A stretch of DNA of 64,000 bases, from assembly GCA_965178125.1 (NCBI GenBank), contig OZ237735.1, forward strand, positions 2,356,001 through 2,420,000, given 5' to 3'. The translations under genes and the position numbers were made by a program. Below, one piece after another: positions 1 to 64,000 of the stretch (its first letter is position 1; the number at the start of each line of letters is the position of its first letter). The notes below the pieces were generated by a model. That model did not search any database and was not told the DNA's origin. It saw only the letters and a program-made list of their open reading frames with translations. The DNA is from Bilabrum cf. latius. Lineage: Eukaryota.

Positions 1-1848
1 GCTAGTGCTATAGGCTCTACGGGTGTCCCCCAGGCGCTGGACTCTCCTAGGCAGCAACCCAAGACGCCGAAGGCGAGAGGGCCGAAGGAGTCAAAGCAGG
101 CCACGCAGCCGGGATCATCCGGAGCGAAAAATCTTCAGCCCAGGCGATCCCCGAAGCAGCCCCCCCTGGACTCCGGGTCGCTGCCCTCGATGGCTGGCGG
201 GCCCGGCGCCAGCCCCCCTTCCTCCCGCCCGACAGGCAGCACCCACTCGAAGCAGGTGGCCCGCGGGGAAGCCCCCTCTCGGAGGTCGCCGCGCACTAGC
301 GGCAGCGGAACCACAGCGCGCGGCACCGACCAGAGCCCCGGTTTGGACTCCCCGCGGCAGCCCGGCAAGCCCCGCCGCGCTATCGGCTCCGGATCCAAGG
401 CGAGTCTGGCTGCCATGGCTGGACAAGCCCTCAGCGGCGAGGAGGCCGCACCGGCGGCAAAATCCGTGCTCAAGGCACCTGCACCAGCACCAGCACCTGC
501 ACCAGCACCAGCACCAGCACCTGCACCTGCACCTGCACCTGCACCTGCACCTGCACCTGCACCTGCACCTGCACCAGCAACAAGCATGTTTAGTCGCATG
601 TTTGGCTCATCGCCGGCCCCAGCCCCAGCCCCAGCCCCAGCCCCAGCCCCAGCCCCAGCCCCAGCCCCAGCCCCAGCTTCAGCTTCAGCTTCAGCTGCAC
701 GCCCAAGACCCAGACCCCAACCAAGGCCTCGCCCGGCGGCAAGCGCACGACCGCGGCCCCGACCCCGTCCCGGGCCAGCCGCAGGTCCTCGTCCCGGCCC
801 TGCCAGGCCTCGCCCAGGTGCGGGCGGGCCCAGACCAGGCAGGGCCGCGGCGAGGCCGAGACCATCCCCTGCGATGGGAGGCGCTGCCGGCGGTGCCCCC
901 GGTGGTCTGCTCGCCGAGATCCGTGGAGGTGCCAGGCTCAAGAAGGCCAAGACTGTGGTCAAGGGGAACAAGCTGCCCGGAGAAGGGGGTGCCTCGGGGG
1001 GAAGCAGCAGCGGGGGTGGTGGGGGGGGGCCGCCGGCGGGCGGCATGATGGCCCAGATCCTGGCCGCCCGCCAGAAGATGGCTGGTGGGGGCACCGGGTC
1101 GAGCAAGAGCAGCAAGCCCAAGCGCAAGTCCAAGGCAGGCTCTGGCGTTCTCGGAAGCAGCTCACACACCGGCAGCAGCAGTAGTAGCAGTATTAGCCGC
1201 GCTTCCAAGAAGTCCTCCGGCAAAGCCAGCAAGTCCAAAGGCACGGGCACAGGCAGGGGTTCCAAAGCGGGCGTGAGCGGGTCAAACCCCAAGAAGAGCC
1301 CCAAAAAAGGACCCAAAGCAGGCCCTAGGCAGCCCGTCTCCGTCGCATCGCTGGGAGCAGGTGCCCCCAGGCCGCAGCCCAGGCCAGCACCAGCACCGGC
1401 TGCGGCTGCTAGGGCACAGCCCCGTCCTTAGCCCCAGCCTAGGCCGCAAGCAAGGCCCCGGCCGCAGCCCAGACCCCAAGCAGGAGAGGGCCGCCCGGGG
1501 AGGCCGCGCCCAGGCAGGCCAGGGCCTGGAGCAGGGGCGGGTCCTGGCAGGCCAGGGCCAGGGAGGCCACGTCCGACGGGCGGTCCGTTCGGCGGTGGTG
1601 GGGGTGCCGGGGGTGCCCCCGGTGGTCTGCTCGCCGAGATCCGTGGAGGTGCCCGGCTTAAGAAGGCCAAGACCGTGGTCAAGGGGAACAAGCTGCCCGG
1701 GGCAGGGGGTGCTTCGGGGGGAAGCAGCAGCGGGGGTGGTGGGGGGGGGCCACCGGCGGGCGGCATGATGGCCCAGATCCTGGCCGCCCGCCAAAAGATG
1801 GCTGGTGGGGGCAAGAAGAAGAAGAAGAAAAAGAAAGGCGGCAAGTGA
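1..1848 (+). CDS. Proline-rich protein with two WH2 (actin-binding)-like motifs, copy 1, 5'-truncated by the window edge
   Basis: The frame of ORF 190..1431 continues through TAG 1429-1431 (QPRP*PQPRPQ) to TGA 1846-1848. It has two GGLLAEIRGGARLKKAKT motifs, (PA)n and (RP)n tracts and a poly-Lys tail. Paralog at 18556-21381. Confidence 0.7.
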
Positions 1849-2007
1849 ACGTTTGGGATCCCGTGTTGCGTTGCAGTGTGCATCTCGAGGCCTTGTTTGT
1901 ACTCATCACCGAGCCTCGCGCTGAGCAGCTGCAGTGGTCGCAACAGCCGAGCGTTGCTGTAAACAATTTGCTGCAGTGTGTAACACAGAAGCATTTCGTA
2001 ATTTTCC

Positions 2008-5000
2008 ATGAAGTGAGGTAACCAAAGGAACAAATAGGGTTCCGGCACCAGCGGCTAGCGTATCCATTCCGTTTAGTTTGGGTTCGTGTTCCTCTCTTTG
2101 CTCTGTTGCAGGGTTCTGTACCTGTACGGGTCCTAGACTGGCGCAGCGAAGAGTATAGCAGAGGTAAGATCATGCACAATTACTAATTCAGATGTACTAT
2201 CTACATAGTGGGTCCAGCAAAGCCCGGTACTGCGCAAGACAAGACGCACAACAGGGCAAGAAAGATCCTTGCACGTTTCCTTTGTCACAGGAGTTGCATG
2301 CGGAGTCGCTCCGACAGGAAATTGACGGTGTTTTAGACACACTCAATGCCGTAAAGGACGTGAGTTGATCCTGGAACGGGTGATACGAGACCGCACTGTT
2401 CGCACCTTGCTTGTGCACGTGCCACGTCGATCGGTTCATTTTGGCCCAAGCGTAACGCTACACCGCAGGCTGACCTGACCGAATACACCAGTGTGGTTAT
2501 TGTTTGTTCTACCACAGGAAATGGCGATCCTCCGGACAATGCGGACAGGTTTTACAGGAAACTGCGTCGTCGCCGCGATCCCGTGTCCATGGAGGGTGTT
2601 CGATTCGCAGTACTGGCCTTGGGGGACACAAACTATGACAAGTTCTGCCACTGCGGTAAAATCATCCACGCAAAGATGCTCGAGCGCGGCGGGACACCCT
2701 TCCATGAGCTCGGGTGTGCGGACGAGGCCATGGGACTAGAATCGGTGGTTGATCCGTGGACTGAGGGACTTTTCGAAGTTCTCAAGCAGATGAAATCCAG
2801 CAGTGACGCAGGTGCCAGCGAAAGCAAAGAGCCAGAGGCGAAGGAAGCTCCCGCGCCCAAACCAGGCCCCACAGCTGCGACTTCCAGCAATCCCATGGAT
2901 ATGCTGAAGCAGATGCAAGCGAAGCAAGGCCACAGCAACGCGTCCGAGCCTTCCCATAAGGCTGCTGCATCTAAACCTGCGGAAGCTACGAGCCCTGCCC
3001 CAGCACCCACTACAGCACCTGCCCCTGCCCCTGCCCCTGCCCCTGCCCCAGCACCCGCCCCGAAGCCCGCACCGGCCGCAGCCACTCTCGGGGGCGGAGG
3101 CATGTCTCTCCTCGCCCAGATGAGGGCCAGGGCCGCGGCAGCCTCTGCCGCGAGAGCCACGCCGGCGTCGAGTGGTGCGGGAAGCGGAGGCCCTGCAGGG
3201 AGCAGCAGCAGCAGCGGCAGCGGCAGCGGCGGCCAGCCGGCGCTCATCAAGCGGCAGTCAGCAGGGAAGGCCTCATAGGCGCAGGCGCCCGCCCCGCGGC
3301 AGTCGACTCACGCGCACGGTTCGCGCGCACCGCTGGCACCCGCGCCTGTCAGCAGTGGAACCAGGTCCTTCAAGTCCTTGTTCCCTGGAGTCGCTCGGCG
3401 CCTCAAGTCAGACCCGTCGGGCGGCGCGTCGGGCAAGCCAGCCGCTGTCGCTGCCGACCCCAGCAGGCCCGTGTCTGCTCTGCAGAGGCGCCGAGCAGCA
3501 CGCGCAGCAGCTGGTGGAGGATCATCTGCCCCCAAAGCACCGCGCCAGGCGCCACTCCTCGTGGAGGTGTCCGATACCCCCGGTGACGCGAACCCTGGAA
3601 AGCAGGCATCGGCGGAGGTTGACCCGGCCACGCCAATGGAGCAGGCCCGCGCGCTGGAGCCGTTGCCCGCACCATCAGGCCGCATAGCGCTCGCAGAGCA
3701 CCCGAGGAACGCCCTGTACGATGCCGCGGGTGGGATCGGCCTGTCTGCCGCCTCTCCCGCCAAGTGTCCCATCAGGTCTGCCAGGTACCTCACGAAAGGA
3801 GGGCCCAGAGCGCCGAGGAGGGTGATCCACCTCGAGCTGGACCTCCGTGGGACCACGCTGGAGGGAAGGTACGTGCCTGGGGATGCCATTGGCGTGCTGT
3901 GCAGGAGCGAGAAGTCCAATGTAGAGGCCCTCTGTAAGCGGCTCGGCTACGAGCCGTCGGCTCGGGTGCTGCTCCGCGGCGTGTTGGGCAGCGATGGTGA
4001 CAGCCGCCAGCCGCTTCCAGAGCACCTCAAGAGGGCTGGTCTGAGGCCGCGCGTCTCCGAGGTGCTGTCGCTGTGCGTAGACATCAACGCCCCGCCGAGA
4101 AAGCAGGTGCTTGCACTGCTGGCTGCACACACCAGCGTAGCCAGCCAGAAGGCCTCCCTGCAGGCCATGTGCGAGAACAGCAAGGCGGGCAAGCAGCTCT
4201 ACGAGTGCTTCGTGCACTCGCAGCAGCTCTCCCTGCTGGACGTCCTTGGCTTCTTCCCTTCTTCGCGACCCCCTTTGGCCGCTCTTCTCTCAGCACTGCC
4301 TCCGCTTGCCGCAAGGTTCTATTCCATCAGCAGCTCCCCGCTCGACAATCCCTCCGTCCTCAGCTTTGCCTTCACGGTTGTTGCGTACAGAACGGGGGCC
4401 AAGGCCGACCAAGTCGAGGCTGCGCGCGCAGCGGCAGGCGACGACAAGAAGGAGCCGGCATCGTCGCGTGCCAAGCAAGACGGCGTCGTCGCTTCGGTGG
4501 ACTGCATGCCTGGAATAGGCTCTGTGATCCGCCAGGGCGTGTGCACGGGGTACCTCGAGCGGCTGTGCAGGAAGCCCCTGCAGGCATCCATCGCTGCAGG
4601 GAGGAAAACGAGGCTGGCTGGTGCTGCAGGTGCCTCCATCGGCCTCGAGTGGGACAGCGAGCACGAGGAGGATGACTCTGGCAAGGAGGGCGGTCCCGAG
4701 AGCGACCGCAGCGAGGCGTCCCTCGGCGGTGTGAAGGTCAGTGAGGGGCTGCAGGACGGCGAGGCAGAGCAGGACGAGGACGAGGAGATGGAGGAGGAGG
4801 TGCCTCTGGGGCACGGGCCAGCTGCATTCTCGCTCGGTGCCAGCGCCAGCGGGGCAGCAGAGGGGCAGAAGAACCCGTGCCTCGCAGTGTTCTTGCGTCC
4901 AGCATCGGAGTTCCAGCCGCCTTCATCGCTGCTCCCGCCTTTGATTCTGATCGGGCCGGGGACAGGGGTGGCGCCGTTTCGGTCCTTTTTGCGCCACAGG

Positions 5001-6416
5001 GCAGCAAGGCGCAGGGATGCCGAGGAAGCCGCGGTGGCTGCATCGTCTGGCATGTGGCGCGGCGCCTTCGGTATCAGCGGACTCGCGGATCTCGAGGAAA
5101 GCAAAGAGGACATGCGCGAGCACGAGGCATCGGGCACGTCCGAGCTGGAGGAGAAACGTGGAGCAGCAGGGGTGTCATCCAAGGCTCGTCTGCAGGAAGT
5201 TGATGTGGGCAGATGGGGATCTGCTGTGACGGCTTCTCCGGCCAAGGTGCCGCCGTCCAAGCACGGGAAGGCAGCCGGCTCCACTGGCAGCGTGGGATCG
5301 TGGATGGCCAACGCTGCACAAAGGGCGATGCGGGCAGCACTGCAAGGGGAGCTCCCAGCTGCTGGATCGGGGGGAGCTTCGTCGCTCGGTGGAGCGACAT
5401 CTACCAACGGTGGTGCAGGCATGTTGCACGTCTCCATGCAGGGCATTCCCTCTACCAGGTCTGCCGAGCTGATTGCGGATGCAGTGCAGCTTCGAGGCGA
5501 CAAGGCATCGGTAGGGAGCGACGAGCTTGCCAAGGCCGAGGCAGCAGCGGTTGCCAGCGCGCGGATGGCTGCCGCTGCTGCTGCCGCCGTCCTCAACGTG
5601 ACTGGAAGCGTCTGCGACGGGCCGGCGGGTCCATCCGAGTCGCCCTCCGCCAGCGCTGATGCTCTCCTGGGCCTGGCTCGCCTCCGGTCTCGCCTGGCTC
5701 TGGGCACGTGTGCCAGCTTCCAGGCGCCCCCGAGGGAGATCGCGGCGGCGCATCGGCTGGTGCGCGCGCTGGATCGGGAGGAAGCCGCGGAGTGCGCCGA
5801 CTCGCGCAGCCCCATCGCTCGCACCAGGTCCTCTGGCCTGCTGGCGTCCAACCCCGAGCAGGTGCCGGCGATGGGCGGCAGGCCGGCCGTGCCGGCGGGT
5901 GACGTGCTGCTGCTGTTCGGCAACCGCAGAAGCAGCTACGACTTCCTGTATCGGCGCGACTGGGCCTCGCTGCTGCAAGGGGGCGACCTCACCGAGCTGC
6001 ACTGCGCCTTCAGTCGGGAGGGCCGCAGCGGCAAGCCGGCGCAGGACCGGAGGCACGACGACGATGACGATGGCATCCAGGGCGTGGTGGAGGGAGCCAG
6101 GACGTACGTGTGGAACCGCATGCTGGAGCCTCAGGTGGCCGACAGGCTCAGGCAGCTCATCGTGAAGGAGGGCGCCTACGTGTACGTGTGCGGTGATGGC
6201 GCGGCCATGGCGCGGGATGTGCACCAGGCCCTGACTGCGGTGCTGGCGGGCGGGGAGGCCGTGGTGGAGGCGGCGGTGCGGGCAGATGGCAGCGGGGGCC
6301 GGGCCTCCGACGTGCTGCAGGCGAGCGTGAAGGCCCTGCCGGGCATGGGCGAGTCCCAGCGCGCTTTGGTGAGCATGATGGAGCAGGGGAGGTATGTGCG
6401 GGACATCTGGTCCTGA
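2008..6416 (+). CDS. MTRR: Diflavin reductase, methionine synthase reductase-like, copy 1 (introns 2013-2111, 2164-2290, 2360-2468)
   Basis: Splicing gives MKVLYLYGS*TGAAKSIAE...VVIVCSTTGNGDPPDNA...LGDTNYDKFC...ADEAMGLESVVDPW (flavodoxin domain). Downstream motifs RFYSISSS, LIGPGTGVAPF, YVYVCGDG and GRYVRDIWS-TGA. In-frame TAG at 2134 and 3276. Confidence 0.85.
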
Positions 6417-6520
6417 GCGGTGTATTGACAAAGACAAAGATGCACAGCGGACGAGAGCCCACTTTGAGATAGACTTCGGAGACTCTGCCATTGATGGTGC
6501 ATCATCACATTTGCGGACGC

Positions 6521-7038
6521 AAGAAAGTTCCTGCCCCCGGTCCCATGGACCCACTGGGCTTCACCCCGAACGACTGGTTCTTCACCAGCCCACCTGAATG
6601 GATGCGATATTCATCTGACACTACGGATGTACACGCCACTTTCCCCATGCACCCGACTGGCCTCGTCGCCACATGGCTTCTTGGTCCTGTTCCCCGCCCT
6701 AGGGACCGTGTGCTTTGCTCCATGCATTGCCACCTTGGCCCTATCCTCTTGCAGCGTGCACGCGCCGGTTCTGGCCGGCCCATGGTGCGCCCCGTCTGTC
6801 CACCCACCTGTTGGCCCTCTGCGTGCTGCTGGCCGTGCAGCCCGCTGCCACTCGCGTCTCTCTCGTGCCTTGCACCTGGAGACCCCTACCTCCCGTTGCA
6901 TTCTTTCTGTTGACACCGCACTATCGTTGCCTGTGCCGGTATCCTCTTCTCCACCTCCTGTCCTCCTGCGCCCACCTCGTCTTCCGGCTCGCCTCTGCTG
7001 CCCGTCGCTTGAATCCTGATGTACAAGGAGACAACACA
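6521..7038 (-). mobile_element. Zinc-finger-associated dispersed repeat, copy E1
   Basis: Homologous to 17372-17890, 26254-26756, 44187-44764 and 44765-45277. It begins directly after the ZF1 stop with the 27-bp motif TGTGTTGTCTCCTTGTACATCAGGATT and ends GGGGGCAGGAACTTTCTT. Confidence 0.75.
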
Positions 7039-8448
7039 TTACTGGTGCTTGCGCTCGCCATGATGCACAGTGGACAGATGCCTCCTGAGTGAGCCTGCCC
7101 GCCCGAATGACTTGCCACAAACTCCGCACTCGTGCTTGCGCTCGCCATGATGCACAGTGGACAGGTGCCTCCTGAGTGAGCCTGCCTCCCCGAATGACTT
7201 GCCGCACACCATGCACTCGTGCTTGCGCTCGCCCAGATGCACAGTGGACAGATGCCTTCTGAGATGGCCTGCCACACCGAATGACTTGCCGCACACCATG
7301 CACTCGTGCTTGCGCTCGCCATGATGCCCAGTGGACATGTGCGTCCTGAGTGAGCCTGCCCGCCCGAATGACTTGCCGCACACCATGCACTCGTGCTTGC
7401 GCTCGCCCAGGTGCACAGTGGACAGATGCCTCCTGAGATCCCCTGCCTGCCCGAATGACTTGCCGCACACCATGCACTCGTGCTTGCGCTCGCCCAGATG
7501 CACAGTGGACAGGTGCGTCCTGAGATCCCCTGCCTGCCCGAATGACTTGCCGCACACCATGCACTCGTGCTTGCGCTCGCCCAGATGCACAGTGGACAGA
7601 TGCCTTCTGAGATGGCCTGCCACACCGAATGACTTGCCGCACACCATGCACTCGTGCTTGCGCTCGCCATGATGCCCAGTGGACATGTGCGTCCTGAGTG
7701 AGCCTGCCCGCCCGAATGACTTGCCGCACACACTGCACTCGTGCTTGCGCTCGCCCAGGTGCACAGTGGACATGTGCCTCCTGAGTGAGCCTGCCTCCCC
7801 GAATGACTTGCCGCACACCATGCACTCGTGCTTGCGCTCGCCCAGATGCACAGTGGACAGATGCCTTCTGAGATGGCCTGCCACACCGAATGACTTGCCG
7901 CACACCATGCACTCGTGCTTGCGCTCGCCATGATGCACAGTGGACACGTGCGTCCTGAGTGAGCCCGCATGCCCGAATGACTTGCCGCACACCATGCACC
8001 GATGTTCTGCCCCGATTCTGCCTGCCTGTCCCCGCCGTCTCTTCGCCCTCGATCCGCTCTGGCTGTCTGCTGACCTCGCCTCTGCCGGCCTGCCTCGCTT
8101 CTGGCCCAGAGAGGCATCCGTGCCGCCGCCTGCATCTACCCCTGAGCTTGACTGCATTGATGATTCTACTTCTTGCGGCAACATTGCGCTGCTGCTGGAG
8201 TGTCCCGACGCCACGATGCACGTGGGAACAGCTTCGGCTCGATCGCTGGCTGGATCTCGGGCCCTACCTTTCCCATCTGCGTTTCGCCTGCCCCACTAGC
8301 GACTGCTGGTCAATGATAGCGATGCAGCAATCGAGTTCATGTGACGGGCGGGAACCTCGACATCGCATCCACCAGCGTCGCTGTCGCTTGAGTCGCTGCT
8401 GACGAGATCGATCACCTCCCCTGAGCATGCACCTGCTGCTTGCTCCAT
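7039..8448 (-). CDS. Tandem C2H2 zinc-finger protein ZF1 (11 fingers, N-terminal SIM-like motif and NLS)
   Basis: ATG 8448 (MEQAAGACSGEVIDLVSSDSSDSD) reads through TAG 8296-8298 into ORF 7039..8214. 29-aa repeats HECxVCGKSFGxAGxLRxHxSTVHxGERK. Ends with TAA. Confidence 0.9.
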
Positions 8449-8821
8449 GGCTGCCTGGCAGTATCTATATCCAATACTGGATGCTGATGCGTAACCAGCC
8501 AGGTGGCTGCCGACCACAGAATGACAGGGAATACGAGCTTTCCTATTCACGACCTTTTCTGGTGTACCTGTTCGACGGCCAGTTCTGCTTTGCTCCAACG
8601 CAATCCTGAATCTAGAAAGGCTATACTTGGGGGATGCCACAGCCGAAACAGTAGCGAGGAAAATGACAAGGAGACGGTGAGATCGATCCTTGTTGGTCCG
8701 GTTCCGGCTGTTTTCATCTTCACAACTTCAAGGTGCTGGGCCTGGCGTGGCGGCCACGCTCACTTGGAACACCAGCTTCACAGGAAGCAAACAGGCCACG
8801 CGCAACCCACCACATCCCTCC

Positions 8822-11146
8822 TCACGGAGAAGCACCGTTCTCGCTCGCTGCCCCTCCTTCGCCAGACGCCTTCTCCACCCTCTCCCTGCGCGCCTGCTGC
8901 TGCTTCTGCTGCTGCGCCCCCGCCCGCTTCTCCCTCCACGCCTTGCCCTTGATCCGGGCCTCGTCGGACCGCTTCAGCTGGGCCGCCAGCGCGTCCACGG
9001 AGAAGGCCTCCTTGAAGTCCATCGCCATCGACGAGGAATCCACACCCCCGGAGCCCCTCGACGATCCGCCGCTGCCGCTGCCCCCCCCCTCCTTCTGCCC
9101 CCCCCCCTCCTCGGGGATGTCCTCTCCAGTCGCGATGGCCTGCATGGCAGACATCCACCCGCCCCCAGACCGCAGGTCACCGGACCACCACGCCAGGAAC
9201 TCCGCCTTGGAGATCATCCTGTCCCTGTTCTTGTCCATCTCCATGATGGCCGCCTCCAGCTCCGCGTGGCTCAGCTTGCTGCCCAGCTGCACGCACAGGT
9301 CGGCCAGCTCGGTCGTGTCCAGATCGCCGCTGCCGTCGAGGTCCGCGGCATCGAATGCCTCCGCGGCCTCTGCCTCTGTTGCCACGCTGGACTTTAGCTG
9401 GACAAAATGGTACATGGCGCAGCAGCTGGTGACCCAGTTGGCCACGGCGAGCACCATGAGACCGAGGCCGACGACGATGTTGAGGATCTGGGAGGCGCTC
9501 CACTGGGCCAGGCAGAGGGAGCCCACCAAGAACATGAGGTGACCTCGTCCACTGACCGTGGTGAAGATCGGCATGTATTTCTCCACCGCTCGACGTAGGA
9601 ACATGCCGCAAAACGCGGTTCTTGCCTCGGTGATGGCGATGAGGATCCCAAACCACATGATCCACCCGTTCAAAACCACAAACACGATCGTCCTGCCCTT
9701 TGTTTTCTTGGCGTCGGCGAAATTGATGAAAATTCCGATAAAGGCCGAGAGGATCGCGCAGACTCCGAACAGGAAGGAAAGCACCCGAATCCCGCAGGGG
9801 CCCTCTGCCACCCACCCGCCGAGTTCGCGCATCTGTCCCCACACCGCGGCGGAAACAGACGAGGTAGCGATCTCCATCTGAGCCTCTTCCATGGACTTCG
9901 GTTCCACCTCGCGGAGATCTTCGAGGTCTCGCACGGCCTTGGCGGCCATGGCTGCATCCCGGCGGGGGGGAGGGGTCGAGGCCACGAGTGGCTGGGTGGG
10001 GCTGTCAGCAGCAGCAGCAGCAGCAGCAGCCCCCGCGGCAGCTCCGCCGCCTGCTGCGCCGTAGGATCCAGATGCAGCGCCGCCGCCTTTCTTTTCCTTG
10101 AAGCTTCGGTGCGCGGTTCGAAGCTTGGCGGCCATTTGAAGCGCCGAAGCGAACTCGCCCGCGCCCGCACCCATGCCCATGCCCATGCCCATCGCGTCGG
10201 CTCCATCGGCTCCGGGGGCGCGCGGGGCCGAGGCTCCCTGCAGCGGGTTCTTGGTCGATGATCCCTTGGAGTCGCTGTATACCCCTACGGTGTCAGTGTC
10301 TGGGCCGCTGTCCCCGCCAGCGGCTGCGGCTCCTTTCGCTTCAAGCTGATCCTTCTTGGGCTTCGGTGGAGGCACCTGCCCCCCGTTCTCGATGATTTTC
10401 TCCTCCAAAATGCGCTGCCGCGTCGCCTTAACTGCTGGGGGGAGGAGACTGAAGGCGAGTTTAGCCTTCTGCTCCGGCGAGATGCCGTCGATCATCTCGA
10501 GGACGAGGCGAGCATGCCGCCGGATCTTGGCGGGCAGCCTCGACAAAACTCGCTGCTTGTTGGCTCGTGGGATGGTGTCGTAGATTTCGGCTGCCCCGCG
10601 AATATCCAGCTCAAGAGCACACATGATAAGCTGTTCGACCGAATCTGCGGACAAATCGATGTCGTCGTTCACCTCGAAGGCAAGACGCACGAGGGGTGGC
10701 AGGCGTCTCTTGACGTCCCAGCGGAGGTCTTCCGGCATGCTGTGGTACAGCCGGTAGACGTGCACCGCAGCTTCGATTGGATCATTCTATTTAAAGGCGT
10801 CCTCAACATGCCGAATCGCACTCGAGCTGATTATCGGCTCTCCCTTGGGGCCTCGAGCACTGAGTACCTTTCGTACAAGATCTTGATCCAGGTGTTGAAG
10901 CCCACCCAATGCCTCCTTTGCGTCATCCGGTAGATCTCCCAAGTCTTTGAGGAGACCCGACGCTACCAATTGCACAACGTCAGCCATCCCTTCTGCTGAC
11001 GCCTCCCGGTGCACCGTAGGAGGAGACTCTTCATCAGACGAGTCCTGCTCGTACACAGCAGAATCAAGGCGTTTTGCCGGCTTTGTTCCGCCATATTTCT
11101 CGCTATTCGATTCGCGCCTCTTGATTGGCTGGGGTCCGAGCTACAT
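8822..11146 (-). CDS. Membrane protein with a COPI-associated/TVP15-like multi-TM region followed by an EF-hand pair
   Basis: ORFs 10787..11056 and 8822..10765 are joined in frame by TAG. Hydrophobic helices with a KYMPIFTTVSGRGHLMFLVGSL motif, EF-hand loops DLDGSGDLDTTE and DKNRDRMISKAE. Start 11146 is inferred. Confidence 0.7.
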
Positions 11147-11256
11147 GCCCGATCCAAGACAGATATAGAAGTGGCACCACGAGCCGCGCCGCCGCCGGGG
11201 TCCAAAGCCCCGAGTGCAGTGCACTCGTCGTCTTCACATCCACTTTCGGGCAATCA

Positions 11257-13293
11257 ATGAAGGCCGCCAGCGAGAAACTTCCTAAAGAATTGTCAGGAAC
11301 CATGCAGCTCAAGCCACAACGTGCGGCATCACAAGCATCGCGAGAAATCAATGTCAAACTCGAAGCCGACGCGAGTGATAGCGCTCCGCCGGCCTTGCAA
11401 GTCGATGGCAGAGATGTTATACGGGTTATGCTGTAGTTTTTGCGAGAAAATTCCCTAAATGAGTCACTTCGCACTCTTCAAGACGAGACTGGGGTCCCTT
11501 TGGATGCGGTAGATTCGCTTGCAGACCTGCGCAGCCTGGTCCTTGCCGGACGATGGGACGCGGTCCTGACCCAGCTAAGTGAAATGTCGTTGCCCCCTGA
11601 TGTAGTCATGCTCGCGTATGAACAGGCTACCCGAGAGATGCTCGAGCTTCGGGAGGCAGACACGGCTCTGGCACTGTTGAAATCAGCCGTACCCCTGCGG
11701 CTCATGCGTGGCTTGCAACCTGGCCGGTACGCAAGGCTAGAATCGCTTGTGCGCCGTGGTGCGTCCTCTATCCAAGAGCTGTACCCGGCTGGAGCCACCC
11801 GTGCGACTCGGAGAGACGAAGTCGCGACGGCCATCGAGGAGCACGTGCGCGAAGTCCCGCGGGGACGCCTGCTCGCCGCGCTCGGCGACGCCCTCCGTTG
11901 GCGACGAAGGGCAGGGCTTCTCCCCGCTGGAATGGGATCCCGTCTCGACGTATTCAGTGGAACTGTCCCGCGGCGTCGCGACGCAGAGGAGCTGCCGGCC
12001 AGTCGCCGGGCCGGCGTGGTCCGCTTCGCCAAGGGGACGCGCGCCCTGGCGGCCTGCATGTCCCCGATTGGAGACGCGCTCGTGACCGGCAACTCGGACG
12101 GATTCGTGGAGGTCTACGACCCGGAATCGGGATCTCTTCGCATGGATTTGGAGTACCAGGAGAGGGACGAGGTGATGGCCCACGAGAGCCCCGTGCTGTG
12201 CCTAGACGTCAGCGAGGACGGGGAGCTCGTAGCCGCGGGAGACAAGAACGGGGACGTGCGCGTCTGGAGGATCGTCAGCGGCAAGTGCCTGCGCCGGTTC
12301 CCGAAGGTGCATCCCGGCGGTGTGACGAGTGTCGCGATCTCGCGCGACTCGTCCAGGGTGCTGGCAGGCGGCTTTTCCGGGGCCGTCAGGGTGCTGGGCA
12401 TGCGATCCGGGAAGCAGGTCAGAGAGCTCCAGGGCCACACGGCGTTTGTCAATAGCGTGCAGTTTTCCGCTGACGGGTCGTTCTGCCTGACTGCGAGCAG
12501 CGACGGGACAGCCAGGAAATGGAACTCTGCCACTGGAGAGGCCGTCCAGGTGCTGCGGCCACCCTCTGCCAGCGCGACTGCGGAAATCGCGGTCGTGTCT
12601 GCGCTGTTTGTGCCCAGGCGGGGCGGCCTTGACGAAGGGGCGCCTGGAAGCGTTGCCGCGGCAAGTGGCAGCCAGGCGGCCGGCATGCCATCGTCATCCA
12701 CGTCCGCCGCGTCGAAATCTAATGCGGGCGGCAGCGTGCTGGTGTGTCCCCGCGGCCCGGCCGCGTTCGTGCTGGGCTCAGGTGGCGAGGTGAAGTCAAC
12801 CCTGCGGCCTGGACCACTCCTCAACGAGCAAAAAGGCGGCAGCGGTGCAGGAGGAGGGAGCAAGCGGTCGACGGCAGCTTCGTCCTCCTCATCCTCATCT
12901 TCCTCGTCTGCCGCGCCACCCACCCTTCGAGACGCCTCCGAAGCGGCGCGCGATGCCTCGCTACACCTGGCAGCGGCTGCGGTAGGCCCACAGGGAAGGC
13001 TTGCGTACCTGTTCGCAGATGATGGGGGCATGTACGTGCTGGACATAGCGAGTGGCAAGCAGCTGGCAGCGGTGCAAGCCGCGGGCGAGGGCGCGGAGCC
13101 TCTGGGCCTGTCGCACCACCCGCACAGGAACCTAGTGGCTAGCTACGCGGCGGAGAACAGGGTCAGGCTGTGGCAGCAGGACAAGAAGGCAGCCAAGGCG
13201 CGGGTCAAGTCCGGAGCAGTGGGAGTGGGTGCTGCCGCTTCTGGGGCGGGGCATAGTCACGGGGGGAGTGTGCCCAGCGTGCCGATGTCTTGA
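11257..13293 (+). CDS. SMU1: WD40 repeat splicing factor SMU1 (LisH/CTLH + WD40)
   Basis: DVIRVML*FLRENSLNESLRTLQDETGV matches the SMU1 N-terminus (DVIRLIMQYLKEN), followed by WD40 repeats and C-terminal HHPHRNLVASYA. TAG at 11434, TGA stop. Start could also be 11302. Confidence 0.9.
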
Positions 13294-13341
13294 GTAGATC
13301 CCATTAGTGAAATCGAGCAAAGCTGGTATGTTCAATCTCCC

Positions 13342-16029
13342 TTAGTTTGGTCGCCGTGACTTCCAGTACCTTCGGCGTATTTCCTTCATAGTGTACCCCT
13401 TCCCGCCGTCACGCTTCAAGTGTTCAATCCACGCATTTTTCGCGCGTCTTCTTTGGCGTCTTGGAGCTGCCGGACCAGCCGGTGAGCCATGCCCGCCCAT
13501 GTCCATAGGAGCGCCGCCGCCACCCCCGCCGCCACCACCCATCATCGCGCTCATCATCATCATCTGCTGCATTTGCTACATCTGCTGCATCTGCGCCGCC
13601 GCTGCCTGCTGCGCCTGCTCCTGGGCCCTCCGTGACTCTTCCCGGATTTCTCGAATGGTCTGCTCTTGGTCTGCTTTAATCTTCTCTACGGCCTCCTCTG
13701 CCTTGGTGACCTGCTGCCTGCACTCCTCCGCCTTCTGCTTCTCTTGCTCGAGCTCAGCCTCGGTGCGCTAACGCTGGGATGCGTTGTCCTCGGCACGCTG
13801 CAGCTGGCACAGTGCGGACTGTGCCTGTGCATGGAGCTGCTCCACGTCGGCCTTCAGTCGGGCTTGCTCCACGGCGACCGGATCGCGAGCATCGGCGCCG
13901 CTTGAGGTCCAGGACTGTACGATCGCGACCAGATCGGAGCGTCGAGCCCCCACTCCGAACTGAGCCCGAGCCTCCTCGAGCGGTGCTCCGCAAGCCGCGG
14001 CTCCAAGCACTTCAGCAGGCCTCGCTTCTAGTGCCGAGCCCGACGAGAGGGTGGCACCGGCGCCCGACGAGGCCTGCATGGCAGGCGCTCGCACCGGTGT
14101 CGGGTCTCCAGCGGCACCGCCCGAGCCCTTGCCTAACGACTCAGACGAAGACGATGGGTCCCCTGCGCCAGCCACAGTCTCGCGAAGCACCGTTGCGAAC
14201 CGCTCTGCAGCAGCACATGCCTCGCCGCTGCCCTCCCTCCTGAACGCCTCCTCAATCCTTTGAACCGCCTCGCCCGCCCAGTCCGACTCGAGGTGCTGGG
14301 CAAAATCGTCCCTCAGGGCTTGCTCGAGCCGGCCACTCCCGCTCATTGCCTCGCGAATGCGCTCCCCGAGCCTGACTCGCGCCTGGGCGGCTTGCTCCGA
14401 GGTGCCCTCCGCACCTGCGATGGCGTCGTCATTGGGAACGCTGTCGCGCAGCCGGACGTAGGCATCGTTCTCTAGCGCGACTCTACGCGCATCAAGCAAT
14501 GCCGCGAGCATGCTCTGCGAAAGGCTTTGCCTCGCCTCGGCTGCCTTGGCGCGTATGCGAGCGAGGAGGCTCTCACGCACCGCCTCACATGTCGAGTCGC
14601 ACAGCTTGCGGGCTGCGTCCGGCAGCTCGCTGATGGACACGCAGGCCTCTTCGGCCGCAGCTCTGATTATCTCCGATTGCATCATGTCCCGGAGGATCGC
14701 CAACAGCCGATCAACTGCGGCTGGAGACTGCAAAGAAGCCACGAGTTCGGCCGTTGAGCTGCCCTCTTCGGCCTGGCACCCCTCCAGCACAGCGCTGTGA
14801 AGGAATTGCGCGTGTGAGACGGCAACACCGGTCGCGTGGGTCTGCAGCTGCTCCCGCAAGGAGGTCCCATTGATGATCCCGATATCTATCGAGGCGTTGG
14901 CTTGCTCTGCGAGCGTCTTGATCGCGGGGAGCACGCTGCTCGGGACGCACGGCAGACTCGGGTCACCCATGAGGTGCCCAGCGCCGGTCCTTGCAGACAG
15001 CTCCTTCCCAGCAATATTCTCCAGCATCGTGTCGAGGGCTGTCCGGAGGTTTGTTTGCTGTTCCGGAGGCACCTGGCCGGACCGGGGATCCACGGACAAG
15101 GCGGGTACGTGCGCGAGCTCGCATCGCCTGAAGCAATCTTTCAAGCTTTTCCTCTGCTTGTTTCTTGCCTCGATGTCTCTCTTGGCAGCACGGGTTCCAG
15201 ATTCAGGCTCCATGCCAAACACTGTCTCACATAGCTCTCGCTTGTCTGCATCAGTCACCAACAAGTTGCACATGAGCTGCGCTACGCACAGCGTGCCGCT
15301 CAAACCGCTCGTCGCCTGGCCTCGATGGGCCTGAGATCCGGCTGCTTCACCCTCCGCCTGCTCACTGGCGCTGTCCAGGATGATTTCGCTCGTTTCTACG
15401 ATGTGTGCGACCATTTTGAGCGCGCTATCACGCGTGATTGCATCTCTCTAGGCGAACAAGAGGGCCCCGCGTGCGGTGAGCAGCAGCGCTGGCAGCACGG
15501 TGCGGGTGTCCTGGCTGGCAGCCTCAGCACCTGATCCTTCGCAATCGATGACCAGCACCGCAGATTCATGGGGCTGCCCGAATGCTCCTGCCGGCAGGTG
15601 GATGAAAACCCCGTCGGCGCCCTTCGTACACGGCTGGGGCTGGTCTGAGGTGACGAACAGGTCCGGGACACGCTTCCCGGAGATTTTGCAGTGTACAAAC
15701 CTGACTTCGCCGCCGCCAATCATCTGTGGTTTTGGTGCGGGCGTTTCGAAGGCGTTCTGCACGATCCAGTCGACTGCGTAGTTCATCGTGGTGCTTTTGC
15801 CACCTCTCGCGGGTCCGTTGATCGCGATTGTCGTCAGGGGGGCACCCCCTGGCAGATCTCGTAGTATTCGCTAGATGCCTTCCTCATCAGGAATGCCTAT
15901 CTGCGGTGCACGATCGGCAGGTGTTGCGGCTGTCACGCGCCACAGCGGCACGACGCCGGAGAGTTTGATCGCCTGTCTGCAGCCGGAGCCACTGGCAGGA
16001 CCTTCCGATCCTCCTCTTCTTGATGCCAT
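13342..16029 (-). CDS. Guanylate-binding protein/atlastin-like large GTPase with C-terminal coiled coil
   Basis: One frame through TAGs at 15871, 15448, 13768 and ~13576. P-loop GPARGGKST, CTKG and VLVIDCEG motifs, then a helical/coiled-coil region and a Q/M-rich tail. Ends with TAA. Confidence 0.7.
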
Positions 16030-16492
16030 CGTGTGTTTCTGCGTGAATGGTGCAGCGTGAGCGAACAGTATGGCGTGTCTCAAGAACGCGCGAACAGCAA
16101 CACCAGCGCTTCCAGAATGAATGAGTGCCAATTTTAGACTTGGATTAGCCATACCGCTGTCGCAGTCCAACATCGAGGATGAAAATGTGCACGCAAATAG
16201 ATACCAAATGCCCCAACTAATTATTCTGGTATTATTCCAACTCACCAACTTTGGCCAATTATTTTGCAGGGAGTGCACCAGGTGTAACTTGTAGTAATGG
16301 TGTGTCAAACGAACGAACGATCTTAATTTTCATAAAATTGCCACCTCGCGGGAACGAACGGAACCATCGGCGCCGCCGCGCGTTCATTTGCGGAACCAAC
16401 CCACCACGACATGAGCTGCAGGGACCCAGCAGGGTTGCCAGTCAATCCTTTAGGTACCAAGCAACGTTGAATACCAGCACTGACGTACAGCT

Positions 16493-18347
16493 ATGGAACG
16501 CGATGAATTCAACAACTCGGGAGAGGTGATCGATCTCGTCAGCAGCGACTCAAGCGAGAGCGACAGCGATGTCGAGGCTCCCGACAAGCACAACAACACA
16601 AGGTTTGCTGCATCAAATTCAGCGACTACCAGCGTCTAGTGGGGCTCTCCAGACGCATGTCTGAATGGCAGGGCCCGCGGTCCAGCTAGCGATCGAGAAG
16701 AAGCTGCCAGTGGGGCCGTCGATCAGACTCAAGCTAGTCCTGTGTCCACCGTGCCATCAGTACAATCCAGCAGCAGCACAGTATCACAGCAGGTGGTACA
16801 ATCGGCAATGCAGTTAAGCTTAGGAGCAGCTGCAGGTGATACTAGCCATTCCTCGCTGGGGCAGAAGCGGGGAAGGCGGGCAGAGGTTCGCCATCTAGAT
16901 AATTTCAAGAGGGGAGCGAGGGCAGGGAAGAAGCGGCGGAAGGAGGCACATACAAACGCGATAGAATTCGAATGCGAGGTATGCGGTAAGGTGCTGGGCT
17001 CAATGAAAGGCTTGCGGCAGCATGTGTCGGTGGTGCACCTGGGCGAGCGCAAGCACGAGTGCAGTGTGTGCGGCAAGTCATTCGGTGTGGCAGGCAATCT
17101 CAGGACGCACATGTCCACTGTGCATCTGGGGTAGCGCAAGCACGAGTGCAGTGTGTGCGGCAAGTCATTCGGGTAGGCAGGCTCGCTCAGGAAGCATATT
17201 TCCACTGTGCATCTGGGGTAGCGCAAGCACGAGTGCAGTGTGTGCGGCAAGTCATTCGGGCAGGCAGGTGATCTCAGGAGACACATGTCCACAGTGCATC
17301 TGGGCGAGCGCAAGCACGAGTGCAGTGTGTGCGGCAAGTCATTCGGGGAGGCAGGTGATCTCAGGAGACACTGTTATATGGACTCGGACATCAGGATTGA
17401 AGCAACGGGGAGCAGAGGTGAGACGGAAGACGAGGCGGGCGCAGGAGGACAGGAGGTGGAGAAGAAGAGGGGGACACCGGCACAGGCGACGACAGTGCGG
17501 TGTCAACAGGGAGAACACAACGGGAGGTAGGGGGCTCCAGGTGCAAGGCACGAGGGAGACACGGGTGGCAGCGGACTGCATGGCCAGCAGCACGCAGAAG
17601 GCCAACAGGTGGGTGGACAGATGGGGCGCACGGCAGGTCGGCCAGGACCGGCGCGTGCAAGCTGAAAGGATAGGGCCAAGGTGGCAATGCTGGGAGCAAA
17701 GCACACGGTCCCTAGGGCGGGGAACAGGAACAGGAAGCCATGTGGCGACGAGGCCAGTCGGGTGCATGGGGAAAGTGGTGTGTACATTCGTAGTGTCAGA
17801 TGAATACCGCATTCAGGTGGACCGGTGAAGAACCAGTCGTTCGGGGTGAAGCCCAGTGGGTCCGCGGGACCGGGGGCAGGAATTTTTCTTTTTGGTAACT
17901 GCCAACCAGTGGGGTTTGCAGCAGCCGCGAAGATGAGCCAATGGGTGTGGTTGAAGGAACAAATCTGATCTGTAGTCTAGGTTCAATGTCCACTGTGCAT
18001 CTGGGGTAGCGCAAGCACGAGTGCAGTGTGTGCGGCAAGTCATTCGGGCAGGCTCACTCAGGAGACACATGTCCACTGTGCATCTGGGGTAGCGCAAGCA
18101 CGAGTGCAGTGTGTGCGGCAAGTCATTCGGGCAGGCAGGCCATCTCAGGACGCACATGTCCACAGTGCATCTGGGGTAGCGCAAGCACGAGTGCAGTGTG
18201 TGCGGCAAGTCATTCGGTGTGGCAGGGAATCTCAGGACGCACATGTCCACTGTGCATCTGGGGTAGCGCAAGCACGAGTGCAGTGTGTGCGGCAAGTCAT
18301 TCGGGGAGGCAGGCTCACTCAGGACCCACATGAAACGATGCAATTGA
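16493..18347 (+). pseudogene. Tandem C2H2 zinc-finger gene ZF2 (~9 fingers), interrupted by a 614-bp insertion and a 4-bp frameshift
   Basis: ATG 16493 MERDEFNNSGEVIDLVSSDSSESD. Finger 5 is split at agacac|atgtcc by 17372-17985. GGGCAGGCTCACTC near 18046 lacks 4 nt relative to other fingers. The last finger ends THMKRCN-TGA. Confidence 0.75.
17372..17985 (+). mobile_element. Zinc-finger-associated repeat, copy E2, inserted inside ZF2
   Basis: Starts TGTTATATGGACTCGGACATCAGGATT and ends CTAGGTTCA. Removing it restores the finger sequence exactly. No target-site duplication. Collinear with 44765-45373. Confidence 0.85.
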
Positions 18348-18555
18348 TTCGTATGGCTAGACTAGAAAGCAGACATATTTGACTTGAATTCAAGAATTGC
18401 GACCTGCCAGCAAAGCTGCGACCACAGCTCGCACAACAACTAACCCTTAGGGTAAACAGCGATGAAGATTCATTCTGTTTAGTCATACCAGTCTATCCCA
18501 AAGTCTCCACAACATTGGCAGTGAACACTATAAAGCTAGTTCTGCTATCTATACC

Positions 18556-21381
18556 ATGTCATCGGCAGCAGCTGGCAGCGGCGCCGGCCCAGCAGCCCGA
18601 ATGAATCAAGCTTTGCGCCATGCCCAAGCTGTCTTCTCAGCGTCCAAAGACGACGATGCCCGAGGTGCTTCGGCTGGAGTTCTAAATACAAAGGCGCTTG
18701 TCTTAAATGCCTTGCTTCGCACAGCTGAAGTAGTGTCTGCATCAGGATCCCGCTGCTAGGACGACATAGATTCGGCTTTTCGAAGCGTAGAGGGTGTTAG
18801 CAGAGCGGCAGAGATTGTCCAAGCACGACAGATGCGCTTAGGTTGGAGTGTAGAAGCAAATGCTTCCAGGGCTGGGCTGGTCAATGCGCACGGGCGAGTT
18901 TTGCCCGGTACTACGAACGGAGCCGGTACTGAGTAGACACAACGGATCCTCACGATTGAAAATCAAAACACGGTTTCCAGCTCTCTCCGTAAGACTGGCA
19001 CTTCTGCGCATGTGTGTGCATTGGCGGCGGCTTCGACCTCTCTGTCTGCCGGCGCTACCACGAGCAGCGGCCGGTACTGCCCTGCAGATCGGCAATCGCA
19101 GCAGCATGTCTAGGAAGCAGCTAGCTTCGTCGAGGAAGTACTTGCCATGGAAGCAGATGGCGATGCATCCAACGGCTCCGGCCTGTCATTTTCGGTCGTG
19201 CCAAAGCAGCACCGCTCTGCGGCTGCTGCCGCCCATGAGGCAATCGGTGCTACTAGTAGCTCGCAGACACCGAGCCAAAGCTCCGGCTCCAGAGCCGCAG
19301 AGGTGGCCCATGTCGACGACAAGAAACCAGTGACGCCGTCCGATCGCGTTTCTTCATCCCTACCGGTGCCTGTGCAGGCCGCGGCAGAGCCCATCGCGCG
19401 CCCGAATCGCCCCCACTAGCAGCAGCAGCAGAAGCGCCAAGTCCCGAGGCTCAAAATCGACCAGACCCAGGCATAGGGAAGTGACCCTAGCTCAAGCCAG
19501 ACAATACCAGCATCTGCTAGTGCTATAGGCTCTACGGGTGTTCCCCAGGCGCTGGACTCTCCTAGGCAGCAACCCAAGACGCCCAAGGCGAGAGGGCCGA
19601 AGGAGTCAAAGCAGGCCACGCAGCCGGGATCATCCGGAGCGAAAAACATTTAGCCCAGGCGGTCCCCGAAGCAACCTCCCCTGGACTCCGGGTCGCTGCC
19701 CTCGATGGCCGGCGGGCCCGGCGCCAGTCCCCCCTCCTCCCCTCCCACAGACAGCACCGACTCGAAGCAGGTGGCCCGCAGGGAAGCCCCCTCTCGGAGG
19801 TCGCCGCGCACTAGCGGCAGCGGAACCACAGTGCGCGGCACCGAGCAGAGCCCCGGCTTGGACTCCCCGCGGCAGCCCGGCAAGCCCCGCCGCGCTATCG
19901 GCTCCGGATCCAAGGCGAGTCTGGCTGCCATGGCTGGCCAGGCCCTCAGCGGCGAGGAGGCCGCACCGGCGGCAAAATCCGTGCTCAAGGCACCTGCACC
20001 AGCACCAGCACCTGCACCAGCACCAGCACCAGCACCTGCACCTGCACCTGCACCTGCACCTGCACCTGCACCTGCACCTGCACCTGCACCTGCACCTGCA
20101 CCTGCACCAGCAACAAGCATGTTTAGTCGCATATTTGGCTCATCGCCGGCCCCAGCCCCAGCCCCAGCCCCAGCCCCAGCCCCAGCCCCAGCCCCAGCCC
20201 CAGCCCCAGCTTCAGCTTCAGCTTCAGCTGCACGCCCAAGACCCAGACCCCAACCAAGGCCTCGCCCGGCGGCAAGCGCACGACCGCGGCCCCGACCCCG
20301 TCCCGGGCCAGCCGCAGGTCCTCGTCCCGGCCCTGCCAGGCCTCGCCCAGGTGCGGGCGGGCCCAGACCAGGCAGGGCCGCGGCGAGGCCGAGACCATCC
20401 CCTGCGATGGGAGGCGCTGCCGGCGGTGCCCCCGGTGGTCTGCTCGCCGAGATCCGTGGAGGTGCCAGGCTCAAGAAGGCCAAGACTGTGGTCAAGGGGA
20501 ACAAGCTGCCCGGAGAAGGGGGTGCCTCGGGGGGAAGCAGCAGCGGGGGTGGTGGGGGGGGGCCGCCGGCGGGCGGCATGATGGCCCAGATCCTGGCCGC
20601 CCGCCAGAAGATGGCTGGTGGGGGCACCGGGTCGAGCAAGAGCAGCAAGCCCAAGCGCAAGTCCAAGGCAGGCTCTGGCGTTCTCGGAAGCAGCTCACAC
20701 ACCGGCAGCAGCAGTAGTAGCAGTATTAGCCGCGCTTCCAAGAAGTCCTCCGGCAAAGCCAGCAAGTCCAAAGGCACGGGCACAGGCAGGGGTTCCAAAG
20801 CGGGCGTGAGCGGGTCAAACCCCAAGAAGAGCCCCAAAAAAGGACCCAAAGCAGGCCCTAGGCAGCCCGTCTCCGTCGCATCGCTGGGAGCAGGTGCCCC
20901 CAGGCCGCAGCCCAGGCCAGCACCAGCACCGGCTGCGGCTGCTAGGGCACAGCCCCGTCCTTAGCCCCAGCCTAGGCCGCAAGCAAGGCCCCGGCCGCAG
21001 CCCAGACCCCAAGCAGGAGAGGGCCGCCCGGGGAGGCCGCGCCCAGGCAGGCCAGGGCCTGGAGCAGGGGCGGGTCCTGGCAGGCCAGGGCCAGGGAGGC
21101 CACGTCCGACGGGCGGTCCGTTCGGCGGTGGTGGGGGTGCCGGGGGTGCCCCCGGTGGTCTGCTCGCCGAGATCCGTGGAGGTGCCCGGCTTAAGAAGGC
21201 CAAGACCGTGGTCAAGGGGAACAAGCTGCCCGGGGCAGGGGGTGCTTCGGGGGGAAGCAGCAGCGGGGGTGGTGGGGGGGGGCCACCGGCGGGCGGCATG
21301 ATGGCCCAGATCCTGGCCGCCCGCCAAAAGATGGCTGGTGGGGGCAAGAAGAAGAAGAAGAAAAAGAAAGGCGGCAAGTGA
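18556..21381 (+). CDS. Proline-rich protein with two WH2-like motifs, copy 2 (apparently full length)
   Basis: ORFs 18556.., 19147.. and 19705.. share one frame and are separated only by TAG (e.g. H*QQQQ at 19417). Ends KKKKKKKGGK-TGA. Confidence 0.7.
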
Positions 21382-24300
21382 ACGTTTGGGATCCCGTGTT
21401 GCGTTGCAGTGTGCATCTCGAGGCCTTGTTTGTACTCATCACCGAGCCTCGCGCTGAGCAGCTGCAGTGGTCGCAACAGCCGAGCGTTGCTGTAAACAAT
21501 TTGCTGCAGTGTGTAACACAGAAGCATTTCGTAATTTTCCATGAAGTGAGGTAACCAAAGGAACAAATAGGGTTCCGGCACCAGCGGCTAGCGTATCCAT
21601 TCCGTTTAGTTTGGGTTCGTGTTCCTCTCTTTGCTCTGTTGCAGGGTTCTGTACCTGTACGGGTCCTAGACTGGCGCAGCGAAGAGTATAGCAGAGGTAA
21701 GATCATGCACAATTACTAATTCAGATGTACTATCTACATAGTGGGTCCAGCAAAGCCCGGTACTGCGCAAGACAAGACGCACAACAGGGCAAGAAAGATC
21801 CTTGCACGTTTCCTTTGTCACAGGAGTTGCATGCGGAGTCGCTCCGACAGGAAATTGACGGTGTTTTAGACACACTCAATGCCGTAAAGGACGTGAGTTG
21901 ATCCTGGAACGGGTGATACGAGACCGCACTGTTCGCACCTTGCTTGTGCACGTGCCACGTCGATCGGTTCATTTTGGCCCAAGCGTAACGCTACACCGCA
22001 GGCTGACCTGACCGAATACACCAGTGTGGTTATTGTTTGTTCTACCACAGGAAATGGCGATCCTCCGGACAATGCGGACAGGTTTTACAGGAAACTGCGT
22101 CGTCGCCGCGATCCCGTGTCCATGGAGGGTGTTCGATTCGCAGTACTGGCCTTGGGGGACACAAACTATGACAAGTTCTGCCACTGCGGTAAAATCATCC
22201 ACGCAAAGATGCTCGAGCGCGGCGGGACACCCTTCCATGAGCTCGGGTGTGCGGACGAGGCCATGGGACTAGAATCGGTGGTTGATCCGTGGACTGAGGG
22301 ACTTTTCGAAGTTCTCAAGCAGATGAAATCCAGCAGTGACGCAGGTGCCAGCGAAAGCAAAGAGCCAGAGGCGAAGGAAGCTCCCGCGCCCAAACCAGGC
22401 CCCACAGCTGCGACTTCCAGCAATCCCATGGATATGCTGAAGCAGATGCAAGCGAAGCAAGGCCACAGCAACGCGTCCGAGCCTTCCCATAAGGCTGCTG
22501 CATCTAAACCTGCGGAAGCTACGAGCCCTGCCCCAGCACCCACTACAGCACCTGCCCCTGCCCCTGCCCCTGCCCCTGCCCCAGCACCCGCCCCGAAGCC
22601 CGCACCGGCCGCAGCCACTCTCGGGGGCGGAGGCATGTCTCTCCTCGCCCAGATGAGGGCCAGGGCCGCGGCAGCCTCTGCCGCGAGAGCCACGCCGGCG
22701 TCGAGTGGTGCGGGAAGCGGAGGCCCTGCAGGGAGCAGCAGCAGCAGCGGCAGCGGCAGCGGCGGCCAGCCGGCGCTCATCAAGCGGCAGTCAGCAGGGA
22801 AGGCCTCATAGGCGCAGGCGCCCGCCCCGCGGCAGTCGACTCACGCGCACGGTTCGCGCGCACCGCTGGCACCCGCGCCTGTGAGCAGTGGAACCAGGTC
22901 CTTCAAGTCCTTGTTCCCTGGAGTCGCTCGGCGCCTCAAGTCAGACCCGTCGGGCGGCGCGTCGGGCAAGCCAGCCGCTAACGCTGCCGACCCCAGCAGG
23001 CCCGTGTCTGCTCTGCAGAGGCGCCGAGCAGCACGCGCAGCAGCGGGTGGAGGATCATCGGCCTCCAAAGCACCGCGCCTGGCGCCACTCCTCGTGGAGG
23101 TGTCAGATACCCCCGGTGACGCGAACCCTGGAAAGCAGGCATCGGCGGAGGTTGACCCGGCCACGCCAATGGAGCAGGCCCGCGCGCTGGAGCCGTTGCC
23201 CGCACCATCAGGCCGCATAGCGCTCGCAGAGCACCCGAGGAACGCCCTGTACGATGCCGCGGGTGGGATCGGCCTGTCTGCCGCCTCTCCCGCCAAGTGT
23301 CCCATCAGGTCTGCCAGGTACCTCACGAAAGGAGGGCCCAGTGCGCCGAGGAGGGTGATCCACCTGGAGCTGGACCTCCGTGGGACCACGCTGGAGGGGA
23401 GGTACGTGCCTGGGGATGCCATTGGCGTGCTGTGCAGGAGCGAGAAGTCCAATGTAGAGGCCCTCTGTAAGCGGCTCGGCTACGAGCCGTCGGCTCGGGT
23501 GCTGCTCCGCGGCGTGTTGGGCAGCGATGGTGACAGCCGCCAGCCGCTTCCAGAGCACCTCAAGAGGGCTGGTCTGAGGCCGCGCGTCTCCGAGGTGCTT
23601 TCGCTGTGCGTAGACATCAACGCCCCGCCGAGAAAGCAGGTGCTTGCACTGCTGGCTGCACACACCAGCGTAGCCAGCCAGAAGGCCTCCCTGCAGGCCA
23701 TGTGCGAGAACAGCAAGGCGGGCAAGCAGCTCTACGAGTGCTTCGTGCACTCGCAGCAGCTCTCCCTGCTGGACGTCCTTGGCTTCTTCCCTTCTTCGCG
23801 ACCCCCTTTGGCCGCTCTTCTCTCAGCACTGCCTCCGCTCGCCGCGAGGTTCTATTCCATCAGCAGCTCCCCGCTCGACAATCCCTCCGTCCTCAGCTTT
23901 GCCTTCACGGTTGTTGCGTACAGAACGGGGGCTAAGGCCGACCAAGTCGAGGCCGCGCGTGCAGCGGCAGGCGACGACAAGAAGGAGCCGGCATCTTCGC
24001 GTGCCAAGCAAGACGGCGTCGCGTCGGTGGACTGCATGCCTGGAATAGGCTCTGTGATCCGCCAGGGCGTGTGCACGGGGTACCTCGAGCGGCTGTGCAA
24101 GAAGCCCCTGCAGGCATCCATCGCTGCAGTGAGGAAAACGAGGCTGGCTGGTGCTGCAGGTGCCTCCATCGGCCTCGAGTGGGACAGCGAGCACGAGGAG
24201 GATGACTCTGGCAAGGAGGGCGGGCCAGAGAGCGACCGCAGCGAGGCGTCCCTCGGCGGTGTGAAGGTCAGTGAGGGGCCGCAGGACGGCGAGGCAGAGC

Positions 24301-26120
24301 AGGACGAGGACGAGGAGATGGAGGAGGAGGTGCCTCTGGGGCACGGGCCAGCTGCATTCTCGCTCGGTGCCAGCGCCAGCGGGGCAACAGAGGGGCAGAA
24401 GAACCCGTGCCTCGCAGTGTTCCTGCGTCCAGCATCGGAGTTCCAGCCGCCTTCATCGCTGCTCCCGCCTTTGATTCTGATCGGGCCGGGGACAGGGGTG
24501 GCACCGTTTCGGTCCTTCCTGCGCCACAGGGCAGCGAGGCGCAGGGATGCCGAGGAAGCCGCGGTGGCTGCATCGTCTGGCATGTGGCGCGGCGCCTTCG
24601 GCATCAGCGGACTCGCAGATCTCGAGGAAAGCAAAGAGGACATGCGCGAGCACGAGGCATCGGGCACGTCCGAGCTGGAGGAGAAACGTGGAGCAGCAGC
24701 GGTGTCGTCCAAGGCTCGGCTGCAAGAGGTGGATGTGGGCAGATGGGGATCTGCTGTGACGGCTTCTCCGGCCAAGGTGCCGCCGTCCAAGCACGGGAAG
24801 GCAGCCGGCTCCACTGGCAGCGTGGGGTCTTGGATGGCCAACGCTGCACAGAGGGCGATGCGGGCGGCACTGCAAGGAGAGCTCCCAGCTACTGGATCGG
24901 GGGGAGCTTCGCCGCTCGGTGGAGCTACATCTACCAACGGTGGTGCGGGCATGTTGCACGTGTCCACGCAGGGCATTCCCTCTGCCAGGTCCGCCGAGCT
25001 GATCGCGGATGCAGTGCAGCTTCGAGGCGACTAGGCATCGGTGGGGAGCGACGAGCTTGCCAAGGCCGAGGCAGCAGCGGTTGCCAGCGCGCGGATGGCT
25101 GCCGCTGCTGCTGCCGCCGTCCTCAACGTGACTGGAAGCGTCTGCGACGGGCCGGCGGGTCCATCCGAGTCGCCCTCCGCCAGCGCGGATGCTCTCCTGG
25201 GCCTGGCTCGCCTCCGGTCTCGCCTGGCTCTGGGCACGTGTGCCAGCTTCCAGGCGCCCCCGAGGGAGATCGCAGCGGCGCATCGGCTGGTGCGCGCGCT
25301 GGATCGGGAGGAAGCTGCGGAGTGCGCCGACTCGCGCAGCCCCATCGCTCGCACCAGGTCCTCTGGCCTGCTGGCGTCCAACCCCGAGCAGGTGCCGGCG
25401 ATGGGCGGAAGGCCGGCCGTGCCGGCGGGTGACGTGCTGCTGCTGTTCGGCAACCGCAGAAGCAGCTACGACTTCCTGTATCGGCGCGACTGGGCCTCGC
25501 TGCTGCAAGGGGGCGACCTCACCGAGCTGCACTGCGCCTTCAGTCGGGAGGGCCGCAGCGGCAAGCCGGCGCATGACCGGAGACACGATGATGACGATGG
25601 CATCCAGGGCGTGGTGGAGGGAGCCAGGACATACGTGTGGAACCGCATGCTGGAGCCTCAGGTGGCCGACAGGCTCAGGCAGCTCATCGTGAAGGAGGGC
25701 GCCTACGTGTACGTGTGCGGTGACGGCGCGGCCATGGCGCGGGATGTGCACCAGGCCCTGACTGCGGTGCTGGCGGGCGGGGAGGCCGTGGTGGAGGCGG
25801 CGGTGCGGGCCGATGGCAGCGGGGGGCGGGCCTCCGACGTGCTGCAGGCGAGCGTGAAGGCCCTGCCGGGCATGAGCGAGTCTCAGCGCGCTTTGGTGAG
25901 CATGATGGAGCAGGGGAGGTATGTGCGGGACATCTGGTCCTGAGCGGTGTATTGACACAGACGAAGATGCACAGCGGCACAGAGCCCACTTTGAGATAGA
26001 CTTCGGAAACTCTGCAATTGATGGTGCGTCATCTCATTCGCAGACGCAAGAAAAATCCTGCCCCCGGTCCCGCGGACCCACTGGGCTTCACCCCGAACGA
26101 CTGGTTCTTCACCAGCCCAC
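19516..26120. repeat. Segmental duplication, copy 2 (matches 1-~6590; may extend further left)
   Basis: Direct sequence match with copy 1, with an 18-bp longer PA repeat and two 3-bp indels. Confidence 0.95.
21541..25943 (+). CDS. MTRR: Methionine synthase reductase-like diflavin reductase, copy 2
   Basis: Same exon structure as copy 1 at +19533. An extra in-frame TAG at 25032 (AAG in copy 1) reads as Gln under this code. Ends GRYVRDIWS-TGA. Confidence 0.85.
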
Positions 26121-26756
26121 ATAAATACACTGTCGTCGCCTGTGCCGGTGTCCACCTCTTCTTCTCTATCTCCTGACCTCCTGCGTCCACCGCGCCTTCC
26201 GGCTCGCCTCTGCTCCCTGTTGCTTCAATCCTGATGTCCGAGTACATATAACAGAAGCGACGGGGAGCAGATGTGAGCCGAAAGATGAGGGGGGCGCAGG
26301 AGGACAGGGGGTGAAGAGGAACAAGAGGGGGATACCGGCACAGGCGGCAACAGTGCGGTGTCAACAGGGAGAACACAACGGGAGGAATGGGGGCTCCAGG
26401 TGCAAGGTCCGAGGGAGACGCGGGTGGCAGCGGGCTGCGTGGCCAGCAGCGCGCAGAGGGCCAACAGGTGGGTGGACAGATGGGGCGCACGGCAGGTCGG
26501 CCAGGACCGGCGCGTGCAAGCTGAAAGGATAGGGCCAAGGTGGCAGTGTATGGAGCAAAGCACACGGTCCCTAGGGCGGGGAACAGGAACAGGAAGCCAT
26601 GTGGCAATGAGGCCAGTCGCGCGCATTGGGAAAGTCGCGTGCACATTCGTAGTGTCAGATGAAAACCGCATTCAGGTGTGCTGGTGAAGAACCAGTCGTT
26701 CGGGGTGACGCCCAGTGGGTCCGCGGGACCGGGGGCAGGAATTTTTCTTTTTTCAA
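26048..26756. mobile_element. Inverted pair of the zinc-finger-associated repeat (internally deleted arm 26048-26226, 27-bp spacer 26227-26253, long arm 26254-26756)
   Basis: Both arms are homologous to E1/E2/E4 in opposite orientations. The pair abuts the ZF3 TAA at 26757. Confidence 0.8.
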
Positions 26757-28457
26757 TTACTGGTGCTTGCGCTCGTCCAGATGCACTGTGGACAAGTGCC
26801 TCCTGAGTGAGCCTGACTCCCCGAATGACTTGCCGCACACACTGCACTCGTGCTTGCGCTACCCCAGATGCACAGTGGACATGTGCCTCCTGAGTGAGCC
26901 TGCCACACCGAATGACTTGCCGCACACACTGCACTCGTGCTTGCGCTCGCCCAGATGCACAGTGGACATGTGCGTCCTGAGATGGCCTGCCTCCCCGAAT
27001 GACTTGCCGCACACACTGCACTCGTGCTTGCGCTCGCCCAGATGCACAGTGGACATGTGCGTCCTGAGTGAGCCTGCCTCACCGAATGACTTGCCGCACA
27101 CACCGCACTCGTGCTTGCGCTCGCCCAGATGCACAGTGGACACGTGCTTCCTGAGATGGCCTGCCCGCCCAAATGACTTGCCGCAAACCATGCACTCGTG
27201 CTTGCGCTCGCCCAGGTGCACAGTGGACATGTGCGTCCTGAAAGTGCCTGCCAACCCGAATGACTTACCGCACACCATGCACTCGTGCTTGCGCTCGCCC
27301 AGGTGCACAGTGGACAGGTGCCTCCTGAGATCGCCAGCCTCCCCGAATGACTTGCTGCACACACTGCACTCGTGCTTGCGCTCGCCCAGGTGCACAGTGG
27401 ACAGGTGCCTCCTGAGATCGCCTGCCACACCGAATGACTTGCCGCACACACTGCACTCGTGCTTGCGCTACCCCAGATGCACAGTGGACATGTGCCTCCT
27501 GAGATCCCCTGCCCGCCCGAATGACTTGCCGCACACACTGCACTCGTGCTTGCGCTCGTCCAGATGCACAGTGGACATGTGCGTCCTGCGTGAGTCTGCC
27601 CGCCCGAATGACTTGCCGCACACACTGCACTCGTGCTTGCGCTCGCCCAGGTGCACAGTGGACATGTGCCTCCTGAGTGAGCCTGCCAAACCGAATGACT
27701 TGCCGCACACACCGCACTCGTGCTTGCGCTCGCCATGATGCACAGTGGACATGTGCCTCCTGAGCGAGCCTGCCACACCGAATGACTTGCCGCACACACT
27801 GCACTCGTGCTTGCGCTCGCCATGATGCACAGTGGACAGGTGCGTCCTGAGTGAGCCTGCCCGCCCGAATGACTTGCCGCATTCCATGCACTCGTGCTTG
27901 CGCTCGCCCAGGTGCACAGTGGACATGTGCCTCCTCAAGCTGGCCATGGTGCCCAGCACTTTCCCGCATACCTCGCACTCATACCCGTCAGCTGACACAT
28001 CTCCAGCTGCTTCCCTCCGCCGCCTCTTCGCCCTATCATCCTAGACGACGTCCAATACCTCCACATTCAAAACTGCCTGCCTGCCGCGTTTCTGCCCCAG
28101 AGAGGCGCTGCTGCTGTCGCCTGCAGTTGCACCTGAGCTCGCCTTCATCGATGATTGCACCGCCTGCTGCGATACTGCGCTGCTGCTGGATGATCCTGAC
28201 GCCACATACGACACGGGACTACTAGACTGAGGCTGGACGATGGCCCAAACTAGATCGCGACTTGGATCCCGTGCCCTGCCTTTCGAATACACACCACGGT
28301 GTCCATGCCTGCCATTGCGAGTCCTTTCTCTTGTTCCTCCACTTGTCCCTATGCATCTGTCGGGGGCTTCGATATCACTTTCGCACGCATCGCTCTCGCT
28401 GGAGTCGCTGTGGACGAGATCGATCACCTCCTCGGAGCTTGGACCGGCTTGCGCCAT
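26757..28457 (-). CDS. Tandem C2H2 zinc-finger protein ZF3 (14 fingers)
   Basis: ATG 28457 MAQAGPSSEEVIDLVHSDSSESD. One frame through TAGs at 28041, 27468 and 26859. Ends ERKHQ-TAA. Confidence 0.9.
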
Positions 28458-29628
28458 GGTGCTATTGGGCAGTCGATGCTCCTCCACGTGTGTAACTTGT
28501 AGATATATATCGGGCCGACTGGCTGGCGGCTGCAGAACGAAAACCAGCGACTGACAAACAGAACGATCTGGAAGCGACCTAGCACCCTGCAGTAGACTGC
28601 TCTACTTCGATTTCGCCCGACCTGGTCTCAGAGCTCTTCTCGAACAGGTCAAACGCCAACGCCAAGATGGAGACTTCAAAGACGGAATGAGTCGAAATCG
28701 AGAGATCTTGTCATCCACTCCGAGTCGCCGCGCCGCGACAGCGGAACCTACAACTTGGGCCCGCGTCCCGTGCACTTTCTGTCGCGCAGGGACGGCCAAA
28801 TTCTACACAGCATGCAGAATTAGTCGGCAAAAGCAAGTGTGAGAGACGCACCAAATCGTGCGCAGGAGTTCCAAATTAGTGCTCGGGGCAGACCAAAAAT
28901 CGGAACCAGCTAACAACGCGTGTGGCGAGTGATCTTCATGTGTGCCACGAAGTTCAAAATGACTGCAAATGAACATAGTGCGCAGAACCATTGCCCGGTG
29001 AGGTCGCCGATGCTCACCAGTAGCAGTCGCATGCACGAAGTCAGCTGCTATTGCCGATGCTGCAGCTCTCAATGTGATTGGATGCGTCAGCCACGGGTGG
29101 GCCTATGAGACCGCAAGCTGTCATAATGGGCAAGCCACTCGGGTAGGCAGGCAGGCAGCTTGAGGAGTCAGTGATGGCACACGTGCTCCGTGCAGCCGCA
29201 CGAGCGTATGCCCTACTGACTGCTCCATACTTCGGTCGCTCGCCCCACTGCACCCTGGCAGCTCCTGCATCCCTGCTCTGGATTGGGACGACTTCTAGCT
29301 TGCAAACCGAAGCCATATCATCGCCCATAGTCTACAAGTACATTCAATTTGAGATAGTTGGACTGCTTTTAATGTGAACGGCAGATATCGGCTTCTCCCC
29401 CACCCTCCAAAGCTCAGCGACCAACTCGTGCGACCAATACGTGCACAGCCACTGGCATGCATTGCAGTTGCACGAAGATGCAAGTGGAGATGCCGGTGCG
29501 GGACCACTATAGTTCTAGAAGCAGGATAAGCAAAGGCCTGCTTGAAGGAGGAACAGGACCCTAGCATTTCGCATTTAGTCGTTTTCTCGACATCTCGCAT
29601 CAGCAAGTTTTGTGTTTCTGGCAAGGAA

Positions 29629-32600
29629 ATGCACAGAATTCTTCGCTACAATCACGGGCGGGTTGTTGGCGTGCGCGCCTGTCTCTTGCTGCTTCTGGTC
29701 ATTGCCTAGTGTCTGACACGTAAGTTATTGATGATGCGCTGAATGCGCGTTGAGCTTCATGGTTGACATGTACCAATCGCGAGTTATTCGTACCTTGTTG
29801 ACTAGTACTTGCTGCATCTCAGACCAACTCTCCACATTTGTCATCCGCAGCAACTAGAGCATCATGCACCAATGGAATAAAAGACACATAGGGTTAGCTT
29901 CATGAGTAACTTAGTGCTCAAAAGTTCCGCTAAATTGAACCATAACCCCACGGGAACGCAGTTGGCGCTCCGCACCATCAGTCGCACCATGCTAACGTTT
30001 CGACGGCGACTTGTCTAATTGAATGATTTGGTTTCGCAGAGTACGGCGTAGACTGTGGTGGAGCATGCACTGCTGCATGTGACGCAGAATCGCTTAGGAT
30101 TCGAGACAATTACGGCACCGATGCGGTACTGGAAGATGGGCGGGCCATCACGGTGGGATCGTCAGAGAGCTCGTGCCCGGGTTCGTGGAGCAGATCGGGC
30201 TCGTACATCCACCAGCGCTCAAACTGCTAGACGAGCTGGTCTGGAATCGTTACAGACACGCAAAATAGGTGCCACTCGTGCGGTGCGGGCACAGTATATC
30301 TCATGCAACGGTGAGTCGACTCCACGCAGCGACTGGTCCCGAGAATGCTAGTGGAACGCAGCTGCTGTGCTCCTATCAAACGAATCATTTGTATTGTTTC
30401 ATGAATTCAACCGCAGTCTCGGTAGTTTGGGTGACTTTGTAGCCGAGTTCACCCTTCGGTCGGACGACAACGACGAGTTCGGGGTGGTTTGGTCGCACTC
30501 TGGAGGTGCGGGGACGGCCGCAAGCAGCTTGTACCAAATATCATACAGCTACGGCTCGAGATGCATCTAGCTGGTTCGTCGTGAAGACACCACGAACACC
30601 TACCTACAGAAGACTGCAAATTCGGACACATTCCGATACCCCATCCGCACCTACTTCAGCGTGCGGTTGACGTACATCCAAGGCTACATCAAGTTTGAGA
30701 TTAGGCACTCAGGCTCGACGTACATCACTGCCCTTGAGTACACTGACCCAAGCCCGCTTGGCGCCGGGAACATTGGCTTCTCCAGCTGCAGCTAGCAGGA
30801 CAAGTGAGACATGCTCGTTGATGGCAGACTGCAGGGCCAACTGACGATTATCCCCCCTACACTGAATCGACATACCACGCATTATACCATGCACCTGTCT
30901 GCTCGTCTCGCAGCTACTATCGCATCGACTCCCTCCGTCTGCTGGACAACACCTGCGACCGTCTCTTGCCCAAGTCGTCCTCCTCACTCAAGATTCACCT
31001 GACATCCGAGTCGTTCATGCAGAGCAACATCAACGAGGCCATCGGGCGGTGGCGTGACATCAGCGGTTACGGCAACCACGCATGGACGGCGTCCAGCTCA
31101 CAGTACCCAAACGTGGTTCGCAGCCGATGGACGGGGCAGAAGGTCGTCAGCTTCATCGGCAGCGACATGCTCAGCATGCACGGAGCCTACTACCTCGACC
31201 CCCGCGCAACTGGCATGTCTCTGTACATGGTGATGGACCCGAAGCAGGAGACGGGCTCGATTCTGGAGGGCCCACCAAGGAGGCCTGGGGGCCCTCGTAT
31301 TCATACCGAGGATTTCTCTGGAATTCCCAGCGGCTCGGGGTACGTGAACTCGAACTCGCTCCGGAACGAGAACTTGTTCCGCTCCCGTTTCACTCTCGCG
31401 AGAGACGGGGCCAGGATGAGCAGTAACGACTGGGCACAGGTGAAGAATGGTCTCTTCGAGACAAGAGACACGAATGGCTGGCTGCTTCTCACTTTGGTGG
31501 ACGTAAACATCGCAGGGAGTCAGGACGTGGTCGTGCGGTACAGCCTGCACCGGTACGGGTGAGCTATGGCAATGGTCTGCTTTAGGCATATCTACAGACT
31601 GCTACAAGTCTACACTTCTTTGTTGCGTCTATTTTTCCTCGCAGCGGCCACGAGAGCTCTGACTGCGTTGAAGCTTGGGCCAGCTTCAATGGAGGCAGCT
31701 CGTACTCGAGACAGCACAGGCACTGCGGAGATGGTGGCTGGGCGCAGTACAGCTACAATGTGCCACCCACAGCTACCCGGGTACGCGTCCGGTTTCGAAT
31801 GACGCAGACTAGCGGGGCTGAGATTCACCAGCTAGATAACATCTACATCGAGGGCCAGCCAAAGTCCGTTTCTGTCGGCTTCTCCTCATCGGCCGTGCTT
31901 TCGGCGGGCATCGGCGTGAGTCCTGCGCTGCAGGCATCCCGCACGGTTGCATCAAGCACATTAGCCTCCAGCGACAAGCCGATCCTGGTCTCCGTGCGCG
32001 TGACGCCATTCAACAGCGACAGGAACTCCCGCCTTCGCCTATCCATGGACGGCGTGCAGTTCTACGACGGCAACCGGGCAGGCTTCACGGATGGGTCGTC
32101 GTTCATGTACCACGTTTCGAACCTCTTCGACGGCGGCCAGGAGGGTCTCCTGTACGAGATGCAGGTGCACGACCGAGGGCTGAGCGATAACGACCACAGA
32201 GAGGTGGAATAGTCCCTGCTTACCAAGTACAGGATCTCAAGCAGCACAACCACGTGTCCGAGCCTCTCTGGAGATGGCAGCGCTTGGGGATACAGCGGTT
32301 CAACTCGCGTGACTAGCAGCCAGTGCATTACGGGGCGTACTGCACAACAGTGTTCCTTTGGCTGCAACTCGGGTACTGCCCCTGTGCGAGGCCAGCAAAC
32401 CCGCACGTGTACCAACTTTGGGTTTTGGGGCGGCGTTCCGCTAGCTTGCGCACAGAGCTGTCCCAAGCTGTCTGCGGCACGGTCAGTTGGGTGCGAGCGG
32501 TCCTACATCAACGAGAGCTTCCGGTCCGGCACAGCCACGCGTGGTGGCGGTTCTGACAGGCTGGTGGCCCTGCCGTGGCGCGGGTCCACAACCGGGTGGA

Positions 32601-35600
32601 GTGCTTCCATCCAGCAATGGCGTGTGAACGGTGGCTACCTGAGTCTGCACCGCGGCGATTCGTGCTCGACTCTGCAGCGGGCCGACAACTACCTCGTGAC
32701 GATGGATCAGGGCTGGGAATCCAAGAGCTTGCCGTTGGACGTCTCTGCTGATGTTTACGGGGATACTGGATCTGCCGGATTCGTAATCCGCACGCAGTTT
32801 GACACGAACGATCCGTACAACAAGGCCATGGCTGACCACTACTTGGTGGTGATCGACTGGTCCGACAGGCGCATCCGTGTGCAGAGGAGGGCAGCAGGAG
32901 AGCTGCGTGGCCCCATCTGCAACACGCAGCTGGCCAGCTCTGTGATCAAGGCGGACACCTGGCTGAATTTACGCGTGCGGGCGGAGGGCAACCGATTCCA
33001 GGTGTATCTTGATGGAACCAGACGGTGTGACGTGCAAGATGCCTCTGCTGACGCGCTGCCGTCTGGTGGTGCTGGTTTGTACATGGACACTCCTGGAGCG
33101 CCCGCCCGATTCCGTGACCTTCAGATCAAGCAAATTGATGCTATCTGCGAAGATGGGTGTGATGAGATGGCCGCTGGTGAGATGTGCACGTTTGCCTGCA
33201 GAGCACCCTTCGTGGCGCGCGGAGACTCGACTCGCACCTGCTAGTCAAACGGCGGTTGGGACGGAACGGCGTTCAGCTGTGGGTACAAGCTGCCAACTGT
33301 GTCCAATTAGGCCCGTGAAATCCTTGAAGAGAGTCCGGAGAATACTGCAGTCGGAGATCCGCTGGTTGCAGCGGCCCCTGATGGCCTCACAGTGGAGTTT
33401 GAGATTGCATCTGGCAACACGGGTGACGCATTCAGTGTGTCGAGCTGCACCGGCCAGCTTCGTGTGGCAACACCAAGTGCAATTGATTATGAGAGTGGGA
33501 CACGCTCCTTCACTCTGACCATGCGAGCGATGACCGAGGGGGACACCAGCGCGGCCGCCACATTAACGGTGACTGTGAGTGTACTCGACAGGAACGAGCC
33601 ACCAGAGTTTGCGGCATAGTCGCGGTCCATCGACGAAAACGCCGCTCCTGGCACCAATGTTGGAGCTGCCCTAACTGCCACGGACCCTGAGGGCGACGAC
33701 ATCGTGTGGTCTATCGAGCTGGGCAACGCCAACAACGCCTTCCAGATCTCGCCTAGCGGGCAGCTGACCTCCGGAATCACAACACCGAGTCCGCTTGATT
33801 TCGAGCAGACCCCCACGTGGCGCATCGTGGTGCGAGCTGCAAACACGGAGGAGCGGGATGGCTCCGACGTTGTGGTAGCGTACACGGAGGCCACCATCAC
33901 CGTGACCCTGAACGACGTGAATGAGCCTCCCATCGCCAACAACATGACCGTGGACATCTTGGAGACCTTTGGGCGGGAGGGACAATCCAGTACAGATCGA
34001 TACGTGGGCAGTTTGTCCATCGGTGATTAGGACATGGGACAGACTGTAACCGTTTCTGCAGGGCTAGGGTACCAATCCAGCCAATTCAACGTGTTCGCTA
34101 ACGGATCTGTGCGTTTAAAGCCTGGTGTGGCGTTGGACTACGAGACCAGGCCCGTAGTTCTGGTGCCCTTCATCGCGTCGGACGACCACAGCCCCTCTGC
34201 GTCAGCTCAAGGCTTTGTGATAATACAACTAGAGGACGTGAACGAGAGCCCTGTGGTGTCCTGGCCGGGCGAGTCAGGCGTGCCTGCTTTGAGCGTGCCT
34301 GAGGACGCCGGTGCCGGTGACGAGGTGGGCCGGATCGTGGCCACAGATCCCGATCGTGGACAGCAGGCTCGCTTCCGCATCGACTCGCAGAGCCCAGCAG
34401 GCAAGCTTCTCATCAACACCGAGACGGGTGTGATCGCTCTTGCTGGTACTCCTTCAGGTTCCACCGGCCCACTACTTGACACAGAGACGCAGCCCACATT
34501 GGGTGTTAATATCACAGTGTACGACACCGAGTTTTAGGTGCGTCGGGAATTGACCATCACCGTGGCGAACATTGACGAGCCTCCGGTATTCACAACAGCC
34601 AAGCAAGGCGCCTTGGCTGTCTACGAAAACTCTGTGTCGGCCTCTGCCGCTGCTCGCACCTCAGTAGGCACTATACGCGCAACAGACCCCGAGTCTGGGA
34701 CTGGCTCAGGTGTATCGTACAGCATCGTGTCACAGGATGTCACCAGGGCCGGCCACACGGCTCCCTTCGTGCTGGACTCCACCACCGGGCTGCTGCAGGT
34801 GAACGACGCGGAGCAGAGCGGCAAGAAGCCCGACCTGGATCACGAGTTTTAGGGCGGGTACATGGCCATCAACATCAGTGCCTCGGATGGCAGCGCTCCG
34901 GCCGGTGCCACCGTAATGGAGTTTCTGGTGACCATCCGCAACGTGAACGAGGCCCCGTCTCTGGATGCCTCCAGTGGCAACTTCTTTGCAGCAGCTTCAC
35001 GAGCCGGCACGATTGGACGCCCCCTCGCGACATTCGTCGCGGACGAGGACCTGCAGAGCAGCACGTTCACGGAGCGGTTCAACTTCTCCATTACGGCAGG
35101 AGACAGCGACGGTATCTTCAGCGTGCAGCAAGGCACTGGCCAGCTGTTCGTGACTGCCATCAACGCGGGCAAGCCTGGGTTTGCCTTCTCATCCACAGGC
35201 GGCGTAGGGTCCAACCAATTCAGTTTGAGTGTTCAAGTGACTGACAAGAAGGGCCTGAGTGGTACCGGCACTGTGCTGGTGCAACTGACTGAGACGAATA
35301 TTGCACCAAGCTTTAGCGCAGCAGCTTTTACCATTACGGTGGATGAGAACGCTGCGGATGCGACGCTTGTGGGCCGCATCGATGCTTCGGATGCCAATGA
35401 TGGGCAGACGGTCTCGTTCTCACTAGCACCCACTGGCGCATCTGCCAACGTTCCATTCCCGTTCGTGGTGTAGAGCGCCACCGGTGGTGATGTCAGCAGT
35501 GGTGCAGACGGCACAGCCATGATCAAGGTGGCGTCCGGTTCCGGTGGAGCCGGCTCCGGGCTGCTCGACTACGAAGGTGGCACAACACGGTTTGAGGCCG

Positions 35601-38600
35601 TGCTGACAGCCACTGACTCCCACAGCACTACTCCGCTTAGCAGCTCTACCACCATTGTGATCAATGTGAACGAGGTGGCTGAGGCGCCCTACTTCGACAC
35701 GGCCCGGCGGATCCCTTCTTCCGCGCGGTTCGACGTGACCATCGAGGAGGGCGCGGCGGAGGGCACAGCTGTCCGCCTGGCTGATGCCGCCGAGGAGGCC
35801 GCGCCGGGACAGGGCGCTTTGGCCGTGCTAATGGCGCGCGAAGACGATGTGGCCGACAACGGCACGGTGCGGTACACAATCCGAGCACCGACAGATGCGC
35901 TGCCTTCATCGTACAGCACGAGAGCGTGTGGAACTGCATTGACGATTTTGGGCGATGGAGCCGTCGGGGCTCTCGCTGTTGGCCAAGCAGGCGTGCTCGA
36001 CTTTGAGCTGAGCCCCAGCTTCCGGTGCACCATCGTGGCTACGGACGGGCGTGGTGCATCAGACACGGCCGACGTCTTCATCGCGCTGATCGACTCGAAC
36101 GACCACCCGTCTGTGCCTGCCGACCAGGTCCTGGCTGTGGCAGAGGACGCTGCGGCCAGCGCTGCTGTGGGCACTGTGTCCATCTCCGACCCCGACTCCC
36201 GGGCGGAATGGCGCAGCTTCGAGGTGCTGCTGGCCGGCGATCCTAGCCTGTCGGTGGCGCGAGACAATCGTTCTTCATCTGGGCTTGACGATGAGAATGA
36301 TGATGATGATGACGATGGAAGTTCAACTGTTTCTACGGGAGGGCCACAAAATGGAACTGGAAACAGTTCTGCTCCGGATCCTCATGTTGTGGAGGATGCC
36401 ACCGTATACGAGCTCTTCGAGATGGATCGATCGTCTGGCAGCCTGCGTCTGAGGGCGGGCCAGCAGCTGGACTGGGAGATGCGGGCCTCGTATGAGGTGC
36501 GTGTGATCGTGACGGATGGAGGTGGTCTCCGCACGGATGCATCTGTCACGGTGCGCGTGCAGGACGTGGACGATGCGTTCATCTCTGGGTTCAGGTACGT
36601 AGAAGACACGGACGCTGCCATCGGGCCTGATGGCACAGTGATGGGCGAAGGCATCGGTGGTGAGGACGGCGGCTTTATGCAGCCTGGTACGGGCGACAAC
36701 GCGACGGCTGGTGGAAGCAGTGTCGGAGCGGAAGGTGGCAGCGTGCAGTACGGCACGGTGGGCGGCGACTGGGTTGTGCTTCAGGGGTCTGGCTTCTCTC
36801 CAGTGCAGGCTCGCGTGGATGCCGAGAGCCTCGATCTGAGCATGTACCAGCTGACGGCTTCCTATGGGCCCGCCTCTGACCCCACTCGATACACTGCGTC
36901 TGAGTGTCGCATTGAGCAGGCCGGCTTTGAAGTGGCCTGCAGGGTGGTCGAGGGTGTGGGCGCTGGGCACGTGTGGATGCTTCGGCTGCTTGACTCGGCC
37001 AACTTGCGCGATCACTTGGCGTCGTCGGCCGAGTCCTCTGCCACCACGTCTTACTCGGCACCGTCGATCACGAGCGTGGCAGGCGTGGGTGGAATTGGCA
37101 ACATCCTGTCAACCCGTGGCGCGACTGACGACACAGTGTCCATCGTGGTGGAGGGCACAGATTTCGGGCCAGTGGGCACGATGGTGCAGCTGAACTACGG
37201 GCCGAGTCTGGCCGATAGAGCGTTTTCGGCTCGTGATTGCCGTGTGACGAATGCCCACGTGCAGATCACATGCCATCCCGTTGCTGGTGTGGGCGGGCCG
37301 CTGGACTTCGTGGCTACTGTGGGCGGCCAGATGTCCGTGGGCTTCGGCAGCTTGGTGTCGTACGAGACCCCGGCCGTCACGTCAATCATGGTAGGTGCGG
37401 ATGACTCGAGCTTCGTTGGTCTGGACTCACTGCCTACAGCTGGTGGGCCCATCATTTCTCTGATTGGGTCCGGCTTCGGGCCTGCGCTGACCCAGAGCCA
37501 CCCCATCGTGCTGGCAGGCCTCAACGTTAAGGCAACTTTTGGTGGCACTAATTCAACCCGATTCATGGCGGTGGGATGCAAGGTGGTGCGTGATCACGAC
37601 ATGGTAAACTGCACACTGCCAGAGGGTCTCGGTAGGATGCACTCGTGGATCGTGTACGCTGGCGGCCTGCAGTCGACTCCCACATCTGGCGCCCTGCGTA
37701 CGTCGTACGCTGTCCCTAGAGTGACAAGCGTGGGTGGCCCCGGGGCGGTAGCAGGCTCCACTCGCGGTGGACTGGAGCTGCTGGTGAGCGGCACTGACTT
37801 CGGGCCTACCGGCTGGTCCACCGAGGACTACGCAGATCTGGGTCCTCACGGTGACAGCAGCTGGATGGCGGGCGGCGTGTCCATCATGCCAAGCGTGACG
37901 TACGGCGGACCGAACTCGGCTCGGTTCATGGCTGCGTCTTGCCGTGTATCACTCGCGCATTCGCAGATCGCTTGCGTTACGTCGGTCGGCACTGGCGCGA
38001 ACCACACCGTCCGTGCCGCGGTAGGCGGTCAGATGTCTGAGTCCACCATGCCCGCTGCTTCTGAGACCAGTGAGGACGATGGCGGCCCTATGGGTGAAAT
38101 TGAGGTGACGACTGTCAGCTATGCTGCCCCTGTTGTTGCTTTGTACGACGGTGACGGCGCCGTGGATGCCAGTACACCAGGCGGGGATGTGGTTGTGATT
38201 AAGGGCGAGCACTTCGGGCCCGTGGGCAAGGCCTTCCTGGATGAGGTCAGGTACGGACTGGAGGAGCGAGACGTTGACTTGGAGGAGATGAACCGCAGGG
38301 GACTCGAGTTCGATGCCACTGCCAGCTGCAACGTGACCGTGGCGCACGAGGAGATCACGTGCGCCAAGCAGCCAGGTGCCGGTGCTGGCCTTAAGTGGCG
38401 CGTCATAGTGGATGGGCTAGAGTCGAGGCAGCCCACCACAGCGTATGCCGCACCGAGCGTGTCGGCTGTAATTGATCCTGCCACTGGTGACTCCAATGGT
38501 CCAGTGGTGACTGACGCATGGACGGATGGCGGGCAGGTGTTTGAGCTCACGGGCGAGAACTTCGGACCTCCCATGGCGCAGACCCCGTTCGGGCGCGTGT

Positions 38601-41600
38601 ACCTCGACTCGGTGCGGTATGGCGCATCGGGGCAAGAGTACGACGCCAGGAACTGCACGGTGCTGTCTCACGAGCGGATCCGATGTCGTACGGCGGCTGG
38701 TGTGGGCCGGGGTCATGTGTTCCGCGTCACTGTGCGCGGACAGTCCTCTGCCCTGAACCCCGCAGCCACCCTGTCTTACGCACCTCCTGTGCTGACAAAT
38801 GTGCAGCCCACGAACGGTCCCACGAAGGGCCTCGTTGCCGTGACTGTGGATGGGACCAACCTCGGTCTGCAGGACTCTCGCATCCGATCTGGCGATGCTG
38901 GCGATGAGTCGGGCAGCTCGTCTCAGTCTTCGCTGCGTCTGCTATTCGGGTTCCCCGACGGCACCACAGGGCATGTTGACTCGACCCGCGCTGTGGTGCT
39001 GCAGTCCGCTGGCACCACCACACCCCCCGCACACCGCGTCACGTTCCTGCTGCCCGAGGGAGAGGGCTCCGACCTGGGCGTGCAGGCACTGGTGGACCCG
39101 GGACAGGGCCCCTCGTCCTGGCTGCGGTCGAACGTGGTGGTATTCGATTACGACAGCCCTGCACTGACCCGGCTGCATGCCGAGCTGTTCGATCCCATCG
39201 ATCGCCCGACCGACTACCGCATCACAGCCACAGGCACCAACTTCGGTCCCAGCCCCGTGTTCGTGGTGGGCGAGGCCCCGCCTCAGGTGGGCTTCGATCC
39301 CCCCACGTGTCCAACCACTAGTCAGGGCGTGCTGCTGCTAGCCTGCTGGGAGGTGGCTGCGCATTCCGAGTGCAAGATCGTGTCGGGTCACGAGCAGGTG
39401 AACTGCATCGTGTCCAATGTGGAGCGGGGATGCGTGTGGGTGCAGGACGGCACGGGCCGCGAGACAGCGGGCGTGTTGTTCGAGTCAGTGTCACCGTCCA
39501 TCGCAGAGCGAGGCGATGGCGAGGTCAGGCCCGACTTGGCCACCCGTGGCGGCACTGTGATCACCATGCGGGGTACGGCTTGGTCCACGACCGCTGGCGT
39601 GATGTCTGTGGACGTGGACGGCAGCCCGTGCACGAACGTGTCTGTGCGGTGTGTTGATGCCGCCCCGTGTACCGCCGCCTCGACGTACGAGCTGACCTGC
39701 ACGGCACCCGCCGGACAGGGTGCAGGCATTGATGTGACGGTGCTCCGAGGTGGCGTGGCATCGCTTCCTGACTTCGACTGGAACTACGCTGCGCCATCGG
39801 TGTCGTCTGTGAGTCCCTCGCTGCTGCCCACCTCTGGTGGCCTGACCACGATCACTGGCATGAACTTTGGCGCTGTGCCTGGGGATGCCGGCGTGGTAGT
39901 GAATGGCGTGAATGTGGACGTAGTGTCTTGGGACCACGAGGAGGTGGTGCTAGATGTGAGGGAGGGACAGGGCTCCGCCCGCAACGCCTTTCTAGACAAC
40001 GGGCGGCTGTCGGATTCCTTCCAGATTGGATATATGGCACCTTTCGTGGCGTCAGCTGCCCTTGTTGGCGGCGGCGAGCTGGATGTGCCTTCTCGCGGCA
40101 TGGTCAATGTGACGCTGGCAGGATCTAACTTTGGCGTGCAGGCACCCGCCGTGCATCTCGTGTGGAACCCGTCTGTGCCTCGCGCGCTGCCAGCCCCGCT
40201 GGACGGTGATGGTAACCCGCTGCCTACTCCTGACGAGCCGGTAGTTCCCAAACCGATGGTGTGTGAGGCGGTCGACTGGACACATAGGAGCGTGACTTGC
40301 ACCGTGCCCGCTGGTCAGGGTGCTGGCTGGGGCTGGCGCGTGACAGCTGGTGGGCAGTCCAACGACGCTGCCGCGGTGGAGGCAGCCTTCTCGTACAACG
40401 CCCCCCGGGTGCTTGGCTTTTCCTCTCATCAGAACGACGGCATGTCGCTGACAGGTGGCTCTCGAGACCTGGCTGTTCCTCTGTACCCTACCGAGGGCGG
40501 TGTTGTAGTGAACCTGTCGTGTGCAGATTGCGGTACCGCAGGCGCTATGGTGCGCCTACTGCCGAACAATCAGGAAGGCCCGGCTGGCAGTCGTCGAGTA
40601 CAGGCAGAGTCGAGTCCGGCGTGGTTCGGTGCCGTTGTACCTGTACTCTCGTAGGGCCACGACCAGATCTCCTTCGTGCTGCCTGAGGGTCAGGGTGATG
40701 GGCTGATGATTGATGTGGTTGTCATGGGCCAGCGTAGTTCTGGTACCGTGGTATTCGAATACGACGCTCCGTACATTGCAGCAGTAGCTATGCCAGCCAA
40801 AGTACCAACTCGCGGCACATTCTCCGAGAGCATCGCACCTGCGGACAGGGCGATTATGAGCGTGCTGGGGCATTCGTTCGGTATCGCTGCTTTAGCCCGC
40901 ACCGAGGTGCGGCTGCTTCCTCCTCGCGACAACGGGGCCATGGAGGTGACGCCAGACGAGTTCTTTGCCTCTCCGCCGCTACAGGCCACCGACGAGATGG
41001 GTCGTCCTCGCGGCGTGCCCACCGCCCGCATCCCCCTGAGCCTTCGACCAGACGTCGCCGAGCCCAGTGGATATGCCCTCGACACCTCGGGGGCGCGCTT
41101 CCACTCGCATTCCGAGATCCCGGCTGGGGTGCCCCAGGGCTACGGCCGTGACCTGCGACTGGTGGTGGCAGTGGACGGACGCCTGTCAAACCCCGTGCCA
41201 CTGAGCTACGACGCCCCTGAGATCTTCTTCGCCAGTCCCAACCAGCCCAGCGCAGCCGGCGATATCGTGCGAATCTTCGGCAACAACCTCGGCGAGACCC
41301 CGCCACTGCCCGGTGACGGTTTCTTGGTGGGCATCGGGGGTCTTAATTGCACCAACGGCGGCGGCAGTTGGACGTTAGATTCATCGGTGATTCCACCCGA
41401 GCCATTCCTGGAGTGCGAGACCATGGAGGACCGCGCTGGCCGCAAGAACATCTCCGTGAAAGTGGCACTGCAAGAGATCACGTACAACGACGAGCTGTCT
41501 CTGCGGCTGTCTGCCGAGTGCGATAACGACTACTATGGTGACAACGGCGAGTGGTGCCTTGAGTGCCCCGTGGGTGCCGACTGCCCTGGTGGACCGGTGG

Positions 41601-43927
41601 ACCCCGTGTCGCTGGCTGGGTTCTTCGACATGCGGCCCAACATCTCTGCAGCTGACCCTAACAAGCGGGACGAGCTGGCGTGCCCGGAGGAGCGCCGGGG
41701 GAAGGAGTCTCAGGAGCTGCGATCCTACTGCTTCCACTTCTTGCCGTGCCAGCCACAGGACGCGTGTCTGGGCAACAACGAGTGCTCCGCCGCGTACACG
41801 GGTCCGCGGTGCGCCGAGTGCTCCGAGGGCCATTTCCGGTCTACGCTGGGCGTATGCGAGGAGTGCCCCGACAACCAGTGGGTGATCTTGATCCTGTTTG
41901 TGGTGGCCGTGCTGTTCATGGGCATCGGTGCGTACTTCGTGGCCAGGGCTGACATCCAGATCGCACCCCTAAGTCTGAGCCTGGACTATGCCCAGGTGCT
42001 TGCCATCCTAGCTCGATCCAAGGTGCCGTGGCCTCCGATCGTGCTGAACACCTTCCGCATCCTGTCGGCTTTCAACCTCAACATCGACATCGTGGCCCCT
42101 CAGTGCATCGTGCCCAACGTGGGCTACATCGCGCAATGGACTGCCATCATGCTGCTGCCCCTCGCGGCTCTGGCAATGTTCGGGCTGTGTCACGTGTCTC
42201 TGTACCTGTACAAGCTGCTAGTGCTGGGGCGCCCAAGAAGCAAGCGCTGCAACCATTACCCTATCCTGCTCATGATGGGCTCTGGCTCGCTGTACATCCT
42301 GTACCTGCAGCTCACACGCACCATTCTAGACGTGTGGAACTGCAGCCCCACCACCCCACCTGACGGCAAGCTGTACCTTCAGGTCGTGTTCGAGGAATGC
42401 GGCAAGCCGGGCGGCGTGTAGATGACGCTGCTTCCGTTTGCCATCATTGCTTTTGCAGTGTATACAGTAGCATACCCAGTGACGGTGGCCGTGCTGCTGT
42501 ATAGGAGCCGTGACCTGATCGTGGAGGACCAGCTGCTGAGGGCACGCGGTCTTGGCAAGGACAGGAGCACAAACCCGCACGCGTTTGACACGCGCAAGAG
42601 TCTGCACAAGCTGTACTACTTCTTCCGTCCTGTGGTGGCCCCGTACTGGATCCTGACCATCCTGGCCCGCAAGTTCGGCGTGGCTGTGGTGAGTCTGCTG
42701 TTCGTGAACAATGCTGCGTACCAGCTGGCTACCCTGCTGCTGGTGGTGTTCCTGAGCTACACGGCCCAGGTGTACGTGATGCCGTACATGTCTCGCGAGG
42801 ACATGGCCGATGCCATCCGCGACCATGAGCAGCGCTGCGAGAAGGGCGATCTGATGCACATTACGATCAAAACACGTCTGCAGCGCGTGTTCCAGGACCG
42901 TGCCAAGGCCTGGGACCGCCGCCGCTTCGGGTAGGGCATCAGCGGCAGTGCCAGCGACAACTCGCTGATGGCGTCTGTGACTGCGGCCGCCACCCAGTGC
43001 GCTGTGTCGTACAACACTCTGGAGAGCACATAGCTGGCGCTGACCGTGCTGATTGCGCTGTCTGGTGTCTGCTTCTAGTCGGGTCGCTTCGACGACGATC
43101 TGATCGGGGTGCAGTCGAGTCGCGCTATCGAGCGCGATGTGCTGACGGTGGTGACCATGATGCTGATCTTCGGCGGGCTGATCTTCTGCGCTGTGTCCAT
43201 CGGTCTGGAGGTGTACACGTCTCTCAACGAGCAGTGGCGCAAGGATGCGCTCAATAGCGCTGGTGCAAGAAGCAGTCGCGTTGGCAAGGGCAAGGCCGGC
43301 CCCATGTCCCAGCGCGCCATGAAGGAGCTCCAGCGGCTCAGAGACCTCGAGACCGGTGGCAGCTCCGCAGACAGTGGGAGCATTGCGGGAGGTTTGGAGG
43401 TGTCAAGTAGCGGCAGCGCAGCGTCCGCGTCTGGCGTGGGTGTGAACCCGATGTTCCTCGGCTCCGGGTCCTCCAAGGGGGCCGACACGGGTGCCAAGGC
43501 CGATGAGGCCCTCTTAGCCACTGACGTGCCGGACGCCGCGACTTGGCAGTTCGTGCGAAACCACATGCGTGAGCTCAAGGCGGAGGTGTAGCGCCTGCGA
43601 AAGAGCGAGAGGGTCGTAGAAATGGGCGGGGGGACCTCGGATTTTGTTGCGAGGGGCACCGTAGGGCGTCGCGTGCGGGGAGTTGGACGCCCAGGCTCCC
43701 TCGGACGTTCCAGGAACGCCTTCGGTCCAACTCAGGCGGACAGCAGTGAAGTACATCTTAAAGCCAGAAAGGCCAAAGAGTTAAATCGCCGAAAGGATGT
43801 GCGCAGCTTCTTGCGCAGTGATGGGACAAGCGGCTCTCAGCGAAGCCTGCTCTCTGGTGGAAAGTCCGATTTGACGCGAGTAGAGAACCCAGTGGCCGCG
43901 GATTTGGTCGGCTCTGACACCACGTGA
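29629..43927 (+). CDS. Giant cell-surface protein: signal peptide, lectin/LamG-like and sushi-like modules, cadherin repeats, IPT/TIG repeats, Cys-rich EGF-like region, multi-pass TM domain
   Basis: From ~31650 a single frame broken only by TAG runs to TGA 43925-43927. Cadherin motifs (LDYE, DxNEPP, ATDPE), IPT motifs (GxNFGP, YAAPSV), CAECSEGHFR, and several hydrophobic helices at 41880-43210. The 5' exons (introns starting near 29720, 29892, 30312, 30804, 31559) are approximate. Confidence 0.8.
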
Positions 43928-44186
43928 GTCGCATTGATTGGGTTTGTACTGTTTATGTTACCTGTCCCCTTGCTCAGACCTGGTGCGGCTGTATGCACGT
44001 TCGTGTGCTTGCCAGCCTATCGTCAGGGACGGAGGCCTGATGCGGCTCGAGCTTTGGCGGCAGTAGTGTTGCTATGCTAGACAGCCATGCTATTATTCAG
44101 AACCATGTCGAGTTCCAAGTTTCGCCTCAGTCATGTATCACTGTGTTTTGCCCGCTGCGTGCGCTTGCTAGTGCTGCCCCTACTAC

Positions 44187-44764
44187 AGAAAAATTCCTGC
44201 CCCCGGTCCCGCGGACCCACTGGGCTTCACCCCGAACGACTGGTTCTTCACCGGTCCACCTGAATGCGGTATTCATCTGACACTACGAATGTACACACCA
44301 CTTTCCCCATGCACCCGACTGGCCTCGTCGCCACATGGCTTCCTGTTCCTGTTCCCCGCCCTAGGGACCGTGTGCTTTGCTCCATGCATTGCCACCTTGG
44401 CCCTATCCTCTTGCAGCGTGCACGCGCCGGTTCTGGCCGGCCCATGGTGCGCCCCGTCTGTCCACCCACCTGTTGGCCCTCTGCGTTCTGCGGGCCATGC
44501 AGCCCGCTGCCACTCGCGTCTCTCTCGTGCCTTGCACCTGGAGCCCCCTACCTCCCGTTGTGTTCTCCCTGTTGACACCGCACTGTCGTAGCCTGTGCCG
44601 GTGTCCCCTCTGTCCTTCTCCACCTCCTGTCCTCCTGTGCCGGTGTCCCCTCTGTTCTTCTCCACCTCCTGTCCTCCTGTGCCGGTGTCCCCTCTGTCCT
44701 TCTCCACCTCCTGTCCTCCTGCGCCCACCCCGTCTTCCGGCTCGCCTCTGCTCCCCGTCGCTTC
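44187..44764 (-). mobile_element. Zinc-finger-associated repeat, copy E4a (lacks the 27-bp head; internal 42-bp triplication)
   Basis: Reverse complement of 44792-45277, with three tandem 42-bp units at ~44593-44720. Confidence 0.8.
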
Positions 44765-45400
44765 TGTTATATGTACTCGGACATCAGGATTGAAGCAACG
44801 GGGAGCAGAGGTGAGACGGAAGACGAGGCGGGAGGGCAGGAGGTGGAGAAGAAGAGGGGGACACCGGCACAGGCGACGACAGTGCGGTGTCAACAGGGAG
44901 AACACAACGGGAGGAATGGGGGCTCCAGGTGCAAGGCACGAGGGAGACGCGGGTGGCAGCGGACTGCATGGCCAGCAGCACGCAGAAGGCCAACAGGTGG
45001 GTGGACAGATGGGGCGCACGGCAGGTCGGCCAGGACCGGCGCGTGCAAGCTGAAAGGATAGGGCCAAGGTGGCGATGCTGGGAGCAAAGCACACGGTCCC
45101 TAGGGCGGGGAACAGGAACAGGAAGCCATGTGGCGACGAGGCCAGTCGGGTGCATGGGGAAAGTGGTGTGTACATTCGTAGTGTCAGATGAATACCGCAT
45201 TCAGGTGGACCGGTGAAGAACCAGTCGTTCGGGGTGAAGCCCAGTGGGTCCGCGGGACCGGGGGCAAGAATTTTTCTTTTTGGTAACTGCCAACCAGTGG
45301 AGTTTGCAGCAGCCGTGAAGATGAGCCAATGGGTGTGGTTGAAGGAACAAATCTGATCTGTAGTCTAGGTTCAAATCCTGATGTACGAGGAAACATAACA
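44765..45400 (+). mobile_element. Longest repeat copy E4b, 636 bp, with imperfect 27-bp terminal inverted repeats (MITE- or solo-LTR-like)
   Basis: Left end TGTTATATGTACTCGGACATCAGGATT; reverse complement of the right end TGTTATGTTTCCTCGTACATCAGGATT. No TSD. Abuts the ZF4 TAA at 45401. Confidence 0.8.
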
Positions 45401-47020
45401 TTACTGGTGCTTGCGCTCGCCCAGATGCACAGTGGACATGTGCCTCCTGAGATGGCTTGCCACCCCGAATGACTTGCCGCATACCATGCACTCGTGCTTG
45501 CGCTCGCCCAGATGCACAGTGGACATGTGCCTCCTGAGATCCCCTGCCTGCCCGAATGACTTGCCGCACACCATGCACTCGTGCTTGCGCTCGCCCAGAT
45601 GCACAGTGGACATGTGCGTCCTGAGATCCCCTGCCTGCCCGAATGACTTGCCGCACACCATGCACTCGTGCTTGCGCTCGCCCAGATGCACAGTGGACAG
45701 GTGCTTCCTGAGTGAGCCTGCCTCCCCGAATAACTTGCCGCACACCATGCACTCGTGCTTGCGCTCGCCCAGATGCACAGTGGACAGGTGCGTCCTGAGT
45801 GAGCCTGCCTCCCCGAATGACTTGCCGCATACCATGCACTCGTGCTTGCGCTCGCCCAGATGCACAGTGGACATGTGCCTCCTGAGATTGCCTGCCAGCC
45901 CGAATGACTTGCCGCACACACTGCACTCGTGCTTGCGCTCGCCCAGATGCACAGTGGACAGGTGCGTCTTGAGAGTGCCTGCCTGCCCAAATGACTTGCC
46001 GCACACACTGCACTCGTGCTTGCGCTCGCCCAGATGCACAGTGGACATGTGCGTCCTGAGATTGCCTGCCAGCCCGAATGACTTGCCGCACACACTGCAC
46101 TCGTGCTTGCGCTCGCCCAGATGCACAGTGGACATGTGCGTCCTGAGATTCCCTGCCACACCGAATGACTTGCCGCACGCCATGCACTCGTGCTTGCGCT
46201 CGCCATGATGCACAGTGGACATGTGCGTCCTGAGTGAGCCTGCCTCCCCGAATGACTTGCCGCACACACTGCACTCGTGCTTGCGCTCGCCCAGATGCAC
46301 AGTGGACAGGTGCGTCTTGAGATTGCCTGCCTGCCCAAATGACTTGCCGCACACCATGCACTCGTGCTTGCGCTACCCCAGGTGCACAGTGGACATGTGC
46401 GTCCTGAGTGAGCCTGCCACACCGAATGACTTGCCGCACACACTGCACTCGTGCTTGCGCTCGCCCAGATGCACAGTGGACAGGTGCCTCCTCAAGCTGG
46501 CCATGCTGCTCAGTACTTTCCCGCAGTCCTCGCATTCATATCCGTCAGCTGACACACTTCCAGCTGCTTCCCCCCGCCGCCTCTTAGCCCTACCATCCTA
46601 GTAGACGTCCATTGCCTCCACATTCAAAACTGTCTGCCTGCCGCGCTTCTGCCCCAGAGAGGCACTGCTGCTGTCGCCTGCAGCTGCACCTGAGCTTGCT
46701 TTCATCGATGATTGCGCCATCGGCTATGATACTGTGCTGCTGCTGCTGCTGGATGATCCTGACGCCACAAAGGACACGGGACTACTAGACTGAGGCGGGA
46801 CGATGGCCCCAGCTGGATCGCGACTTGGATCCTGTGCCCTGCCTTTCGAATACACACCACGGTTGCCATGCCTGCCATTGTGAGTCCTTTCTCTTGTTCC
46901 TTCGCTTATCCCGATGCATCTGTCGGGGGCTTCGACATCACTTTCGCAAGCGTCGCTCTCGCTGGAGTCGCTGTGGACGAGATCGATCACCTCCTCGGAG
47001 CTTGGACCGGCTTGCGCCAT
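45401..47020 (-). CDS. Tandem C2H2 zinc-finger protein ZF4 (13 fingers)
   Basis: ATG 47020 MAQAGPSSEEVIDLVHSDSSESD. One frame through TAGs at 46724, ~46598 and 46373. Ends GERKHQ-TAA. Confidence 0.9.
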
Positions 47021-47509
47021 GGCGATATTGGGCAGTTGATGCTCCACGTGTGTAATTTGTAGATGTATATCAGGCCGACTGGCTGGCGGCTGCAGAACGA
47101 AAACCAGCGACTGACAAGCAGAACGACCTGGAAGCGACCTGGCACCCTGCAGTAGACTGCTCTATTTCGATTTCGCCCGACCTGGTCTCAGAGCTCTTCT
47201 CGAACAAGTCAAACGCCAACGCCAAGATGGAGACTTCAAAGACGGAATGAGTTGAAATCGAGAGATCTGAAAGTTGTCATCCACTCGCCGCGCCGCGACA
47301 GCGGAACCTGGTTTGCGGCCCGGGGCCCCCGCGAACCAAGTTGAACCGGCTGGTGCCGTTCGCACGGGAAAGCTTTGGATTTCACACTTCATTAGGGGAT
47401 TTATTCGGCCACCGTGTTGTCTGAATTTAGATCAGCAGATGGAGCGGCACGCCCTCGAGGAGATCCCGTCTGACACGGGGTTGGCACAGCTCAACCGCCA
47501 CCACAACCA

Positions 47510-50500
47510 TCACTCCAGGCTATCTTCCGGAGCCCCAGCCTCGCGCGCTATCTGCTCGAGCGCCTGGACTACCGCACCGGCGGTCGGCCGATCCGAAGGC
47601 TTGTACGCCCAGCATCGCTCAAGCAGATCGCGGTAGTCCTTCGGGACTGCCTCGTTGACAGGAGGCCTCTGGCCGCTCTCCAGCCGCCTGCAGTAGTCGT
47701 ACTATGACCTGCCCATCAGCGGATTCTAGCGGACGTCGTCAGCGATCAGCTCCCACATCACCATGCCAAGAGAAAATACGTCAGCAGGTGGGCCATACCC
47801 CACCTAGCCCTCGACCCCTGCGAGCACCTCTGGGCTCACCCACCCCATCGTGCCTCGCTCCAGGGTCAGCTCAGAGGCGCTCCCGGCAGCGAACATGCTG
47901 ATGCCCCTGGAATCCCCCTGTAAGGACGTTCCAGCCCCAGACCCCCCTGCCGATCCAGAGGAGGGACGGTAGGGCACACCATCTGCATCCTCCATGGCTA
48001 GGATCTTCACCGTCCCGTAGTCTCCCAGCTTGGCCATGATTCGCTGCTGGGAGGGATGCACGTCGCAGAGCACGTTGAAGGATTTGATGTCGCGGTGCAG
48101 CCTGCGGTTCGCGTGCAGGTGCGCCAGTCCTCGCGCGCAATCCATTGCGAGGCAAGCGCGCTCCCAGAATTGCAGCTCCGGATCATCACTACCACCCTCC
48201 TCACCATCGTCCTAGCTGCCGGCTGCTCCACCGCCAGCAGCACCGCCGTGGCTCTTCTCAGTGCTTTCCGAGCCATCGCCAGCACCAGAGACACTCGCTC
48301 TGCGACGCTTATCCCACTTTGGCGGAGCCGACTCGATCACAACTCTCAGGTTGCCTAGGTCGAGACACTCGTACACTACCATCATCTGCGGCTCCCAGCA
48401 CGCCCCAATCAGCCGCACCAAGTTGGGGTGATCGCTCAAGGATAGCAGCCCCTGCAGTTCATGGATGAATTCAGCGGTCCTGCCGAGGTCACGCAGGTTC
48501 TTGAATTGCTTGACAGCGACTCGAACACTGGAGCCTTCCTCCTGATCCAAAGAAATGTCGTTGCCCTCGCTCTCGGATGACCCTGTGCCGCTATGGCCGC
48601 TCACTGCCGCTGCAATCGACCCGCTAGCCATGCTTTCGGCTCCAATGTCGTGGCGCTGCCGGTCAGGATACCAGGTACCCAGCTTCACTACGGCATACTT
48701 GCCCTCACCTATGGGCCTGTCGTCAAGATCCATCGCATGGAATTCGATTCTGGGGAAGTTTCGTCGAAGTACTTCAAGCTCTATAGCCTATCGCTTGCGC
48801 TCCTCCTCTTCCTTCTTGCGCCGCTCTTCCTCTTCCCTGCGCTTTCTCTCGGCTTCTCTAGCCTGCCGCGGCGAGTTGGAGGTATGCCTCAGCCGTCCAA
48901 GGAGCGCCTACATTGCAGAGCTTTGACCGCTCGACCCAGTGCTCTGCCGTTTGTGGCCAGTATCTTTCACTGATGGTGGTCGTCCCGGCCGACCGGGCCG
49001 CCCTGGCTGTGCTGCTTGCCGTGGTCTTGGCATAGGTCTTGCTCCTGGTTGGCCCGGTCTGCCGGGCTGGGTTCCCACCCCTGCTGGCTTTGCTTGGCCA
49101 GCGGGGTGCTGGGGACGGCCAGGTCGGCCAGGGCGCTGCGAAGGGCTGGCCTTGCTCTACGCTGCTTTCTGGTCTGCCTAGCCGCTCGCAGTGTTAGAAA
49201 CGGCTGCTAGTTGCTAGGCCCCGGCAGCATCAGGGGTTGGTCCTGGCTGAGGCTGAGTTACAGCTGCTCGCGGGACTGGGGGCACCACTGACAGGTCAGG
49301 AGTTGGCTTGGTCCCTCTAAACCCTGAGGCCTCTCGCTACCTGGTAGCATCCGGCTGCTATTGGTCTGCATCAGGGGCGGTTTGCTATTCGTCCGACGAT
49401 CGCGACTCCGGTGATTGATTTCCCGCTGACACAGTTGCAGTTCGATGCTTCGTCTCGACATGGTCGTGGGAGCTGCTCCTCGGGCGGCCTTCTGGTCTCT
49501 GGATCCGAGGTCCCATGGACGCGTTGGGACTGCTGGGCGCTGCTGACCGTTCCACGTGTGCTGGGCCGTGCCTTCCAGCATGGCTCTTCTGCTTCTTCCG
49601 CGTCTGGTCTGTGTGCTTGCTTATTACCTTCTGCAGCTTGCTCCGCCTCATTCGCAGCATGCTAGCAGCCACCTGAAACAGCTCCTGGTCAGGAACACTT
49701 TCCGCTGACCGGTGATACGAATGCTGCGGGGGCTTGCTTGCGATAAAATCATCCCTTGAAGCATTTTGGGCCTTCTATTCGGCTATTTCGTCGCTTGCTG
49801 CGTCCACAGGGCTGGGCGTCGACTTGGGTGCTCCAATGACAGCGCCCGACAAGCTGCTGTCTGCACTCCCCTCATCTGCTCCTGCATCAACCACACCGCC
49901 TTCGGCTACGTCTTCATGCGGATCCTGCTAACGGCTGCCTTTGCTCTCCATTTCGGTGCCACCAGTTTCAAGATAGGAAACGGCAACTCGTACTCGCCGC
50001 GACAAGTAGGCGAGCAAAGTCTCGCCGTCACTGACCACCGCTTCGAGCGCCACTGCATCGTCAGACAAGCGGTCCACGAGCGATCCCACAAGGCTCCGCG
50101 AAGCTGACGTTCCACTCGACACAGAAGATGTGCTGCGACCTGTGCTGGCTCGTCCCCGCTGGAGAACATCTGTGCTGGAGCGAACGGCTAGTCGCGGCGG
50201 CAACGCCGTCAATGGCCTCGAGCTGGCAAGGCTGGGAGCTGGCAGAGCTTCCTTCGGTGATCTGCCCCCCGTGTGCTCTGAAGCAACTGCTTGGCGCGCT
50301 TGCCGGGCGTGCAGCTCGCTATCAAAATCAACCGCATCGCTATCGTTGGATACGTGAGCTTGCGCCCGAGTTGCAGAACAACCTGAGGCCACGCCACCAG
50401 CTCGTGCGCTGGCTGCACGACCCTCAGACCTGTCCACTCGTAGTGTGCCTCCGCTCTGCAGCGTGACAACATTTTTGGGTCGAGCAGGAAGCCGACGCCG

Positions 50501-53242
50501 CGAATTGAGCCTGTACAAGATGACTTGAGAGTCAGATGACAGGGAGGACACCGTAGAGCTGCCGTCAGTCGTGCCCTCAGAGCCCCTCTCTTGCTGCTTG
50601 GCTGCCGTGGTAACCAACACAGCTCGCCTCAGGTCTCCCACCGTCTTGCCAAACGGCACCCGGAACGCTAACGAATGCCCCAGCAGATTACTGCTCGGAC
50701 TGCTGCTGCCAGCCGGACTTGATGCCGATACAATATCAACAGTCACTCGCGTAATGCCGTATCCTGCAACGGACTTGAGCTTCCTCCACACTGACCGTGG
50801 GTCTAGATCTGACGGCTGTTTGGCTAGTAGCTTTGCTCGGTGCGGCATGAAGGACGCGACGGCGAGCCTGTGCTGGGCAAGGGCAAGCTTTCCTTCAAAC
50901 TCACCAGGGAAGGAACGTGGGGCCTCGTGTCTGCCCGATCCGCCCCAACCCCCCCTGCCCAGCTGTGGCATAAGCCTAGGGCTGGGCAACCACGTCACTA
51001 GTAGAAGAACGGGGCGATCTGCCAAAGCTTTAGATTTCCAATGGGTTCCTTCCAGCCCTCGGAACTTGCGGACCCTTGATTTCGAGGGGAGCTTCTCTGC
51101 TATGTCTGAGACGGATTGCAGGTCAGGGCCGACCTCAAGTCTTCGAGCGAACCGCATGTACAGATACTATGGTCTGTCGACACGGAGCTACAGCTGAAGT
51201 CTGTGGCGGTGCATGTGCATTGCAGTTGTTGCTTCAGCTGTAGGTGGGAGCTCTAGTACAGCGCCTGGCATCTCGCCATGCCCACCACTCGCAGGTACCG
51301 CTTTGCCCTACCTAGCGTGCTCTGGCCCGAGTTCTCGTAGTATTGTTTTCGGTAGTCCTCGAAGTAATCCAAGCGGAAGCAAAGGCTCTCCGTCCGCGGC
51401 TCTCGTGCCTGTCGCGAACTCACCCCCAAGCCCAAGCGGTGGCAGCCTCGGAGACGATGCGACCAGCTCGTTCCGCTCGCCTGAATCGATTCGATGCGAT
51501 GCCGCCTTCTCTTTTGGGCTCCCTCGCCGTGGCCCCGCAATTCCGACCGTCTCAGAATCAGAGCACCCTTCCAACGATGCCGCGTCATTCGCACCATCGT
51601 CAGTTTCGCTCTGCTGCTAGTCGTCGGCAGGGTTCCACGCTCGGACGTGTCCGTGTCCGGCAAGCGTGAGGAACTCAAGAGCCGCAGTGGGTGGGTCGTC
51701 AAATCCAAACGCTGAGAGTACAAGCTCCTCTTCATCCCGCTTTGGCGCTTTGGCGTGCTTTCGCTCCGGTGCTCGGGTGGGCGTGCCGCCCTAGTTGCGT
51801 CGTTGCGCTGAAGAGTCGCTTGCACCACCAGACATCGTCGCCGACCTCGTGTGACCGATCATTGCGCCTCCTGTCCCTATGAGGTCGTCTTCCGCTGCCG
51901 CAGCTCGCAGGCCGCGCTCGGTGGACGTTGCGCTTCGCCCATGCCTGAGTGACCGCGGACCAGGACGGTGCTGGTCGTTGTGAGCAATCGTCGCAGACTC
52001 ACCAGGTGTCTATGATGAGCGGTACGAAGCGAGCACCCAAGTGAGCCGACGAGCTGTAGAGGCACTACTTGTTCCACCATGTTTCCCACCGCTGCCGCTG
52101 CTGCTCCCAGATAGAGATGTGGGCAGACCTCCCCCCGTATGCAAAATGTAGCAAGCGGCCTGAAGAGCGGGCGTCATACGCACCTTGGAAGACAGGCCAC
52201 CAGCAGTCGATCCAGAGGTCGCAGTCTTCCCAACGGATCCACCGAGCCAGGGGCGAACCGAAGAGGAGCCCCGGTGCCCTGAATCTCCGGATTTGTCGCC
52301 ACGTTTGATCCAAGAGCTTCCGCTGGTGTGCTTGCCTCTTGCTCCTGTCGCCGGCAATGGTCGCTTGGAAGCTCTCCGAGCTCGGGCAGCTCCACTAACG
52401 CTTTCATCAGCACTCCTTTCGCTATCCTCAGTGGCCTATCTCAGAGTCTGACGGACGCCCGACCCAGGCTGAGACTGCTCCGACTTCAAGCGTCCCGGCG
52501 TGGGCACCACCTGCGCCGAAGATCCAGCCACTTGCTAGATTGTCGGACGCTCGCGTTTATTACTCTCGCTTACTGCAGCCTTGGGGCGTTCACTATCTGA
52601 ATTGCTACCGGCGCTTCTCAACAGCCCTGTAGTACTCCGATTGCTTCCGGCGCCTTCATTGGATCGCGAGCCATATTCTATTTCCTAGCTCGCTGCCCCA
52701 GGTGGAGCAGGACCACTTACAATTTCTGAAGTATTAGATTCAAATACAGTGCTTGCCCCCACCGAACTCGATACATCTCGTGCAGTTGTTGCCGAAATTT
52801 CTGAAATTCGCTCGGACAAGTCCTCTGGCGCTCGAAACGTGGCAAAATCGTCTAACCCAACAATTCTGAAGGTCGACTTAATTGTATTGATCTCAGAAGC
52901 CCAAAATCTGCGAAGAACCAATGCCGAGCTTCTCCCAAACCACCCAAATGCAGCAGCATGTGACGACGTGCTTGGCGATGCGCTTGCGCCTGCAGTACGG
53001 ACGGCCACTGTCGGGAGAATCCCAAAGGCGACGGAATCATTACCAAGATAGCTGAAGATCTCTTCCACTTTGCATGACACCGGATCGCGGATTTTTGCTG
53101 GGTCCGCTGAACCATCTGCCAGCCAAATCGTCGCAAGCCCAGATAGGGAAGCGAGGCGAAGTGCTTGAATCAAGTCCTTTCTAACCAGACCTCCGATTGT
53201 TTGTGACGGGGCTCGTTTTCTAGGCCCACTTTCTGTGCTCAT
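47510..53242 (-). CDS. Large protein kinase (TKL-like C-terminal kinase domain, long low-complexity N-terminus, ~1910 aa)
   Basis: ORFs 52685.., 52010.., 51308.., 49928.., 49385.., 48212.. and 47804.. share a frame and are joined by TAG. Motifs IGEGKYAVV, VAVK, HRDIKSFN, DYG, GTMGWVSPE, DVFSLG, CWAYKPSDRP. Ends with TGA at 47510. Confidence 0.8.
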
Positions 53243-53361
53243 TAGCTGAGAATTGAGCAGTTTGAGGAAGAAAAAGGATCCTCTTGGCGGGGCGCTTGGA
53301 ACCCGGAACCGGAAAAGGGTCGCAAGTGCAACTGCAGATCTTCTTCACAACAAAACGACGT

Positions 53362-55482
53362 TTAATTCGGCAACACGCTAAAGGCTGCATTCGAGCACTA
53401 CTGTGCAGTGGATCCCTGCATCACGCCGCTCCAAGCCGCCCGAATCGCCCGCAAGGCAGCCAGCCTAGAGCAGCTCGCACCAACTTGCCTCGCATGGGGA
53501 CTGGCTGCTGTGGCGGTGCTACCGACCGTTTCCAATGTAGGTGCCTCCTGCTGGTCAGTCCTAATACCTACAGCTACGCCCGTCTCCTCCACGGCCGCAC
53601 GCTCGTCTCGCCCCGTCTCCTCCACGGCCGCACGCTCGTCTCGCCCCGTCTCCTCCACGGCCGCACGCTCGTCTCGCCCCGTCTCCTCCACGGCCGCACG
53701 CTCGTCTCGCCCCGTCTCCTCCACGGCCGCACGCTCGTCTCGCCCCGTCTCCTCCACGGCCGCACGCTCGTCTCTCCGAGAGTTAGTGGAGACTTCACCC
53801 CCATCTCCAGCTGTCTCGGCGGCACCTTCATCCTGATTGCTTGCAATGTGCTTAGCTGTAGGGTAGGACGGTCCAGCCCCCAACGCGGTCTCGATATCCG
53901 CCGGGAGCTCCTCCAGCACGGTGTGGCAGTGGCGCATGATGTCCTCGGCAAAGGACTGCAGGCAACAACTCACGAAGGTCACGGCTGCTGCACGCCGCCC
54001 CATCCGACCGGAGCGCCCTACGCGGTGCATGTACTTGTCCGTATCAACAGGCTGGTCGTAGTTAATGACGAGTGTGACGTGGTCCACGTCAATGCCCCGC
54101 CCCAGCAGGTCAGTTGATACCAGCAGCCGGGTGGTGCCGTCGCGGAATTCTTTCATCCTTGCCTGCCGCTCGGCCATCTTCATATCGCCGTGTGTGCTCG
54201 ACACCGGGCAGTCAATCGCACGCATTGCGCGTGATACCGCTTCCACTGCAGCAATTGTGTTGCAGAATATAATGGCCTTGTAAATGGGGACCCGCTCGTA
54301 GATCTCAGCTAGCGTTGCCAGCTTATCATCGTTGCTTTGCATCTCGACGACGTACTGCTTGACACCTTCCAGTGTTAGGTCCTTGGCCTTCTCCGCTATC
54401 CACAAGCAGTCCTCTTTCACGCCATGCTGGGCACGAGCGATGGCACGATCGTCCATCGTTGCACTGAACATGCATGCTTGAGTCGACGGCGGCAAGCGCC
54501 CCAAGAGCGTGTCCCTCATGGCAAAATACTGATCGGTTAGGAACAGCGTGTCCATCTCGTCCAGAACCAGTATCTGCAGCTCCGACAAGTCCAAGCCCAG
54601 GCTCGCCTGCATATGTTGTATGCGACCCACCGTGCCGACAACCACGTCAATGCCGGCATGGATCGCCCTGACATCCTCCTGCACCGGCAAGCCACCCACG
54701 CAGATGCGGACCCGGACGCCCATCCTGTGGCCTATGGACTGCAAGTCTTGTCCGATCTAGGTCGCAAGCTCCCGCACTGGAGCAAGGACCAAGGCTTGCG
54801 GCGCCCCGTGCGTTCTGCTCCGGCTAGTATCGATACGTTGCAGCAGTCCGATGCAGAATGCAGTCGTCTTGCCAGTGCCAGATGATGCTTGTGCGACCAC
54901 ATCGCGACCACGCCCCATGGGTGCAATGACCTTGCACTAAATGGGAGTGGGCACTGTCAATCCGTAGTCGAACACGCCCCGGAGAAGGTCTTCTCGCAGT
55001 CCCATGTCCGCAAATCGCTCGGTATACCCCGAGTCCTCAGGCTGCTCGTCGTCTTCGTTGTCGTCTTTGTCTTCATCTTCCTCTTCATCTTCCGAATCGT
55101 CAGGGCGGTCCGGACGGGGCTGCGGCTCCTAGTGAGGGCTATCGCCCCTATCACTGAAATCACGCTGCTGGCCGTCCTTGCCACTACCACATTTCGCCTT
55201 CAAGATGTCCTCGGCCTTGCTGCCTCCGCCTTTTGCGCAAGAAGCAGCTGCCCCACTGGCGGCAGCTGCTCCTGCATCCTAACTGCTTGGCACGTCGTGC
55301 TGGCGATCGCACGGGCCACTGGAGGCCGCACACGCGCAGTCATTTGTGCCTTCTGGACTACTTTGTGGTCTGTCTGACGAATCCCAACCACACGCGTCGT
55401 CGAATACGTCGGTCCAACCATCCAACGAGCCGTCGTACTCTGCTGCAGTTGGCGACAAAGAATTAGTCAGAAAATGCATCAT
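53362..55482 (-). CDS. DEAD-box RNA helicase, divergent eIF4A-like
   Basis: Q motif PTPI* (54937), SGTGKT, PVRELAT*I (54757), DEMD, SAT, RGID and HRVGRSGR. Acidic N-terminus. Reads through TAG 53398 to TAA 53362. Confidence 0.85.
53578..53773. repeat. 33-bp coding tandem repeat x6 ([11 protein letters not shown])
   Basis: GCCCGTCTCCTCCACGGCCGCACGCTCGTCTC(G) units in the helicase C-terminus. Confidence 0.9.
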
Positions 55483-55537
55483 GAAGCCTATAAGGAACGG
55501 GATGTATTAATTGTAGCGCTAGGTCGAGTTTGCACTA

Positions 55538-55577
55538 CCCGCATGAGCCCGCATGAGCCCGCATGAGCCCGCATGAG
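55538..55577. repeat. 10-bp tandem repeat (CCCGCATGAG)x4 upstream of the helicase
   Basis: Directly visible in the sequence. Confidence 0.9.
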
Positions 55578-56091
55578 CTGCTGGACGAATTGCCAGCGAG
55601 CCGAGAACAGGCATTCCGTAGCTGCGAGCTTCCTGGCCAACATCTAATCTAGCGCGCCAAACAAAACCCCGAATGCGATTCTCTCACGTTCTCTATCCGA
55701 AATTTGGTTTGAACAAGTTGCACCAGCCCCAGAACATGGTTGCGAGGTACCATCACTTTCTGGCTCCCCATTGCCACCAGAGCATGCCGGCTAGGCCTAC
55801 CTCTAGCAGACACCGGTGCCTCCTGAGATGCACGGCTACTCCTCCTCACTGCTGTGCCCTTCAACACGCCTCTCCTCCTCTATCGACTCCTGCGTATTTG
55901 CTGCAATTACATTCGCGGACCCCTTCATTTCTAAGGAGTGATAAACCTGCAGCTCCGGCCACGAGCAGAACCTCGGAGAACCTTCGCAGCCTTCGCCGGA
56001 AAATCGATTCTCGGTGGTGGACAAATACAATGAAACTCTCCATTCAAGCGCCAAACATGGTTCGATGCTTCAAATCCGGCACCGATGTTTC

Positions 56092-58270
56092 TCAGTCGAC
56101 CTCATCTGCCTCAGGCACGAACAGCATCCCACCAGGCTTCTCCTAGTCTTCGCCGCTGCTGTCGCCGTCATCATCAGTGGCAAGCCCAGCGACATCACGC
56201 CCGCCGGTCCTGTCGCGAGCAAAGTCGCTCCTATCAACCCTTCCTGGCTCGCCCCCTAGCCCTCCTTTCTGCTGCTGCCACCACGGCCCTGCATCGCCAC
56301 CGTCGCCGGCGGGCAGCATCGGCCCGCCAATCTTCAGGAACTCGAGCACCGTCTCCGCCTCCGCCGCTGCCTTCTCCTGCTGGGCCAGCCTGAGCAAACC
56401 CTCGTGATCCCGAGGCCCGCTGCCCTCTCTGCGGAACCAGGACCGCGCGGCGGTGGCACGGTCCCACCGGATGCCGTACTTCTGGTCTGGCGCCGGTAAT
56501 TTGTTCCCGCGACTGCTGCTCGGGTCCGGCTGGCTCCGTTCGAGCGTACCGGTAGACGACCTGCCAGCGGCTGCCTTTGCCAGAGCAGCCTCAAGCAGAT
56601 CAGAGTCGTCTGCTGGCACATCAGACGGCACCGGAGCTTCCCCTTTTTCCTATTCACCGTGCTGGGTAGTGTCACCGTCACCTAGCACACCAACAAAGGA
56701 CGGCTTCGCATCCCTAGCCCCAGTCGACAACAGCCCGGTCTTCCACTAGGATGACGCTAGTCCCAAGAGACAGTACATTGTGTGGTAGTAATCCCTTCTC
56801 ATGCTAGGCTTGTCTCTGAGACCGCCATCGGGCTGCTGGCAGCAGCGGAGCAAGTACCGTTGCAGGTCTCCGCGCTGAAGCAAGTGCTCGATGCTCCCCG
56901 TAGGCTCACCACTCGACGGAGCGCTAGCGCGCTATACGAGAGTATGTTTGTCGCTGCTTACGGCAGAGATGGTGGGGTATTTGCAGGAGTCGGCCGCATC
57001 GCAAAATGTCCGAGGTAGCGAGCCGTCATCCAATCGCACACCCTATCGAGCCCCATGGCTGCGTTGGGACTCTTGAACATCGGCTGTGAATCCTAAAGAC
57101 GATGCAACTGGTGCAGCTACCGGGTCTCCGTGCTCAGAGCAAGAAGCAGCTGCTCGCCTCGCCCGAAGCCTCCGAGCAAGTGCGCCGGAAACCCCGGCAC
57201 CTGCTCGGCGCATGGCAGCGACGGCCGTGCGGACCGGCGCCTCTTCAGAGACACCGAATGCTCCTCCCTACCAAAAGGAGTAGCAGCCGTCCACAAGCTT
57301 GTGCGAGCGCCCCTGAAACCCGCCCTCCGCTAGCATCTGCTTGGTCGCAAGCCACCGAGCATGCGCTCGAGCGTCGATGCGGGGGTCGTTCCAAGCGTTC
57401 AAAATTTTCAATGCAGCAACGGCGCAGAAATTGTAACCGCCGTGCGGCTCGCAGCCCGGTTCTCCGGCAAAGCCACCCTCGTGAGACTAGCACGAGGCGA
57501 TAAATTCAACGGCCCCGGCTGCGAGCTGCTCAGTGAGCATCCCGGTCAGATCAGCTATGCAAACCGCAATGTATACAGCACGAACATCCACTTCTCTGCG
57601 GTTGCAGGTGCGTCAAAAGCTCCCAAAATAGTGTGCATTGGCAAGGCAAGACGGCAGCTTTCAATGCAACCAATAAGTACGGTGCTCACCCGTCCGCGTG
57701 CATTGCAAAGCCTCCACAGGTCGATTTCAACGAGAGAAGATAGCGATACAGTAGCCCGCGGCGAATGGATTTGTAGCTGTCTTCAGTTCCGAGCGAGCAA
57801 ATCGCCAGCGTGCTGGCGTACGTTGGTGCTAGGTGCGCGAGCTGATCTGGCCCGCCACAAAAACCTCCTTGTGTGCTCTAGCACCGCTGCCCAAGGAAAT
57901 CAATCAGATATCGCCTCGTTTCAGGCGGAACGGCATGGCCAAGGAGATCAGTGCTGTTAAATATCCAGTAGGCCAACCACGGCCGGCTTGAATCCAACCG
58001 GCTAAATTGCTGCGGTAGCCTATGCATGCCTCGAAAGAGGTAAGCAAGGTGCTTGGAGCGTATCAACTTTGGTTTGGCCACGTCACGCTCCTCAAAAAGA
58101 CCATTATACCCATGAGCAGGCTTGCTGCCTAAGAATGTACCGCACTCCTTCTCTGTTCCCGCCTGCTTCACTGAGGTCTACGTGGGACAATTCTCGTTCA
58201 GATCAACCTTTCCATAGAACGATCTAGGGAGTCCGAGCACGTTCATTGCAATGTCAACGGCTGCATCCAT
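56092..58270 (-). CDS. FNTB: Protein farnesyltransferase beta subunit (one intron near 57600-57690)
   Basis: LDSSRPWLAYW, C*STQGGFCGGPDQLAHLAPTYA, EVDVRAVY, C*SHEGGFAGEPGCEPHGGYNFC, GRSHKLVDGCYSFW*GG and GGLRDKPSMRRDYYHTMYCL. TGA at 56092. Confidence 0.88.
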
Positions 58271-58963
58271 CTTGCAAGGCAATAATGTGTGGGCCACGGT
58301 CCGTGGCCCACGGATAGAGATTCCGAATCCGGATCTGTCTTCACCGCCAAATGGTCGGCGCCGCGCCCAGTGAATGGCGACGGGACCGATTTAAGTGCAC
58401 GCAACTATTTCGGGGTTCTGGCCAAATCTGGAACCGCCCATTATCTCGAGTATTACTCGTTCAACGTGAAAGTTAATCACATTAAATGATTTCATATGAT
58501 ACTATTGTGTGGTATTGGCTGTGGATAATTATGTTAGACATCGTGATGCGCACCTGTGATACCATGAAGGGTCGGTACCCCCTGTTGCTTGGGGGCGGCT
58601 AGAGACGTACACAGAAAGGGTTTTTGATCAAAACGCCTAGAATCGCACCCAAATCCAAGTAACCATCGACTGTGAGATTATCTGGAAAATGTTTTTGGTT
58701 AGCGTCGTGCCAGGCCTTGCCAAAGGCAATATCGCACTGCCCTGCCAGGGACATACATCCCCTGATTACAGGGCCCATAGGAGTCACTGCGCAAAATTGA
58801 GCCCGCAAATGTGTATTTGGATTTCATTTACATCCATTGTACCGGTATGCGTTAAATTGATTTCGTGCCGAACCGCCGGAACCGCACCAGGTCCACGAAG
58901 TCGTGTGCCTAGCGCGGCTGGGCTTCGTTCGAGCCGAACCAAAACGCCCCCTTCGAGCGCATG

Positions 58964-60292
58964 TCAGCCCGTAGAACCCCGTGACGGCTGAAGACGAAAC
59001 CTCGAGACTACCCTCCCAGACCGCGTTGTCGCCGTTGCTATCTGCAATCCCTGCTCCTGTGCCTGCTCGGCTGCGTCCTGCGCTTCCTGGTCCACCAGCT
59101 CGTCGTCCTGTTCCTTCAGCTCGTCCTCCTGGCCCGCCAGCTCGTCTTCCCCGTCGCTACTGTAGTGTTCAACCACGTTCTTGTCCATGTCTGACCGCCA
59201 TCGCTTGCTTTTACGCCTTGCCGTGATGCTCGAGACCGCGCTTGACTCGCCTGCTCCTGCCCCTCCCTTCGCTGCTTCTTCAAGTTCTGCAAACTGCCTT
59301 TTGCTCCCGCTCCCGCCCTTGCCCTCGATCAAGGCCTTACCTGCGCCCCCGCCCTTGCTCCTGACCTTGCCCCCGCCCTGGCTCTTGCCCCTTCTCGCAC
59401 CCTTCTAACCCCGCGCCTTCTTGCCAGCGACGAGATGCAGAAACGGCTCCAGGGACAGCTCTGATCCAGCGCTCTCTATGGCAGCCTCCAGCGAGTCTCC
59501 TCCTGCCCTCGCTCCCCAGCCAGACCGGAACAGCCGCGAGGCCAGGTCCAGGATGCTCTCCCGCTTCTCTGTGTCCTCGACCAGCTTGAACGCGTCTCGG
59601 GCAGCACTCTCGAGCTCTGGCACCCCACGAACGAATCGGCTCTCCCTGTTGGCCAGGATCCACAGCACGGCGTGCCAAGGCTGCACCAACGACCCCACCG
59701 AGCAGGCCTGCGCAACCCTGGATCGAGCGACCTTCGCCGCTGGTTGGGCGAGGCTATCCGCCGGAGGCATATCGCTGCCATTGCTCGGCCCAGGCGCTGC
59801 GCCGCCAGCCGCCTCACCTTGCATTCTGTCTCGCCACGGGCGCAGCAAGAGCCCCTCCGGTCGCCCCGGCTCCCCTGCCACCCTGCCCAGCGGCCCTAGC
59901 CCCAGAGCCGCCCGGGCGGTGCCAGAGCTCAGCAGCTGATTCCAGGCCAGCTGCGCCTCGCGCACCTCCTCGGTAGCGGGGGCGCCGCTTGCCAGGCTGT
60001 CGTGGGCCGAGCGCACGCAAGCCCCCACCAAGTTGATCATGGCACGAGACACGGCTAGCCGCATCATGTCGGGCGAGGGTGCAGTCAGGACCGACATTCC
60101 CCTCCGCTGCACGCACAGCTGCCCGAGACCCACAAAGCAAGCCGCTTCCAGGAGGTCGTCTGTGGTAGCGCCTCCCACCGCGGCGTTGTCCCAATCTCCA
60201 CCGCGGAGAAACTTCGCAACGTGCTCACTCGCATCCTCGTCCTTGGCCAAATGCGACGGAATGCCAGCGCGGACAATGGACGCGTTGAGCAT
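58964..60292 (-). CDS. Hypothetical protein with a basic/acidic C-terminal tail (5' end uncertain)
   Basis: ORFs 59405..60292 and 58964..59332 are joined in frame through TAG 59405. Ends with TGA. No recognisable domain. Confidence 0.5.
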
Positions 60293-61309
60293 TCCGACGA
60301 GCGTGATGTCTCTCGCCTGAATTCAAGGCCCGCCCTGCTGTCAATACATCTGTTTTCGCCGCCTGGGAGATCCTACTGAGAAGCTTTAAGGCCACTCAAG
60401 GCATCTTCGGTCGCCTGAGCCTGCGATAATTGCGATTAAGGTACCTCAAACAATATATATTCACTATATATACACATCTAAGCCGTCAAATGCACCAAGT
60501 TATGGCTATATTGGGTCAGAGAGGTGCATTTGCTCTTGCGCAAGCCCCATCTTTGAAGCCAATTTTCACAAAACTATCATCTCCGATTCTACTCAAACTC
60601 GCTCAAATAGTAGAACATCGCATGAAAATCGATATGCAGGCCCGGCAAAATGAACTCGGCGCAGGTAAGACCTGCAGGTCGGTAGCAGTACGGCACCCGA
60701 ACCGCTCACAAAGCACGAAAGTGCTGAGGATTCACCCTAAGCGGCACAAAATCGTCCGTCTGGAACATATCTCCAATACGTGTAAACATAGCAACATATG
60801 TATCTGCATAGGAAGCCTTGATGAGGCTCAGTCGCCAAGATAGCCAGGAGCCGCTGCACACCAAGGACGGTCCCCAACACAGGTACGCGTATGCATTCCA
60901 ATTTGAAACAAACGAGATCAAGCACACGACCAAATACTTCTTAAGAATGTTTTACACAAAATGTCAATGATAGTATTTGAGATTTTGCCTCAATCTCGAG
61001 AAAATCGCGATTGAGTGCCAGGCGAGCAGCGCCTCACCTTGTCGGACGGGCCAGTAGAGCTATTTGCGGGATGCATGACCTCGAATCCAGCGCACCAATC
61101 GAATAAAGTAATCAATTCAATCGTATTGGCAGACTCTCGAAAGAATTCATTCAGCGGGAGCCGAGAAAAGTGGCTGCAAAGAATCCGGAACCCTCTCCCG
61201 TCGCCATTCACTGGGCGCGGCGCCGACCAAAACTGCCTTGCCTTGTGTCACCTTTCTGTGTCTGGTTGCTTCAGGCTGCTACACAATCATTAACATGTAT
61301 ACTCAACAA

Positions 61310-64000
61310 TCAATCACCGGCTGCCTTGCAGGCCTTCTCTAGCCGGTGAAACCCATGCATCTCTGCCAGCTCCAGCAAGAAGCCCGCGTTCTCGTCATCC
61401 ACTGCCTCGACCACAGCCTCCTCCACGTCGTCGCACAGCCTGGCCAGCATGAGCTGCTTCGCCACGACGAGGGTCTCAAGGGCAGTGTCTCCCGAGTCGC
61501 CGATGGCCGCATCCGAGTCTCCATCGTAGATCCACCGCACCACCCTGCGTACTGCCTCCTGGGACACCTCAGGCAGCGACACGCTGCGCACTTCTCCCGC
61601 GGCACTGGGTGCTGCCATTCCCCCCACCAGGGCCGCCTTGAAGAAATCGAACCGGGAAAGTATGCCCGTGTGGCATCCAATGCCATCTCGCGCTCCAGCC
61701 ATCAAGGTCTTCCCAACCTCACCGGCACTATCACCACCGGCCGCTGCAGCACTATCTCCTGCACCTGGCGAGTCTTCGGGCAAAGAGTCTCCGCTGCCCT
61801 TGACAAGAGCCAGTGCACTGGCGGCCTGCCCTGGGAGCAGAGCACCAGCTCCAATGTCCTCATCATCCTCGCCTTCACCCACGTGTGATCCTCCAGTCGT
61901 CCTCCCCGAAGCAGCCGCAACAGCTCGCTCCGCGCGGCAGAGCAGGTTGCGCATATCTGCGCGGAACCTGGAAGCAGAGTGGCCATCTGCGTCATCGTTG
62001 CCAATCGCAGCTTCGGAACTACTGGCCGCCTTGGTGCCAACAGGCTCGCTGATCTTGCCCGCACAGATCGCGTGCAGTCTCGACAGGCCCAGCCTCTGAG
62101 CCAGTGCGCCCAGCTCCCCTCTTGTATTCCCACGCACTCGCACGGTGTCCATGTACAGGTACGTGACGAGCGCACCGAGAGTTCGATCATTTGCACCGGG
62201 CAGCACAATCTCCAACTCGACTTGGGAACCCTCTGGGGCGCCACCAGCTCTAGACGCAGCAGCTGGCGCGGTACCATCAGCGGCTGCTGCATCCGACAGC
62301 CTGGCACACACGACACAAGGTGGCAACTGCGTCTACCCTTTTCCTGCTGCCATCTCCCTGTGCTTCATTCCGCCCCTCCGAGTTCGCCTCGTTGGCTTTG
62401 GCTTCTTCTACGTTGATACCGTTGCGTCCGCATCAGCGGCAGCCGGTGCCGATGCCAGCTTCGCCGCGGCGGCTCTCTGCTTCTTCTTCATTCGCTTCTG
62501 TCGCATTTTCTTGGCGGCTTCGCGCAACTCGCTGGCGGCATCGAGCGACAGCCCGCCCACTGCTGCTGCAGGCTTGCTGCCAGGCCCATTGCCACCAGCA
62601 CCCGCAGCGTCTTCGCCGCTGTCGCTGCTCGCCGCTGCATCGCCGGATGCCTGGCCTGGTTTCCACCTCAATCCGCCCCTTGCATGCAGAAAGGTACGTG
62701 CAGCTGCCTGTGCCAGCTCCTCATCCACCTCTGGCACCCGCACAGACACACGGGCTTTGCCATCTGGTGACAGTACCGCAGCTCTCGCAGCTCGTGACGC
62801 TGCGTCGGCCAGCAACGGGCAGCGTGCCAGCAGAATCTCGCCGTGCACAAGCAGAGGACCGCCCGATGGGACGCACGCCTGCGCTTTGAGCCCTTCGGCG
62901 GAGTCTTCCACCGAATCTGCGGAGGCCCTCGATGCGTTGGGTAGCACGAGCCACCCAACCGGCTCGGCAGGCGCGAGGCCGCGTGCCAGCTGCGCGTCGA
63001 TGCCGCCGCTCTGGTACGATGTGCCGGTGGCACCCGGTTTGCTGGATGATTCACTGCCGTGCTGACCGCCTACATCCGTTACGTGACCACGAGCGGCCTC
63101 CATGGCAGAGCGGCGGTCCCCTCCTGCTCGCGAGGCCGTCGCCTCCGCTCGAGCCCTGGCAGCGTGCGCTGCCGACTTGCTCCTTGACGACCCTAGCCTC
63201 GATTCTAACCGCTGAGCTGCGCGCTAGAATTTTCCGCGGCTGACCCACGTGTATGAGTCCGGGTCTCTGTTGCTCCGCCTGCCGACGATGGAGTCGGCGT
63301 GTCCGGATATCATGTCCTGAAGCTCCTGGCGCATGCGACGCTCGCGCTGTTCCGCAGACCTCCTGGCTCGCTCCAGGGCGCCCGATCTTGCTCCACCATC
63401 GTGCGTGGCTGTGGTATCTGCTGCATGTCGCTGTGCAGCAGCCAGTGCATCGCTAAGCATCTCGGGAGACAGAGCGATTGCCACCGAGGACGAAAGCCCT
63501 CCACCCTCTTCACCGTGGGCCACGCCGGACCCAGACCCGCTGGCGGCCCCATGCCCGTCGCTTGACAGCGCACCAATCGTCAGCTGCTCCAGCAATTTTT
63601 TGGTAATCTTCACCTAACCAGCCCTCTTGGCAGGCCACAGGGACACTCCGGCCATGGACAGGAGCTCGGGGTCTCGCAGGAGAGGTGCCATCGACAGGCC
63701 GTGCCTGTCTCCAAGCGAGGGGCACGCGCACAGCATGTGCGAATCGCCGGCTCCGAACGCAACAACCCGGTGGAACGGCAGCGGCGCAGCCACCGGGGAG
63801 AAAGCGATCTGCGCAGACACCGTGCCCCTGCCCAGCACTCCCCAGCCCTGCCAGCCGAAGGTAACTAGCCTACCTTCGCGCGTGAGTGCCGCGCCCATCA
63901 GACCGCCCGCTTTCACTGCCGCAACTAGGCGATCCTGGCCTGCCATGGAGCCTCGCAGGGGCAAAGAGGCGCCTCCCGTCGCGTGCCAGTCCCCGCGCGG
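61310..64000 (-). CDS. RCC1-repeat and BTB/POZ domain protein, 5'-truncated by the window edge
   Basis: One frame through TAGs at 63614, 63224, 62408 and ~62333. RCC1-like TREGRLVTFGWQGWGVLGRG and GAGDSHM; BTB-like HGEILLARCP, LVTYLYMD, HTGILSRFDFF and VVRWIYDG. TGA stop. Confidence 0.75.

Follow-up and report, generated by a model that had tools for sequence, protein, structure and literature searches.

Does TAG end genes on this stretch of DNA, is it bypassed in some way, or does it encode an amino acid? For the window, by which we mean the whole 64-kb stretch that was analysed, the earlier note had taken UAG for a glutamine codon, with UAA and UGA left as stops; that reading is borne out by frame counts, conserved columns, relatives, and transcript contigs, and every TAG coordinate that it cited holds an in-frame TAG in the context it described. 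The window is very probably nuclear DNA of a GC-rich (~0.62), gene-dense, and intron-poor eukaryote, with cytoplasmic UAG meaning glutamine and with UAA and UGA marking the ends of genes.

Our frame set consists of 17 stop-to-stop frames (17,900 codons), with ends defined as TAA or TGA. Reading TAG as sense extends the longest frame from 1,726 to 4,166 amino acids (31427..43927, forward strand) and yields a frame of 1,944 amino acids at 47510..53344 (reverse strand) with a C-terminal TKL-like protein kinase domain (Pfam PK_Tyr_Ser-Thr), 23 in-frame TAGs, and a TGA stop. The longest frame, intron-less and closed after 4,166 codons by TGA, encodes sushi-like, cadherin (Pfam Cadherin, 4.5e-55), and IPT/TIG (TIG, 1.3e-34) repeats followed by a multi-pass membrane region; at least 14 TAGs had been claimed for it between 32200 and 43600, and we count 15 in the frame, 14 of them in that interval, with no TAA or TGA. 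Over the whole set there are 89 in-frame TAGs, distributed across all 17 frames, and neither TAA nor TGA, compared with 234 TAG, 99 TAA, and 603 TGA off-frame in the same stretches; TAG is therefore about equally common in and out of frame, whereas the coding frames of the window exclude TAA and TGA. The window holds at least 17 genes, with a coding GC3 of ~0.6–0.74 at a GC of ~0.62, and its GT..AG introns are 94–617 bases long.

The residue that TAG stands for can be sought in conserved columns. Three alignments (eIF4A-like helicase, farnesyltransferase beta) with 120 homologs each gave 279 conserved columns, that is, query-occupied columns with one residue in at least 90%, and 22 of these are Gln columns. 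Eleven TAG codons fall within the alignments, six of them in conserved columns, and all six are Gln columns (P ~2.4e-7); TAG columns held mainly by another residue were looked for and none emerged among these six. Invariant Gln positions are thus occupied by TAG, and the alignments support reading UAG as glutamine at all conserved columns checked.

The eIF4A-family DEAD-box helicase gene (53362..55930, reverse strand; Pfam DEAD and Helicase_C; intron 55443-55687; TAA stop at 53362-53364) has in-frame TAGs at 55279, 55129, 54937, 54757, and 53398. As had been proposed from the motifs, the TAG at 54937 (VPTPI-TAG-CKVIA, the Q motif) and that at 54757 (RELAT-TAG-IGQDL, the RELATQ motif) each fall on Gln, in 120 of 120 homologs, and the PDB match to eIF4A-III (E 8.6e-86) has Gln at both of these core positions. 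The protein farnesyltransferase beta gene (56092..58270, reverse strand; Pfam Prenyltrans, PDB FTase beta; intron 57596-57689; TGA stop) has nine (58178, 57878, 57487, 57268, 57043, 56932, 56746, 56650, and 56143), and here too conserved glutamines are present, in 119 (57487), 114 (57268), 119 (56746), and 113 (57878) of 120 homologs. In the gene for SMU1 (LisH and WD40; 11125..13293, forward strand; TGA stop), the TAG at 11434-11436 lies in the LisH motif (IRVML-TAG-FLREN), in a column that is Gln in human SMU1 (PDB, E 6.5e-105) and in four of four fetched homologs, again as anticipated. Gln also stands there in P0121 (94% identical; MLQFLREN) and in the ortholog from L001, a metagenome relative that is 69–73% identical (LMQFLREN).

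Two further examples carry less. The diflavin (flavodoxin, FAD, NAD) reductase gene is present as copy A (2080..6416, forward strand; Pfam Flavodoxin_1 at profile positions 41-143, FAD_binding_1, and NAD_binding_1) and, within a 98.1% identical duplication, as copy B (21600..25943, forward strand; TAGs at 21667 and 25032). The claimed TAG in the flavodoxin motif is present at 2134 in the first exon of copy A (YLYGS-TAG-TGAAK), with an identical context at 21667, at a position that is probably a conserved Gln column; a PDB search with this short exon gave no match at E up to 10. At 33242 the sushi TAG (STRTC-TAG-SNGGW) is likewise real, but no conserved Gln column emerged for it; the protein's other sushi-like module has Thr there (RTCTNFGFW), and the example is uninformative. 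In the cadherin frame the TAGs occupy variable columns of internal repeats, those in the kinase domain are at variable positions of PDB alignments, and in the tails of the kinase, cadherin, WH2, and farnesyltransferase proteins they fall in variable or gapped columns.

Twelve of the 17 frames close with TGA and five with TAA, the latter being exactly the five that had been named: three C2H2 zinc-finger arrays, a GTPase-like frame, and the helicase. Three of these five are paralogs. In ZF1 (7039..8727, reverse strand) the TAA comes directly past the last finger (ERKHQ-TAA), and its shortened paralog ZF2 (16484..17665, forward strand; Pfam; 5 TAGs) has a frame that extends into the sequence that follows the TAA in ZF1. 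ZF3 (26757..29120, reverse strand; Pfam zf-C2H2) and ZF4 (45401..47431, reverse strand; Pfam) show a drop in GC3 past their TAA, as does the helicase, and ZF4 has a TGA 9 codons beyond its closing TAA. The GTPase-like frame, with a P-loop (GxxxxGKS) and a coiled-coil tail (13342..16329, reverse strand; 4 TAGs, one in QMQQM-TAG-QMQQM), gave no Pfam family at E 0.001 or better; 48 bases separate its TAA from the stop of the convergent SMU1 gene. In the diflavin reductase, TGA directly follows the conserved C-terminal ...RDIWS, presumably the usual C-terminus of this family, and UGA is therefore a stop.

One might ask whether UAG, mostly glutamine, also serves as a terminator in some contexts. 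Ambiguous dual-meaning codes exist in some ciliates and in Blastocrithidia, and frames defined by TAA and TGA are blind to UAG termination; moreover, a TAG stands among the final 20 codons in two of our 17 frames, at 53398 (12 codons before the closing stop) and 56143 (17 codons before). At 0.5% TAG per codon, however, about 1.7 of 17 frames would have one there by chance. In L001, the tail of SMU1 past its TAG resembles that of the window SMU1 in length and make-up. The base after an in-frame TAG (A.18, C.29, G.38, T.15) shows no special preference and resembles the base after CAG (A.21, C.35, G.36, T.09), which argues against a read-through context. A dual meaning is therefore unlikely in our estimation.

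Nor is it at all likely that both UAA and UAG are glutamine (the ordinary UAR code of the NCBI table 6 type), with UAA merely rare through GC-richness. The window is a sample of only 64 kb, and within it TAA is less frequent than either TAG or TGA (161 and 158 on the two strands, against 389 and 440 for TAG), yet TAA is absent in frame and occurs 99 times off-frame in the 17 stretches, and CAA is not rare: the 706 Gln-type codons of the 17 frames comprise 478 CAG, 139 CAA, and 89 TAG. Because these frames are bounded by TAA and TGA, the count was repeated in spans bounded by Pfam or PDB matches alone (9,284 codons), which contain 32 TAG, no TAA, and no TGA, so that the frequent internal TAA that had been raised as a check was not seen. 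With CAA and CAG at 50 and 216 in these spans, the UAR code predicts about 7.4 TAA, assuming that the TAA:TAG ratio equals the CAA:CAG ratio, and none is observed (P ~6e-4). On this evidence, which is thin, glutamine is not the meaning of TAA in the window; as given above, TAA also closes five frames, and in ZF4 a TGA follows 9 codons later.

Could the code be standard, with the TAGs bypassed? Three segments, each bounded by GT..AG on the gene strand, are missing from contigs of X5, X6, and X7, which come from two studies: 55443-55687, 57596-57689, and 60420-61036. The third is a 617-base intron before the coding frame of a gene without a Pfam family in our search (58964..61205, reverse strand; 1 TAG), and its joint is seen in X5, X6, and X7. 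We read these contigs as transcripts from their intron-less joints and set aside the labels of the runs, which are 'probably DNA' for X5 and 'RNA?' for X6 and X7. By comparison, contigs of the DNA run X1 continue through five of six of these intron boundaries in the listed pieces. Seven TAGs (55279, 55129, 54937, 54757, 57487, 57878, and 58178) lie on contigs with a splice joint and show no differing letters: the first four are on X5 record 11, and the three of farnesyltransferase are retained in X6 record 17 and X7 record 25. No splice joint is located at a TAG. Within 47500-64000, 32 of 40 in-frame TAGs lie in listed X5–X7 pieces without a difference, among them 17 of the 23 in the kinase frame and all four of an RCC1-like/BTB gene (61310..64000, reverse strand; Pfam; 5' end cut by the window; TGA stop), the latter in X5, X6, and X7. 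TAGs that stay unchanged beside splice junctions have not been removed by editing or splicing, a possibility that had been put forward for checking, and TAG is used freely within genuine, expressed, spliced genes. A standard code with U to C editing, splicing, programmed read-through, dead genes, or assembly errors has nothing in its favor beyond the bare presence of in-frame TAGs; it would also have to accommodate 89 of them, with some in every one of the 17 frames and some at invariant catalytic-core positions, a DNA run (X1) that matches the window in the listed pieces covering these genes, and a post-TAG context like that after CAG, and we regard it as scarcely credible.

Reading UAG as glutamine, one would like to see it exchange with CAG and CAA, and among paralogs and close relatives it does. 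The WH2-motif proline-rich gene has CAG at 136 in copy A (1..1848, forward strand; 5' end cut by the window) and TAG at 19651 in copy B (18466..21381, forward strand; Pfam WH2; 7 in-frame TAGs; ortholog in L001), within the 98.1% identical duplication, and ZF4 has STVS-TAG-P where ZF2 and ZF3 have VSQQ with a CAG-coded Gln; both swaps had been noticed earlier, and the codons at 136 and 19651 were verified. L001 carries in-frame TAGs of its own, and at an ALQVD site its TAG corresponds to a CAA of the window. Not every exchange is of this kind: the diflavin reductase has AAG at 5502 in copy A and TAG at 25032 in copy B, and in an EF-hand/COPI_assoc membrane protein gene (8822..11233, reverse strand; Pfam; 2 TAGs; TGA stop) one window TAG aligns to Gly in the L001 ortholog (57% identical). 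Of 42 units of the zinc-finger linker (HLG-E-RKHEC), 37 have GAG and 5, two of them in ZF3, have TAG; all five share the linked GGG TAG in place of GGC GAG and are therefore one variant unit that spread. A meaning of UAG other than glutamine, for instance the glutamate known from some ciliates, would suit these linkers and the swap with AAG, but with Gln for Glu a conservative change in a linker, and with Gln in six of six conserved columns, including the Q motif, it can be dismissed as barely conceivable.

As for how UAG would be decoded as glutamine, established knowledge of such codes suggests a dedicated tRNA-Gln with the anticodon CUA, which could arise from tRNA-Gln(CUG) by one base change and would pair with UAG and not with UAA. 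The release factor eRF1 would be expected to have lost or weakened its recognition of UAG and to have kept that of UAA and UGA. A search for tRNA genes found none in the 64-kb window or in L001, and an Rfam search of the window returned no matches.

A glutamine code for UAG alone is rare; few other eukaryotes are known to have it. Iotanema spirale (Fornicata), cited in the earlier note as an example, is rightly so: its nuclear UAG is reported as Gln, with UAA and UGA as stops, and among 119 complete genes 104 end with UAA and 15 with UGA (Panek et al. 2017, PMC5304391). It is like the window in its inferred assignment, in UAG at hyperconserved Gln, and in its predicted mechanism of tRNA-Gln(CUA) with an altered eRF1; in contrast, the stop is TGA in 12 of the 17 window frames and TAA in 5, at a GC of ~0.62 and a coding GC3 of ~0.6–0.74. 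The example was incomplete, as three ciliates, Protocruzia tuzeti, Hartmannula sinica, and Trochilia petrani, are also described with UAG as Gln and UAA kept as a stop (McGowan et al. 2024, PMC11687900), and UAG-only reassignments in ciliates are said there to have arisen independently several times (see also Chen et al. 2023, PMC10089648). Alike in that respect, the window differs from these ciliates in having at least 17 genes on one 64-kb stretch (the DNA run includes a contig of 212 kb), a GC of 0.62, GT..AG introns of 94–617 bases, and TGA, not UAA, as its commoner stop. Phyllopharyngeans have gene-sized chromosomes, and most ciliates are AT-rich.

Other codes also uncouple UAG from UAA, namely, those described for the rhizarian exLh and the TARA phyllopharyngeans (UAG as Leu), Scotinosphaera (Ser), and the ciliate PL0344 (UAA as Lys, UAG as Glu), but the residue in the window is Gln, in six of six conserved columns. 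The table 6 codes of many ciliates, ulvophytes, hexamitin diplomonads, Streblomastix, and Amoeboaphelidium share UAG as Gln with the window, which differs in lacking UAA as a sense codon and in closing five frames with TAA. The organism is probably neither a ciliate nor Iotanema. No ciliate affinity was seen; the farnesyltransferase tree offers no metamonad for comparison, the best 120 matches containing none, and one weak tree hints at a stramenopile affinity. An independent case of UAG-only reassignment is plausible, and since a relative with about 70% protein identity also has UAG as Gln, the trait belongs to a clade and not to one strain.

With only TAA and TGA read as stops, the window (64 kb, GC ~0.55-0.66) contains 17 long frames distributed over both strands, most of them with a clear eukaryotic identity. 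These comprise two copies of a WH2-motif gene, two copies of a diflavin reductase gene, and four C2H2 zinc-finger array genes (7039-8727, 16484-17665, 26757-29120, and 45401-47431), together with frames for an EF-hand/COPI_assoc membrane protein, SMU1, a P-loop GTPase-like protein, a 4,166-codon cadherin/IPT-TIG/membrane protein, a TKL-like kinase, an eIF4A-family helicase, protein farnesyltransferase beta (FTase beta), a gene without a known family, and an RCC1/BTB gene. The choice of stop codons matters: the standard set allows no frame beyond 1,726 aa, and treating TAG as sense raises the maximum to 4,166 aa and opens a kinase frame of 1,944 aa.

Every coordinate at which the earlier note had placed an in-frame TAG does hold TAG in the claimed frame. 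Over the 17 frames, taken from stop to stop (17,900 codons), TAG occurs 89 times in frame and TAA and TGA do not occur at all; out of frame, the same DNA holds 234 TAG, 99 TAA, and 603 TGA. TAG is therefore equally common in and out of frame, and TAA and TGA are excluded from the frames. Among the 706 glutamine-type codons, TAG supplies 89, next to 478 CAG and 139 CAA.

Because these frames are themselves defined by TAA and TGA, the count was repeated in spans bounded by homology only, in which the paired reductase copies cannot be regarded as independent samples. The 9,284 codons of these spans contain 32 TAG, 0 TAA, and 0 TGA. A code in which both UAA and UAG mean glutamine (UAR = Gln, NCBI table 6) would lead one to expect ~7.4 TAA here, given the CAA/CAG usage of 50/216, and the probability of finding none is ~6e-4; with in-frame TAA also missing from all 17,900 frame codons, we rejected this code. 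Frequent internal TAA in conserved genes had been named as the sign of such a code, and none is present in the homology-bounded codons of this one 64-kb window, within which UAA and UGA are not sense codons. Codes with ambiguous stop/sense codons (Condylostoma, karyorelicts, Blastocrithidia) were set aside as well, since TAG is the only one of the three codons found in frame.

Frame ends, defined beforehand as TAA or TGA, are TGA in 12 of 17 cases and TAA in 5 of 17. GC3 falls 3' of the TAA in ZF3, ZF4 (two of the zinc-finger genes), and the helicase, only 48 bases separate the TAA of the GTPase-like frame from the convergent SMU1 stop, and a TGA immediately follows the ...RDIWS end of the reductase. 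A TAG lies within the last 20 codons in 2 of the 17 frames, which is about chance level. The following base is similar after in-frame TAG and after CAG; TAG thus has no read-through context.

To assign a residue to UAG, TAG was translated as X, which keeps the homology searches unbiased. In the helicase, glutamine stands opposite both core TAGs in PDB alignments, and it occupies these columns in 120/120 and 120/120 of the fetched homologs. FTase beta has glutamine at four TAG columns in 119, 114, 119, and 113 of 120 homologs, its remaining five TAGs lying in insertions or a variable column. The pooled alignments hold 279 query-occupied columns in which at least 90% of the entries are one residue, and 22 of these are glutamine columns; they also hold 11 TAGs, six of which fall in conserved columns, and all six of those columns are glutamine (P ~2.4e-7). 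The SMU1 TAG corresponds to glutamine in human SMU1, in three database SMU1 proteins (P0121, P0123, and P0124), and in L001, a metagenome contig of a diverged relative. The assignment UAG = Gln is thus borne out at every TAG in a column conserved to 90% or more, and other residues, which would have pointed to a different assignment had they prevailed, appear opposite TAG only in poorly conserved places.

Not every example is equally informative. The TAG cited in the flavodoxin motif is real in both gene copies; the 29-residue exon that carries it has no PDB match at E up to 10, and its column is presumably that of the glutamine in YGSQTG/GSQTG. Likewise, the TAG cited in the sushi module exists and is uninformative on the residue. 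Seven partial cadherin repeats could be aligned, with their three TAGs in variable columns, the kinase-domain TAGs are at variable or inserted positions, and the low-complexity sequence of the WH2 ortholog pair carries no information on the residue. Assorted residues face TAG in the poorly conserved parts of the kinase, cadherin, and WH2 regions, as does a Gly in the EF-hand ortholog on L001.

One should also consider that TAG might be edited or spliced away before translation, a possibility that the earlier note had raised against its own reading. Seven public sequencing runs contain the stretch, and four were compared (the DNA run X1, and X5, X6, and X7). The kinds of these runs are not on record, and X5 was marked "probably DNA" by the tool used; as the labels are uncertain, the argument rests on intron-less contigs only. 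Introns in the window are few, with GT..AG borders and observed lengths of 245, 94, and 617 bases: contigs of X5, X6, and X7 (two studies) omit 55443-55687, 57596-57689, and 60420-61036, with GT..AG on the strand of the genes. X1 contigs cross these intron boundaries, except 61036/61037, which is spanned by none of the listed X1 pieces. Seven TAGs, four in the helicase (including that of the Q motif) and three in FTase beta, lie on the intron-less X5-X7 contigs with 0 differing letters, as judged from assembled contigs, in which rare variants are dropped, rather than from raw reads. More broadly, 32 of the 40 in-frame TAGs in 47500-64000 fall within the listed X5-X7 pieces, again with 0 differences, and none of the joints in the X5, X6, and X7 contigs is at a TAG. 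Within what assembled contigs can show, unchanged TAGs and the lack of joints at them exclude both editing and splicing for these codons. In the spliced transcripts of essential genes UAG works as a codon for glutamine, and the frames are free of UAA and UGA.

Exchanges between copies and relatives offer a further view of the codon. A 6.6-kb segmental duplication (1-6593 vs 19516-26120, 98.1% identical) carries the WH2 and diflavin reductase genes and has 129 differing columns between its aligned copies, mismatches and gaps included. The proposed swap of CAG at 136 for TAG at 19651 holds, and the duplication also has AAG (Lys) at 5502 opposite TAG at 25032. P0121, an SMU1 94% identical and from another assembly, has glutamine at the TAG of the window. 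L001 (8.6 kb, GC 0.61) encodes an SMU1 of 69-73% identity with EF-hand and WH2 orthologs beside it; this SMU1 has glutamine at the window's TAG and a TAG of its own where the window has the glutamine codon CAA. A further TAG follows directly after the conserved ...RLW of this SMU1, and the database protein P0122 ends there. The in-frame TAGs of this relative make the trait common to a clade.

The gene order of L001 is also of note. Between L001 1849-8613 and window 8822-21381, the EF-hand gene, SMU1, and the WH2 gene remain neighbours, with the EF-hand gene reversed in orientation and without GTPase-like or ZF2 genes in between.

Caution should be used in counting exchanges within the four paralogous zinc-finger arrays, which are built of near-identical 29-residue units (n=42 counted). 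The linker HLGERKHEC has GAG (Glu) in 37 of 42 units and TAG in five, and all five, spread across three genes, read GGG TAG as against GGC GAG. A single variant unit has thus spread across the arrays and is to be counted as one Glu-to-Gln change, and its presence in three genes suggests exchange between arrays. The shortened ZF2 has a frame that extends into sequence that in ZF1 is the 3' flank.

In-frame TAG is therefore confirmed and its reading as glutamine supported, which places the window in the Iotanema type, formerly assigned to NCBI table 15. UAG = Gln with UAA as a stop is reported for Iotanema spirale (PMC5304391) and for the ciliates Protocruzia tuzeti, Hartmannula sinica, and Trochilia petrani (PMC11687900), and elsewhere UAG alone has been reassigned to Leu, Ser, or Glu (PMC11687900). 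In a full-text search that covered main texts outside subscription journals, no report of a GC-rich non-ciliate with UAG = Gln was found besides Iotanema. In Iotanema, UAA ends 104 of 119 genes (PMC5304391), whereas the window has 12 TGA against 5 TAA; its genome is also GC-rich, with long, multi-gene contigs. In earlier UAG-only cases the dominant stop is UAA, in contrast to the UGA-dominant and GC-rich window. If the code arose independently in a GC-rich genome with UGA as the main stop, UAG need not have been a rare stop there, and the change would not fit the route by which a rare codon is captured, proposed for AT-rich ciliates and Iotanema.

Such a code could be decoded by a tRNA-Gln(CUA) that differs from tRNA-Gln(CUG) by a single mutation and would read UAG and not UAA, combined with an eRF1 that would no longer recognize UAG, in line with PMC5304391 and PMC11687900. 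We infer this pair of changes by analogy; the eRF1 of Iotanema is described as having a changed stop-codon-reading motif, GTS. ARAGORN found no tRNA genes, and hence no tRNA-Gln with anticodon CUA, in the window or L001; no Rfam family reached gathering scores in the window, which does not encode eRF1.

As to lineage, the organism looks like a non-ciliate. Among the matches listed, the best for the helicase and for FTase beta are taxonomically mixed, and the matches are distant, with identities that do not exceed 49% for the helicase and lie at 35-37% for SMU1 outside the clade. Prokaryote genome contigs scanned with the SMU1 alignment yielded no relative. A quick FTase tree of 73 rows (the query and 72 of 120 matches, with 48 of 65 animal rows dropped) places the query within a 16-row group that includes the two ochrophytes and unnamed sequences (SH-aLRT 99); with a long query branch (1.59) and 45% of columns filled, this grouping is a hint only. 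The code is probably of independent origin. We propose more tentatively, as a possible but somewhat doubtful reading, a separate origin of UAG = Gln with UAA = stop in a deep, poorly sampled lineage neither ciliate nor metamonad, GC-rich and with UGA as main stop, clade-wide to include the relative at ~70% identity, and possibly the first stramenopile-like nuclear code change.

Codes that give UAG and UAA different meanings are few, and they bear on what couples both codons, namely wobble pairing of tRNAs and the recognition of all three stops by one eRF1. This case adds an apparent non-ciliate with public long genomic contigs, transcript assemblies, and one or more diverged relatives that share the trait; from these the responsible tRNA and eRF1 changes would become readable and the reassignment datable on a tree. 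How a stop codon is released for reassignment could also be tested under different conditions in a GC-rich, UGA-dominant genome. Researchers should be aware that standard-code gene callers will shorten the proteins of this organism: P0122 ends exactly at the relative's TAG, and the window's own helicase and FTase are absent among the protein-collection matches listed.

Several frames have features of their own. The region 31427-43927 is one unbroken 12.5-kb frame of unusual architecture, with sushi-like modules, one 3-keto-disaccharide-hydrolase-like domain, repeats of the cadherin type and, in large number, of the IPT/TIG type, DUF7630, and, at its end, a multi-pass membrane region. The GTPase-like frame (13345-16329) is without a Pfam match at E <= 0.001 and has a long tail rich in Gln/Met/Gly. 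C-terminal to the helicase core, at 53500-53750, an 11-residue unit is present in six tandem copies. Across 57969-61274, word depth in X1 contigs climbs in several bins from ~15-20 to ~65-115, and variant letters are numerous, which suggests that the intergenic or intron DNA there holds multi-copy sequence. Finally, X5 and X7 contigs match up to 51837 and from 51936, their inner sides continuing for >250 unlike letters, and the ~100 bases between these points may have an alternative form inside the kinase frame.

Follow-up and report, generated by a model that had tools for sequence, protein, structure and literature searches.

What are nearly identical C2H2 zinc fingers that vary mainly at their DNA-contacting residues doing outside the families in which such arrays are known, and do they belong to one of those families? 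The question is raised by four loci, ZF1–ZF4, in a 64-kb stretch of DNA that was analysed as a whole and is called the window here. Large many-finger C2H2 families with diversifying contacts are regarded as an animal speciality; as summarised in Emerson & Thomas 2009 (PMC2604467), many-finger families evolve adaptively and it is only in metazoans that large ones, with many fingers in tandem, occur. If such a family had arisen separately in a microbial eukaryote that has been poorly sampled, the reprogrammable zinc-finger array would be a convergent solution. Our results suggest that ZF1–ZF4 are most likely an independently evolved, fast-diversifying DNA-binding family.

Gene loci and genetic code

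Tandem Repeats Finder detected 87-bp arrays at 7041–7999 (11.0 copies), 17033–17371 (3.9), 17986–18332 (4.0), 26759–27935 (13.5) and 45403–46492 (12.5), bearing out at four loci the near-identical 87-bp unit described in the first-pass annotation of this DNA. When the window was searched in six frames under translation table 15 with the pattern C-x2-C-x12-H-x(3–5)-H, 44 complete C-x2-C-x12-H-x4-H fingers were found, all 44 inside the four 87-bp (29-aa) loci (11 in ZF1, 6 in ZF2, 14 in ZF3 and 13 in ZF4), and there was no complete C2H2 motif in the window outside them. Scans of the window for tRNA genes and Rfam families gave no match.

Three of the loci are intact genes on the minus strand once TAG is read as Gln. 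ZF1 (7039..8448; 469 aa) consists of an N-terminal part of 148 aa and 11 fingers (array 7048–8004) recognised by Pfam as zf-C2H2/zf-H2C2_2, and its coding sequence contains no TAG after the Met. ZF3 (26757..28457; 566 aa) has 158 N-terminal residues and 14 fingers (array 26766–27983), with three TAG (Gln) codons after the Met, and ZF4 (45401..47020; 539 aa) has 160 N-terminal residues and 13 fingers (array 45410–46540). All three end with TAA, and the genes are short and apparently intron-free. The span originally annotated runs from the ZF1 stop (7039) to the ZF4 start codon (47020).

ZF2, on the plus strand, is a disrupted copy, finger 5 being interrupted by a 614-bp repeat element and finger 6 shortened by a 4-bp deletion. 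Its 5′ part (16493..17371) comprises the N-terminal region, a degenerate finger 1, fingers 2–4 and finger 5 up to its codon 19 (ending in DLRRH), and its 3′ part (17986..18339) comprises the remainder of finger 5 (MSTVHLGQRK), finger 6 frameshifted by the deletion, fingers 7–8 and a terminal finger that ends in H-x3-C and is followed by the stop TGA. Of the nine fingers, six are complete; the insertion splits one, the deletion shifts the frame of another, and the terminal one ends in H-x3-C. The earlier counts of 11, about 9, 14 and 13 fingers were thus reproduced, with 9 in ZF2, but ZF2 cannot be listed as an intact paralog.

The use of code 15, proposed in the same annotation, was confirmed on an independent protein. 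In an eIF4A-III-like DEAD-box helicase, TAG codons occupy the Q-motif Gln and the motif Ia Gln, both of which are invariant Gln positions; these are the two TAGs within the aligned region (2/2), and three others lie outside it. With TAG read as sense, the longest ORF reached 4166 aa instead of 1726 aa. TAG is therefore a sense codon for Gln, and the table-15 reading is right; without it, two of the three intact ZF genes would pass for pseudogenes. The locus is a clean internal witness for a nuclear TAG=Gln code in which TAA still terminates. The closest relatives of the helicase core show at most 49% identity and, because of the TAG=Gln code and the lack of a helicase relative above this value, the host is unlikely to be a metazoan.

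Zinc-finger arrays and contact residues

The arrays are canonical C2H2 fingers with a seven-residue linker and an F/L core. On ZF1, Pfam zf-C2H2 (PF00096) scored 185.3 bits (cut-off 25.2; 11 stretches; E 2.7e-56) and zf-H2C2_2 (PF13465) 237.2 bits (cut-off 40; E 8e-73). No Cys or His ligand varies in any of the 41 core units, the histidines are spaced H-x4-H instead of H-x3-H, and the linker from the final His of one finger to the opening Cys of the next, H-[LH]-G-[EQ]-R-K-H-E-C, keeps the G-E-[RK] core. The closest solved structure was DNA-bound ZNF568 (5v3m_C, E 1.4e-57), which aligned finger by finger and on which the helix register was verified. It was followed by Aart, CTCF and PRDM9, all DNA-bound poly-zinc-finger proteins, the PRDM9 structures matching more weakly than ZNF568 (5v3g_D, 2.9e-25; 5egb_A, 2.8e-20).

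Diversity statistics were computed on the 41 core units at 29 positions each. The two highest entropies were those of helix positions −1 (2.36 bits) and +3 (2.04 bits), and +6 reached 1.30 bits. Together the three hold 47% of the total amino-acid entropy, a sum that is attained by 3 of the 3654 possible position triplets, and −1 and +3 also ranked first when ZF1, ZF3 and ZF4 were each analysed alone. The residues present (−1, V/E/Q/R/L/H; +3, S/D/H/N/T; +6, T/R/K) match those of the first-pass annotation, whose finger order for ZF1 (HST VHR ESR RST VHR QDT QDR RST VHR ESR RSR) was recovered exactly; there are 25 finger signatures among the 41 units. Its view that variation is focused at the contacts holds by these measures, but four non-contact sites are polymorphic as well, namely the first residue inside CxxC (M/S/G, 1.30 bits), helix +8 (M/L/V/I, 1.34), the position just behind the final His (L/H, 0.71) and a linker position with E or Q (TAG) (0.66). 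Helix position +1 is almost always Ala and +2 almost always Gly, and in many fingers +3 is Ser and +6 is Thr, residues that specify bases weakly.

At the nucleotide level, piN/piS was 2.0 at the contact codons versus 0.36 at the other 26 codons, pi-based ratios that carry no formal test and are only descriptive because the units are related and recombine; N-terminal dN/dS was 0.51–0.63, which together with the framework value speaks for selection on the genes. Among variants present in at least three units, the ratio of nonsynonymous to synonymous changes was 8:0 at contact codons versus 4:8 in the framework (Fisher p 0.0047), and with singletons included it was 11:4 versus 20:18 (p 0.22, not significant). 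The postulated nonsynonymous excess at −1, +3 and +6 is thus significant for common variants but not when singletons are counted.

To look for targets, the 64-kb window was scanned with recognition-code PWMs, using a crude, approximate code taken from general knowledge and a null of 30 first-order Markov sequences. No match for ZF1, ZF3 or ZF4 stood above the null, the top scores versus null maxima being 15.4 versus 13.8±3.0, 13.0 versus 13.9±3.2 and 16.1 versus 11.8±2.7, respectively. The silencing of transposons or viruses, or target selection, that had been suggested for the family is accordingly unsupported by this crude scan.

Exchange between arrays

Framework pS between arrays was 0.12–0.21, as against an N-terminal pS of 0.39–0.55 between the same genes, with the recent pair ZF3–ZF4 (0.13) as the exception. 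For the distant paralogs, framework divergence (pS 0.15–0.21) was approximately threefold below N-terminal divergence, and because it lies so far below, exchange must have occurred after the genes diverged. Units differ by approximately 10% both within and between arrays, 21.9 of the 41 units had their nearest unit within their own array (10.4 expected), and all four gametes were found at 132 of 231 informative site pairs. The fingers of ZF3 and ZF4 show no positional correspondence, though the flanks of these genes are 87% identical. The likeness of the frameworks and the four-gamete pairs fit concerted evolution with shuffling, in agreement with the homogenised frameworks, within and between paralogs, and the recombination-shuffled variants of the original description.

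These data bear most directly on the possibility that the proteins are ordinary lineage-specific transcription factors for host genes, their contact-site differences going back to old subfunctionalisation and their homogeneous frameworks to recent tandem finger duplication, with no ongoing arms race or reprogramming. We regard this explanation as unlikely, though it is the alternative that survives best. It agrees with the position of the loci among ordinary host genes (EF-hand, WD40, flavoprotein reductase, helicase and kinase genes in the window), with the 10% difference within and between arrays, in which no very recent burst is visible, and with the lack of a TE-like target in the window by the crude PWM scan. 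However, the low framework pS relative to the N-termini calls for exchange after divergence, the fingers of ZF3 and ZF4 do not correspond in position despite their similar flanks, and an insertion has cost the family one copy.

Flanking repeats

The insertion in ZF2 is repeat element E (17372..17985, plus strand; 614 bp), whose insertion point is precisely the junction of the helix +7 His codon with the Met codon after it, and which is 97.6% identical to 44764–45374. No target-site duplication was seen at this insertion. Copies of the flank repeat (F/E core) are located directly 3′ of ZF1 (6524..7022, forward relative to the gene) and directly 3′ of ZF3 (26255..26752, inverted relative to the ZF1 arrangement). 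Beside the ZF4 stop codon, E (44765..45400) is bounded by 27-nt inverted repeats (44765–44791 and 45374–45400, 85% complementary), and a distal copy 3′ of ZF4 (44187..44641) forms a 223+139+65-nt inverted repeat with 44857–45277, the arms of which are separated by three copies of a 42-bp tandem repeat (44592–44725). All five E/F copies in the window are beside or inside a ZF array, none is elsewhere, and E occurs in both orientations relative to the ZF genes. A segmental duplication (1..6599, 98% identical to 19516–26126) stops in both copies at the flank repeat, one copy next to ZF1 and the other next to ZF3. ZF3 and ZF4 share a paralogous unit of approximately 2.6 kb (26139–28749 versus 44676–47309), in which zinc fingers gave the only Pfam matches and no transposase, integrase or reverse-transcriptase ORF was found.

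The evidence from sequencing runs consists of Logan contigs, in which repeat arrays are fragmented; 190 of the 555 contigs of run X1 that were placed on this DNA fit two places. In the DNA runs, loose contig ends at the E boundaries 44764 and 45374 have three differing continuations each, and the summed contig depth on E, which is not the same as copy number, is the highest of the part on which contigs were placed (3600–4800 versus approximately 30–60).

One alternative makes the ZF gene the cargo, or a component, of a mobile or recombining unit that ends in the E/F repeat; the family would then be the population of copies of this unit, the protein perhaps serving the element, for example in target choice. 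The association of every E/F copy with an array, the inverted ends beside ZF4, the multiple contig continuations with the high summed depth, and the end of the segmental duplication at the repeat would all agree with such a unit, but the shared unit has none of the enzyme ORFs searched for, E lies in both orientations, the ZF2 insertion shows no target-site duplication, and summed depth does not measure copy number. We consider this explanation improbable. Under the preferred reading of an independently evolved DNA-binding family, ZF2 would represent family turnover, a copy inactivated by the same dispersed repeat that flanks all the others.

N-terminal region and comparison with known families

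The N-terminal part of approximately 150–160 residues is of low complexity and looks disordered. Pfam searches of the four N-termini with E values up to 10 returned nothing significant, and PR/SET, KRAB and SSXRD domains were absent from the whole of ZF1 and the four N-termini. The region contains two basic, NLS-like patches (SLGQKRGR and RAKRRR) and the motif S-x-EVIDLV-x-SDSS-x-SD, of which EVIDLV and the acidic Ser tail are invariant in all four N-termini. An HMM built from these four sequences and run against 1.84 billion representatives gave three matches, among which the one real family relative was P0129, a 59-aa ENA fragment with the family N-terminus (53% identity, E 8e-15) that retains the motif. 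The other two, P0128 and P0130, were rejected as repetitive, unrelated proteins.

By its likeness to one known example, EVIDLV is a putative SUMO-interaction motif (SIM). The core of the PIAS1 SIM is VIDLT, as given in PMC4907222 and PMC3901395. EVIDLV, with the SDSS(E/D)SD that follows it, matches this hydrophobic core and likewise has an acidic, phosphorylatable tail, whereas the ZF N-terminus has no SP-RING or other PIAS domain; the likeness is at the level of the motif.

Searches with the ZF4 protein recovered generic C2H2 proteins, mostly metazoan and aligned to the finger part alone, with identities of at most 53% among the best 120 of 7999 scored candidates of near length and at most 55% among the best 120 of shorter length. 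The exact framework DNA pattern had no match in metagenome contigs and none in viral contigs, and a search of metagenome contigs for related loci gave 45 pattern matches, none of which was confirmed. Among the papers listed by full-text literature searches, judged by title and the opening of the abstract, none described such a family outside animals, which is weak evidence of absence.

ZF1–ZF4 lie outside the PRDM9 and KRAB families. The term ‘PRDM9-like’ used in the first-pass annotation is apt for the array architecture, a C-terminal C2H2 array from a coding minisatellite with near-identical frameworks and hypervariable −1, +3 and +6, but not for the rest of the protein, as there is no KRAB-like, SSXRD or PR/SET domain. 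Furthermore, PRDM9 is a single gene with a unit of 84 bp (28 aa) and H-x3-H spacing, whereas this is a clustered multi-gene family with an 87-bp (29-aa), H-x4-H unit in a host with TAG=Gln. In PRDM9, unequal exchange drives array evolution, as summarised in, e.g., PMC3890296 and PMC8925151. That the present arrays designate meiotic hotspots, with target erosion driving their rapid change, is nevertheless very improbable: the minisatellite, the hypervariable contacts, the concerted evolution and the PRDM9 structures among the solved relatives would fit, but the similarity is generic to C2H2 fingers and below that to ZNF568, there are several paralogs and not one highly allelic gene, no N-terminus of the four has a significant Pfam match, and the methyltransferase is missing, which is why we disfavour it.

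KRAB zinc-finger proteins (KRAB-ZFPs) such as ZNF568 resemble ZF1–ZF4 in their clustered many-finger paralogs, seven-residue linker, diversified contact residues, frequent duplication and loss, and an N-terminal module presumed to recruit silencing machinery. They differ in that ZF1–ZF4 have no KRAB (PF01352), SCAN or BTB domain and carry a short SIM-like motif instead, and in that the fingers described here are far more alike. Insect ZAD-ZNF and fish FiNZ proteins are lineage-specific metazoan poly-zinc-finger families with folded N-terminal domains; they share with ZF1–ZF4 the independent expansion and a lineage-specific N-terminal module, but they are metazoan and their module is a folded domain, whereas the ZF1–ZF4 N-terminus has no detectable domain.

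Proposed function

We judge it probable that ZF1–ZF4 are a clustered family of sequence-specific DNA-binding proteins, independent of PRDM9 and the KRAB-ZFPs, that follows the same logic and combines finger reshuffling with SIM-led repression, a silencing role being something that we only infer. The 41 units draw on a small alphabet of 25 finger signatures, which unequal exchange and gene conversion would reshuffle, giving every gene its own long DNA word to read. At the sites so bound, SUMO or SUMOylated chromatin factors may be recruited by the N-terminal SIM. The KRAB domain binds KAP1/TRIM28, and KRAB-ZFPs repress repeats and mobile DNA through KAP1; the likeliest outcome of recruitment by ZF1–ZF4 would be a similar repression of repeats or mobile DNA. 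A more specific proposal, that the family is a non-animal, KZFP-like genome defence in which exchange of 87-bp cassettes within and between paralogs keeps reprogramming the DNA-reading residues and the SIM, in place of a KRAB domain, directs SUMO-dependent heterochromatin machinery to dispersed repeats, E among them, is tentative and on balance doubtful.

With its short genes, near-identical frameworks and small finger alphabet, the locus would provide a much simpler system for studying cassette shuffling. The family would also suggest that zinc-finger arrays can be coupled to chromatin in another way, by the reading of SUMO.

Sequencing runs and further members

In two DNA runs, the summed contig depth on the arrays was approximately 10–20 times the neighbouring baseline; as summed depth is not copy number, this gives only a hint of extra family members. 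Among the 40 of 181 window-versus-run differences listed, none was inside the arrays, which contigs cannot resolve.

No run among those listed is recorded as RNA. Contigs of run X5 covered both arrays and the ZF3 N-terminal bin 28035–28701 (summed depth 19.8), and left 28702–29368 and 38040–40040 uncovered. Its cover on the ZF genes does not amount to evidence of expression, because the run may also hold DNA and paralogs that are at least 95% alike would map there. In the same run, contigs were joined across five GT..AG introns at 29719–31644, and hence spliced sequence is present.

Four zinc-finger loci and the genetic code in which they are read

Five stretches of an 87-bp tandem repeat with 88-92% matches were detected by Tandem Repeats Finder, at 7041-7999 (11.0 copies), 17033-17371 (3.9 copies), 17986-18332 (4.0 copies), 26759-27935 (13.5 copies) and 45403-46492 (12.5 copies). 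In frame, the unit encodes a 29-residue C2H2 finger, HEC-x-VCGKSFG-x-AG-x-LR-x-H-x-STVH-x-G-[EQ]-RK, with the spacing C-x2-C-x12-H-x4-H and a 7-residue linker. A six-frame regular-expression search of the 64-kb window found 44 complete fingers, all of them inside four loci (ZF1, 11; ZF2, 6; ZF3, 14; ZF4, 13), and when the finger order of ZF1 was re-derived, it matched that of the first-pass annotation letter for letter. ZF1 scored 185 bits with Pfam zf-C2H2 and 237 bits with zf-H2C2_2. The nearest solved structures were DNA-bound poly-zinc-finger arrays, namely ZNF568 (5v3m_C, E 1.4e-57), Aart, CTCF and PRDM9.

Several arrays contain an in-frame TAG (e.g. LG-TAG-RKHEC, vs GAG in other units). 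Long neighbouring ORFs elsewhere in the window were interrupted by TAG alone, and the longest ORF grew from 1726 to 4166 aa once TAG was read as sense. In an eIF4A-III-like helicase (53362-55506, minus strand), two TAGs lie within the region aligned to 2hyi_C, at the glutamines of the Q-motif and motif Ia, and the other three fall in unaligned tails. Since ORFs are split by TAG alone and TAGs occupy two conserved helicase glutamines, TAG encodes Gln. In this nuclear code TAA and TGA remain stops; the translation table 15 used in the first-pass annotation was correct. With TAG as Gln, ZF1 (7039-8448, 469 aa), ZF3 (26757-28457, 566 aa) and ZF4 (45401-47020, 539 aa) count as intact genes, and TAA is the stop of all three. 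Their terminal finger has the usual H-x4-H, followed by KHQ-TAA. The 4166-aa ORF (31427-43927) contains 15 TAGs, and a kinase ORF of 1944 aa (47510-53344) contains 23.

Variation is concentrated at the base-contacting positions

Variation was analyzed in 41 core units, three degenerate first fingers (ECEVCGKVLG type; ZF2, ZF3 and ZF4) being excluded. The variable helix positions were -1, +3 and +6, in a register confirmed by the ZNF568 alignment. Entropy was highest at -1 (V/E/Q/R/L/H, 2.36 bits) and +3 (S/D/H/N/T, 2.04 bits), which also ranked first and second in ZF1, ZF3 and ZF4 each alone. Helix +8 (M/L/V/I, 1.34 bits), +6 (T/R/K, 1.30 bits), the first residue within CxxC (M/S/G, 1.30 bits), the residue following the last His (L/H, 0.71 bits) and a linker residue (E or TAG-encoded Q, 0.66 bits) came next. 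Entropy at the remaining positions was 0.33 bits at most, with no variation at all in the four zinc ligands. Positions -1, +3 and +6 held 47% of the total amino-acid entropy, and just 3 of all 3654 triplets of positions had a sum as high.

The pairwise nonsynonymous/synonymous diversity ratio was 2.0 at the contact codons vs 0.36 at the other 26, figures that describe the pattern well and are no formal selection test, since the units are related and recombining. Counts of variant states gave a weaker picture: N:S was 11:4 at contact codons vs 20:18 at other codons with singletons included (p 0.22), and 8:0 vs 4:8 for variants shared by three or more units (p 0.0047).

The 41 units had 39 different DNA sequences and 25 different (-1,+3,+6) signatures, and within the 87-bp unit all four gametes were present in 132 of 231 informative site pairs. 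Synonymous divergence of the N-termini was 0.13 in the recent pair ZF3-ZF4, compared with 0.39-0.55 between distant paralogs (dN/dS between paralogs, 0.51-0.63). Synonymous diversity of the finger framework between arrays was 0.12-0.21, about equal to that within arrays (0.10-0.18) and lower than the N-terminal divergence of the distant paralogs; the arrays therefore went on exchanging sequence after the genes had diverged. For 21.9 of 41 units (10.4 expected), the closest other unit belonged to their own array; thus exchange within arrays was commoner. QDT-QDR (ZF1 and ZF4) was the only multi-finger signature block common to different genes, and a variant with two linked bases, GGG-TAG in place of GGC-GAG, occurred in units of ZF2, ZF3 and ZF4.

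A dispersed repeat accompanies the arrays

ZF2 is a former 9-finger gene, now broken by two lesions. The first is a 614-bp repeat (17372-17985) placed exactly between the His(+7) codon of finger 5 and the next Met codon (...DLRRH/MSTVHLGQRK...), and the second is a 4-bp frameshifting deletion in the finger after the interrupted one. The last ZF2 finger (18280-18339) ends C-x2-C-x12-H-x3-C (THMKRCN, stop TGA).

The inserted repeat, called E (~610 bp, beginning TGTTATATG and ending GGTTCA), has five copies in the window (6524-7022, 17372-17985, 26255-26752, 44187-44641 and 44765-45400), each beside or inside a ZF array; relative to the gene, both orientations occur. The copy adjoining ZF4 is flanked by 27-nt inverted repeats; in the ZF3 copy, a ~25-nt terminal segment appears inverted in place. 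Contigs from two DNA runs showed three differing continuations at each of the E ends 44764 and 45374, and their summed depth was highest, within the covered stretch, at E. Pfam and Rfam gave E no identity. The five array-linked copies, the differing continuations and the top depth mark E as a dispersed repeat tied somehow to the ZF family, and it may be a target, vehicle or recombination substrate of the ZF genes.

The first 6.6 kb of the window (1-6599) recurs at 19516-26126 with 98% identity, a segmental duplication of which each copy stops at the E repeat, here ~490 bp, directly 3' of ZF1 or ZF3. Within the duplication lie a WH2/Pro-rich gene and a flavodoxin-FAD-NAD reductase gene. Despite the 98% identical duplication beside them, the N-termini of ZF1 and ZF3 are only ~51% identical.

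The N-terminus and the relationship to known families

The first-pass annotation had called the arrays PRDM9-like. The likeness holds for array architecture, which the genes share with PRDM9 and with KRAB-ZFP clusters. Tests for the domains that define these two families, however, found none. None of the four N-termini had a significant Pfam match, even at E up to 10. Their alignment showed short invariant motifs (S-x-EVIDLV-x-SDSS-x-SD, D-x-E-x-P, GRA, SSSS, SLGQKRGR and RAK-RR) amid Ser-rich, low-complexity sequence. The first of these fits the SUMO-interaction motif (SIM) of PIAS1 both in its core, given as VIDLT in PMC4907222 and PMC3901395, and in its acidic tail. Basic patches in the N-termini appear to resemble nuclear localisation signals. 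The genes are best described as an independent poly-zinc-finger family whose own N-terminus bears a putative SIM. The anatomy of the family is solid and its function we infer; the most economical guess is that the effector step would be SUMO-dependent repression.

According to Emerson & Thomas 2009 (PMC2604467), large gene families encoding many fingers in tandem occur in metazoans only, and the titles and abstract openings covered by a literature search held no counter-example. Close relatives of the arrays were not found among the listed matches of word-indexed protein searches, by a DNA-pattern scan of metagenome and viral contigs, or by a protein-guided scan of metagenome contigs. An exhaustive HMM search with the N-terminus recovered one true relative, a 59-aa ENA fragment beginning MAQAGTSSEEVIDLVHSDSS. 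The helicase core had no relative above 49% identity, suggesting that the host lineage is poorly sampled.

Other features of the window

At 29719-31644, upstream of the 4166-aa cadherin/TIG ORF, contigs of a further run (X5) lack five short introns of 86-147 bp with GT..AG ends, which indicates a host with canonical short introns and a start of the cadherin/TIG gene well upstream of 31427. Within this giant ORF, a contig of the DNA runs X1 and X3 (38726-39140) carries 13 differences in 415 bases at ~2x the neighbouring depth and may represent a divergent haplotype or a collapsed paralog. The helicase has a C-terminal tail with 11-residue repeats, encoded by a perfect tandem repeat of 33 bp (53579-53774; 5.9 copies, 100% matches). 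The window's proteins often contain low-complexity inserts, and long Ala-Pro runs are encoded by hexamer microsatellites, (GCACCT)n and (GCCCCA)n, in coding sequence at 475-677, 19990-20210 and 2993-3061.
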